Assembly: GCA_046563655.1 (NCBI GenBank) | Contig: CM102286.1 | Location: 13,020,001 to 13,084,000 of the forward strand | Source of the DNA: Yuukianura sp. NJ FZ-2021 | Lineage: Eukaryota | Length of the DNA: 64,000 nucleotides | Direction: 5' to 3' | Shown here: positions 1-64,000 of the stretch, piece by piece | Layout of the letters: every line of letters starts with the position of its first letter | How positions within the stretch are numbered: the stretch's first letter is position 1 | The notes under the pieces: model-generated | Databases searched by the model: none | What the model saw: the letters and a program-made list of their open reading frames with translations, nothing else | Told to the model about the DNA's origin: nothing | Translations under genes and position numbers: made by a program

Positions 1-123
1 CAAAGAAAATTGGTTATCTTTCAATCTTCCTCCAAAAATTGGAAAACAATGAAAACCAAAACAAAGCTCAAGCTGAATATTAAATTGGTATTTGTAATAA
101 ATTGCATAAATTAAGTTGCGTAC

Positions 124-2033
124 GAGTTGGATGGCAACCAAGAGAACAGTCTTAAGCGTGAAGCGGCGTCCACAGAGATCGAAGAGGTCTTCTAAACTTG
201 GGCCGAGTAGTTCCATTACCAGAGCATTATACTTTCCACATGGTCCAAAATAATGTACGTCTGGTATTCCATCTAAACGAAATCGAAACGAATGTGAATA
301 AGGTTTCGGTTTTGAATTTCGATGCATAATTGATACTTCGTTTTGTTTCGGACAGCAAACGTACCATGAGATCCTAGGATACGGTAGAAACGATACTCCA
401 TGTGAAGCTGTGGAGCTTTTGTTTTCATTGGTTCCTGAAATCAGAGCACAAGTTCCCATTGGACTTAAATTTTGTGTTAAAGCATGCATAAAGCACTTTC
501 AAAAATCATGTCTTACCAATTTAATAGCAACATGCTCATTTGTGTAGAGGTTCTTCCCTGCAATTTCCAAAAATAGAACAACAATTAAAACATTATAATA
601 TTTACGACTCTGCTTTTTGAACGAATCACATGACAGAGTTGAGTAATTTTCTTTGTCATCATCATATGTCAATTTACAGTTCATTCTACACTCATTAACG
701 TTCAAATCGATAGTTCTTGCACAAAAAAGCATAAGGAACGGGTCTTTGTCGACAGGTTTCAAAATAACGGAAAGCGTCACATTACTTTCCGAAGGTGTGA
801 AATCTTTCTCTAAAAAACTGGGCCATGCCGTCCTGCTTTTTTAAAAACACTAATCGATTAACCTGTCTATTTAAACGTTAACGTACCCAATCTGAGCTCC
901 CCGAAGTTCCCGCATCCAATTTTCTTGCCAACTTTATAGTTGGGTCCAACCATCAGGACGACAGCACTCCCCGATGATCCAGTTGCATGATGGGTACCAC
1001 GACTCTGCATAGTAAAATAAAACAAACATTAAAACAACAGTACTTTTGGTAAGAATTGTTAAGAGGTAGCCTCCAAAAGATGAAACTTCGCGGAAGACTT
1101 TCGGACTGAAAGACACTCAAAAGTGAGTGTCAATGTTTACATTTTAACTGTGTTCAAAATGGACTCTAAGGCCCTATACCAATAACAGTTCTTTCGACTC
1201 TTTGGACAAAGTCAAGATTACTTTTAGAATTTAGATAACTTCAGATCCTTCCTATTAGTATCGTTGTCGTCATTCACATGGAAATGGTAACTCCGGACAA
1301 AACCTCATACTATAACTTCAAATTCATGAGTCAACTTTGCTGACACAATGCTGTGTGAACCAGAAATTCTACCAGAATTACGTTATCGCAATCGCATTGG
1401 AAAACCATGTAATATGAATCAAGGTTATTAGTTTGGGGGACACCAAATGTTTAGTAAATACGTTCCGATTTTTATGAAAAAACGCCTTGGGAATTTGTTC
1501 ATTACTTTTTACAACTATTTCAATGCCATCGACCAGTAAACTAATATGGAAGGGAGGTCAAAGGCATCAGCTGGTCACCATAACCGGCGAGAAACTTAGG
1601 TTAGTTTAGACAATTATGCGAATTTCCGATGCTTGCAGCAGGCAATTACTATCCATAATACCCTAATGAAAATAAGATCATAAAAATCATAAGATTGACA
1701 TCAACTGGTTCATATGAGGAGCAAATTTTAACTGCATTAGCACAAATCGAAAAAATAAGATCCACCTAAGATTTTTCCGGATTACTCCTCGCTATCCTCA
1801 CAACTGTTCCGTCTTTCCAATAAAACAGTGTGACCGATACCTAATTTTCCGGACATTGCCTTTGCAGGAAGCTATCAGCTGAGCCGTGTCGGTCTGAAAC
1901 ATAGGCCGAAGCAGGATACCGGGAAAGGTCACTAATCATCTGCATTGTCTAATCGCCGCTAACATTTCGAATCGAGTAGAAGACTACGATCAAGGTAACA
2001 AAGAATTTTCATCTCTTTTGCTATGCTTACCAT
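124..2033 (-). CDS. gish: Casein kinase I gamma (gilgamesh), 5' part; the gene continues beyond the left edge
   Basis: GT-AG exons 1004-887 ([31 protein letters not shown]), 557-517 ([13 protein letters not shown]), 434-365 ([17 protein letters not shown]) and 272-124 ([33 protein letters not shown]), typical of the CK1-gamma N-lobe. Probable start is the ATG at 2033-2031, directly followed by the donor GTAAGC. Confidence 0.93.
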
Positions 2034-5000
2034 GATTTAAAAGGTCGTCGGTCCGATCCGATGAGACGACGGATCCAAGGAGACGACTCCAAATCGGTGG
2101 ATACCGATGGAAAGGTGCTTTTGTCAATTGACTGGCAGTGGCAGAGTAGTTATTTGACTAATTTAAGGTACAGGAGGGACACAGAACGACAGAGATATAC
2201 ATGAAGATGTCCAAATCCAAGTCCAAGTGCTTAAAGTGGTTGCATGAAGTAGTGTTGAAAATGTAAATGGCCAATGGGATGATATACTACTGTGTAAAAG
2301 GATGAGACGATGAGAGCGAAAGTGAATGAAAAAAATACTGCTGCTGTTTTTTTCGCCTGGTTGGCTATAGCCACTTTATTACTAACTGTTACTTTAGACT
2401 CGTGCGCCGCTCCTTAAGTCAGTTGCTATCTAATCAAAGTATTTTGGAATCTTTCGCGTACCATAAGTTCACAGGAGAGATGATATAACATAATCTGTAC
2501 AGTCCTTGATTATCATCAATTATTTTAGTTGTATGTTTAATTAAACAAAAGCCGTCATACTGAATTTATCCGATTTGTTTTAGAAATCCGTTCGACGTCT
2601 CCCTTGCGGAGGCCAATGAAAGCAGCATAGCAGTACACAAAAATCAGGGTATAGGAAGCACCATAGGGAGTTAAGTGGGCAGAAGCTTGTATTGGTTTGC
2701 ATGAACTGCGGCAGGGTTCGTTCACCCACCGTGCCCGGATTTTTGAGGGTTTTGCAACTTTTATTCAAAGACTATGAATTTATGAATTGTTTCGTCAAAA
2801 TATTTCCCACTCTCAGGCTAGGTGATATATTTTAATTAACAATAATTGTGTTTTAGCAGATGAACAAATGCAGTCGAGTAAACTTTAGATTGGATTGTAT
2901 TTTTAAACTACAGAAAGCCCTCCAAGTTAGCAAATCGCTCCTATTGGTTAGATTCATAGAAAACTCCACCTTGTTATCGTAAAGTTCCAGCCTGAGGGTC
3001 ACTCTTATCTTTACTCTTATCAGTTTGTGAACAAAAAGTTTACAAAGGCAACCCTTTCCCTCCAAATTTTTGAACGGTTACGGTACCCACAAGTGAGAAA
3101 AGAGAGAAAAAGAAATTGCTAACTTGGAGGGCCTTCTGTAGATACAGTTGGTTTAGCATACGCAAAATTATTTAGTTCATACATAAACAAGTGATGAAGA
3201 TTGGAGTTTGGAGACGTAGCACACAGTCTTGGGTTTTCAAGTCTTCTCAAACTGGCTACAACCACGAGCCATGTTAACCTTGGTTAATATAATTGTTTTT
3301 TGTATACTTGCTAACCTACAAGACGCATATTTAATTGAAAAATTAAACGCTTACTTCGAGTTGCAAAAGAATTATGAAGTGTTTGTCGTTTCCAGTGCCC
3401 GTTCCCCAAATCCCCGATTTGTGGGGATTGGCGAACCCTTTGAGAAGAGATTTAAATGGAATTGGGTGCCACCTAGAGATAAGAGTTTAAATTCTCATCC
3501 CCCACTTTATACAAAATTCAATCAGCGGCGTCACCGCACTTAACTACAAATCAAAACAAACTCAACGTATATTGAATATGATTTGTCAATCGTGATTCGT
3601 GATGTGATTTGAAGCATCAAACCTTTAATAAGAGTTTATAATCCGAAACTTTCACAATTTGTCTTTTGTTTTTGCAACTTCTCTTAAACTGTAGATTGTC
3701 CTGCAAATTGCCCCCTGGAACTTCTGAAATTCTGTGCAAACTTTTCCATAAAATGGCAAAGAGGAAGTATTTTGCCAAACAATGTTTTCATAAACTTTTT
3801 GAATCATAATTTTGTCAGAGCCAGAGCCTGAGTCAATGAATTACAAAGAGTTACTATAATTTTAACATTCAGTGTTAATGTGATGCGCCTTGTGCTAGAT
3901 CTTGATCTAAAAACTTAAGATAAGTCCAAGTCCGAGGATTTGGTTCTTCCTTATTTGCAAACCTTGTAAAAAAAATGATTATTTGTCTTTCAGCGTTTTT
4001 GCTTACGCTAAGCAAACTTAAACTTGGAAAGAAAAGCCATTAGCCGCTTAACCCAATTCTCCAAGTTCAGATTCCAGTTTACACGGTCAATGGCTCTTTT
4101 TCACGGCCTGTCATCTTCTTACAAATCGCAATTACTTGTGACATTGACACACATGCTCTAGTGAACGATGATTTATCACCCAAGAAGATGCTTGCATAAG
4201 CAATACCATGTCATTTTTGAAGAGGTCAGTTAATTCTTTGGACCTGAACTTAAAGACATACCGGCATTTTTATCATTGCGAATTCATTTAAGATGCTGAC
4301 TCTAAATTTTTATAATTATTTTTAAACATTTCGTCCTTGCAATCCCAAATCTTTACAAATTGTAAAAGGCAAATCGCTTTGATTGATTTAGAAATGCAAA
4401 AACTCCACGAGTAACAAATTAGCGCAACTTTTTTAAATTGGCGCGCTAAAATTTAGCAAATTGAATCAAAGCTCTTTTGTCAAGGAAAAGAATGTTTTTT
4501 TTTCCAAGTCTAAGAAATGGCATGTGTCATTTGTCTGGCAGATTTGTGTAGCGTCTTGGATGATACCACTTTATTAATTCACACTTCTGAAAATTTTGAA
4601 TTTGTCATTTGAAAAAGCGGATACTACGAGAAGTTGGTCCGTCCTGTGTCATGTCATGTGTCATGGGCAGATCATCGTGTTGTCAAAGCGGAAACGCCTG
4701 TCTATGCTACTGTGTCTGTTTTTGTCAGTGCAAAGTTTCTCCAAGACTAGTCTTTACACCCATCGACAGCTTTTTGCAAACTTTTGCCAAAATTGAAAAA
4801 CTTTTGAGATGCAAATACTTAAGAAAGTGAAAGCTTTAGTGCAAAATTAGTCTTTTGAAGCATTACCCTTAAAAAAGTTACTTCTTACATAAAATTGAAT
4901 TTTATTTTGGAGTTTGAAATGCTTTTTTTCTTTTTTTAAAAAAAGTTCATTTTTGCAGACTGCTCGTCAGCAACTGCAGTAAATTATGAACTAAAGACTG

Positions 5001-5373
5001 ATAAATGCCAAAAAATCATTTTCTGTGCAACTTTTCTCTTTTCTTTTGCCCTCATCTGTCAAATACATAAATTTTGAATGATTTTCTTTGGAATGATTCG
5101 AATAATTTGCTTAAGTTTTCCTAAAAGTATTTTAGTGTAAAAATGTTTTGTCGGTCTTCTGAACTGACTTCTTTTAAGTTTTTGAATTCCTTTTGCTTTG
5201 ACAGGGTTTGAGAGATAAACATACGGTACCGACGTGGAAAAAATGGTGCAAAAAGCATTTAACTTGAAATACTTTAGGGATGATGAGCGTGAGCAATGAC
5301 GGAATTTGGCATGGAATTTTGATCTTTCTCGAATTGTTGTTGCAAGTGTCTATTGTTGCTGTGCAGATGGGTC

Positions 5374-5383
5374 TGCGCATGCG
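5374..5383. promoter_or_regulatory. NRF1/Erect wing-like element between the divergent gish and furin genes
   Basis: TGCGCATGCG in a locally GC-richer patch between two head-to-head genes; motif match only. Confidence 0.3.
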
Positions 5384-7246
5384 ACTGCAAGCGGGAGGAG
5401 GGAGATAGATGGTACCTCTAGGGAACAGTCTATCGCAGTCGCTACAGATTGCCAGCAGGTCGGTATATGTATATTTTTTATTGTCGCAGCGTGGTGTAGA
5501 TACCATATAGGAATCCTCATATGAAACTGTAGTGAAATCAATACAACAAGTTTTTACTCGAGAAAACCTAGTCATAGCATATAGTAGTAAGTTGTAGAGT
5601 AAGTTTTTGAAGAAATTAAAGGAATAAGTTGTTCTACGTCACAAGTATAATTGAATCCCAGAAACATAGAACAGTGTTGCCGGTTTTGCATAGTATTCGA
5701 TTTCTTTCAGCATAAGTCGATACTATAAAGACATCAGGATATCTCTTTTTACTCAGTGTTTTCTTAGTATATCAAAGCTATGTATAAAACAATTATTTAC
5801 AATACAGATTATTATTGAAGTATAAGGCGTTTTTAGATCGAACAATACACATTAATTACCAAGTGCTAAAAGCAAGAAAGAAATTCAAAAATTTGAAAAA
5901 CGTGCTGCTGCAAAAACAATTTTATCTCTGTATCACCGAGTTTATAAATTAGCTTTTGACAAACAAGTAAAATGGAATTTTTGTTTGAAAAAAAATACAG
6001 ATTACTGTAACAATAACAATAACTAAATAGAATTCAAAGCTAATTAATATTGTTTTGGGGGGACTTAAAAATTGAAATTGGTTTTTAATCTGTTGGTATA
6101 AATTATATAAAGTGAAGATAGAAATAGGGATCCGTTTTGAGTTTAAACGTCGGCTGGATCTCGAAAAAGTTAGTCCAACATTAGTTTAAATTGAGGCAAA
6201 AGGCGGGAGTTTTTTTCTCCAAGTTCTTTAAAGCCATGCTGCAGGCTGCGTTGCGGGTTGGACCATGCGACTCACGACTCGGTTTCTTCTACTGGTGAGT
6301 AAAACAGACTGTGCCGTGCTATGCTGTGTGAATAAAAGAGAAACACCACTTCTCTGGCTCTTCTCACAAGTTTTGCCAGAAGTGAATTGGAAGGAGACTG
6401 GAAGAGACGTTTTTGTAATAAAAGTGACACCTAGGAAGTCTAATAACTTAACATTTAACAGTGCTCATCATCATCAGTATCCCTTTGTGTTCTTCTGGGT
6501 CGTCTTCAGTCATCGGATACCTTCAGGTTCTCGCCATGTTCAATTACTTACACTTTTTTAAACGAAAATTTAAGACATTTTAAAATCTTATTTCGTCGAA
6601 TGAAGACGGAACTTGGCTCTTCATTCTTCCCACCACGTAAAGGTCACAGAACATGTGGACAAGTTCACATCATATTCTCGTAGTTTCTTAGCTCTTGAAG
6701 TTAAAAACGTAAGTTTTTCGATTCTTTTGCTAGTTTAGTGTGTTTTCGTTATCTTTGTACCGAGGAGATTAAGTTTGGTTCTCTGTTTGTGAAGTTAAAG
6801 CTTAAAGGGTTTAAAATTTAAAGCAATGCTGGCCACTGAAGTGTATCAAATGGGAATACGAGCAGGAAGTAATGTGTAAGCTTCGAAGTTGGATGTATTG
6901 GTTTATCCTGTTCAGGTTGAATGTGCTAGCTATTCGACAATCGACAGTAAGTCGTTTTAGATGCATTGTGAAGATGAAGGGCCGGCATAGGGCATATAGA
7001 GATGAGTTAGAATGAACGTTTAGTCTGAGTTCGAAAACCGAACGAGATCGGGTTCGGGACTGTTTAGATTGTTTTAATTAAGTTGTGCCTTCTCTTTTCA
7101 GATTTTCAACCACGGCCATACCGCAGCTTCCGTGGACTCTCTGTGTCTCTGACAGACTTCCTATTCCTTCCTTCAGCCAATCGATCGAGATTCATAGCCC
7201 CCTCACTTCCATTTCCAAATCTTGACGAATTACTTGTGAAGCTATT

Positions 7247-10200
7247 ATGGGCACACGCAGAATCTACTCATGGAATTGGATAAGGAGTTCCGGAAGGAGT
7301 TGGTGTTCGAACGATTTCCTCAATTTAATTTTCATCAAGACTGTAGTTGCGTGCTGTGTACTGTTTGCTCAAACTTCTGCTGAAGTATTCTCAAATACAA
7401 GTAGTCTGAAGAATGGAGTCCTTGGTACTAGTAATCGTACGCCAAATCAGCCACACTACACTGATCAATGGGCAGTACATATACCAGGAGGACCAGATGT
7501 AGCTCAACTCATCGCCAGTAAACACGGTTTCAGCAATCTTGGACAGGTAAGAACATCGTTTTTGTCATTTCGTAACTACTTTAACCTCCAACTGGTGTCT
7601 TTGATGACAAAAGGTCAGAGGAAATTCTTCATTTTCTTTAGTCAGTGACTACGGATGCGGAACTTATACTTACTTCTTAAAGTTTCGTAATTCAGTAGCT
7701 ATTCGGTAGTTCATCCTCCATCATGTCATGAATTTGAATTCGCTGTTGCTTTTTGTGACATAAGAATTTGGCATTGGTTCTTTCTTCCTCGCCGTTGTTA
7801 GTTCGTTTTAGTTGCGTGCTTTGTGTTTTCTATTTTCTAAAATGGGGCGGAATGGTTGAATAACAAAGAACTAGGAATAAAGGAACACTTAACAATTGAT
7901 CATGCCAAATTGCATACTTACACTTCCAGAATAGATAGTTACCAAATTCATAATAGCTGTAAATAATAGTGTTCAATAATACTAATTGAATAACCACCTA
8001 AGTGGTTGGATTTATGGGTGGGATTTAGTAATTAACACAATTTGTGTTGACTTTTGGCAAATCGCGGCGTATCATCCTCTCACTTAACATTAATTACGTT
8101 TGTACATTAATCCAACCAACACCTATAATCTAAAACTTGAGTTGCCGTTATTTATTAAGACCGCGAATAATTCCAAATCCAATTTGCTAACAAAATGTTC
8201 ATCCTCCTCATCAAGGATTCGTGCCGTTGAATTAGTTTTTGTGCGATTTCCAAAGTCACGCAAGGATAAACAGAAAGTTTTATTCTCAGTGCCAGAAAAT
8301 AGTTTCATCAGTTTCTGTTTTTCGTGTTGGAGGTTGTTCCTTGTCAGAATGGATTTTGTAGCCTAAATAAAAATGTAATTAATTCTTGCTAAAAATTCGA
8401 ATTTAGAAAAACATCCTCCCGAACATGTTTTTGGTGGAGTCGGTATTTGCATAGGCATAACCATTTAGTACTTTTCAGATTCACTTGACTTCAACTTGGC
8501 ATGAAAGATTACTTTTTAGCATTAAGTCGACGATGGACAGGGTCAGGGGTCATCGCCAGTCAGAATTGGAATCAGTGAAAAACACGACATCGCTTGTAAT
8601 TCAAGCTGAGGGCTTTGTTCATTCTGGTTAGATTTTTGCTTGGAACTTGGAAAAGAAAAGTTAGGAAAGGAAGATTTGCGTGATTTATGACAGTATCGAG
8701 AGCTTGTTCTTGAGCCAAATGGCTTAAAAGATCTCAAATGGGCCAAAGTTCCCATGATATTGTCAGTACTCATTTCCCTTTTTCCTTTGAATTTTTACTT
8801 TAATATCCTGGAAATAAATTCTCAGGCTCTCATTGCCATTAATCTAACGTGAATAGGGCCGGAAGTAAATGCTAAACATCAGTGACACTTTTTCGGATAA
8901 CAATAAATTTGAAACTGTGCCACTGTATTTATTCTTCTCCTGTTTAGTTTTTACAGAAAACCTGTAGAAAAACTTCCCTAAGGCGGAGTTCAGCTAAATA
9001 ATAATGTGGACAACAGTTTTCCTTTGAAGTCTGCCTCCAGTCAGCTAATGCTAAATGCTAAATTGGCATTTTAGAAGCGCAACGTTGGTGCTAAACTAAG
9101 CAGAATTTTTTGACTAAGCGACCTTCCAAATTCGAAATTTGGAGGCGCGTTTGTTTGAAAGCGGATGCATTGTTTGTTTAAACCACTTATCTACTCTTTT
9201 AGTTTCAGCACTGGCACCGAAAGGAGCTGTTACATTTTTAACGATAAATGAAAGTGCGTTTTCTGTAACATTCAAACTGCAAGATACTTAGAGTAATGCG
9301 TTTCGGCGCTCGGTAGACGCGTTTTTGTGATTGTCGGAAACATGCTAAAACTAAAAGTAAAGGAAGTATGTGGAGCTCTGCATGGAGTCTTAGTTTTCTG
9401 TTGCTAAAAGTAATGGCGTTTTTGTTTAAACCCTCCAGTTCCTTGTCAATAAGTTACGACTCGATAATGGATGGGAATTGTCCATGAATGACAGCTTACT
9501 CTCAAAGTTAAAAGAAACATCTCCCTTTGCAGTGCTTTTACTAGGAAATGTGCAGGGTAGACTAAACGGGGTACAATGGGATCAATTTTCAGAAAAAGAG
9601 AGTAGGGACTGCATTTTCAGCTGAATCTTCTTTCTAGTTAGTCCTGAATGCTGAAATGGAATGAAAGTGAATGATAAAAAATTGAATATTTTTGATTGAT
9701 ACGGATGAAGAGCTGAATGGCCCAATTGTGAGTATGATTGACGGGTTCTAAATGCCATTTTAGAATGAGAGGTGACAGTTTTGTTCAAATTATGAAAAGT
9801 GTCGTATGAGAGATGTGCTGTCAGAGAAAGTGCTTTTGAAAAGTAACTTTTCAAAAATTCGATGAGAATTGGCAAGGTTGTTGGTGGATTTTGCACTTCA
9901 AAGTGTCAGTAAAGATGAGGGTTTAGCAGGATTCTATATTTGTCATTTGTCCCATGGGAATTACAGTTTGCAATGCCAAATCAATTTTTCTTAAAGCCGA
10001 AAAATAGATAGGGCTTAAAGTGAAGAGCACTGAACTTTACGTATAACGAATGTAGCCGAAATGGAAAACGATTTTGACATGCAATTTGGCTCGGTTAAAT
10101 TGAACTGTTTGGCGTGCCGATCCAGTTTTGAGTATCATTGCAATGGATCAGTGGAACTAGGGTGCATTGGAATCGTCGAACGAAAGACATAAGATTTAAT

Positions 10201-13200
10201 GGGACTGTTAAATTTGAATTTTATTTCTTTTTCTATTCCAGATATTCGAAGATCACTACCACTTTATCCATAACAGTCTTCCGAAGAGATCTTCTGCGCC
10301 ATGCCATGAGTCCAATTCTCGTCTTTCGTCAGAGTCTGAGGTAGTTACGAACAATGATTTTGTCAACAACATTGAGTCTGTTTGAAGAAGTCATTAAACC
10401 TTGTTGGGAGTGAACTAATGTGTTTTTGTGTCCTAGGTGAGATGGCATGCTCAGCAAATTCTAAAAAGTCGGGTAAAACGAGATTTTTTGGATGTTCCGA
10501 GCTCCCTGAGATCTTCAAATGTAAATTATAAAAGAAGATCTTCTGCTCCAAGTCCAAGAAAGTATCAACTGACGTTTAGTGATCCAAGATGGTCGGCGAT
10601 GTGGTACTTGGTAAGATGACATGAATTTTGAACCAGAACTATCGATTACAGTGGAACCGACTTTGGCTTCCGTTTATGGTAAAATTTTGTCGTTGAGAAT
10701 GTTTTGGTTTAATTTTCAGAATCGTGGACCTGGACTGGATATGAATGTACAAGAAGCCTGGGATGAGGGAATTACAGGCAAGGGGATCGTCGTTACGATT
10801 CTTGACGATGGACTTGAAAAGGACCATCCAGACATCTTACGAAACTATGTAAGGAACTTTCTATTCATAACAGGGGAACCGTAACATAACTTTTGTAAAA
10901 ATGCGTGTGAAGGAGTTGGCGAGCTTCCCATGGAAGCCCAAGGAAATGCTTATGCATAATATCTGAATCCATTTATTCCGCTTTGAAAATTTTCGGCGGT
11001 GACAAGTACGTTTGCTCTGTGCTGCCTTTAATGGCTTTGGCAAGGCCGACTAACCGAAAATGATCCTGGACGAAGATACTGGCGGCAAAAGGAACCGAGT
11101 TCGGAGGTTTATGAGGATCTTCTTTACATTTGATTCAAGAGCGGCGCTTTTTCGTTCCTTTCACCACTTCAGTTTCAGCTTCGCTAGAGAAAAATAAACG
11201 AATTCGGATAGGGTTGTGGGGTGCCCTGTGTAAACAAAGTGGGAGAAAGTGCTTTCTTTGTTCACCGTCACACAGTTTGGGGAGAATCAGAATGGACGTC
11301 ATTGCTTGAAACTTGACAAGAAAAGAGCACGAGGCAGGCTTCATTACACGAGGCTTTCAAGGGCTTTCACTGAAAGATTCTGCTGCACGAGCTTTCTTTG
11401 TCTTTTGCTCTTAGATGGGTGCTGGAGAAAGAAATCTAAACTTAGGATTTCGATTTAACGATCTGATATGTGACCTTCTCGTAGGATTCAATTGATTTAT
11501 TTTGTCATGTTTTTCACAGGATCCAATGGCAAGTTTCGACGTGAACAGCCTCGACAACGATCCGATGCCCACTTACGACTTGACTGACAGTAATAGACAT
11601 GGAACGCGATGTGCTGGAGAAGTAGCTGCAGAAGCAAACAACAGTATTTGTGCTGTTGGGATTGCTTTTGAAGCTGGCGTTGGAGGTAATAAGTTCAAGG
11701 ACTACAATCAGTGATTGATTTATGTCTAAATTTCTAAATTGCTTTAATCTTAACCTGAAAAATGCGTTGCGCAGAGAGCAGAGATCACCAATTCCATAGT
11801 TCATTTTTTTTTCGAAATCTAAATTCCAATTTAGTGCGGTTACACTGAGGGTTACGCGTGCGGAATTCGAATGATTCTATCATGGAACCTGACTGGAATT
11901 TTAGGTTTCTAGAACACAGGGGTATTTGTATAGAATTCAGTCGCTTTTGCCCTAAATCTCTTATCTTCTCAGCCGTATGTCGCTCGTTACGTTGAACTTG
12001 GCAAAAGAAGTTACACGCAGCATGTTTTGGTCACTGTTGTAGTTGATATTTAAATTCATACGAGCACGACTAGCCTAGCGTTATGCCGTGTCTAAAGTTG
12101 GAATATTTCAATTTTTAAAAGACTTCTTCTCTTATCTTCGCGCTACATTAACTATTTGGATATTCTTTCTCTTTTTGAACAATCTAGAAAAATGAAATTT
12201 TTCTAGACTTCTGAATAATACGGCTTTGAGTTCGCAGAAAATTTCCTTTTTGTGCCTTTTGTAGCGTGTCGGCATTTACTATCTGTTCCGTTTTGGAAAA
12301 GCCGCTGGGTTTTGTTTGGCTTCACAAAAATTAACTATTGATTTCATGTTTCAGGGGTTCGGATGCTTGACGGAGACGTTACAGATGCTGTAGAAGCTCG
12401 TTCACTTTCCCACAATCCGCAACATATTGACATCTACAGCGCATCTTGGGGACCAGACGATGATGGGAAGACTGTGGATGGGCCAGGAGAATTGGCTACT
12501 CGAGCTTTCATTGAAGGCGTGACGAAGGTAAGGTTCAAGCTCCTGTTCCCTATTCATCAATCGCTCAAGCGTAACTTACAAAAGTTCTTCATAATAATGC
12601 ATTATTCATTAAATGTTTTTGTTCAATATTCATTTTTTTTAACTTCCAGGGGAGGAAAGGCAAAGGCTCGATTTTTGTTTGGGCTTCTGGCAATGGCAAG
12701 TCGAATTAATTTAAATTGTTAATATTGAATTCAGTTAAAAGTGGAGCTAATGCTAAATTTTTGGGTTTTCCAACTTTTGTAGGAGGCAGAGACCATGATA
12801 ATTGCAATTGTGATGGCTACACTAATTCTATTTGGACACTCTCCATTAGCAGCGGTGAGTTAACTTGGATCATGATTTTGCCAAAATTTATTAAGCTCGC
12901 GTGCAAGAATTTTTTGAATAAATAAACAAAGAAATGTTTTTTTTCTTTATGTAGCAACGGAAAATGGACTTGTTCCATGGTATTCAGAAGCTTGCAGCTC
13001 AACGTTGGCCACTACTTACAGTTCTGGTGGAACTGGCGAAAAGCAGGTAATTTTTGCATGTAATTCCTGCTTAAAAAATGCCTTTTCATGACAAATTTCG
13101 TGTCCGAGATATAAAGAAAATGGTTGCAGTTTTTTGTGTGTGAAAGTTTTTTCCGTAGCGTCTCAGGATTTGTTGTGATAGTTAACTGGTTACGCTTCAT

Positions 13201-16200
13201 AAAGTTTTGTAAAATTCGTTTGTGAGATGTTGGGATGAGTCCAAGAATGTTGGGCAAGACACTGCTCTTCTAGTTAGTTACTCCCACGCTAAACAAATTT
13301 TTTTTTGGCTTTTGTTTTCCTTTTTCTTGGCAAAAGAAATTGTTTCCCTGCTTTTTTTCTCGTACTTTTTTCCAGTAGGGAAATTATATTTATTACTGCG
13401 AATATTTATTTTTCAAACTTACCGACTAACGGATGAGACGCAGATTATTGATAATAATCTAAAATTCGCCTCATAAACTAACCGATCATTACTACAATTT
13501 GTATTACTTGTTTTTGGCACTTTTCAAAATTAGACGCTAAGGCCAAATTCAAAACAGATGAAAGTTTTATGTTTTAAAATACTTTTTAATATTTCGCAAT
13601 ATTGGCTTGAAGACGCAGACAGATTTATGGGCAGGCAAGTGTATCAGTCGGGCTTGGCCTGCTTGTGATATATTTTTTTTTTTTTTGCGAAAGAACTTTT
13701 TCGTGCCGCTTCCATAAAGTCTTAGGTTTAATGGCCCTGAAGTTATGGCGAAAACTTTAAGTCGGGTCTTAACATGTCAGTTGATAATTAGTTAAAGGAA
13801 AGAAAGCAGTTTTAAATTTTATTTTCCGTTTTTTCTGTCAGATTGTCACCATTGATCTCCATCACTCTTGCACTTCAAGCCATACAGGCACTTCTGCCTC
13901 AGCGCCACTTGCCGCTGGAATCTGTGCACTTGCTCTCCAAGCAAATACAAATCTGACATGGCGGGATATGCAGCATATAGTTGTGCGAACAGCGCGTCCA
14001 CACAAGTTGCACGCACAGGATTGGGCAACAAATGGTGTTGGAAGAAATGGTAAGAACATTATCACCGTAGTTTTGGAAAAAGATGATGTACAAATTGCCG
14101 GATTAACAAATGTTTTATGAATTTTGTTCAACAGTTAGTCATTCCTTTGGTTATGGACTCATGGACGCAGGAGCGATGGTAAAGTTAGCTAGACGCTGGA
14201 TAACAGTACCGGAACAAAACAAGTGTGAAATTCGAGCGCCATACAACGACAAGTAAGTTACTAAATGAGTTTTATGACCCGGAAACTAACGTTGTGCTTT
14301 AACCTTGTACTCGGGAATTCACATGATAACTTTCTTGTTTCAGAAATATTCCGGCTAAGAGCAAAGTGACACTAGAGATTAATGTGTCGGAGTGTCCTGG
14401 AGTAAACTTCCTAGAGCACGTTCAGGTAATTGCTTCATCGTTAGTAAATGTACGATTAGTTTGGAGAGTTTGCTTCACTAGAGCAATAAAATTTAAGAGT
14501 TATTTATTCTGTACAGGCAAAAGTCACACTAACTTCAGTAAAGCGAGGAGACCTCCTGATAGCCTTAATTTCTCCTTCGGGAACACGTTCTGTTTTACTA
14601 GCAAATCGAAGGCATGACATCAACAGATCTGGTTAGTTAATGAACAACATATTTACTCTGTCAAAGCATAAAAAGTTAATGTACTAATTCACGCTGTTCC
14701 TTTATAGGTTTTACTGATTGGCCTTTCATGACTGTACATTGCTGGGGTGAAAATCCCATTGGGAAATGGGTTCTGGAGATTCACAACGAAGGCAGATATG
14801 CGGGTAAGAGGCTACTTAAATCTAAAGTGTCAATATCATCAGCATTGGAATTACTTTTAAGACTTGGGATGGCAAAGACTACTAAAGAAATGCTTGCCTT
14901 GCCTGGCAAACTTCGCGCGTAAATTAGCCTTTCAAAGCAACTTACCGTTTTGTCTTAACTCGTTTTGGTAGTCAAATGTCAAAATCAGACTCTCGTTATA
15001 ATTTTGTGTATGATGGGCAAAGGGCGAACGGTTCTCAAGCGTTGGTCGCTTGTCTTGTACGGAACCCGAGAACTTGCAAATCATGACATGGTGGCGGAAA
15101 CTTCTGAAAAATTGCCCTGGCATCATGTTCAAATAAGTATGAATGGGCTTTCGGGAGAGGCGGATGCTGGAAGTCGGCTTGCCAAAACTGATGAGGGAAT
15201 TGCGAAGGTGGAAGGTGAGCTTGTTGTGAAACCAAAACCGACACGCCAAAGACTATTCAAGTTCAAACCACTGATGCCAAAAAGGCCAAAGGCTTCGACT
15301 AATTCAACCCCGCTGCCAATTCTTCCTACTCTGTTTGAACCCTCTTCTTCATCCCTGCCCAAAAGTCAGCAGACAGCGCCAAATCAAAACGTTACAGACT
15401 TTTCTGTAACGCCAACACCGACAATACATGTTCCTGGAACAACTTTTCACTCTATCTTGCCGCCATCAACTACGCTGCCCACTGCAAATTCCTCAGCAGT
15501 ATCTCAAAATGGAGGTGGAGGACATGTTTACCATTTTGTCGTTGTTATCGTTTCGTTGCTTTTTATTCTGAAGAGCTGTTTATTATTGAGTCGCTTGCGT
15601 TAGGGCATTTATGATTTTACATGTGCTAATTTTCATTGTCATGCGGAAAGCATGATTCCGTTGTCCGAAACACCGAAAACCGGAACTTGAAAACCGGTTG
15701 GATCTAGCCATTTTTATTGAAACGCGAGTTTTTACTTTATTTTGCGATTGTTTAGTTTTGTTCTAACTATTAATTTAACTTACCTGTGAACGTTATGACC
15801 TAACGTTTTGTTTTTGTTTGCACACAGGTAAACTGCAAACATGGGCCGTTGTTCTGCATGGGATTACTGACGATCCAAATGGAAATGGATCGCTTCCAGT
15901 GACGATTGGAAACAATGCAGAGGAGAGCTTAAAGTCGTCACTGGACACCAAAGACGTGACATTAGAGTTCGACGGTAGTGAGAACAAAGTGGTAGTAGAG
16001 CCCTCTAATGTTTACAATCCGCATTTGGCAGCAAGTCAACCGGAGGTGGCTGACATGAACTCAGTGACCTCGAACGGAACCCCTTGTCGCAAAAGCTCCA
16101 ATACTGGGAGTTGCTTAGGTTGGTGCCTTTTCCTTCTTTCCCTTCAACTGCTGACCTTGAACAGCACATTCAGGTCAAGGGAGGATGAGGACTGTTCTGC

Positions 16201-19200
16201 AGCATCCCATCAATTATTGTCCAATGGAACCTGTAGAAGTTCTAATGCTAGTCTCTCTTCCTGCAGTATTAACAATCCCTGTAATCAGAACAATGTCATA
16301 CTCCTGAATCCGAGCCAACATTGGACTCAACCCTCTCCAATTACCTTAAATTCGTCAAGTATTAGACTAAACCACCACGGTGTCAATTCCAATTGAGTCA
16401 ATTCAGGTGATATTTACACGTTTTAAACAAAATTTGGGAGCGGATGCCAATTTCCAGTCCCCCGCAGGAAATTTTTAACTACTTTTAATTTGTTTTGTCC
16501 AGTTTGGACTTGTAATGACAAGGAGATATTCCAAGTCTAGTACGTTTTGCTCCTTTGATTTGATTGTGATGAATGTTCTTACGTGTTTAACGTCTTAGAT
16601 AATTAATATGGGGAGGGGGAAGCGTTTGGGGGTAAAAGCGACCCGGAAAAGCAGAAAAACGTATTACATTCTTGCCAGAACATTCGCGTTCAATTTGTAG
16701 ATTTTTAGACTTGCGCACTATAACTAATAAGAATTAACCGAATTTTTAATGTGCCAATTTAGGACTCGCGGATAAAGAATACGAAACGTAAGATTCCTAA
16801 AAAACATAGTGACTAAAAATCTTTGAAACAATCAATTTGTCTGAATCGAATGCAGTAAGCGAGTCCATGGTTTTCGTTTTTAACGGTGTTTAAATTCTTT
16901 TTTTGTTAATTTGAATCCAATGCTACAAAATTCCCTCTCGGTAGTACCTTTCCGGACTTACAACTCTACCAACTATTCTGCATTTTTACAAAATTTTGAA
17001 AACTTTAACTTTGCTCAATTGCAATTCTACAAACTCATTTTTGTAACATTTCGGGTCGAAATTTTTCGAAAAACGCGCTATCAAAATTTGGTGACAGAAA
17101 CATTGAGAAAGGTCTTTGCACTTTTTTTTTGCTAAAACTCGGTGAAACTTTTTGTTTACTTTTGAATTTGTTATGCTTTCATAAAATTCTTTGGGTCAGC
17201 TTGAATTCAAAGAGGATCGAATGTGTTTTCAGTAGAACGCTGTTCCCGAGATATGAATTTATCAAATGATTCGGTTTTTCCAAAATCGCGCATCAAAATA
17301 GTCCTAATTTATCAAGAAGTTAAACTATCCGATTTAAAAAGAAAACCATGGACTAACACAATGGGATCGAAGTACTCAATTGTAAATACAATTTAAAAAA
17401 TTCCGGGATCCTATTTAGAACGTAATCTCAAATATTTCCCTTATTCGTTTATAGCGTGCGAATTAGTAACTCTCAAGTCTGAATGTCGTGATTTCACAGA
17501 TACTTAAGTACTCAACTTCAATGTAAATGGAAAATCTTTGCAATTGCAACGCTGTAATAATTTCAGTTGAGATTCTCTTATTTTCACAAAACTATTTTAA
17601 CCTTTTTTTTAAGTTGCGGTCGGTTTTGTACCCGGGTAGCTTGCGAAATACTCTAGTGGTGCTATATTTTCGGATTTGGGGTTTTTCGGTTTGTAAGTGT
17701 TTAACATTGCTCATAGAATTTGCTCCGAGGCTCTTCAATTCTTTTTTTTAACATTTAACATCTAAATTGTGAATTACAGTTTAAAGCTATTAGGCTAAGG
17801 GGTTTTGAGCAAAATTGACTTTTCTTTCGCGACTTTAGTTAAGAAATATATGTTAAATGTTGTACACTTTTTTGTTTCATGTTACGTTTTCACAAAAACA
17901 AAATGTTGGCGCTTGAGATCCAAGTCTTACAGAACCTGATCTCGTTTTTAAATCCAACTGATGCTATTTCTGGAATTACTTTTACAGAAAGGGAATCGGT
18001 TTAGCATGTTTTAAAACTGGCACAACAAATTACAGTAGGAGAGGGTTGGTTTTAGTTATTTTAGTTAATTGCTTTAGTACTCGTATGATATTAATGTTTG
18101 CATTTGAAAAGAAGGCGTTGACAAAATAACGACAGTTACAAATGGTACTGGTATTTTTAAGTTGTTTTTATCCCCTTTATAATTAACTATTTTCGTATAT
18201 TAATTTTAGACTGTATCCTACTCAATAACTTTACACATATCCTTTTCCTGTTAGAATTTTTAGGGTCTTAGCTCTTTCAAGAACAAACTACGGTTAGTAT
18301 AGGCGCATCCCCTGATTTTAAAATGTTCAAAAATAATTTTAGGAAAATTTAAAAATTAATTATTAAAAACAATTAACCAGTAACTTTGGGCTACGCTTGT
18401 GGGATTAGTTAGATCAATTTGTGGGGCTGTATATGGCACTGGTCAACTTAAAAGAATTGGTTTCTAAAGTTCATTTCACTACCGCTTGTGAGTTTCTACT
18501 GTATTTTAGCCTTGTGAACATTTAGCTCTCGGGATCCTGTTTCCTGTTATTTTGTCATCTTCACATCTGTCTCGTGTCCTACCTCTTATGTCAATCATTC
18601 AACAATTATGTCCATCAGTTCCGTTGTGCGGGTGAGTGGAGACTTGGAATTTTCCTATTTAGTTAAAAGATACAACCTTTCTTTTACAAATTTGCTGTAA
18701 CCTACAACGTTTTAGAATCTAAATCATTTTTAAACCGATTTTTTTTTACTTCAAACTGCCGCATGTAATTGCTATTGTACAAAATCCTACCTCTGATCCC
18801 ACCCCAAAATTTTTTTTGACATTGTTTTGATTATGGTTTGCTGCTTCATCTTTCTAGCATCTACGGGAATGCTAAACACCTTTTACTAACCTACCTCTCG
18901 AATTTACTTAAAACATTTTAGTAAACATTTTGATACAAAAACCTTACTGACTGAAATGATTTGTTTTGTTTCAATTTAGAATGTGCCGATGGACTCTACT
19001 TGTATCAAAATTCCTGCACTACGATTTGCCCCGAGTCTTTCTATGGAACGTTTCGACAAAGTATTAACCGAAAAGGAGCCATGGTAGTCATTTCTGGATC
19101 TGGAAGTTGTTACCCCTGTCACTACACATGTCGCTCATGTTCAGGGGAAACGGAAACTAACTGTACTTCGTGCTACAAGAACTCTACCCTAGTTACCAAA

Positions 19201-19542
19201 TCTACTTCGACTGAAACAGTATCCAGTACTTGTTACCCTACACATCTTCTGCACTCAATAGAAAACAATAACGTCTGGTACACCGGGCTCGTAGTAATTA
19301 TCGTTATAAATATCCTTGCGTTTGTAGTTCTCACCATTTACATTTGTTTGCGCAAACGCGCAGATGGAAAATCCCTAGCAAGTTTAGGCACAAATTGGCT
19401 AGAAACTAAGGGAGAGTATAGACGGGTTTCCCCAGATGAAGACATGCCACCACCAGATGAAGACATTGACCTAGATATTCGTTACACAATTCCAAGCAAC
19501 ATTCCCTACAGCCCTAAAACCGATAATTCAGTAGATCCCTAG
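7247..19542 (+). CDS. Fur1: Furin-like proprotein convertase 1, CRR (cysteine-rich, transmembrane) isoform
   Basis: Exons 7247-7546, 10242-10340, 10437-10610 (RVKR/D prodomain cleavage site), 10720-10848 (ILDDG), 11520-11685 ([11 protein letters not shown]), 12355-12527, 12650-12695, 12783-12854 (ASGNGG), 12955-13046, 13842-14049 (HTGTSASAP), 14135-14252, 14344-14425, 14517-14631, 14708-14803 (P domain), 15828-16118, 18980-19542 (Cys-rich repeat, TM, YRRV and acidic cluster). Phases are consistent throughout. Confidence 0.95.
15023..15603 (+). CDS. Fur1: Alternative terminal exon of furin (end of P domain, S/T/P-rich stalk, C-terminal hydrophobic segment)
   Basis: Phase-1 acceptor AAG|GG joins donor 14803 to give [15 protein letters not shown], a paralogue of [13 protein letters not shown] in exon 15828. 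Open to the stop at 15603. Confidence 0.8.
16862..17354. mobile_element. Non-autonomous TIR element (MITE, about 490 bp) in the last furin intron
   Basis: 14-bp perfect terminal inverted repeat AGTCCATGGTTTTC/GAAAACCATGGACT, extending imperfectly to about 35-40 bp. No coding capacity and no clear TSD. Confidence 0.65.
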
Positions 19543-20247
19543 AAGCGCTAACTATATTTAAAACAAAGCCTATGAGATTTTAAAGTATTTAATTAATTGA
19601 AGTTCCAGCAACTAAGTGTTGACAATCGCATCTATCTACTCGTAAATCAAGTACTTGACTCAAGTTGCAATGCAAAATGTTCCATTTACGAACGTTATAC
19701 CATGGTACTTAAGAATGTGATTTTGGATAAAAAAAAAACTTACATAGGATAATTTCGCGCAAGAATTGAAAAGTGAGCTGTACAGGGTGCAAAGATGCTA
19801 TGGAAAGCGCATGTTCATGTATCTTGACGACCACATTTTTTGAAATTTGTTTCTTATTTAGTACTTAATAGTTTAACCAATCACCAGTATTTGCAAGTAT
19901 TTTTTGTACCTGTCCTGTCTTACGTTTGCAGAGCGCGTTTCCGATTTTTTTTTGAAAAATTTAATTTGTGATGTAAGATAAGGATGCTTGGTGAAGTCGA
20001 AAAAGAAAAGCTAATGTCGTTAAGTGTATTTAGCGTTAAAAAAATTGTTGCCTTACTGGACTGGGCAAATATTTTAATATCTAGCATAGAAATAATACTT
20101 GCCTCTTATTAGTAATTTATTTGTGGTGATAGGAAAGAAATTGTAATCAAAATTTTTTGGGACTTTAGAAATAATTAGTAAAGAAAAGGAACCTACTTAA
20201 TCAATTCGCTTATTTTAGGAAAAAAAAAGAAGCAGTTCGACTTACAT

Positions 20248-23200
20248 TTACTTGAAGCGGCGAACCAGGGCGTCTTGTTCTTCCAGATCCTTGATAACTT
20301 TCTTCCGCATGTAAAATATCGGGCAGTCGCGGCTAAAACAAAAGCAATTGCGAATTTCACACGGACGTTCACAATTCGACTAATCAAACCAAGAACCAAC
20401 ACTAACACTTTCAACTACTAGATTTAAGTAAAGTTTTTGCCTACCTTGTACAAAGAATGTCCTCGTGAAGAGATCCTTGACACCTTTGACACTGGGTCCA
20501 CAGTCGATTGAACTTGACCTCCAGTTCGGAGAGATTCGAGAGTTCATTGAGATAGATTTCAGAAGCAGCTCCCTTATCAGTACACGATGGACACAAAGCA
20601 TCTTCGTTTTTCAAAACTGCACGGCAACCGATACAAGTTGATATTTTCTTGGTGAATTTTGCCAAGGCACTCACTTTCGAAGTCACCAGAACTTTGGTTC
20701 GTGTGTGTTCACCTCCTGCATTCACAATACAAGTTAAACGATTACAGGACGAAGAGAGACTAAAAGTAAAACTAAACGTTCACTTGTCGTCGTCGTATTA
20801 CTTTACTTACTGAGGAGGATAGACTCTGTCTTTTCTCCCAAAATAGGTTCAAAGATACGAGTCAATGGTTTGCTCAATTGATTCTCCAAGTAGTAGTTAG
20901 CATCGATCGGAACGTTATTTTCCAGCACATAAATAGGATCTTCAGCCTGGTCGGGGATTAAACAAGTTATAAATAACGTTGTATGGATTATAAATGAGTT
21001 GAGTTACAACAATATCTCTTAATCTTTGACAATTGATAATTCAATTCAAATGAATGAAGGCACGTACCTTTTGAAAAGCCGGGGTCCCTTTAGCTGCAGC
21101 GATGATGACGTACGGCACACGATCTCCTAGTTTCGGAGCAGTTCCTGGATCTCGCTTCTTCATTTTGTTTGCCAACTCGACATGTGCCTGCTTACCAGCA
21201 TATTCCTTCTCTGTCTTTGTCAGTTCCTTGGTGATCACAAGCTGAGAAATATCCAATTTGTTTCTTAGCAAATCCGAAATGATGTTCTTCACGAACTCAA
21301 CTGCACCTTGGGGATCCCTAAAATTAAAACAATCAATCAATGAAAACTAACAAAAGAAGCAACTATGAACTGATAACACGTTAAGAAGGAAATCACTAAT
21401 CCGTAATCCCTCATAAGAGATTTAGTTTTAAGCTTACCTGTTTACAAGTATTTTTTCCAAGCACGTATTCATCACTGTCGCTACCAATGGGCAGTTGTCT
21501 CGACGAACAGTTTCCAGTCCTTTGCAGTCCATTTTATCATGGATTTCCGGTTTAGTGAAGTATAGTCCCGCATATCGTTTCTTGTTGATGAGCAAGTAAG
21601 GAAAGTAAACCTGAAATTACATCAAGTACTTTGTGAGACAACTCGGTTACGAATGCATGCAAAAGCAGTACACCGTTGTTACGAAATTGTTACGATGACA
21701 TTACCTTTTCGAATTCCAACTTGATCGGAGCAATGAAACCCTTACTAACTGATGCTGCAGCTTCACTTCCCAATTCCATTGCTTCCTTTACAGTTGTGAC
21801 TCCGAATCGAACCATGACTGAGTCCGTATCTCCATAGATGACTTTAGCATCATGCTTGTAACCATTGCTCATACAAAATTGCTTCTCCACTTCATCTTTC
21901 GTCTTGTCAATCATCATCCTTCCAAAGGCTGTCACACTTTGACTGATTTCCAAGCAAGGTAGCTTCCCTACTTGAGCTCCAGTGAATCCGTAGACAGAAT
22001 TGGCACTGACTTTGAGTGCCAATTGTCTGCCATCCAAAACTTTACGTCGGGAGGGATCCTTCTCATTCTTGAGGTCACTCTTTGCTCTCTTTCGAGCGGA
22101 GAGCAAATCTTCCAAGATCACAGGCAACAGACCTTTTCGGACAGAGGCTTTTACGAAACAATTGTTGGACGGCGTTCGAATGAATTGGTCAGCTTCTAGT
22201 CCAGAACTTTGTGGCGCCTTGAGCAGAGTTGTGTAGCATAAGTTATGGGCCATCATAATACTTGGATACAGAGACGCAAAATCAAGTGTTGCAATCGGGA
22301 CATCGTAGTATCCACGTAATGGTTCAATGACAGTAGCCCCTTCGAATTGATCGTCGGTCCCTGAACCTTGATACGTCGGCATGATGTAATCATGTTCCCG
22401 TGCCTATAAGAAAAAAACAACAGAATCAATAATAAATCATTATCCATACTATAAGATAAGTTGAAAGCAATTACCTTTCGTAATAACTGCGATACAACTT
22501 TAATTTGCTGTCCTCTGGTAAGCAAGTAGTGAAGCGGCACACCGGTGACACGAGCCATCTCGACGTAATTGACAACACACATGAGCTTATCAATCAACCG
22601 AATTGGGAGAAGAGCATCCTTGAGACAATATACTGCCAATCGTCGTCGTGTTTGATCATTTCCATTCTGAAGATCAGTTATAATGGAATGATGAACATCC
22701 TCCTTTTGCTGACCCAGGAAGTTAAAGCTGACGGAGTTGAGCGTGTATGACCGGAGTTTGTAGTCTCGTACGAGAACAAGGTAAAGGTCAAAGATGACTC
22801 GACCTTCAATGTTAATTGATTTGTTCTCACGCCTTCCCATTTGTTTGCTCTGAAGCATGACGGTCTTGACTGTAGATTTTATACTCTTCACGCGCCCAAG
22901 GAAGCTAAGGCATAGAGACTTTTAGTTTTTAAATATTCAATAGCGATATTTCCAGTAAAATGTCATCCAACCTAATTGCAAAACTTACTGAAAGCCCTGG
23001 GCAGATAAATGCGTGGCTCTGTTCAAAAGGTAGGCGAGGTCAAAGTTGCTTATGTTGTATCCTGTGATTAAATCTGGATCAGTTCTACGCACAAATTCAC
23101 TCCATGTTTCCAGAAGTTCTTTTTCATCGAAATAGCTTAGTACTTGAGCTTCCATGATTGGTGCACAAGTATTCAGAGTAAAAATAGTCTTGATAAATGG

Positions 23201-24605
23201 TTCTGGAAAAATGACACCAAATCAAGTATTTCTAAGATGAAGCATCAATCATGAATTCTTTTACTAAGAAGGTGGTAAAGGCTTACCAGTTTCACCTTGT
23301 CGAATCACCATGTTAGCAATTTGAATTACCGGATCTTTATCAGGTTCAGGAAAAATGCCCTTCCGATTTGTACATTCGATATCAAATGACAAAATGCGAA
23401 ATGGAGCTACCTTGGCCCACTCTCCTTCGGGAGCATGGGAGATCATCTTTTCAACTGAGACATCAACCTCAATCTGGACACGGGTAGTAGGCTTCAAGTC
23501 TGCAGATGACAATTGAATCTGTCTTTCTTTGAATATTCGAAAAACCCAAGTAAATACCTTACTTGGAGTTGATGAGGATCTTACTTGTTTTAGAGGTTCG
23601 TCTTGAGTACTGGCCCGGCATCAACTCAATCCAATTACATCCAACGACATGGTTGTCGACTGAAAATCTTGTTTCAAAATCCACGTTTGATTCAAAAGCT
23701 TGAACTTCATGTGCACCAAATTTTGAAATGTGCCCGGATTCCAGTAGCCTTTTTGCAGCAGCGATCAACCTTAAAACAATTATAGGCATTAACAATTTAT
23801 AGGACAAAATACAACTTATTAAAACCGAAAACAGAGTCTATAAATCATACGTACTTTGGAACCGCCAACACAATCTTTGCAAAGGGTATTTTGTTGTCGC
23901 CCCGGTATCCGTAAATGTTCAACTTGTATACAATGTCAACGGCTAACACTGCATCAGTGATTTTTTCACGATTGGATCTCATATCAGCCAGGAGAGCCTT
24001 GTTCAATTCAGCTTTGAAGTCTCCGCAATCTGACTGATGGAAGTCTTCTGGTAGGGATACGTAAAAGTAAGGCGAAAACCCGTGAACATTACAGCATACA
24101 GAATATCCCTCTTCAGTGACACCAAACATTCTAGAAATCAAAGTATCATCGTGTAAGATTCGTCGTTCGTCGAAGATTCGATCGACGGATATACTAAACT
24201 ATTCAATTACCGAATTATTGGTACCGGCCCCACTTTAGCTCCTGGCATACCAGCAATTGGTTGACCAAGGTAATGGTCCATATCCAGTTGCTGAAAAGAT
24301 AAACGGCAGTTCCGTTCCGAGAACGTTGAAGGGACTGGTGGCCGTTCCCATTCCGCGTATGAAACTGTTGTGGCAGTATCAATTTCTTCGGTTTCCATCT
24401 GCGATTGCGAATCAAGTTCCTGGCTCTCCATTTCCTCTGCGGCTTCCAGTAATTCCATATCATCATCGTCACCGAACATATCCCCATCATCGTCATCATC
24501 ACCATTAACAAATTTCTTGTTTGGTGGCGGTACTCCATTGCCATTTCCAGCAGCACCTGCCGATGATCCTGGAGTGGGTGCGTTGGACTTCCTTTTCGAA
24601 GACAT
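20248..24605 (-). CDS. POLD1: DNA polymerase delta catalytic subunit
   Basis: 12 exons: 24605-24211, 24130-23855, 23769-23585, 23499-23287, 23202-22989, 22904-22475, 22403-21705, 21610-21438, 21317-21068, 20946-20811, 20715-20445, 20332-20248. Motifs SFDIEC (ExoI), [23 protein letters not shown] and C-terminal CysA/CysB ([22 protein letters not shown]). Confidence 0.97.
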
Positions 24606-24986
24606 CACTGTAAATTCAAACAATTGTATCAAAACCCCGAACGTTCTTTTATTTAACCAGTGCATTGTGAACGTACCACCAAAGTCCGAAATCTGGTCGG
24701 GATTCTCGCTCCGACCACGTTATGTTAATATACACTAATTAACTAACTAGGTATAAACTAACCTGTAGATTCCCCGGAGATTTGTGAACGGAGATTCCCG
24801 GATTATAAACAATTGTAGCTGACGAAATTGATTAAATATGATTGATTTGATTAATTAGATCGCTTCGTTCACTCACACTTAATTAAACTTTATAAATCCG
24901 AAGAACAGAACAGAAAGAAACAGACAAATGACAAAAGCCGGCAAAAAAAAAACAAGCACAATTCTTTTGTTTTGGTTCGTGGTTGA

Positions 24987-25000
24987 TTCAAACTTCCCGC
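24987..25000 (-). promoter_or_regulatory. Tandem E2F/CDE-CHR (DREAM-type) element in the POLD1 promoter
   Basis: Minus strand reads GCGG-GAAG-TTTGAA (GC core, 4-nt spacer, CHR), about 400 nt upstream of the POLD1 ATG. Confidence 0.55.
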
Positions 25001-28000
25001 TTTCAACTCCCACCTTTCACCGAAGTCTCAAGGCACACGAAGTTGACCACTAATATTTAGAAACCATTAGCATTTTACAAAAGTTATGTTAAATACCCTA
25101 GGTCATTTAGGTCTTTTAAAAAACAACTTTAAATAACAGTTTAAAGATCAAATGAGTAATTATGAGCTGCATCTGTTTAGTAAAAAAAAATATTCAAAAT
25201 GGCAAAAAAACACTATTTCAACTTAAAATACACCGCAACCGCAGTGTTTTAGCATTGTAAACCTAGGGACGCCTACGAAAAAAAAGCGGAAATGGTAAAG
25301 CTTTTTGCACTTAAAGACTAGGGCCACATACAAATTATTAAGCACCATAATCACGTCAAATGCATTTAACTTTATCGAAGTGAAACTTCACGAATCTACA
25401 TTATTTAAAAGAACTACTTAAAGGTTGAACGTCAACCAAGCAATTAAAAAATTTTGATTCCACTAATGAAAAGCAGAAAGATACAAAAAAAAAATTTTTT
25501 TTTCTCTGCACAACATAAATTTTGATTTTTCAATATTTCCCCCAACTCTTTTGAAATTCATATCACCGTTCAAAAATATCGATTTTGGAGTTGGTAACTG
25601 CTAAAAAAAAACAATTTTAGTAAATATTTCAGTTGCAGTAAAAAAAAATATTTCAAAGTCATTTCAACCTCAAAAAAAATAATTTTTTTTTGGCGAAAAG
25701 AGATTTTTGCATTACATATTTTGCGCATCTTTGCGATTCATATCAGGTCCGAATCTTTCGTTAATTGGCGTGTGATGAGTTATGTAATTGGCGCAATTTT
25801 AAATAGTGGATCGGTTGAGCTACAGAACACTTACGTTATCCCTGTCGTTAAATAATTCAAAGCATTGATTAGTAAATTTCCTCATTCTAGCGCAATTACT
25901 TCACCCGTACAACAGAACCAATTGACACCCAATGTTATTTGGCATATGGCATATATACGTGTAGAATAATTTTTTTTTCTTAAAAAAGTGGACGTGCTGT
26001 ACTTTACACATAAAGTTTGTACACTCAGGAAGAAGACCGTAATTGCAGTTGCAACGTGTTTAGCCTAATTGTGAGTTGATCCATGGGGCACTACTGTAGC
26101 CCTTTGACTTTTGAGATTCATTATTTGCAGCATAAAGATCAAAGAAGATAGAAAGTGGTCAAACCACATGTAGAGATGGATAAACTAACTTGAAATATAA
26201 TTTAACTCTAATAAATCAGGTAAGTGACTCCTCATAACTAGAGCACGATTTAGCTTACATAACAGGAATTCGTGAACACACATACACATGTCCTGTTTTT
26301 TTTTGTAGTTATAGAGCACCAAGCATAAAAGCGTTTACGTAACATTGCTTCCGGAAAGAAAAAGGAAGTCCACCATAATAATTGCCGCAGCAGATTCTCA
26401 TTTGAGGAATTTAACGTTTTATGACAAGAGTTACATATTCACATTTCGTTTGACATAACAAAGAAATTGGTAATGAATTCAACTTCTAAGTAACAGTAAG
26501 TAGCGCGCGTCAATCTTGCCGGCCACATTTACACAATAACAGGAATTCTACAATATTTTCTTAACGCTAAACGGAAGTGGTACAATTACCTCAAAAACCA
26601 CTAACCACTAAAACATGTAAATATTCAGGAAGTTCTTTTTATGATCAGCGCTTCGGCAGCATTTGTGGCGACTCCTGCTCTTATTTAATCTAGATCACCC
26701 GGCACAAGAAATTTCCGAGGGGAAAAAGTAACAAATTTTGATACATTTTTGGTATATTACTTGATAAAAGGATAATACAATCTCAGCCAACGCTTAAACT
26801 TGTAATCCTAGTAATTGGAACTTACTCGTGCTAATCCGAAACGTTTTTTTTAAACAAGTGGTAAACATTTTCAACAAAAAAAAACTAGCAAACGAAAGAT
26901 TTAGGCTTTACGGCGTGAAAATTGTACATGTAACAATTGTTTAAAATGAGTTAATAGTGGATATTAAAACTGTGGTTTTTGGGAATATCTAGTACTACCG
27001 CTGCGCAGGCTTAGTTCCAACTTTCAATATTTTAGCAAATTATGAATTTCTCTAAACTAATTCTAACTTCGAATGCGAGTCCAATTTAAAATTATATTAA
27101 TTGCGTACGTACCGGTAACAAATTTCTTCACACCACTTTTGCTTCAAATTCTAATTAATTTTTAATTCAATTGTTTGTATTCCGTTCTTTTGTTTCTCTT
27201 TCAAATTTATGATTGACAGTTTTGCAAACAAAAAAAAAGAGAAGCGTCAGTTATGAGCTTACACACTTCCTGTTACACTTTTTTAGTTTAACAATTGTAA
27301 TAAAAGTGTAAAATATCAAGATCAGTTCTCTTCTCATCCAACGGAATACTGCGTAACCCGGCGTTTTCACACGAAAGTTGCTTAATTAAAACTTATAAAT
27401 CACAAAATGTAGAAAAACAGTTTTGCTTTGACATTACTTCCTTTCATTAACTTTTCTATAAGTTGTATAAATGTTAATTCAGAGTTTAAATTCTACACCA
27501 CCACTCAAATGTGCAAACCACCTTCGTGTAACAGTTCTTGCAGCATATAATTTTTGATATTTAAAAAATGCACTTTAATTACTATTAAAAGTGACAGTGA
27601 CCGTAATATTTACTCAATTAAAGCCGTTCACAAGTAACGCCCCTTTGTTTTACTTAACACTTTACTCTTATGACGAAATAACTTTTACAATTCCTTTGCA
27701 AAAAACGAAATGACAACAGTCACAAAAATATTTGTCATCGTAGGGCACACGAAGGTACTGAAGGCCGCCAGAATACATTAAAAATGTAACCGATCTGCCT
27801 AATTACTATGTGTTGATGAAAATACAGTAAAAAATGTAATTGTGTCACCCAATATCTATTCAGCGCCAACTAAATTAAACAGGATTTGTTCACAATTATT
27901 CCGTGACACAATACATTCACTTATTTTTATTTACGGTTTACTTAACTCTTATTATTGTTCTGTCATCAGTTAACCTATTCTGACCCCAAATCCATCTCAA

Positions 28001-29577
28001 ATGACCTTTCATGTCCAAATTTGTTTTGTTTTATCACATGTATGGTTCATATCACATGTCAAAGGTCAAATTTGTCATTACATAATAACCAGCATCCGCT
28101 GTTTAACAACCAACCATCATGTTTCTACGCTGCTGTTAGCACTGCCACACCTCCTGCTGCTACAGGAGGTGTGGCATTGTTTGCTGAATACTAAATTTTT
28201 AAACATAAATCGATTAAACACATGGTAAGTTGTATCTCTGCCACTGTGTAACAACAACTTATTAAGAAACAAAACAACATTTTTAATTTAGTACTGTACT
28301 GTACAGTTTACCGTCTGGTAACACCAAAACTACACACGCACTTGCGTCATAGTATGCGTAGAAGCATTTTTGCGTAACAGTTTGAGCCAATTGCCACTAT
28401 ACGAAATAGCCGTTTCTTTTTGCTTCGCGCGAAAATTAAAATAATTAAGTTACTCAACCACTTCCGACCTGGAAGATGACAGATTAGCATCTCTCCCCAT
28501 TAAAATTGTTCTACTGCTCGCAATTTAGTGATAATTTTGCGTTCAAATTAAGTTGAAACGAAAAAACCAGCTCAAAATGTGAATGTTAAAGATCACAGAA
28601 GCGGATCCACTCCGTTGTTTACAAGTTTTGCTTGAAAAGATGAAATATGACCAAAAGTACATCGGCGCATGACAGTTGCGTTGGTCGTAATGAGTGATAA
28701 ATGGCGCCCAAACGGCGGAAAGTAAAAGTGGAAAAACGCGTAAGCAACATGCGCAGCCATTATAGGTTATGTTATTTTCCGGTCAAAATTGGGTCGGCAA
28801 CTCCTCCGGAACAACACGTACGCGTAACGCTCCTTAATAACAAAATCGTTGAGTGTATTCAAAATTGATGCCAAAAAAGTTACAAAAAAACGGCGGAAAA
28901 CCGGTTAGCATAGCAAAGGCTCAAGCCTTTTAAAGATGACGGCATCAGTGGAATCTCTTAACAAAAAGATAAAAAGCTTTCAGGAATAATTCAACAAAAA
29001 GCAGCAGTACACCATCCATTTAGTAATTTTTAATCAGAATGCATATTATTTTGGCAACAAATTTCGATTTTGCAATAACTTCTACAGAAAATTTCAAATT
29101 CCTTGAGGCCAAAAGTCAAAAACGAATTTCCTCGATATGACTCTTATGCTTGACATGTTTTGGGAATAATACTTGGCAAGTGTAAAGGTGGGTCGTGGAC
29201 GTTGGACGACAAAGGGTTGGCCCCTTTGGCCCACGTAGTAAACCAACCATGCAGTTGAGACAATACAAGGATTATGCAATCGCAGTTAGGTTAGTTTTTG
29301 CAGATGAGGGAGTGCTTGAGTGCCTACTGGTGGACAACGGGGCCCTTCCTTGACCACTTAACCATACGAGTCATCATCCCTTGAAATTATAAGGGCCCTT
29401 AGCTTCCGGAAGAAGTTATTATGCCAAGGGAAGATCTAGATCCGAATATCTTAAGATTACAACTTATATTCCCATATGCATGGTATAATTCAACAAGTTT
29501 TTCCTTGGACTACACATGACATGACGACTACTGTTGACTCCCATGCCTCCCAAAGTGAACACTACGAAAGTTAACAG

Positions 29578-29584
29578 TATAAAA
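29578..29584 (+). promoter_or_regulatory. TATA box of the His-rich gene
   Basis: TATAAAA about 30 nt before an Inr-like GCAGTT (about 29611) and 160 nt upstream of ATG 29741. Confidence 0.65.
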
Positions 29585-29740
29585 GCTCCGTGACCAGTTT
29601 GACGCAGCATGCAGTTTTGCGATAGTCTTCGGACTTGAGTGACTCCTGACTGGGCTCCTTCTGAGCAGTTTTTCAAGTGATCTTCGCTACACGCTTCTTT
29701 AGTACTTTTCAGTGTAAAAGTATTTATTTGGAATCGGAAA

Positions 29741-31140
29741 ATGAAATCGTTCATTTCGTTTGTGGTAAGTCAAATTACAAAAAAAATGCATCAAATTTAA
29801 AAAATTTGATTTGGAACACAACACTGTCAAATCCGTTTGAAAAGCAGGCTTCACAATTTAAAAACAATTTTGCACAGCAAAGCAAAACTTGTCCATAAAT
29901 GCACTTCTAATTTTCACTTTTCCGTAAATTTTGAATTCTCATATTCATTTAATTGCAAATAAAAATTTGCGTTTCTATTCAAAAACATTGACTAGAACAA
30001 AATAGAAATTTAATTAAACGTTAAGTAAAAGTTATGAGAGCCAAAAAGTGAAGAGTGAAAGTGCATTCCCAAAGACTTATGAGAACAACTCTTGCCTTTC
30101 TCATCATAGATTATTGACAATGACGAGGAAAAAACCTTAGTAAAAAGTGGATTAACAAGCAATTTAGCAATTAAAAAAAAGTAGAAACATGTACACTCAA
30201 AAGAAACGATTTCTTATCCTAATATTTCTCGTTTCAAATCCTACACTTCTGACCATGACCCAATACAATACATTTTCTTTGCAAATGTTGCAGATTCTTG
30301 GCTCCCTCTTGAGCCTGGTCATTGCCGAGCCACCAATCGGAGGATGGGAAGGTGGTGGCGGGTATGCTGATGGACCCGCTGGCGGAATCGGTGGTGGAAT
30401 CGGTGGCGGATACGGTGGTGACGTCGGACACGTCGAAGTTCTACACGGTGAAAACACGCATGCTCAAGGGCCAACCGTCGTCAAGGAATACCACAGCCAC
30501 TCATACGTCAAGAAACCAACACACTCTGTTCAACACTTTGAAACACACCAACATCGCGCCAAGAAAATCATTCATCAACACCACCAGAAACAACAAGTCG
30601 TTCACAAGCACCACCACCACAAGCACATCCTCAATACCCACCATCTCCACAAGGTTCGTTCACCTCCAATTTAAAAAAAAAGCCGAAAATTTTACCAAAA
30701 AAACTGAAAATTCTTGAAAAAAAGTCATAATTTTGAATTTGGCTCAACCGCATGCGTACGCCTATTATACAATCATAAACTAATTCCACTTCCGCCATTT
30801 TTTTCTAGGTCCATCTCCACAACTTGCACACCCAGAAGGAACATCTCCACAAACACATTAAGCACACTGAACACGTACGTTTTCTTGCACAACACCCAAA
30901 AATCATGTCACTTCCTAAAACTAATTGAATTCACTAAAATTTGAAATTTCCCGCCAATCCTTCTAGGTTCATCAACCGATCTACCATGTTCATGAGCAAC
31001 ACAAGCACAAGGAGACAGAGGAACACCGACACAAGGAAACCTTCGGCGAGAACCACCAACATGTTCACAAATTCTCCGAATCTTCCCGCCATAATCCACC
31101 AATCCACAACAGACCCAGGGGATGGAATCCATGGGGTTGA
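29741..31140 (+). CDS. Secreted Gly-rich/His-rich low-complexity protein (about 207 aa), probably cuticular
   Basis: Exons 29741-29764 (MKSFISFV), 30294-30653, 30809-30874 and 30967-31140, all phase 0 GT-AG. Signal peptide MKSFISFVILGSLLSLVIA|EPP, then GGIGGGYGG repeats and a long His-rich region ending RPRGWNPWG*. AATAAA near 31788. Confidence 0.85.
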
Positions 31141-32056
31141 AAATAAGCCACGACAATTGACATGCGAGCTACTTCAAATCGCTAGAAATCTAGAAAACTT
31201 CTATTAGAATACTGCTCAGGCCAAGTCATCCAACGGGCTTTTTTGTTTTATAAGAGACTACACTCACTCCCTTGAAACTATTTACTTAAAATACTACAAG
31301 TTCAAAGTTTTATCTTAAATACTTATATTTTAGACTTAAAAATGCAACGAGCACTGAAAAACAGCGATTCGTCGAATTCATCAACACTACTTTCATCTCC
31401 TCCCTACTAGTCGCTACACTTAACACAAAGTAAATCTCAACATGACATTTTAGTTTTTTGTAAATCTCCAACTATTTTTTCAATTTTCTGTAGTATCTCT
31501 GCTACACCTTTAGAAACTGTAACTTTGTCACACTTTTGTTTCAACGACATCAAACACTATAACCTTAATTTTCTTCCTTCTCCCTTCTTCTCCTGTGCAA
31601 AAAACTTTGAATTTTTGCCAATTCTTCTTACTCGACTTTCACTCTAAATTTCCTATTCTGTTCCTTACGCCTACCATATTTTTTTTCTCTAAATAATCCA
31701 CCTTCACAATTATTCTTTTTTCTCCTTTTTCTCTTAAATTTTTATGTCACGTAACGAATGAATGCCTTTTAGATACTCGGAAAGTGTAATAAAGACAACA
31801 ACACTTTTAAACTTACTGCGGAAATTGTATGAAAAATTTGGGTTAATTGATTGCAGCATAATTTGACTTGGAAGGAAATGACATCAATTCGATTAAGCAA
31901 TTGTTTTGACATAAATTCAAAATGTCAACATCATTGGGTAATTCTTTGATTAATTTACTCAATCAAACTTTTAATGCAATAAACTCGCCACAGTATTACC
32001 CAAATTACTTATTAAAAAACAAGTAAAATTCTGAATACAACGTAAATGTGATAATA

Positions 32057-32735
32057 CAGTGGATTCTCTAAATAAGGGACAGGAGCTCCTCCTCTTTCTC
32101 ACTTTCACTCGAAGTCGCGGTACCGTAAAGTTTTAATTTTGGAGGGAACGTATGTTTCAGTTTATCGGCTTATTTTTTACGATTGTTTTTTTTGGTTAAT
32201 TTTTTTTGGTGCGAAACAAAAGTAATTAGATAATTAAATGGAATTAACTAATATTAATATATATATATTATATATATATATATCTGCGCACAAACTGCGC
32301 AACAGCGCACAACCTGCGCAACAGCGCACAACCTGCGCAACAGCGCACAACCTGCGCAACAGCGCACAACCTGCGCAACAGCGCACAACCTGCGCAACAG
32401 CGCACAACCTGCGCAACAGCGCACAACCTGCGCAACAGCGCACTGTTAACCTGTTTAATAAGGGTGACATTCACAGCGTAATTTGCATATAATATACCAT
32501 ATAATATTGATTAGTATATAGATATCACATATAATTAGCATTAATATATGAATATTATGTATATTAATATTAATTATATACTCTGAACTTCGAAACAGGA
32601 AATTTTCATTAGCATGGTGTTCCTAGCCTTAAATTCCATATAACTGACCGTTTACCAGAAATCTTACCGTACTGGGGGAGGCGCCTACTACCAATCCTCC
32701 AATCGTGATTTTTTCCTTATTTAGAGAATCCACTG
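32057..32735 (+). mobile_element. Tc1/mariner/pogo-type MITE, copy 1 (679 bp)
   Basis: 21-bp TIR CAGTGGATTCTCTAAATAAGG at both ends, TA on both flanks (32055-56, 32736-37), near-identical to 46363-47172 in opposite orientation, no transposase ORF. Confidence 0.92.
32295..32443 (+). repeat. 19-bp minisatellite (CTGCGCAACAGCGCACAAC), about 8 units, inside MITE copy 1
   Basis: Perfect tandem units flanked by (TA)n-rich sequence. Confidence 0.95.
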
Positions 32736-33695
32736 TAATTAACATTGATTTTTAAGAGAGAACTCCCATGAAATTATTGAGTGATGAGTGAGATTGGAGA
32801 ATCTGCTTGTGGAGAACCAACTCTTTTTATCACATGAAATTCTCCCATCTCATTCCCTATCTAACAAAATGCAAAGTTTTGGGAGGGTGCCCACTATAGG
32901 AAAGTCTATTAACAAATCCGTTCCTGCCAAAAATTTAACTCAAATTCCTACAAGTAAAATTCAATTTTTTTAAAAAAGAAAATAACCGTTTGGAGATTAA
33001 AAAAAAAAACACCTGAGGGAAAAAAAAATAAAAAATCCACCCCGGTGAATTAGTTTTTCTCACTTGAGAAGTACAAAAGATTGTAGTCGCAGTCGCAGCA
33101 TCCTAGATGTTAGAGTACAAATAAAATGGAGAATATACAAAATCTAGACAGTCTAGACTAGACTGGATGCATCTTCGGCAAACCACTGCGACAAAAATCG
33201 TTGCGCCGCTGCGATATTAAATCCCAAACATAAAATTTTGTTTAATACAGAATTAAATAGAGAATGAATTCAAATAATAAATGCAATAAACATTAGCATA
33301 GTCAAACTACAGAAAGACAGATATCTCTATAATTCAAGATTCCCGTTCCATCTCCATCTAAACACGCAGGTTTAAAGTTCCTACAAAAGTTTGCAAAAAG
33401 CAGGATCAACACCACTAGATGATGTTGCCTACAAATTTCTTTAAGCCGCACTACCAAAGCAATTAATTAAATTGGCGAAGAATATCCTCACGTAATGCAA
33501 CTTCTTTATACTGTCATGTAAAATATTACTATAGTTTCAAAGTGTACCAATTAACATGTAATTGTAAAACTAGGTAGTACAACCAATTATGTACAAGCAA
33601 TTGAAATCGAATATTATTTGCCATAAAACACAAGTAATCACAGGTATTATGTTCCAGCATAACTGATTAATTGATTGATATTTGTATTATTAAGT

Positions 33696-36600
33696 TTAGT
33701 GTCTCCAAAATCTTTGTTTTTCTCCAAACTCCACAATTTTCTCTTCGACATGAAGCCCCTTCCTTTTCCTTATGGCATTCATGTACTTTCTCGCTCTATT
33801 TTCCGTATCTGCTTTCTCTCCAAAATGAACATACTCCTCTTCAGTTGTCGGCTGCCAAAACGGATCAATGTCCAACACCTAACCAATCAAAATCCAAATT
33901 TTTAATTTACTTAAAAAATTTCACCAACCTACCTCCATTTAAAAAACAACAAAACAAAAACGAAAAAAAAATGGATAAAAAATGAACACAACAAAACAGA
34001 AATGTCATTGTACACAAAACAACATTTTTGAGTCTACTTCCCTCAAATTTCGTAAATCTACATTCATTAAAAAATCACCATCCAAACACCATACTTCTCT
34101 TTAGTTCTTAAATACAGGAAGCTAAAATTAGTTCTAACCTCCCTGCCTTGCTCCTGGAAGCGATTTTCTCGCATTTTACATTCAAGTGTTAGTACCAACT
34201 TTTTAATTAAAAAACGCATGTCAAGGTGACATTTTCCTGGACAAGAATCTCTGCAGCAAGTAAGCAGGAGCCACAGAATAATTTTAACATTACACCACCT
34301 CCATTTCAATTGTCAATTAAGCACACGCATCATAGGCCACTTCCAAAACCTCTTCAACATAGTATGGGCTACAACAAAAGGTGAAACTTAAATTTACACA
34401 AGCCATTTCTTATGGAGATCAAATCGCTTTTGGCCACTGCGTTCTAATGCATAAGCATTGTAGATTGTAGTAATTGCTCAGACCTAACTCAATTGTGGTG
34501 CCATACCTTAAGTGCCAAGCCTAGACTTGAATTTACAAACACTTTCAGTCTCGTCCACTCTCAAAAACACTTGGAATCTTATTATTCCATTTCATGAATG
34601 AAACTTTTGACTCAAAACTTTTGAGGCATAAGGTGTGTTTAGTACATTTTACTACGCCGTTTCTACACTCCCATTCATTCACAAAAATCTTTACAAAGAA
34701 CGGCCTAAGATGCTCGAATCCAACTCCATACCTGAATCCAATAGGAAATAATTTTCTTCTCAATTAACCAGCCTAACATCCTTAAACACAAAATCACGAT
34801 TCACTCAGATGAAATCAACAATAAAAAAAAATGAAACTTACAAATTTTTCACACAAAATCTCAAATTCCATTCTGAACTTACGAATTTTCCCATAAAGTA
34901 AGTATTACCACTGTTTCTTTCATAACAGCATCGCCAGAAAAGTTGTCCAATTTTCCCACATGTAATTTTAGATTGCCTGACATATGCTATTACAGAAATT
35001 CCAGGATTAAGAATTAGATATAAGGCAGAGATGAAGGCAAACTTGTTTATGAATTCCAGAAAAGCCCATCCCAATTCCAACTTATCAAACACTTCCTCCA
35101 TTCCATTCCTTCCACAATGAATGGAATTCTCTGGAGAATCAGCAGGGAAAATCTCATTGAAATTAACCGCATTTTCCCAAGATCAACCTTCACAATCACG
35201 CATTTGCGGCTTCTAGGCATGTCAATAGATAATACTACTCTTTAAAAACTTTAAAATTCATTCTGACTAAAAAGAAGCAAGATTTAGTACGCTACGAACA
35301 AATTAAACAAAATTAAATTTATCATTACCCGTCACATTCCAAAATCTTGAGTAGCATTAAGCATTAAAGGTACTCCACTAATTAACGTACGGTCAAAGAC
35401 AATCTCAATCATGAATCATACGCATCATATGTGATGGAACTACGCAATAACGTTTTAAGGTACTTTTCGTAAGGTAGTATTTGGACGTTAATTGCAAATT
35501 TATCATCATCGCCCCATTAAAATTCGCACAGAAAGCACGCCCTCACCTTCTCCGTCTCCAAAAACTCAATAAACCCTCAACAAATTTCAAAATTTCTGCC
35601 AAATGATTCACGCGTACTATGTCAGATTTGGTGCTAAACCTGCTGTATTTTTTGTCATTCCCGGATACTACAAAAACATTTCAGCACCTCTTTTCTTTCA
35701 AAAATTCAGAAAACTACCTTACAATTTTTTACAAATTGAAAAAATTCCTCTTCCCAATGTTTTTCAAAACCACGTCATCTTACGAATCCCCTCGCTCTCG
35801 TACGATTTGAAATTTACCAATTACCTGACAGATTTTTTTTCCGAAATGGAACAAAAAATCGGACAAAATTCTTCGAAGGAATCCTGGAGCATGATGATTC
35901 TTCATACTAAAGTCATGACAATGATACTCGTAACCAACCATTGCATTCTATGGCGGGTGTTTATGAGCACGGCCTCGCAGAAGTAAGAAAAAACTAGGAA
36001 GGAACTGAAACAACAATGGACAACTACAAGGAAATTGAAGACAACAAAATCGGATAGACATGCGAGAGCAGAACGATGGACTAAAAACCATTCATTCAGA
36101 GGAAGCAAATTGGTGTCTGTCGTCGTCGTTTCCCCTAAAATGTCATGCGTCCATGTCATTTCTACCCTTAACTTTTTTTTTTACTTCAAGATGAAGTTTG
36201 ATGTTAGCAGAGGATAATGACGACGATCTCCTTCAACATTGCGTGAATCTTTACCAAAAAATCAAGCTCACGCTCTAACAAATTCCATCCCCATTTCTTC
36301 AATGGAATCATCAGTTTTTGGGACGTTTTTTTTATTTTGTGATGATGTCCTGTCCACTTTAGCTTTACTTCATTATCCCTCCACCATATTATTATATCAC
36401 TTCTTTTCCTCAAATTCCTTAAAAAAATGTGAAATTTTCAACACGGGTTTGGAGCTACCTCAAAAAAATTTCCAACTTTTTGGCAACCAGGATTGTGAAA
36501 AACAAATCAACTTTACTTTTCTTCCTTTTTCAACTAAAACTTTCAATAACTCAAAAAAGTACAGTGGCGAATGTAATGTCGAATGATTAGTCATTACATG

Positions 36601-39600
36601 TACGTAGAGATGCTTCTTCTGACACGCTATCTTTGAAATTTTTATGTTAACTGGGCATAGATGATTGCTTTTTAGGAATCTGAATGAGTCTTTGGAATTC
36701 GAACACAACAAAGATGATTCTCGAGTGGCCAAAGAATAAGAACCAAAAAACCCAATCTAAATAGTCAAAATTCCATCACATAAAAAGCATCTCTCAGCTC
36801 CTCAGGTGAAAACAAAAAACTTTGAAAAGAAAATCCATTCAATTGCATATTACAAACAAATTCTATGTGAAGATGAGGAAAAATTCCTGAAAGATGAACG
36901 TGTAATTTTAGCCAAAAGATGAATTTGTCCGTGACCAATATTAGAAAAGGAATTCTTAACAGGACTTACTAACACGAAACAAACCACCAGCCAAGGCAAG
37001 TATTTTGCTAAAGGCTACAGACATCTAAAAAGTCTACATTTTTAGCTAGACGTGTGTGCAAGTCCCATGCAATTCCAGAATGGAATTCCTTTCAAAAACC
37101 CATTTACAAAACAATAGGATCTCCACAACATCATCATTTTGCATACCTCATCTTCCACAGCTTCCAAAAAAAACTAGACTCAGGATTTTAAATCATTACA
37201 AAATTACACCGAGTCAAACTGCTTTTAAAGATTTGAGAGCCATTCCATTCCAGTCATTCCAGAAATCCATTCCACAATGATTGATTGATGTTTGAAGGTG
37301 TCGAGTGAGAGAGCTGGTAGTATCTTGTGAACCACCTCTTTAGACAAAAGAAAATGGCGACCGTCGCCGTGAAAAACCAGAACAACTTGATCCAAAGAAT
37401 TGAATGGCGACATGCAAAGGAGCAAAACGAGTAACATCTAATAGCTTTCTTCAGAAAAAAAGGAAACAGAACAGAAAGAAAGACAAAACAAGTCCATAAA
37501 ACATCAATTAGCAAGTGGCAACCTCAACTAAAGGATGCTCAAGGAAACAATAGGACTATTAAAACAGCAGATTCTCAATGCCCTGGCCTCATGCCTCGCA
37601 GTATTAAACGATCCATCCCTTCGGGCGTTCAAATTTTGAGAGAAAAAAAAATCACTGCTACGAACTAAATCTGACTAACAAAAATTTCTAGACAAAGAAT
37701 ATGTTAACACGGTTCAAAAATTTAGATCAGACAGTAGAAAAATTTGCAGCGGTTGAAATAAGGCTAATCAGACTCAGTTGTACCTTCGACTTAATTTAAA
37801 ATTATCTGAACTCGCATTGTTCATCGTAAGCGTAATCAGTAGATTAGTATCACAATTTGTGCACTTCAACCATCTATTCACCAGTTTACATTGGTAATAT
37901 CGGTATGTGATTAACGTTAGCAACTACGTCGCTCAGTTTCAATTCATGACACTAGAAAAATACTAGACGGTTACAATGGCGTCCGGCCGGTTTGAATTCA
38001 ACCGTGTAAGCTTGAGTAGGAAAAATATGCGCAGAGTGAAATGAAAATCAAGCTCATATTTAATTAACTGCCATTTCTCAAACCCTGGAGCCAACTTTTA
38101 ACTTTTTAGCCTTCAACTATCATTAAAAGGCTGCTGAAGTAGCTTGTGGTCATCCGTACAGGGTCACATTTCAGACATTCAGACGCCAAAGATCAACTCC
38201 ATTCTTCCAAAAACATGTTTTGTTCTAGTTTTCTTCACACTTTGATCAAAGTAAAGGAGGTTTTACACTCCTATAACTCCTGATTCTCTAAACTAAAAAT
38301 CATCTTGATTTTCTGCATTCATCATCTTCTTTGGCAAGGTACAAAATTCCTCTGCCACTTCCATTTCAAACAGAGTTCATTCATTAAGCTTTTTGGCCTA
38401 GCTAATTATTCCTATTCCAATTTTTTCTCATCATTAGTTCATTACCTCTCATACTTCATCAACCAAAATATGAAAAGAAAAAGAAGAAAAGAGGTACATA
38501 ATTTCAATGGCACTTACCTCCCAATGACTGAAGACGAGCTGAGGTAGAGCCAAGCCAGAAGTTTGACTTCGAACTTCGTTAGCAAAGTCAAAACTTTCTA
38601 TAACCGGCAACTGAGCTGTCACTTCAAACATCGTCGAACCTTCCTGCAAATCCCCATGCAAAATCCGACCGCCACGCTTCCCCAGAACGGCGTACAAACG
38701 ACCTAAAAATTCACAAAAATTAACAAATTAAAATTTTTTGCAGAAAATCCAATTTTTAAAGCTCATGTTTACTTCAATGTCAAATTTTTCATCTTTCACT
38801 CCATATTTCATCCAAGTCAATTTTAGAATTTTGACAACTCTAATTTTAGAATTTTGGCGTCTTCAATTTTAGAATTTTGACGTTCTCTGAATATTTATTT
38901 TGACATAAAAATTGTTCTAATTACACAGTTCACTAGGTTCAAAACACAAAAAAAAAAGAGAAGAAAAGCCCCGAAGTGTTTTGGAAATACAGAAGCCAGA
39001 AAGCACCCTTGAAGGTTCAGCACTCCTGAAAAAAAGTTCCCTCCAGATTGAATTTTTGTAAGAAGGGGTCCCTTAAGTGCCCTCAAACCTCATTTGTGTC
39101 GTAAAGAACAATTTTCAATTCACAGTCATAAATCGTGCTGTCTCCCAACAAGTAGTTAGGACGTCCAGAACACATTTCCAGGGAAAGGTAATTTATCAGT
39201 GGTAAATTATTAGCCAAGATTAACTCCTGTCATTCCCAATGTTAACCACTAAATAACCAATCTACGCTCTTCCCTCCAAAAACACCAAGGGCCCCCGGAC
39301 CCTTAAATTCAAATCCAGTAGCAACTCTGAAACCCAACCTGCCCCTTCAACATGCGAAGATGCGGAGCAAAAAATTAAAACCAAGAATTGCCGTACTTCA
39401 AAACGCCGTAAAAAAATTCAGTAGCTCAAAATGCAGTAAAATTCATCAGCTCAAACGCAGTTAAAATTCGGTAGCTCAAAACTGGGTGTCAAAAATCAGT
39501 AGCTTCAAAATTTACAATTATAATTTTACTTTTCAAAAAATTTCCTCCTTCAAAACCATATGTAAATCCCATTTCAACCTTAACTTTTCCAAAAGTTTTA

Positions 39601-42600
39601 GTCAACCTTAAAAGTTCTAAAGCCAAGAGGTGAGCCCTTAAGCCCTATGCCCTTTTGGCCAAGGTTTATTAGAAGGGAGATGATGAGCATCTGTTTGCCC
39701 TGAACCGAAGAAAGTTAAGGTTCATCTTGCGAAGATTAATGTTGTTTTTTTCATGGATGAACCTGGAAGGTACTTTGGCTTTTTTTTTAAATTTTGGTAG
39801 ATGCTGAGGCTGACTTAAGGGCTAAAGTACCTTTAGCAGGGAGAAGATGAGAAACAAGACAAAAAATGATTGGCAACAGGTGGGAAGAGGGGAAGAAGAA
39901 GAAGATCTTGACGTTTTCGGTGGGTTTTGGACTTAACCCAACGCTTTAAGATTAAACTCCGAACATACTCCTCCCGTTTGAAAAAAAAACTTCAAGGGCT
40001 GAGGGAGGCTATTATGAATCTCTCGTTTCTCCATAAAAAAGAAAGAAAACAAGCAGCTACCGTGTTACGACCAACACACAAAAAAATTATCAGAAGCGAG
40101 AAAGTACTCCCTTAACAAAGGGGGATGAGGGATGAAAAAAATACGGTGAAATAAAAATAAGAAAGGTATTAGGCTACTGATCGACGCCAGGAGCAGGTTT
40201 AAAGAATCACCTTCAGGCACATACACAAGGAAATTTCAGTAGCAGCGACCAGCAGCAGCCCATTATCATTTAAATTTAAGGCTCCTGGCCCAAAGTACCT
40301 TTGTCACTCCAATGTTATCTCTGCCCACTTAAAACTTAAGGGAGCAAGCCCTTATTTGCTCATTCACAACATTATGTCACACAGTCACAAAAAACGACGA
40401 CTGCCTCAGACGATAAAATCTAAGGAAAAATCAAGCTTGGCCTCAAACATTACAAATCTTAACGCTTTCTAAGAAAACAACTTCTGACTTTTTTTAAACA
40501 AATAAATATAAAACCGCGTTGTTGTAATAAATTTTCATCGTTGTGTGTTTCCATGTTTCGATAAAAAACACTTGAAAAAATAGTATATTTTAATTTTACA
40601 TATAAACTTTGTTGTCTAAAAATTTTAACAAAAAGAGGGTAACCCTGAAAAACCTGTCATGTTCAAAAGCCGTAATTTTTTTCTTTAAAAATTAGTGTAT
40701 TCCTTACTCCGCCTCACTACGGATGAGGAATATTGCGACATTCCCAGGTTCTGAGGTAGGGAATTTGGGGATGATGGGGATTCAGTTTTTTTTTATCAAA
40801 AATATATGTGTCTAACTAAACTCAAGTTGAGCAGAGATGCTGGGTTTTACAAAACATCGCCAGACCCCGAATATCGCAAATCCGCAAAATTAGTTTCAGT
40901 TCACTGAATTCGCCAACTTTCCATGCATGTGATTTTCATGGAACCAGTTAGATACAAAGTAAATCGGAATTAAAATTGAATTATAAGTTGTAAACAAAAA
41001 TTTCCAACAAAAAAAAAACAATTTTAAACTCTTATTACCAAGATTTCACTTCACCAAAAGGAAATTTTAGGTATACCTAAGAGTTAGCCAGATTACATCA
41101 ACAAGAAATATTAGGTATTCCTGAGCCTTCGCTAGATTGCATCAAGAAGAAATTTTAGGTATTCCTAAGACTTATTTAGTTGTCAAAACAAGCAAAAAAA
41201 TGAAACACTAAAATCTTCGATTCAACTCAAAAAAAGTAGCAAGAATAAATTCATTTCAATTTATACTAAAAAAAATTAAACTTGCTTGTTTGCAAGGAGC
41301 AGAGGGTCAATAATTCTTACGAACGAAATCAATGAATGACGTTTACGAACTTGATTTAGTTCAAAATTCAAGTTTGCAAAATGAAAAATTTAATAATCTA
41401 CTGCTATTAATTTTCGTACCAAAAAGTATAACAATTTTTAAATGACTCAATAAGTTGGTACTTAACTTAAACTTACTGACTGCTAAGTGGTATGCTCTGA
41501 AACAAAAATGCAGGTTGCAGCCATCATCAAAATCATCTTAAATTTTCTACACTACCAAAAACATTAAACGAAGTAAAAAGTTCTTTTAAAATTCAAATTT
41601 TCACATTAATTCTATAATTCCCTCCTCTGCAATTCTGCACCCAGTGCTTTCTGTTTCTGTAGTACTTTTTACAATGGGATTGGCATCACCTTGAACATTT
41701 TAGAAATCAAGCCTATGATCAGACGGGTTCAATTTTCCCCAAGCCCACTTTCTTATACACTTAAAGTTGCGCCTACCATTCATTCATAAAATTCATTCAT
41801 CAGGCGGAATAATACAGGAGTTGCCTCTTGTAATAATCCACTGCAACTTTAGACTCCGCAAGCATAAAACGCCTTTTTGGAAAGAAATGATGTAAAACTC
41901 TGCAAAAATCAATTCTTTTCAATCAATTCAAGGTCTAAAAGGTCCCTCAATAACACAAAACCAGAAAACCATTTTTTCTACTCTGCTGAAAGCTACATTT
42001 GCAAACCCGCACCCCTCCAAGACACGATCCCAGTAACCTCACACAATAAAGTTACTTTCTGCAAACAATGTTTCTTGCTCAACTTACTATATGCACAGTA
42101 TATTTGATCATGACGACAACATCTACGTTCATTCAATTCACAGATGACTAGAAGCAATGAATGAACATGATGGACATCTTCATTCATTTCCATTCTCACA
42201 AATCACAATTACTCAACCTCACCCACAACCATTTTAAAGCAACTCTGCTCCAAACACTTGCAGTTTCCAAATTCAAAATCCCGCAATTTACCTCTAATTC
42301 AAAAGAAAAAAAAACGCAAAAAACAACAAGATTTTTCTAGACATTGGAAAATCTCAGCAAATAGTAAATTTTGAAAATTTCTCGTGTACCGTGTCATTTT
42401 CTGGCTAAACCGGAAGTTGGCCGTTCAAACAAGCCTTAAAACGCATCTTAAGAAACAACGGTTCTCACTTACAAGTTTTTGGGAGGCCATGCGCATGTAA
42501 ATATTTATTTTTCCAAAAAAGCTATTGTCAAAAGCCTAAATTTATTCTCAAAGGTAAAAATCTTAAGAATTACAGGTGCCATTTCCCTGTTACACAAAGA

Positions 42601-45600
42601 GCAAACTTCTCCTCCCTCCTTTTCCTTTTTCAAAAAAAGAAACAAACAAGAACAATGTATTTTTCCTGTTTTCAATTTTTTCAATTTTCACTGAAAACTC
42701 TGAAAACTCACAACTTTTCTAAGATTGTAAAACTCTATGTGCTTTCTTTCCATTTTTACTACAAACGGGGTCTCGTACAAATAAGTTCTTACAAATAGAA
42801 ATGAAAGAACGTTTCCATTCATAAAATTTTCAAAAGTTCTACACTTCCTTTTGTCCACGTTCCAAAATCAATACTACTCCTCACCATTTTCAAGATTTCA
42901 ACAGGTGAACGCAACTTCAACCGAAAAAAAAAACTCTAAATCTGAATGGAAATGGAAAGTAGGACTTTTCAAGAAATTTCGTTTATTTTTTTCGGCAAAA
43001 GAAAAGAAAACAAAATTTTTGAATTTTTGGAAATCCTATTTGCAAAAAATGTATTGGACAATTTGGCAGGTAGAATAAGTCAAGCGCTAGTTTGAATTTA
43101 TAGTTTTAATTGAAAGGAGAAGTTTTAGGTCTAGATTTGAGTGATTTTAGGTGTAAAGGCTTGAAGTTAGACCAGAACTTAGGTTGAGAAAGACTTTAAC
43201 CCAGGGCAGAAGGTAAGAGGGATGAAGGAAGAGATGACGCCGAGGGATGAGGGATGATGCGATGAGGATGGAAGATGCGAGAATGGTTTTTGGTCAGCAG
43301 AGAAACGCAGAAAGAAAAACTTCTTTCATTGAACACTTCCAAAATAAAACTAGGAGCCAACTTCACTTTCCTCCACCACTTCATTCGCACTCAACGACCC
43401 AGTCGAAGAAAGCATCTCTCCCAATTGAGTTCAAATTCTGCCTACAAAAGAAAGTCTATTGACATCTTTCCAAAAATAAAAGCGTTTGAGAGTAACCTCC
43501 AAAATTCAAAGTGTGACAGTGACCCATATTGTTCACAAATCAAAACGCCGAAATTAATTATTGTTGTAAACTTGAAAACTAAAAGTGGATTTCTGAGATT
43601 TACGAATGAACAAAGTGGTTTCACTGGCCAAGTGGAAAATGGACTGAAAATGAATTTGATGACACGGAATTGTGCATCACTGGGGCACTTCGTCTACACC
43701 CTCCTGTTTTTCCTACTGTCCAATACATTCAATCAGTTAACCCCGTTCAGTACAATGGTTACGGCAATTCCAACGCCGCAGATACTTGGACAGAATTTAC
43801 TGCCCAAAACGTTACCAAGCATACTTCCTCCAAAAATTATATATGCAAATGGGGTAAGTTGACATGTCTACTCACTATTTTTTGAATCCACCGGAATCAT
43901 CCGTAAATTTCAAGGTTCGTGAACAAAAAAAAACTTTTCCTACAACAGGTGGTCCATTAACTGGAAGTTTTAAAATTTGTTTGAAAAAAAAATCTGCCTT
44001 TCTGTGGTAATTTTTTGCATGTAAAGTAAATCAGATTGGTGCAGAAGAATTTCGGAAACCCTGAGGTATTGGACAACCTATTGTAGGAAATACAATTTGT
44101 TGTATTTCGGTTGTCAAGGAACCTTGGTAAATTTGTTGGAGAGATTATAAGTCATAATTACAAAAATACTTGCAAATATTTCTGCCAAAGCAAAACTCCA
44201 ATGTTTCCTTCTGATTCCATAATTTCCACATTTCAGAAAACGGAAGAGACGTTACCAGACTGTAGTCCAATGTCAGTATGCAACAAAGTTGATGTTTACG
44301 ACAAGCCGTGGATTGAAAAACAGTGCAAATGCAAACAGTCACAGTGCTCAACGTCACTTTCTCCATCTGATGGATTTACCATAATGGATAGAACGAGATA
44401 CTACAAGGTTCGCAAATACAAAAATAAGTTAAACAACTAGTTTGGGTGCAATTCTAAATCATAATTTTTGTATTTACAGCTTTGTGAGCCAGTACAAATA
44501 TTAGCCAAATGTCGTTACTTTCGTGATGTAACCTGGACATTGGTTACAAAAGGTGACAACTTGACCCAACACATAGTCCACTGTGAATGCCCTACAGACT
44601 CCGTAGCATATATGATCAAAAGACAAGCCTACCACACAGACGGACACGAAGTCGGTTTCAAATACTCCTTTGCATGCTCACCCCAAACTGTAAGTTACCC
44701 AATTGTTTGCAGAAAACAAAAATTTGCTTAAATTTTAGAACAATGTAAAAAAAATCAAAAACAAAATACAAAACGAAAATGTTCCAAAAAAGCAGAAAGC
44801 TGCTGAGAAAAGCTAACAAAAAAACACTAAAATATTTGGCAAAGCACTTTGTCACATCGTCCCAAAAAATTTTCTTTCGCATTTCAGATTCCATTTTTTC
44901 GATAAATAGTCATTTTTTGAAAATTTTTCAGAGACTGCTATGTCAGCGCAAGGAGCCCTGTCGCCTGTTCTCTCTAAAACGACGGTCGAATATTACCGAC
45001 GTAAATACAAGTACGCTATGTCACTGTCCCAGTGGATTCACATGTCCCAGTCATCACCAAGACGCAGGAGTCATCACTGGCAAATTCTACCCCGAAAACA
45101 TGGTCAAAACATTCTCCGGCTATTGTGTTCAGTAAGGAAATGGGCCCTTAAGGGCCCAGCAGCCACTACTTCCCTGAATCAATCTCGTCCAACACCTGGC
45201 TACACACCTCCCTCCAACGAAATCTTAGGAGAGCCCTTAAGTCCCCTCAACAAAACTGTTCATCTGAAAAAAACGAAATCTGGACAGAAATACTCAAAGG
45301 AGAGACCATGTGGAGGACTTTTTCAAAATGCAACAGGCTGCTGTGTGGACTTATTCAGCAAATGAACAAACAACGAGACAGCTGGATTCCCGCGGTTCCT
45401 TACTCCGACTATCTGTACTCTCCATTCACAACTTTTTCAAAAAAAATTATTTTTTGAAAATGTTTTTCCTCAACTGCGTAGCCAAGCCAGGAACCCAAAG
45501 GCAGATGACTCGTCCCTCCAAAAAGCCATCAAGTGCCACTACCACCATAACCAACATAATAGCCAAAACCAATTGTACAAAACTCATATTACAAATCATA

Positions 45601-48600
45601 TTTTTCAAAAATTTAGAAATGAAAATACGAATCATTTTTTACAAATCAAAGTCCAAAATTCAAGATAATCAAGGACAACAAATCATCTTCTTACAATTGT
45701 AATGTGAAGACAAAGTGAAGCTGTGGTGCCTTAAACACTAAAACTTCTGAAAAATTCCTCTATAAATGCTCAATCATCTAAAAGACAGTAGACAATCCTC
45801 GTAACTTTCAAAGTTCATAGGCATTTCAGTTGTGATTTTTTCGTAACTGAACATTCTGTGTATTAAATGGAAAATGAAATTATTTAAACACAATAAAAAA
45901 AATCAACTCCAACTTAATTCATTGCTCATTTTATATTCGTCTTCTGAAGCGTATTTTATAAAAACCAGAATTTTTCAAAGATATGATGAAAAAATTTTTA
46001 CTGCAACTACTGCATCCTAACTTTTCCAAATAAAAAAAAAGTGTTTATAAGACTCATTCGTTTTGAAAATTGTCAAAATTTTCAGCTCGATTCCTTCTTT
46101 TAAAAAAGAAAAAAAAAGAAGTATCAAGATGAGCGAGTTTTGGAAATCATGTGCTGCAAATTATTCTAATGATACTTTGAGACAAAAATAAACGCAAACA
46201 TTCGCAATCTGCAAAGAAAATTCAATTTTTTACACAACCAGATTAGTATGACTACAAAATGATCGAAAACAAATTCCAAGTGTTGTTGATTGTCTCGTGA
46301 TCAAAATTTTGCACCCCCCAAAAATAAAAAAACTGGCGTCCTCTTTTGCTAAGAAACATGTACAGTGGATTCTCTAAATAAGGGAAAAAATCACGATTGG
46401 AGGATTGGTAGTAGGCGCCTCTCCCAGTACCGTAAGATTTCTGGTAAACGGTCAGTTATATGGAATTTAAGGCTAGGAACACCATTCTAATGAAAATTTC
46501 CTGTTTCGAAGTTCAGAGTATATAATTAATATTAATATACATAATATTCATATATTAATGCTAATTATATGTGATATCTATATACTAATCAATATTATAT
46601 GGTATATTATATGCAAATTGCGTTGTGAATGTCACCCTTATTAAACAGGTTATATAATATAATATATTATATACAGTGCGCTGTTGCGCAGGTTGTGCGC
46701 TGTTGCGCAGGTTGTGCGCTGTTGCGCAGGTTGTGCGCTGTTGCGCAGGTTGTGCGCTGTTGCGCAGGTTGTGCGCTGTTGCGCAGGTTGTGCGCTGTTG
46801 CGCAGGTTGTGCGCTGTTGCGCAGGTTGTGCGCTGTTGCGCAGGTTGTGCGCTGTTGCGCAGGTTGTGCGCTGTTGCGCAGGTTGTGCGCTGTTGCGCAG
46901 GTTGTGCGCTGTTGCGCAGGTTGTGCGCTGTTGCGCAGTTTGTGCGCAGATATATATATAATATATATATATATTATTAGTTAATTTTATTTAATTATCT
47001 AATTACTTTTGTTTCGCACCAAAAAAAAATTAACCAAAAAAAACAATCGTAAAAAATAAGCCGATAAACTGAAACATACGTTCCCTCCAAAATTAAAACT
47101 TTACGGTACCGCGACTTCGACTGAAAGTGAGAAAGAGGAGGAGCTCCTGTCCCTTATTTAGAGAATCCACTGTATTGCCAAACCGTATTAAGCTCTGCGC
47201 CATGGACGGAGAACCATCCACTGGCAGTTTAGCAAACCAGCGGCGTTGATGTACATCAGCATCAATAGATGCCCTTATAGTCACGTTTTAAGTTTTAAAA
47301 CTTAATTAATTTCATTCCACATTTCAATTTTCTTACATTTTACAATTTAACAATAACTTCAATTAAAGTAAGAAAGCCTCAAAGAAAATTTAACCCCACG
47401 ATCAGTAATAAAACGCTTGCCCCACATTTTCGAAGTTTAGAAAATTTAAAGTCATCGACACATTCCCGTTCTCATCGTTTTCGCAATTAGCAATTTTTAA
47501 TGTACACGTTAATTATTAAATTTTAACAAGAGAAAAGTGAAACTCGAACCTTGACCATCACAACAATAACTTCATAAAGTAAATCAATTTTTAATTGGTT
47601 AAGAAAGTCAAGTTGTGGAACACTACTAAAACACAACTTTCTACAAATGTTTTGACACTTAATATAAGAGTCAAAATTTATGAAGGGAGAAACTATTTTT
47701 ATTTCCTCTGCCTAACCTCACCATGACCTCCGCAAAGTCAAAGTTGTCCTCACTCGAAATAATCGTGAGAACTTACTTGGTCCATTTTACACCAAATCAC
47801 AAAAAACAATTCACAATAGAATTTCTAACATTGTAAGTCGCGTGACGTAGGGTCATAAGTCATTTAAGCAAATTTTTTTGACAAGTTTACAGCAAAATTC
47901 TCCGGAGAAAATAGTAGATAAAAAACATTTCGAAATTACTGTTTCAACTATAGCACAATTTTGGAATTGGAACAACAAATGTATAAAAAAAATTTTAAAT
48001 CGCCTGAACAAAATTTCTGGGTCAAGAATTTGCCAAAATCGTTAAACAAAAAAATTTAATTCAAACTAGCTTGTTTCCTATTTTTGGCTTTAATTTTTAA
48101 ATTAGTCTCATCAACATCACGAGGATGTGGTAAATTCTTTCAATTTGTCCTTTTTGATCGTAACAATGAATAACAAACACTCGAAAACAGGCAGGACCTA
48201 CTTTCTTCCATATTTCGGAATTTTACGAAGCCAAATTTTGTAAAACTTTTGAAAAATTTAAAGCTTTTACATTGGAATTTTCGAACACAACTTTCCTCCA
48301 CTTCTTTCATTCTTCAAAGCCGCCTCAAACAAAAGAATTGGCGGATATTAAAAACTTAAAGTCTGGTCGAGTAGCGGCAATTATGAATTTCTTCTTGAAT
48401 TACAGGAAGTCACCTCAATTTTAAAAAAATGAAATTTAAAATAACTTTTCTTAATCAAATTAAAAAAAAAGAAAGCATCCAATTTTCCAAATTAAAAAAA
48501 TTTCCATTTTGACATTAAATCATATTACGACAAAAGAAAACAATAGAAAATGTCAACAACTCCCAAAACGGAAGAGAAACTTGAAAGTTGAAACGAAACA

Positions 48601-51600
48601 AAAGATTTTTTGATTAAAACTTTTCATTTCACGAAATTTTAAAAATGAAAGTTGGAGACAGTGACCTGTTCATGACCTTTGCTTGCTTGATTATAGGAAT
48701 TATCAAGTTTTTGTCACTTTCTGAGCACGAGCGTGTTCAGCAAATGAAACAAATCAAATAAAATGTTAACCTTAGCAAAATAAATGGATTAGGAACATTA
48801 TATATGTAATTTGAGAGACTTTGTACATTTTGTGAAATTGGAAAGCGAAAGTGCGTGATGCACTTTTCAACTCTCAGGTGAATCGATTCAATCAACAACA
48901 CTTATAAAACACATTTTTCAAGTTCACACACACGACACATGTAAACAAAAAAAAGCTTTTTGGAATCAAAAGTTAATGAGCTGTGCATGTACCGCCTTAA
49001 TTTGCCCTTTAACGTTCAAGTTCTATCAAGATCCGATTTCACATTGATTCTTGTCATTAAAAGCTATAATATAAATTTGACATTTGATATAATCAATAGT
49101 ATCAAAATTTCCAAATTCTCGTGATTCTCATCATTATCACAATCGAAATCAAGAGAGAAATTTCAAAGTCATGAACACGAGCGACGGATGAAAATTGAAG
49201 AAAAAGTTGATTTTTGTCAATTACGTGCGAACACCACTTTATATTCCACACTTTTGCAACACTTTCACTAAAAAATGAAATGGAAATTACGTTAAAAAGT
49301 ATTTTGCAAAGTAATGCCAGTTTCAGTGACATCCAATTGACATTTTTTTAATTAGGCATAACGACTTCCTCAAAATTACGCAACGGTACTATGATCTTCA
49401 AGTTTTTCTTTTCAAAAAAAGGTAAAAACTGGATAGCCATTGTCAAGTGGCAGAAACGGGTAGTATTAAACAGCTAATTTATTCCACGGTTGTCACCAAA
49501 ATGTTTCGCACAAAAAAAAACACACATGAACTGTTTGTTTAAACTGATGCTTCCTGCACTCAGCTAATCATCATGAACTTTTCACACATTTCAAATTATG
49601 TGCAAGAAAAAGAAAGGTAATCTGCCATGCGTAAATTTCACAAAAAGTCCCCAACAAAAAATGTCTACGCACAACTTCTGTTTGTAAAATTTCAAACTTT
49701 TGAACCTAGAAACTGGAAAATATGCCCTAAATGTATTTTAAATTTCATTTTTCACGGGTTGTTCAACATATCATGAACTTCAAAGTCCAGTCACAGACTT
49801 TTTATGCATTTGAAGGGATTTGGTAGAAAACTTCGTGAAGTTTGTACCACCACCCAAGTTTTTCCATTCCCTAGGTTTACTCTAATCAAAAATTTATTTT
49901 CTCTTCCCTCAAAATTGGAAAATAGATGAAGATCAAGGAAAGACAGATTGAGAAAAGAGGCTCGAAGAAGATGACTTGGCACTTCACTCCCGTAACCACA
50001 TTTATTCTTCTTTCAATCTACATAGTGTGAACATCTCAAGGCGTTTTGTCCACAATAGCGTCCTTCATGACTCTCAACTTACTTGTTATGTGCACAGTAA
50101 CATACGAATTCGGATCCTGACAAAACAATCTTGTTCTACATTTTGACAAGTATATTGCCAAAATTCACTCAATTCAGTAGTGATCGACAGGAGGAAAAAC
50201 ACAAAACTGAACCAAATAATTTCTGCGGCTGACAAACCGATTTTGTCCGACTCTCAGCATGGAGCTTAACTTGATCCTACGTACATTTCTACTAATTACA
50301 AGTATTTTTATGCAGAGTTCATTTTCAGCAAAATCAAATTCAAAATCAACAGTTGTCGCCGAATCGAAGCCCAACATAGCTCCAGTTCCACCAAGTACAT
50401 CATCTCTACCAATTTTTCCATCAAAATCAAAATGGAAACAAAATACTATGACCAAAGTGAGTATAACCAAAGTTCCAGACGACTCAAGAACCTCAGCAGA
50501 GCCATCGAGTGTCACTGGAAAATCCGGAACGCCAAAGGTAAGAACAACAAAAATCAACAAAACACAAACTTACTACAAAAATTTAAAAAAAAAATTCAAT
50601 TCTTTTTTTCTCATTTCAAAATAATCTTCCGTTTCAATTCGGTTACCAATAATACTACAAGAGACATTGACATGACACTTCCGTGAGATTGTGGACCGCA
50701 TTTCGGATGTGGTTGACTAATACCAAAAATATTCCAAAATCGGCAATGCTTAGAAAAGTTTTTTTAAAATTACTTTTCAATTCCTGTTCCCAAAATGCAG
50801 GAAAGGGAAAGATCAAATGCGTGATCCGATCTATCGTTTTTGTCTTTTGCGGTAAACCGCCAACACTTTTCGAATTTTTTCACCGATTTGAAGAAACTTT
50901 TCAGAAAAAAAGTAAAACACCGCATCCTTCTCGTCTCCTTCTTCTGTAGCCTTGAATGAACTTGGTTCCCCTTCGTAGCCTCTTAAAAGTTCATTGAAGA
51001 ACTCGAGAGAAATTAAATTTTCTTCCGAATCCCTTGTGAACTCTGCTTGCCAACAAAACCACAACCAACTTCCTTCACTTTACAACCGAACCCAAACAAA
51101 TAGACATTTTTATCACTCTCAGCCTTAATCCTGATCTTTCAAAATTAACAACATCTCTTTTTCCCGCAAATCCAGGTTAACTTGTGAAAATTTGGAGTAT
51201 AAAACGACAATTACACGTAGGAGAAACCACTTATAGTGCATGAGATTTTTTTAAAACAGGAAACGATCTCAAAATCCTCACTTTCCGAAAATCTCGATTT
51301 CGAAAGAATGAAACAAAAAATTCCTCAGGAAAATTCCTAAGGGTAGCGAAAGTAATTTGGCGAAATAGCAGTATAAAGAAACCACAAATTTAAAAAAAAA
51401 CGTTAAGAAAACAGCAAATTCCATCAAACGAATACAAGAATTGCGAACTTGCACAAATTCTAAATTGTTATGATTATGCTGCTTGCCGTTCGTCACGTAT
51501 TGCACTTATTCCTTTCTTTCCCCAAATCCAAAAAAAAATTGGCAAAACACCAAAAAAGAGGTGTCAAAAAATTTCACTCAGTTTCACTACTAACTCATAA

Positions 51601-54600
51601 TTGGCTTTTTAATTCTTCAAGTAACTGAACTAATTAAGAAGACTATTAGAAAACACTAAAAGCTCATAGTTATTAGCCAGACAAATTAAAAGTCGCAAAA
51701 ACAATAAAAACTAACGTACTCGAGGACTCGAATAATATATTGTAAACTTACTTCTGCACGACAAAAACTCAGGATTCATCAACGAAACAAGTAAATTACC
51801 CTGTCGTGTCCGGCATTTAAAATCCACATTTAGCCAAAAACTCCATTCAAGAAAGGACAAAAAATAGATTGTTAAAATCGTCTCAAACTTTCCTTCAAAC
51901 ATTTGAAAAATTCTAGGTACACATACCCAAGCAAGAAATATACATAAATTTTTAAATTAAACATTTTTTTTTCAAGATTTGTGAAAAATTTGTCAAACAT
52001 TTTTCCAAGGGCACCGCAAAAATTTGTTTTTCCAACCAAAAAAGTTTTCTCTCCAACGCAAACTCCTAACTCCGATTAAATTCGCACGTTTCTTCGTTTC
52101 GATTTACCTCAGAGTCAAAAACTGTTTTGAATATTTATGCGGAAATTGAACTCAGACAGAGAGGAAGTCCCGTTAAAAATAAACGTCGCCACATGAAACC
52201 TTTGGAAATTCTGTCAACCCCTGCGTCTTTTCCCGGAATTACTTTCACTCCATAAACATCTATCTAAACTCAAACTCACTTTAACACCGTTAGAACCAGA
52301 ACTGCTTTAAAACACTTCCTGAATCCCGTGTGTCATCCCTGCATCAAATTATTTCAAACATTCCTACAAAAGCACGCTTGTATTTAAATTTAAATTTTAA
52401 AATTTAGACAGCAGGGGATGTTACAATTAGAATTATCAAATTTAGGAGTACGTGACATTTTCGGGCACGCGAAATTTTCTCTCCACCGTTAAACCCAATA
52501 AATCACAAATCCAAGTTGACTTTTTTCACCTCCCATTTTAAAAACCAATAACAATTCATGCACGTTCCGTTTCTGCAACTTTCCCCAAAATAACAGTAAA
52601 TCAGCAGTAAATAATTCCCGAAATTCAACAACCAAAATAGCAAAAACCAAACATAAATTTGTCAACTTGGGCCAACTACAACAATGATAAGCATAAGAGA
52701 TTTATATTTAAAAAGTTTTTATGAAATTTAAAACAAAAAAAAAGTGCGAAAGCAAATCCGGAGTTGTTTATACAAATTGTGTCAAAATCAAATTCCAGTT
52801 AGCAAAGAGTCGATCAGCCATCAGGTTCTACCACTACAAAACCAGTTGAGATACAGTTCGCAAAGGACGTTACGCATTTTGAAACCGGAAACACAAGTCT
52901 TGTAAAAAGACGATAATCAGTGTAATGCTGCAAGACCGGGAAGATTCAAAACTGTATAAGCTAACAGCCTCACTCGAACAGATTCGCAGCTAACCTTGGA
53001 TAAAACGATGCTGTTTGATTCACCAAGACCAAGTTAATGATCCTCTATCCCTTTCACAAAAAGCTTAAGTAGTAAAAGGCTGGTTGCTGTTGCTAGTAAC
53101 GTAATAACAATTATTAGTAGCGGCACTTTCTTCCCCAACTTCAACTCAGTTTTACATTTTACCCAGAGAAAAAAAACAAAACGATCTCAAAATATCTCTT
53201 TCCACTTCCACCAAAACACTACAATTTTGAGGCAACTTTGATTGCAACTCCGTCCTTCCCCATTTCCTTTTTGTCAAGAAAGTGGAATTTTTCGTAGTAA
53301 AATATTCTCCTGAAACCTAGACATAAAGCACCGTTTTTGCTACATGTTTCACCAAAGGGCGTTTTACAACCTTGAAATTTCCAAAATTTAATGTTGCATC
53401 AACGTTTACGTAACTCAAACGGGAAAATGCAAAAAATTGTGCAGAAATTCCAAATTCTGCATAGTTTTACACTCTCAAACGTTCAACCCGAACACAGTTT
53501 TCAAAAGAAAAATGAGACAAAAACTTCAAAAACCTTTAATTTTTTCACCTTTGAAATGCCAACAAGCGCCGAAACGCGCTGTTACATAAATCAACAAACA
53601 AAAATTCCTTTTCAATTTTTGCAACTTGGAAGAAAGCTTCCTCACTTTACGGCACTTTCATGCCGTAAAGTGCGGAATCTGTGTTGTTCCACAGATTTTT
53701 ATGCAACAACAAAAAATTGTCACAAAAATCTGTTTTTAGAGCAATTTAAAAACTCTGCTACCTAATTCCACTTACTAATTTCTTTTCTGACAAAACATAA
53801 ATATCCATTTGCTTCATTTACTCTAAAAACAAAAGCTACCTCACGCACAGCAAAAAGCAAAGCAAAAAACTTGGGGAAAATTGTAAGACAAATAGAACAG
53901 AAAATTTTTTAGACAAGTTTTTGACGTTTTAGGATTTCAAACTGTTTGAAAATAACAGAGAAGACCACCTTGCGTGCCTATTTTCTGTCGTGACCATTAG
54001 GATTTAATAGTGTTGTCATCTTCTTCTTCCAAAAAATACAATGGCTTGTGACGAAGTCAGTTCTACCAATTCAACAATACGAAATGATCTTCATGCATAA
54101 GGCCATGACGAATCTCCCAGCGAGTCTAAAGTTAAACATTGCCCTTATAGTTTTCGCTGCGAGAGAAAAAAGCTTCCATGCTATGCATATCTAGGTCTGG
54201 GTCAATCAGTCCCAATTTTTATAGGATTTAGGTGTTGTCTAGCACTTTTTCTAGTGTTTTACCAACCATAAAATTTTTTTGTTACGGAATGAGGATGTGT
54301 AGAACCCAAATTGTAAAAATAAAACAGTATAACAGTGAATTTGGTTCATGTGTACAGAGATTTCTATCTCAGTCAAAGCCGTTCAAACATAATAAAAATA
54401 TGGTTAGTGTTAAAAATATATTCTAAAGGATGATCCGAGACGAATTGACAATTGAAGAGAACAAAGGACTTAAAAAAATAATGAAGTCGTAAATTATATA
54501 ATAAATGTCTTACACAATTTCAAATTAAAAATCTCTATTTAAGTAACGGGACATTTTACCTACATTTCGTATCGATCGTGCCTGTTTGCAATTTACCAAA

Positions 54601-57600
54601 TTATAGACCGGTAGCAACAATGGTGACAGCTGAAAAGCATGATGCCATGCTTTTTCGCCAAAATTACATAACTTTCGCATGTGCCAAGCCCCGATAACAA
54701 TTTCGTGTTACCTGCATTTTGAAAAATGCAGCTAACAACTGCATTTTTCGAACCAAACCATTCGAAATTTCAAAAAAAAAGTTGCAAAAAACAACAATTT
54801 ATTGCTTTTTTGCAGCAATCATGGCTAGCTGTTGCAAGCGCCGTAGCACACTCGGCTGCCGCAGCTTCCGACAATGGACCACAACAAATTCCTGGATCAG
54901 ACGACACGAAGCCTACAAAGTACCACTACTACCCGCATAACCAGCATCTCTACCTACTTCCAGAATGTGCTACTCAGCAGGTATACTTAAACTAACTTTA
55001 ACTTAGGAAATGTTTGTAAAACTAAGTTAGTCACCCTGACCCTACCCTAGAATTAAGTTTTCAACCTAGCATTATGTTTAACCGTAAATCTGCACGAATT
55101 CTCACTAAAACGGACTTTTTTTTAACCTAGGTCTGCAGTGCTGTATACCTTCGACTAAATTACAGTCAGCCATTATGTGCCTGTCCCAAGACGCATCAAC
55201 CATGTTCTGTCAGTACCAGAACTGATGATCGACATACAATTCCACTTGTCACCGGATCAAACGCACAGGTAGGTCAAATCAATTGGATTAACATATCTCT
55301 CATATCTCCATGTATAGAAAATGAAGAGCTGCCAAAACTTCAGTTCCTCAATACAGTAACATTTACCGACAAAAACTCCTTTACAGAACAGATTTGCACG
55401 GAATTTTGTAGGTCAGAGATCCGTGCTCTAGTAAAATAGAAAGAAACTGTAGCAGATCCAATCAAGCCGAAAAAGATGCATTTCTCGCATGACACATGTA
55501 ATGGGCTACAACGAAAATAGCAAAAATAGGCGTTTTTTCTCTTTTGCCGCAACCACAAATACAAATTTAACCTCACGCTTTCCCACGCCCTTGTCACTGT
55601 CTGTGTCAGTGTCACTGCCAGTTACCTATAAAAATGCTTGACAAATTTTTCGAAATGCTGCATAAAGTAACGACAACGCCCTTCCCAAAGGCTACCTGAC
55701 ATCTCCAATAAATTTAAGCCTAAAAATTCCAAAAAATTGAAACTTATAAAAAAAATTAATTCCTTAACCGATTGCCGATTTATGTAAACATTTCCTCAAA
55801 AAAAATTCTAATCAGGTCAAAAACGCCGTGAATTCCAAATTCAGCAAAGGAAATTTAGTAGTCAATTACTGCAACAAGACAGGGAAATTGAAAAATATGG
55901 CATTAGCAACAAATTGCGGTGCTTGATCTCCATCGTGACTCAAGGAGTGAACATGTCTTGTCACTACTCTGACATTGGAATTCTCAGTTGAAGAAATACT
56001 AATTTACCACAATAATACATCCTGTAGCAACAGTTAAATTACTAAAATAACAATTCAATTACAGTAACGTTATAAGTTATAACGAAAGAAAAAAGAAAAT
56101 GAACAAAATTGTGATTTAAGATGAAAATCATCCCTCAAAGAAACGCATTTTTCATTTGTACTCTACTTTTCCATCGAAAACAGAAAAAATATTTTTGAAA
56201 TTTTGTCAAATTAGAAAAAAAATTCTGATGCAGGTTGCCAGAAAAATTTTCCTTTTCCTTTCAGTAAGATTCAACTCCTTCAAGTGCAAAATTACCACAC
56301 GCTACAAAATCCAAGTTTATTCGCATCTCTGCATCCATCGTCATCAAATTCATAATTTTTGTAAAATCTGTGCATATTAAGTTATTAGATTAACCCAACT
56401 TTTTTCAAAATCGTACATTTGAGTTACTGAATTTTGAAATTTTTAGATCCTAACACTGGTAAAAACTTGTGAGCGAACACACGAAGTACGAGAATGTCGT
56501 GCACCCAAAGATTGGTCAATTTTGGCTCTTCAAAATAGCCGAACCGGAAAGGCACATTATCTTGTAATTTGCAGATGCCCATCCCCTGGATATCTAGGTA
56601 ACGCTGAGTGATGCCCATTTCAAAAATTAAGATTTCAAAATTATTCAAAATAAGTGCAATTTTTACACGATTTACAGAGGGGCCTATAGCTCACAGTCAA
56701 CCAGCATACGCAAGAGTACCGGGGATTCGCGTTTACGGCATGACGTGCGTAAGAGAACCGACACGCGGAGGCAGAGCCCCAAGATTTTTAGGAAAAGATA
56801 CAAACTCTAGTAAGTTTTTGAAGTATAAATTTTGAAAAATGAGAAAAATTCAAAATTATGTGCATTTTTTCATTCTTTAGTTTCAGGCATACCTAATCCT
56901 CCTTTTCCCTGGGAAAAGTTGAATCCATTTCTCGAAAGAGTTGCACAAGATTTAAGTTGAAGCTCGGACAAACAATAATAGAAAGTCCGTAGTTCACTAC
57001 GTAAAATACCGTGCTTAAAAATTGCAACCAACACTGAACCAATTTTCAATCTTCTGAGATTTTCAATATCCAAAATTTTTCAAAATCTTGCCAACATCAA
57101 ACGTCGGAGCGAACACACATGACCGCTTTCGTTGTTTCGTCAATTCACATTTTAACACTAAACTCGCTAGAAATATTGACTTGAAATTCTATTTCTTGAA
57201 CGAAAAAGAAAAGAAAAAGTTTTCTAGAAACTTCTAGAAAATGAGGAGCATGAATTTTGTTGTGAGTAAACGTCGTAACGTACGACTGCTAAGAAATGAA
57301 TGTAAGTAAAAGAATTAATGTACAAATCTAAAGGGAAAACGTCTAAAAGGAATACACAATGTTACTACTGCTTTAGTATCAATCTGAGACAGACTCTCAC
57401 AAAAGATAGGATTAAATTGTCCATGTTATAGTTGAAATTGTTAACTAACATAAGCAATTGTTAAAACTCTAACCCTTGTTGTTTTTATCTTAAGTATAAC
57501 CCATTGATTCAAAAAAAAAATTAAAATGAATTAATCAAGAACCAAGACTAAAGACTGGCTGTATCAAAACGAACATCGCCAAAGTGCTACACATCGGAAA

Positions 57601-60600
57601 GTTCAATTCTACATGCGGCAATATGAATATGAGTTGGCAAATTATTGAAAATTTGCTTTGCACTTGGTTTTTCCGTTTGCCAAAAAAATCATTCCAAAAA
57701 CCTTACTCATGAAAATCTCTCTAAAAACCAGGGTCTTATGGAAATATTTTTCAAAAAGAAAAACCTTTGTATGTAATAACATGAAATACTGAATTTATAT
57801 TTGAAGCTACAGACGCATCAGGATACCATGCATCCTCTCTAAATAATTAATGTCGGAATACAAAAATGCAAGGTAAAAAATACAACTTGCAAAGAAGCTG
57901 CGTGAATGGAAATTTTTCAAAAAATAAAAAATAAAAGCTCCCAAAACGTGATGCAAGTGAGACGATTAAAAAACAACTTAATTGAGTTATGGTAGAAAAA
58001 GCAAAGATAAATAAGCGAAAGTAATGAGAAAGTAATGATAAAGAACTTTTCATCTTACCTAATACTTCACTGTTGACTTGGATGTTGGAAGAATACATTG
58101 CAGTCATCAGGCGCTGCGGTTGAGCTTGGAAGGCTTTTCGACACCCATCTTTGACGGCTGACATAATTTGACCAGAAAATGGTCCAAAAGGCTGATTTGA
58201 CGGAAGTTCATTTTCAATATCTTCGCAAGTCCATTCTTCTACTTTGAAGGCAACGCCTCTCATTGGCTCTTCTGCCAGTGGACCAGCCAACGTAGCAAGT
58301 TGGAAACCATTGACGAAGTTGCTTGCATACGCATACAGAACGTTTCCAGCGTTAGAGTCATTGTCACCAAGAGTACTTTCGTCATTTGTTGCCTGACGCC
58401 AAAATGTAGCCGCCCGGTTTGCATTGACATAGTTCAACAAAATGTTGGGTCCAGTATGATGTGGTCCAAAAGACCAGATATGGTCCACAGTTTCAACTTT
58501 CCACCCTCCAGCTTCACAAGCATCGCATAATTTCTTCCGGAACTCGGCCAACTTTTCAGCCGTAGCACCCACGGTTCCTCCTCGTTTCATCAACTTGAGT
58601 AAATCTGAGAATTCGTCAATGGTTTCAGTGATTTCTGTTGGTAAAGGCACAGCTCTGATTTTGATTGTTGATTTCTTGTTCGCTGTGTGCTGAAGAATAA
58701 GTCCGGGATCTGTGGCTTGCGGTTGTGAGGTATTGGAAATATCACGGTCACGTTCTCGGCTTGGATCCGGTTGTTTAGGCTTTGAAACCACATGAGTTTG
58801 AATGGCTTCATTCACCATGTCAACTTTTGGAGGTTCCACTATGGTCTCACGGAAGGGAACAATTGGCGGTGATGCAGAAATTTCAACTTTCGCGAATCTA
58901 TTAAACATATGAAAAAACACATTAATCCGCGTTTCTTCTTTCTAACTTACAAGTACTTGTTAATAGTAGCATACAGTGAAAATTCTAATCGGTGTACCTT
59001 ACCTTTCTCTGAGGTCATCCAAACATCGCTGCAGATGAACTTCACCAGCAGTAACAATTACATGCTCCCCCGTTTCCTGAACAAAAACTTGCACGCACGG
59101 ATCTGCCTGATTCAGAAGCTTCAAACCCAGACGCAATGCTGCCATGTCAGCTGTATATCGCGGTTCGACTGCTACCCGAAGGATAGGCTCCACCATGAAC
59201 GTCATGTCAGTAAATGGCGGGCAAGCCAAAGTGCTTGAAATTGTCGCTGTTTTCAAAATATGTTCTTCCAGACCCCCAATACCTACAATTAACGAGTATA
59301 AATGAGTAGTACATATCAAGGTTACTATAGCAACCAATCTACAAATAGTCCACAAATTTAAGGTGTAGATTTTGTTTTTTTTTTTTTTGTTTACCCACCT
59401 TGAGTACATATACTCATTTAAATTATATAATAAAAATATGTTCATTATCATTACTTACCAAAAATGCAACCGGCAGGTACTTCATCCAGACTCTCAAGCT
59501 CTCTTCCCATCAGTAAATAGAGGTGACTCAGTTCAACCGTAGTGACATGCTGGCCAGACTTAAGATCTTTCAAGGTCACTCCAAGTTCAATTCCTTCCCC
59601 GTCTGGATGCTGCAAAATATTCTGCTATTAGAAACCTATTTTGGAAAACTAGACGGAAATAGTTAATACTCACCAGCTTCTGTCCAATCAACGGATCGTA
59701 CTTTGGCCCGAGTACAAACAAGCGCTGGCCTTTACGAACTGTACCACTGTAGGCTCTGGCGAAAGCTATAAATGACAATTCAGGTTTACTTTCCACTGCC
59801 TGCCCACCAGCAGGAAAATGGGCGTCTGGAATTCCTGCGGCAGCTTCTTCGTCAGCAGCCACCTCCTGTTCAGTTCTATTCTGCCTGTCAAGGATCCGTT
59901 GCCTCGCCTGCTCTCGCCGCATAGAGAGCTCTGCTGGGGTTAGGCGTTTGGGCTTATTCTCCGGCAATGAACTGCTCTCTGTTGCAACCATTTTTGAAAC
60001 GAAGATGATTGTAGGAGCTTCGTTTTCACTTGAGCATGCTAAAAATGCCAATTTTAACAACTGTGACTCGGGAGGCAATTCTTGAAATGTTCTTGATTGT
60101 GACTGCATAAGTCGTTCCACTTTGGCTTCAGTCAGTTCAAGTGGACTTGGGAGTTGCGAACAAACCATCTCTAGAAAACAAAAATCAGCCTAAAACGTGA
60201 AACATGAATTTTGATAAATTCTAACGCTCGAGTATACCGAGAACTGATTTTGAAAGTGGCAACCAACTGCTCATCACTGATTGTAAAATGGCTTTGAAAT
60301 CGGTTTGGCGTAAATCACGAGCGGAGACCTGGAGACCGAGATTGGCAACAATTTTCTCCAGCATCACCTTATCCTATGAAAGATAGCTAAGTATTAACAC
60401 TTCGCCAAGTTTTTACTTATTTCATTTCAATTTGAACTTACTTTTCGCACTACCACTGCATCGTAAATCGTCCAGATATTCTCCAGAATTAACTGCACAA
60501 ACAATGGTTTCTTCGCTTTTTCTTGTGCACCCTTCATAATACGTTTCAGTTTGGAGTTCAAATAGAAGTCTCCCCAAAGTGTTCGATTCAGTACGGCTTT

Positions 60601-61675
60601 GCTAAATCCAACTTTTGTGGAATATATTGTCGTGAAATCCTCAATCCTGGAACACATAAATTGAACAAGTAAGTAACGTTTTGAATTCATTTTTGTTTGG
60701 CATTTGCATTTACCGAAATCCCCAGCCGTCCGCTGCACTTGTGAAAACGACATTCCCTTGATCCGGTGAAAAATAGATGTTTGAATCGTCTGCATCATCC
60801 AAACCGGAGTTCCAATCGTATAACTCTTGAATTCCGCCATCCTCCTCAGACGTGTGACTCCTAACCGTCTCCTTTCCGAGAATTTCTGCAGTGAAAAGTT
60901 CTGCTGTCACGGCGTTCACCTAACCATTATGATACAACAAAAATTGCTCCATTTGTCCATTTGATTAATATCAGAGTGTACGGATCAACCATTAACCTTA
61001 CCTTTTCAAGAAGTCGAGACAGATGTAAATACGCGTCGAGTGGAGCGAGCTTCAGTTCTAAAACAAGGCGATCGATCTTATTGAGGACAAGAACCGGCTT
61101 GATGTTTTCAATCCAAGCCTGTCTCAATGCAACCTGGAAAATTAATCAGAACGATCTAAAGTAACCGAACTTTTCTCATTGTTCCTAATGTATCTTACAG
61201 TAGTTTGTGCACAAACTCCTTCCACTACGTCAACTAAAATGAGCGCACCATCACAAAGACGAACAGCAGTTGATACTTCGGACGAAAAATCGACATGCCC
61301 CGGTGAATCAATCAAGTTGACCAAGTATTCTTCATTTTTAGATTCCGAAAAATGGTAAAGAGAAATTGCACTGCTCTTCATAGTAATTCCACGCTCCTGT
61401 TCATCTTTTCTACTGTCCATAAACCTACAAATGAATACATAGAAAAACATTAAAATAAAGTCCATCGTCCGTCTTAGTCGTATCATGGAAACGGTAATAA
61501 GTTAAACGTACCTAAGCTTGCCGGCAAGTCTTTGTGAAATAATTCCGTTGCTGGCCAGTAGCGAGTCTGCCATCGTTGTCTTCCCATGATCCACATGTGC
61601 AAGAATACAAATGTTCCTGATTCCTTTAGTTTGTTTTTGTAATTCAACTAGCTTAGAAGGTGCCACGAGACGCAT
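33696..61675 (-). CDS. EFL1: Elongation factor-like GTPase 1 (EFL1/EFTUD1/Ria1, 60S maturation factor)
   Basis: Exons 61675-61512 ([16 protein letters not shown]), 61424-61199 ([18 protein letters not shown]), 61133-61002 (NKIDR), 60919-60714, 60646-60442, 60373-60238, 60170-59674, 59609-59459, 59282-59003 (GEVHLQRC), 58897-58059, 38702-38518 ([14 protein letters not shown]) and 33878-33696 ([17 protein letters not shown]). Phases match across the 19.4-kb and 4.6-kb introns. Confidence 0.95.
38818..38886 (+). repeat. Degenerate tandem repeat, about 23 bp x3 (AATTTTAGAATTTTG core)
   Basis: Three spaced copies of TTTTAGAATTTTG. Confidence 0.6.
39398..39510 (+). repeat. Degenerate tandem repeat, about 25 bp x4 (TCAGTAGCTCAAAA core)
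   Basis: Repeated agctcaaa...aaaattc units. Confidence 0.55.
41061..41170 (+). repeat. 44-bp tandem repeat, about 2.5 copies
   Basis: GAAAT(T/A)TTAGGTAT(A/T)CCT(A/G)AG recurs at 41061, 41105 and 41149. Confidence 0.7.
41329..43332. promoter_or_regulatory. Cluster of Capicua-type octamers T(G/C)AATG(A/G)A plus an ETS site upstream of argos
   Basis: Nine exact octamers on either strand at 41329, 41779, 41792, 42128, 42158, 42179, 42814, 42943 and 43325; ACCGGAAGT at 42409. Confidence 0.7.
43650..45135 (+). CDS. aos: Argos / protein giant-lens (secreted EGFR-ligand antagonist), about 262 aa, nested in EFL1 intron 10
   Basis: Exons 43650-43853 (signal peptide, KIIYANG), 44237-44407 ([34 protein letters not shown]), 44480-44689 ([27 protein letters not shown]) and 44932-45135 ([30 protein letters not shown]). 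These match the three Argos disulfide modules. Confidence 0.93.
46363..47172 (-). mobile_element. Tc1/mariner/pogo-type MITE, copy 2 (810 bp), inverted relative to copy 1
   Basis: 23-bp TIR CAGTGGATTCTCTAAATAAGGGA, TA flanks at 46361-62 and 47173-74; reverse complement of 32057-32735 with few differences. Confidence 0.92.
46676..46938 (-). repeat. 19-bp minisatellite, about 14 units, inside MITE copy 2
   Basis: Perfect (GTGCGCTGTTGCGCAGGTT)n. Confidence 0.95.
50259..56960 (+). CDS. Secreted Cys-rich protein with Argos-like modules (resembles arthropod proteins annotated giant-lens-like or scoloptoxin(11)-like), about 312 aa, nested in EFL1 intron 10
   Basis: Exons 50259-50537 (signal peptide, S/T/K/P-rich), 54816-54980 ([21 protein letters not shown]), 55131-55268 ([27 protein letters not shown]), 56447-56597 ([28 protein letters not shown]), 56678-56809 (EGP..YGMTC) and 56887-56960 (PPFPWEK..*). 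Phases are consistent. Linking exon 1 across the 4.3-kb intron is the least certain step. Confidence 0.82.
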
Positions 61676-61866
61676 TTCGGAACTAAAACAACAAATATAC
61701 TCAATCGCTAAAGCACGTACACAACAAATACAAAGTGAATTTATAGCCTTTGTACCTTCGTTTTGAAAACGTTTATTATAAAAGTATATGAAACTAACCT
61801 GGTAGCGGGATGAGGGCGACAGGCGGAAGCAGCTTTGGACTTGGAACAGGTGATTCGATATTTGAT

Positions 61867-61989
61867 TCAGTATATATGCAGCGTACGGTGAACGGAGTCC
61901 AGTGTCCCTCCTCCAGCAGATGAACAGCAGCAAGCGGATACTAAAATGGAAATGGCAAATTCAATGTCCGCGTAGAGGTGGGTTGTCAT
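61867..61989 (-). other. 40-codon upstream ORF in an EFL1 5'-leader exon (62031-61799)
   Basis: ATG at 61989 to TGA at 61867 ([40 protein letters not shown]). The exon is bounded by a TTTAG acceptor and a CAG|GTTAGT donor, splicing to 61682 just before the EFL1 ATG. Confidence 0.5.
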
Positions 61990-62570
61990 TCACAAACTTC
62001 GCACGACAAAGCGACGCGTCAACGACGTAACCTAAACGTATTACGTTCTTTGTTTTCGCGTTTATACGTTTTTATGACGTTCACTGAATGAGATGAAAAG
62101 AAAAGAGGAAAAAAAAAAAGATCCACAACAGTCTATGGTCAAAGCCTGAATTAAGCCTCTTCACACACGTTCTCACATCATGCATCAGTAGCTGACTCAT
62201 CAACTTACGCAGGCGCGAAACGCACAACGGTGACGTAGTCTAAAAACAAAACATACTACGATTCATGCCTATTCACTGCGTCGAATAAGACTCATTTAAG
62301 TTAAACAGGAAAAACTGTTGCTAACTCTGATTGTTCACTGCTTAGAATTTGTATCTACTGGTTGGAAAACACTGCTCGGCTCTTTCTCGCAACTTTTTCT
62401 AACATGGCCGAATTATTGAACTTTTATAGATTTACCCTCACAGTTCGACAACGCAAGATCACCGTTTCAATTCGTAAGACCCCGCTGTCGACCTTCGAAG
62501 TCATACCAAAAAATTGAAATAAAGCATTAAAAAGTCTCAAATACTACTGAAAATCTCAACAAATATACAC

Positions 62571-62616
62571 AAGTTGGTCTTTAAAAAAACGGAAAGTTGG
62601 TCTTTAAAAAAACGGA
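62571..62616 (+). repeat. 23-bp perfect direct duplication in the divergent promoter
   Basis: AAGTTGGTCTTTAAAAAAACGGA x2. Confidence 0.9.
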
Positions 62617-62769
62617 ATGCGGAGCAACTTGTCTCTGTCTGCGCGGCATAATTTACACCCATGCCAAAGACTGTCCACAGCAGAGCACAGTGGGAATTCG
62701 CGCCTTTCCTTTTCAAAAATCGAATGATTTTACGTTATGCTTTCTGTGTCAGTTGAGACGAACGGAAAA

Positions 62770-62789
62770 TTTGAATTGCTGGCGGGAAA
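62770..62789. promoter_or_regulatory. E2F site with adjacent CHR-like element in the EFL1 / TM-protein divergent promoter
   Basis: TTTGAA (62770-62775) followed by TGGCGGGAAA (62780-62789, reverse complement TTTCCCGCCA). Confidence 0.5.
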
Positions 62790-62971
62790 TGCTTTTGTAA
62801 ACACAAAAAACTCTCTTTGCTTTTCTTTCTTCTTCTTCGCTGATTTTTTTTTATTAGTCAAAATTTTTTGAAATTATATAATTAAATTTAAGCTAATTAA
62901 CTACCAATTTCCGGCGTCAGTCGTAGACCTTCTTTTAGGGCAAACGTTCAGCAATCGGTGTGATTGTCAAA

Positions 62972-64000
62972 ATGAGCTTCGCCAACTTTCTACTACGTAG
63001 CAGATTTAGTACAGCTCCGGCTCGTCTGCCACCACTTCTGCAGTTATCGATGAAACCATACCCAACAGCCCTATCGATTCGGAGTTACCGTAATCTTAAT
63101 CTGAATCTAATGCAAAATATTGCCAAATCTAATACAGTACGGATACCGTCGTTACGTAATTCCATGTCTATTCAAGTCAACCTAGTTCGGAATTACAGCC
63201 TTGGTCCTCGACCTCCTGCCAGCGGTGGGCCAGGCGTTGGACCTAAATTCGAAAATCAACGAATTGCTACAAAATTTAGGCAAATGGATGGGATCCCACC
63301 TAGCTACGACCTAATTTACAGACTGAACTTTACTTCTCCCGTAGTCTACATTCAAGTTTTGAATATCATGGGCATACTTGTGGCAACTCTAGCCGTCTTC
63401 AGTTTGCTACTAAACGATGAGGATGGCCAGCGGAAGGCACCGGGAGATTCAGATTTACTGAAGACTTTTGAACGTGAAAAACCCGTCATGAATGAGGATG
63501 CACCGGAATTTGTCAAACGATATCAGGCTAACCTAGACTTGCCAACTCCCCACCCGAACGAAATGAATCACCTAAGCCTGCGTGAACTGTCGATACTATA
63601 TGGTGGATTACTTGTGCTAATGGTCGCCCTCATCCGTCTCCAAAGAACGCTGCCTATTCGGCTCTATACTAGTCCGTCAGTAAGTTACCAACCTAACTTA
63701 ATCATGTTTGATTTTAAGAGGACCTTATATTCACTGCAGTTTTACTATTTTCAGGGTCATAGCTACGCCGTCTTCTATGGTCATATAATTCCATCTCGTA
63801 CTACAAAACGTGAATTTGTCGCAGGAACTGTCAAACGCGTGCTCCGTCAGTCACCTATGCTTAGAACAGATTCTCTATATGCAGATGGTACTGGCAAACA
63901 AATGCTTCTACTCGACTACTGCTTCCGAAATCCATCTGACATGAACTACATCCTTGGAATATCCAATACTAAGCTCTATAAGGATGACGACAGTGACTCC
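62972..64000 (+). CDS. Probable mitochondrial membrane protein with two TM helices (TMEM70/TMEM186/TMEM223-like); stop lies beyond the window
   Basis: ORF from ATG 62972 stays open to the window end and is absent from the ORF track. R/S/L-rich N-terminus without acidic residues (MSFANFLLRSRFSTAPARL...), then DGIPPSYDLIYR, two hydrophobic segments and PIRLY; intron 63680-63754; C-terminal FRNPSDMNYILG. Family assignment is by resemblance only. Confidence 0.7.
   Translation, partial: MSFANFLLRSRFSTAPARLPPLLQLSMKPYPTALSIRSYRNLNLNLMQNIAKSNTVRIPSLRNSMSIQVNLVRNYSLGPRPPASGGPGVGPKFENQRIATKFRQMDGIPPSYDLIYRLNFTSPVVYIQVLNIMGILVATLAVFSLLLNDEDGQRKAPGDSDLLKTFEREKPVMNEDAPEFVKRYQANLDLPTPHPNEMNHLSLRELSILYGGLLVLMVALIRLQRTLPIRLYTSPSVSYQPNLIMFDFKRTLYSLQFYYFQGHSYAVFYGHIIPSRTTKREFVAGTVKRVLRQSPMLRTDSLYADGTGKQMLLLDYCFRNPSDMNYILGISNTKLYKDDDSDS

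Follow-up and report, generated by a model that had tools for sequence, protein, structure and literature searches.

In the window analysed here, the 64,000-nt stretch of contig CM102286.1 (positions 13,020,001 to 13,084,000) of Yuukianura sp. NJ FZ-2021, spliced gene models place argos, a brake on growth signalling, and an orthologue of dsx-c73A/Dsc73 wholly within intron 10 of EFL1, a gene of ribosome assembly, in tandem and on the opposite strand. We consider it fairly probable that the host and its nested genes form an ancestral arthropod locus, which acts like a small genomic regulatory block and is older than the split between chelicerates and mandibulates, with some escapes. The features are as follows, in coordinates of the window.

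33696..33878, minus strand: EFL1 exon 12, the last coding exon of the gene model, with a single full-strength match in the genome
33879..38517, minus strand: EFL1 intron 11, 4,639 nt, with six Capicua octamers
34595, 34674, 35118, 36091, 36834 and 38376: the Capicua octamers of EFL1 intron 11, from a motif scan
38518..38702, minus strand: EFL1 exon 11, 185 nt, EFG_C domain (PF00679), single copy
38703..58058, minus strand: EFL1 intron 10, 19,356 nt, GT-AG, phase 1 after aa 945, containing both nested genes
41779..42950, no strand assigned: Capicua-site cluster, seven TGAATG(A/G)A octamers, 0.7-1.9 kb ahead of the argos start codon
43650..45135, plus strand: argos (giant-lens), exons 43650-43853, 44237-44407, 44480-44689 and 44932-45135
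50259..56960, plus strand: dsx-c73A/Dsc73 orthologue (gene 2), six exons, 312 aa, 10 Cys; exons of the spliced model 50259-50537, 54816-54980, 55131-55268, 56447-56597, 56678-56809 and 56887-56960
58059..61675, minus strand: EFL1 exons 1-10, aa 1-945; introns 1-9 of 64-176 nt

The spliced EFL1 model runs on the minus strand from 61675 to 33696 and comprises 12 exons encoding 1,067 aa, with no internal stop in the reading frame and with GT-AG borders at all 11 introns. Exon 10 matches PF25118 and PF03764, and springtail EFL1 is among the closest named relatives of the predicted protein. The junction that joins exon 10 to exon 11 over intron 10 is a predicted splice; both the acceptor and the donor positions of exon 11 are identical in L016 and L032, two mite-like contigs of metagenomic origin. 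Because the genome holds one full-strength match apiece for exons 10, 11 and 12, and argos is likewise one locus, the two halves of EFL1 can be joined only across the intron-10 interval; the weaker matches of exons 10-12 (33-55% identity) look like paralogues of the EF-2 family. The earlier note had described short introns 1-9, a 19,356-nt intron 10, and argos and a Cys-rich gene lying antisense within it, and the spliced models bear this out to the exact coordinates. Intron 11 (38517-33879), which is also long, was absent from that note. Seven ORFs of 114-144 codons, considered as further genes in introns 10 and 11, gave no Pfam match, and an Rfam scan of the window returned no match.

Two mobile-element copies, 99% identical and inverted relative to each other (about 32.1-32.7 kb and 46.4-47.2 kb), flank EFL1 exons 11-12 and argos, and might point to an assembly artefact, such as a false inversion between the two copies. 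We regard an artefact as extremely improbable. The existing orientation yields the open 1,067-aa EFL1 and a gene order identical to that of L032, the EFL1 exons are single-copy, the EFL1 model of Orchesella dallaii breaks at the same intron-10 site, and argos and dsx-c73A are consecutive in Orchesella cincta; on these grounds, an inversion misassembly between the repeat copies was rejected.

The product of the first nested gene has 262 aa and 17 Cys, and is encoded by four exons separated by short introns. Exons 3 and 4 scored 104.7 and 59.4 bits, respectively, with PF11581 (curated cut-off 25), the hydrophobic N-terminus corresponds to a signal peptide, and there are three two-finger domains, domain 3 included, with 16 Cys after the leader in a 6+4+6 pattern. 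The exon for domain 2 shares 83% identity with argos of Orchesella cincta. Judged from PF11581, the signal peptide and the three domains, this gene is a member of the Argos family. In Drosophila, Argos is secreted and holds Spitz in a clamp formed by domains 2 and 3, and the window argos has all three domains, as does Drosophila Argos (giant lens; PF11581, PDB 3C9A/3CGU), than which it is more compact in both protein and introns.

Gene 2 is predicted to encode a signal peptide, a Ser/Thr-rich stretch, Argos-like domains 1-2, a basic motif and a short C-terminal helix. Its exon 4, which has a single match in the genome, has 111 relatives, the named ones all arthropod and several called dsx-c73A. 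The exon is 70-82% identical to dsx-c73A or doublesex cognate 73A proteins of at least eight insects, the Drosophila dsx-c73A protein itself being absent from these matches, and gene 2 scores 316 bits on the profile of dsx-c73A relatives vs 28 on that of argos. Gene 2 is, on sequence grounds, orthologous to dsx-c73A/Dsc73, and, like the Drosophila protein, it has a signal peptide and a Ser/Thr-rich N-terminus. Passages on dsx-c73A in three papers (PMC4197698, PMC4883753 and PMC5569996, citing Andrew and Baker 2008) describe Drosophila Dsc73 as a secreted apical-matrix protein, and those passages connect it with neither Argos nor any host gene. Orthologues of dsx-c73A would be secreted apically by cuticle-forming cells and controlled by Shavenbaby; three of the ten Shavenbaby motifs in the window fall in the first intron of gene 2, which is a weak signal.

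PF11581 gave no match in five of the six exons of gene 2, scanned singly, and is in the precomputed annotation of none of the 111 relatives; nor did the dsx-c73A profile match any PDB sequence. HHalign aligned gene 2 with Argos domains 1-2 (97.8%, E 1e-12), and a sequence search started from one relative alone, P0144, recovered Argos at E 0.0011. The AlphaFold model of P0144, a dsx-c73A-type protein (mean pLDDT 63.5), matched Argos in Foldseek at E about 1e-5 and superposed on 3C9A with Z 10.0 and rmsd 3.3 (116 aligned; next-best Z 4.1). As modelled, gene 2 shares the 2FTX/Argos-like fold and matching cysteines with Argos over domains 1-2. In the ESM Atlas, taken here as a lead only, the first match was 0.91, with Argos on 20% of members. 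The ten Cys of gene 2 cover domains 1-2 only, and domain 3 is missing. A third domain, sought in the relatives with a complete domain 2, was absent from all 91, of which 90 lack Cys downstream of domain 2 and the remaining one carries just one there; domain 2 is very highly conserved. The suggestion that gene 2 is an argos paralogue, which had been made before, is supported by the HHalign and fold comparisons for a paralogue without domain 3. A recent tandem duplication was rejected, the two proteins being 27% identical over 106 aa and the introns of the shared domains lying at different places; the best explanation of gene 2 is an old duplication of an argos-like gene.

How widely is this arrangement shared? 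The genes of this locus lie within 12 accession or locus-tag numbers in 15 of the 19 species comparisons, adjacent accessions being a measure of linkage and not of nesting, and this close-numbered linkage covers springtails, insects, one spider and five ticks. In L016 and L032, EFL1 exon 11 is followed by antisense argos, and in L032 argos is followed in turn by a dsx-c73A-type exon (42.7 bits on the dsx-c73A profile vs 15.8 on argos). These are the two of 29 metagenomic argos loci found with EFL1, and neither extends to exon 10; their argos proteins group with those of horseshoe crabs and named mites at 97% SH-aLRT in a quick IQ-TREE search. Homologous EFL1 models end at the intron-10 site in 38 of 120 cases and at intron 11 in three, and none of the 11 named non-arthropod models is broken. 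Nesting is apparently common to the springtail, insects, mites, ticks and spiders. Drosophila argos presumably lies inside the EFL1 orthologue CG33158, which is consistent with one published table row. In the literature searched, which was exclusive of most subscription papers and of FlyBase, where the fly nesting is probably visible, we found no description of argos nested in EFL1.

Linkage is not universal among arthropods. EFL1 and dsx-c73A are on different chromosomes in Periplaneta and on different scaffolds in Sipha, and in Tachypleus and Lycorma the genes of the locus share one chromosome, yet the accessions are far apart. At the locus L030, no EFL1 was found in the 10 kb on either side of argos. 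In P0210 and the P0195 cluster, on contigs of 5-16 kb, EFL1 reads through the intron-10 site, and intron 10 was probably lost in some lineages. The ancient arrangement proposed in the earlier note is supported by the linked comparisons and the two mite-like contigs.

Capicua octamers number 13 in the 10-kb stretch that precedes the argos ATG, seven in intron 10 and six in intron 11, against a mean of 1.1 and a maximum of 4 in 40 other 10-kb stretches, and this octamer is joint top among 7,001 8-mers for enrichment there. Five of the seven octamers at 41779..42950 fall within about 410 nt, and the cluster is a candidate EGFR-responsive enhancer of putative function. At 14 other argos loci, 53 upstream sites were counted vs 6.5 expected, 'upstream' being reckoned from the first matched exon and possibly taking in argos intron 1, and four downstream vs 4.5. 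When single bases of the motif are varied, enrichment is greatest for the consensus G at position 7 (21 vs 3.1), and two non-consensus variants are somewhat enriched too (15 vs 3.4 and 13 vs 5.3). When 88 tetramer dimers were compared, enrichment in 7-8 of the 15 loci was confined to the four phases of the Capicua motif, and the next dimers reached two. A microsatellite origin of the sites was rejected: once sites <12 nt apart are merged, 13 still stand in the window and 48 of the 53 at the other loci. Two loci from termites, L025 and L027, each have three sites within argos and none upstream. Su(H), ETS and Grainyhead motifs do not cluster in the window.

In Drosophila, EGFR signalling relieves the repression of argos by Capicua, whose sites lie near the gene, as they do at the window argos; in the fly the mapped argos enhancers sit in argos's own intron, whereas the window cluster lies upstream, in the host introns. 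The claim that the host carries the regulatory landscape of argos has support at the level of motifs in introns 10 and 11, from which we infer function.

In the DNA, EFL1 is split by an intron 10 that holds, antisense, argos in tandem with its two-domain paralogue, dsx-c73A; on the reading that we prefer, the Capicua sites in introns 10 and 11 would be argos enhancers, as inferred for the springtail. A break anywhere in the block would cut EFL1 or take argos away from its enhancers, and both nested genes would go if intron 10 were lost, so that the trio would have stayed together from before chelicerates and mandibulates diverged, apart from occasional escapes. Nesting is probably kept because the switches that control argos are spread through the host gene. 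The deeply conserved linkage of target and bystander that marks a genomic regulatory block was found in the 15 linked comparisons and in L016 and L032. A rather unlikely alternative is passive entrapment, in which ancient nesting persists only because breakpoints in an essential gene are lethal and a gene-filled intron cannot be lost, the Capicua sites being ordinary argos-proximal ones. Entrapment requires no extra assumption and fits both the position of the fly enhancers inside argos and the several apparent escapes (Periplaneta, the read-through models and L030); moreover, the TipE genes, as described by Li et al. (2011, PMC3240667), also left their nesting in some insects. Against it, six Capicua sites are located past EFL1 exon 11, within intron 11, the gene's sole long intron apart from intron 10, and L016 carries nine beyond the EFL1 stop codon, so that the putative regulatory domain would be interleaved with host exons.

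Gene 2 would, on the preferred reading of a regulatory block, serve the apical matrix or cuticle, and because domain 3, which makes up half of the Spitz clamp, is missing from it, it probably does not act as an Argos-style EGF sponge. The earlier note had instead implied a second Argos-type inhibitor here, a description that gives way to that of an orthologue of a Drosophila matrix protein. The fold of domains 1-2, the signal peptide, the tandem position and the highly conserved domain 2 would all suit a second EGFR-ligand antagonist, co-regulated with argos, but Argos binds Spitz with its domains 2 and 3, the latter of which is missing in gene 2 and all 91 relatives, fly Dsc73 is reported in the apical matrix in the passages cited above, and the 5.1 kb leading up to gene 2 contain only one Capicua site, with two inside the gene; we hold such an antagonist to be very unlikely. 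More speculatively, and with low probability, the EFL1 3' end might have served argos as a Capicua-controlled enhancer platform from the arthropod stem onwards, or from a still earlier point in protostomes, and Dsc73 might bind a conserved extracellular partner through its near-invariant domain 2. That partner could be a matrix protein or, for Dsc73 as a dimer, an EGF-type ligand, and the secretion of cuticle would thereby be coupled to EGFR feedback.

In a genomic regulatory block, a target gene has enhancers in the introns of a housekeeping bystander, and such blocks carry arrays of conserved non-coding elements that can be aligned. The EFL1 locus likewise has a developmental target, a housekeeping host, long-lived microsynteny and candidate sites in host introns; it differs in that argos is wholly within the bystander and in that the candidate elements here are motif clusters. 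The TipE cluster, a well-studied stable case in insects, resembles the EFL1 locus: according to Li et al. (PMC3240667), its paralogues lie within the intron of a host gene, an arrangement that has held across insects apart from some escapes. TipE nesting is dated there to after the split from crustaceans, whereas EFL1 nesting, being apparently shared with chelicerates, would be older, and it is accompanied by a conserved cluster of repressor sites. The relationship between dsx-c73A and the Argos fold is already in print, unnamed, in a 2025 supplement: Cluster D of the 2FTX fold family (Khilji et al. 2025, PMC12514838), whose proteins are treated as undescribed, has as its two-domain example XP_068622463.1, which is Battus philenor dsx-c73A. 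The text and four supplements of that paper do not name dsx-c73A, and the supplements contain neither EFL1 nor synteny.

Overlaps between protein-coding genes are mostly species-specific, according to one study (PMC2330155), and nesting common to springtails, insects and arachnids would, if true, be unusually old. EFL1/argos is a defined locus for asking what maintains nested arrangements. Dsc73, a fly matrix protein without a Pfam family, gains a fold and an origin, and the anonymous two-domain 2FTX cluster gains a name, dsx-c73A. Capicua control of argos is suggested to be pan-arthropod, and specific enhancer candidates are indicated. About a third of the examined EFL1 models stop at intron 10, without the last domain, and fly alleles, deficiencies and association signals attributed to introns of CG33158 may have argos or dsx-c73A as their target.

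Gene models rebuilt from the window coordinates agree with what the earlier note had read from the sequence, namely that argos and a second gene lie antisense inside a 19,356-nt intron of EFL1.

Gene models of the window
61675 to 33696, minus strand: EFL1, 12 exons, open 1,067-aa protein, every intron GT-AG
58058-38703, minus strand: EFL1 intron 10, 19,356 nt, phase 1, after residue 945
38517-33879, minus strand: EFL1 intron 11, 4,639 nt, absent from the earlier note
43650-45135, plus strand: argos, 4 exons, 262 aa, PF11581, inside intron 10
50259-56960, plus strand: gene 2 (dsx-c73A), 6 exons, 312 aa, inside intron 10
about 7.2-19.5 kb, plus strand: furin-like subtilase, PF00082
about 20.4-24.6 kb, minus strand: family-B DNA polymerase, probably delta, PF00136

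EFL1 introns 1-9 are 64-176 nt each in the rebuilt model, and a domain scan placed PF25118 and EFG_IV in exon 10 and EFG_C in exon 11. Exons 10, 11 and 12 have a single full-strength match apiece in the 98.7-Mb genome, in which argos is likewise one locus; we regard a misassembly of the locus as extremely improbable. The EFL1 model ends in KQRFWRH (33696-33725, minus strand), as against the conserved KQRTL-type end of full-length homologues, whose final residues are basic (78 ends tallied); an assembly indel of small size or a genuine change may account for the difference.

Several other features of the window were observed. Two inverted copies of a MITE-like element (approximately 32056-32737 and 46362-47172; 0.7-0.8 kb, 98-99% identical) end in terminal inverted repeats flanked by TA and have a 19-nt tandem array inside, and one of them lies in intron 10 between argos and gene 2. 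An ORF divergent from EFL1 (62972-64000, plus strand), about 1.3 kb from the EFL1 start, has a mitochondrial-type leader and hydrophobic segments and no convincing Pfam match. A gene of secreted type, rich in Gly and His (30168-31204, plus strand), faces the 3′ end of EFL1; it is cuticle-protein-like by composition and has no Pfam match. The neighbours within 1-24720 include a minus-strand gene that we take to be casein-kinase-1-like, and the ORFs at 14959-15600 and 15779-16393 resemble 3′ exons that the furin-like gene uses alternatively.

What is gene 2? Of 114 candidates for exon 4, 111 are relatives; springtails, insects and one amphipod are represented, and several of the relatives carry the names dsx-c73A or doublesex cognate 73A. 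The spliced protein scored 316 bits on the profile of the dsx-c73A relatives versus 28 on the argos profile, its 10 cysteines correspond to the 6+4 of Argos domains 1-2, and the two family profiles align over 114 columns (probability 97.8%, E 1e-12). An AlphaFold model of the relative P0144 (mean pLDDT 63.5, first 80 residues poor) retrieved Argos from the PDB as the sole match at E <0.001, and in a wide structure search Argos reached Z 10.0, the next match being conotoxin Tx33.1 (Z 4.1). Gene 2 is thus a member of the dsx-c73A family and an Argos homologue, and on this cysteine pattern, profile alignment and fold match the earlier suggestion of a paralogue holds. Because gene 2 and argos share 27% identity and differ in intron positions, their sequences point to an old duplication. 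Springtail proteins are the closest named relatives of both nested genes, and in a quick tree the argos of the window clusters with springtails (100% SH-aLRT).

Homology to Argos raises the prospect of a second EGF trap, which we consider quite unlikely. Argos binds the ligand Spitz through its domains 2 and 3 (PMC12514838), and no cysteine follows domain 2 in 90 of the 91 relatives in which domain 2 is complete, so that domain 3 is missing; the Argos-style clamp is therefore closed to gene 2 as a monomer. In place of domain 3 are a basic RxxR-type motif (81/91) and an FPW-like motif (74/91), perhaps a processing site and tail. Drosophila Dsx-c73A is reported to be secreted, with trichome-forming epidermis, trachea and pharynx as its strongest sites, and has been proposed as an apical-matrix protein (PMC4197698, PMC4883753); in one screen, knocking it down pan-neuronally proved lethal (bioRxiv 10.1101/2020.11.01.363994). 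That this family has the two-domain fold is already published, without the family's name, in a 2025 supplement to a paper on the two-finger toxin fold (2FTX), where the Cluster D representative XP_068622463.1 (PMC12514838, supplement 4) is the dsx-c73A of Battus philenor.

How old is the arrangement? Pairs among EFL1, argos and dsx-c73A, chosen by eye and non-exhaustively from match lists and including no malacostracan or myriapod pair, had neighbouring numbers in 15 of 19 comparisons.

Pairs with neighbouring numbers
EFL1 and argos, accessions: Folsomia XP_021968290/294; Araneus GBM48499/48507; Dermacentor silvarum XP_037563173-175/178; Rhipicephalus sanguineus XP_049269412-418/420; D. variabilis XP_075537138-139/140 (species inferred from accession series); D. 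andersoni XP_050045268/280
EFL1 and argos, locus tags: Laodelphax LSTR007603/007598; R. appendiculatus MTO96_022248/022251
EFL1 and dsx-c73A, numbers: Ephemera 009921/009920; Ladona 008814/008813; Ranatra 006259/006258; Loxostege 005545/005547
EFL1 and dsx-c73A, accessions: Ischnura XP_046400556-557/560
argos and dsx-c73A, numbers: Orchesella cincta 00851/00850
argos and dsx-c73A, accessions: Zootermopsis KDR07075/07076

The linkage of argos to EFL1 in other arthropods, on which the earlier note had staked its reading, thus stands for eight listed species (a springtail, Laodelphax, Araneus, and Dermacentor and Rhipicephalus ticks) but not throughout: in Tachypleus one of two argos copies is on the EFL1 chromosome, 1,207 accession numbers off, and the metagenomic locus L030, whose argos groups outside hexapods and chelicerates, has no EFL1 in 10 kb either side of argos. 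In Lycorma the compared genes are far apart on the same chromosome, and EFL1 and dsx-c73A are split between chromosomes in Periplaneta and on separate scaffolds in Sipha; seven more species share scaffold length only, and Allacma and Homalodisca were uninformative.

Direct DNA came from a metagenome scan that yielded 29 argos loci, the majority too short to inform, with EFL1 in two. On L016, EFL1 exons 12 and 11 are followed by argos, which is antisense and lies about 1.9 kb away from the acceptor; on L032, exon 11 is followed at about 2.3 kb by argos, again antisense, and then on the argos strand by a dsx-c73A-type exon (42.7 bits on the dsx-c73A profile versus 15.8 on argos). Both have exon 11 acceptor and donor positions identical to those of the window and no exon 10 sequence between exon 11 and argos, and neither contig extends to exon 10. 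The quick tree places the argos proteins of both contigs in one group (97%) that also holds horseshoe crabs and Tropilaelaps, L032 adjoining Panonychus and L016 adjoining Tropilaelaps and Dinothrombium. L022, L029 and L033 showed no EFL1 in about 4 kb upstream of argos. In Drosophila the EFL1 orthologue is CG33158. A table row in PMC522868 puts one element 49.4 kb inside the start of CG33158 and 14.1 kb inside that of argos, which is consistent with nesting in the fly, short of proof.

The intron-10 site itself recurs. Among the best 120 of 1,059 EFL1 matches, 79 are full length, 38 end at residues 938-957 and 3 end at intron 11. Of the 38, 25 are species-labelled: insects supply 15 of these models, and six spiders, two ticks, one springtail and one mite are also represented; the species-labelled non-arthropod models are all whole (11/11). 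These breaks show that an intron sits here which gene prediction often does not bridge, its length and content not being implied. Because P0210 continues past the site and breaks off at intron 11, and the P0195 cluster (contigs 5-16 kb) continues past both sites, intron loss in some lineages is suggested. Neighbouring accessions, the shared break site and the DNA of L016 and L032 sustain the earlier claim of an ancient arrangement: the locus is a real, unusually old nested arrangement.

Other EFL1 models were also unusual. In ten mostly mite-like ORFs (P0177, P0181, P0184, P0204, P0221, P0228, P0247, P0255, P0256, P0257) the frame stays unbroken between about aa 75-120 and aa 946 and ends at the intron-10 site, as if most other introns had been lost and intron 10 kept. 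Four RefSeq isoforms, from Ischnura, Galleria and Pararge (P0174, P0485, P0219, P0239), have a novel tail directly after exon 10; if real, they would be transcripts that terminate in the giant intron without the last domain, which may be a cost of hosting. A trypsin domain fused at the intron-10 site in Ixodes scapularis (P0164) and a chitinase domain fused after the C-terminus in Strigamia (P0222) are probably annotation artefacts.

In the fly, argos is a direct target of the repressor Capicua, which binds the octamer TGAATG(A/G)A (PMC4684324, PMC4287436, PMC3911485). The window contains 20 octamers (shuffle mean 10.6; 0/100 shuffles reach 20), of which 13 fall within 10 kb upstream of the argos ATG (intron 10 holds 7 and intron 11 holds 6) and 2 in the first 33.6 kb; 40 other 10-kb stretches of the contig average 1.1 (maximum 4). 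In the 10 kb upstream of argos the strict octamer ranks joint first of 7,001 8-mers. Because this cluster was first spotted by eye, the real test is replication in other loci, for which 14 of the 29 metagenomic loci served (12 under 1.8 kb and 3 starting inside the gene were omitted). Upstream of argos, which may include argos intron 1, these held 53 sites in 48.1 kb versus 6.5 expected, and downstream 4 in 40.2 kb versus 4.5; 8 of the 14 reached p <0.05 singly after collapsing sites. Of the variants that differ at a single base, the one with the consensus G at position 7 was most raised (21 versus 3.1) and two others mildly so. L016 has six sites in intron 10 and nine past the EFL1 stop, and the termite loci have theirs inside argos, like the fly. 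The octamers upstream of argos are candidate enhancer motifs, motifs not being enhancers. Just upstream of the cluster a 35-nt unit occurs in three spaced copies (41052-41174, period 44).

In the literature searched, with figures, bioRxiv supplements and subscription papers outside the search, we found no description of the nesting or of how old it is, none that names Dsc73 (dsx-c73A) as a paralogue of Argos, and none of the pan-arthropod Capicua cluster; individual genes, nested clusters and regulatory blocks are all kinds already known. Passive entrapment, with a host of no regulatory role, accounts equally well for the age of the locus but leaves the Capicua sites beyond exon 11 unexplained, and we think it rather unlikely. 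We favour, as the probable reading, a block locked both ways: a chromosome break within it would cut EFL1 or part argos from putative Capicua-controlled enhancers spread over the last two introns of EFL1, and loss of intron 10 would remove both nested genes.
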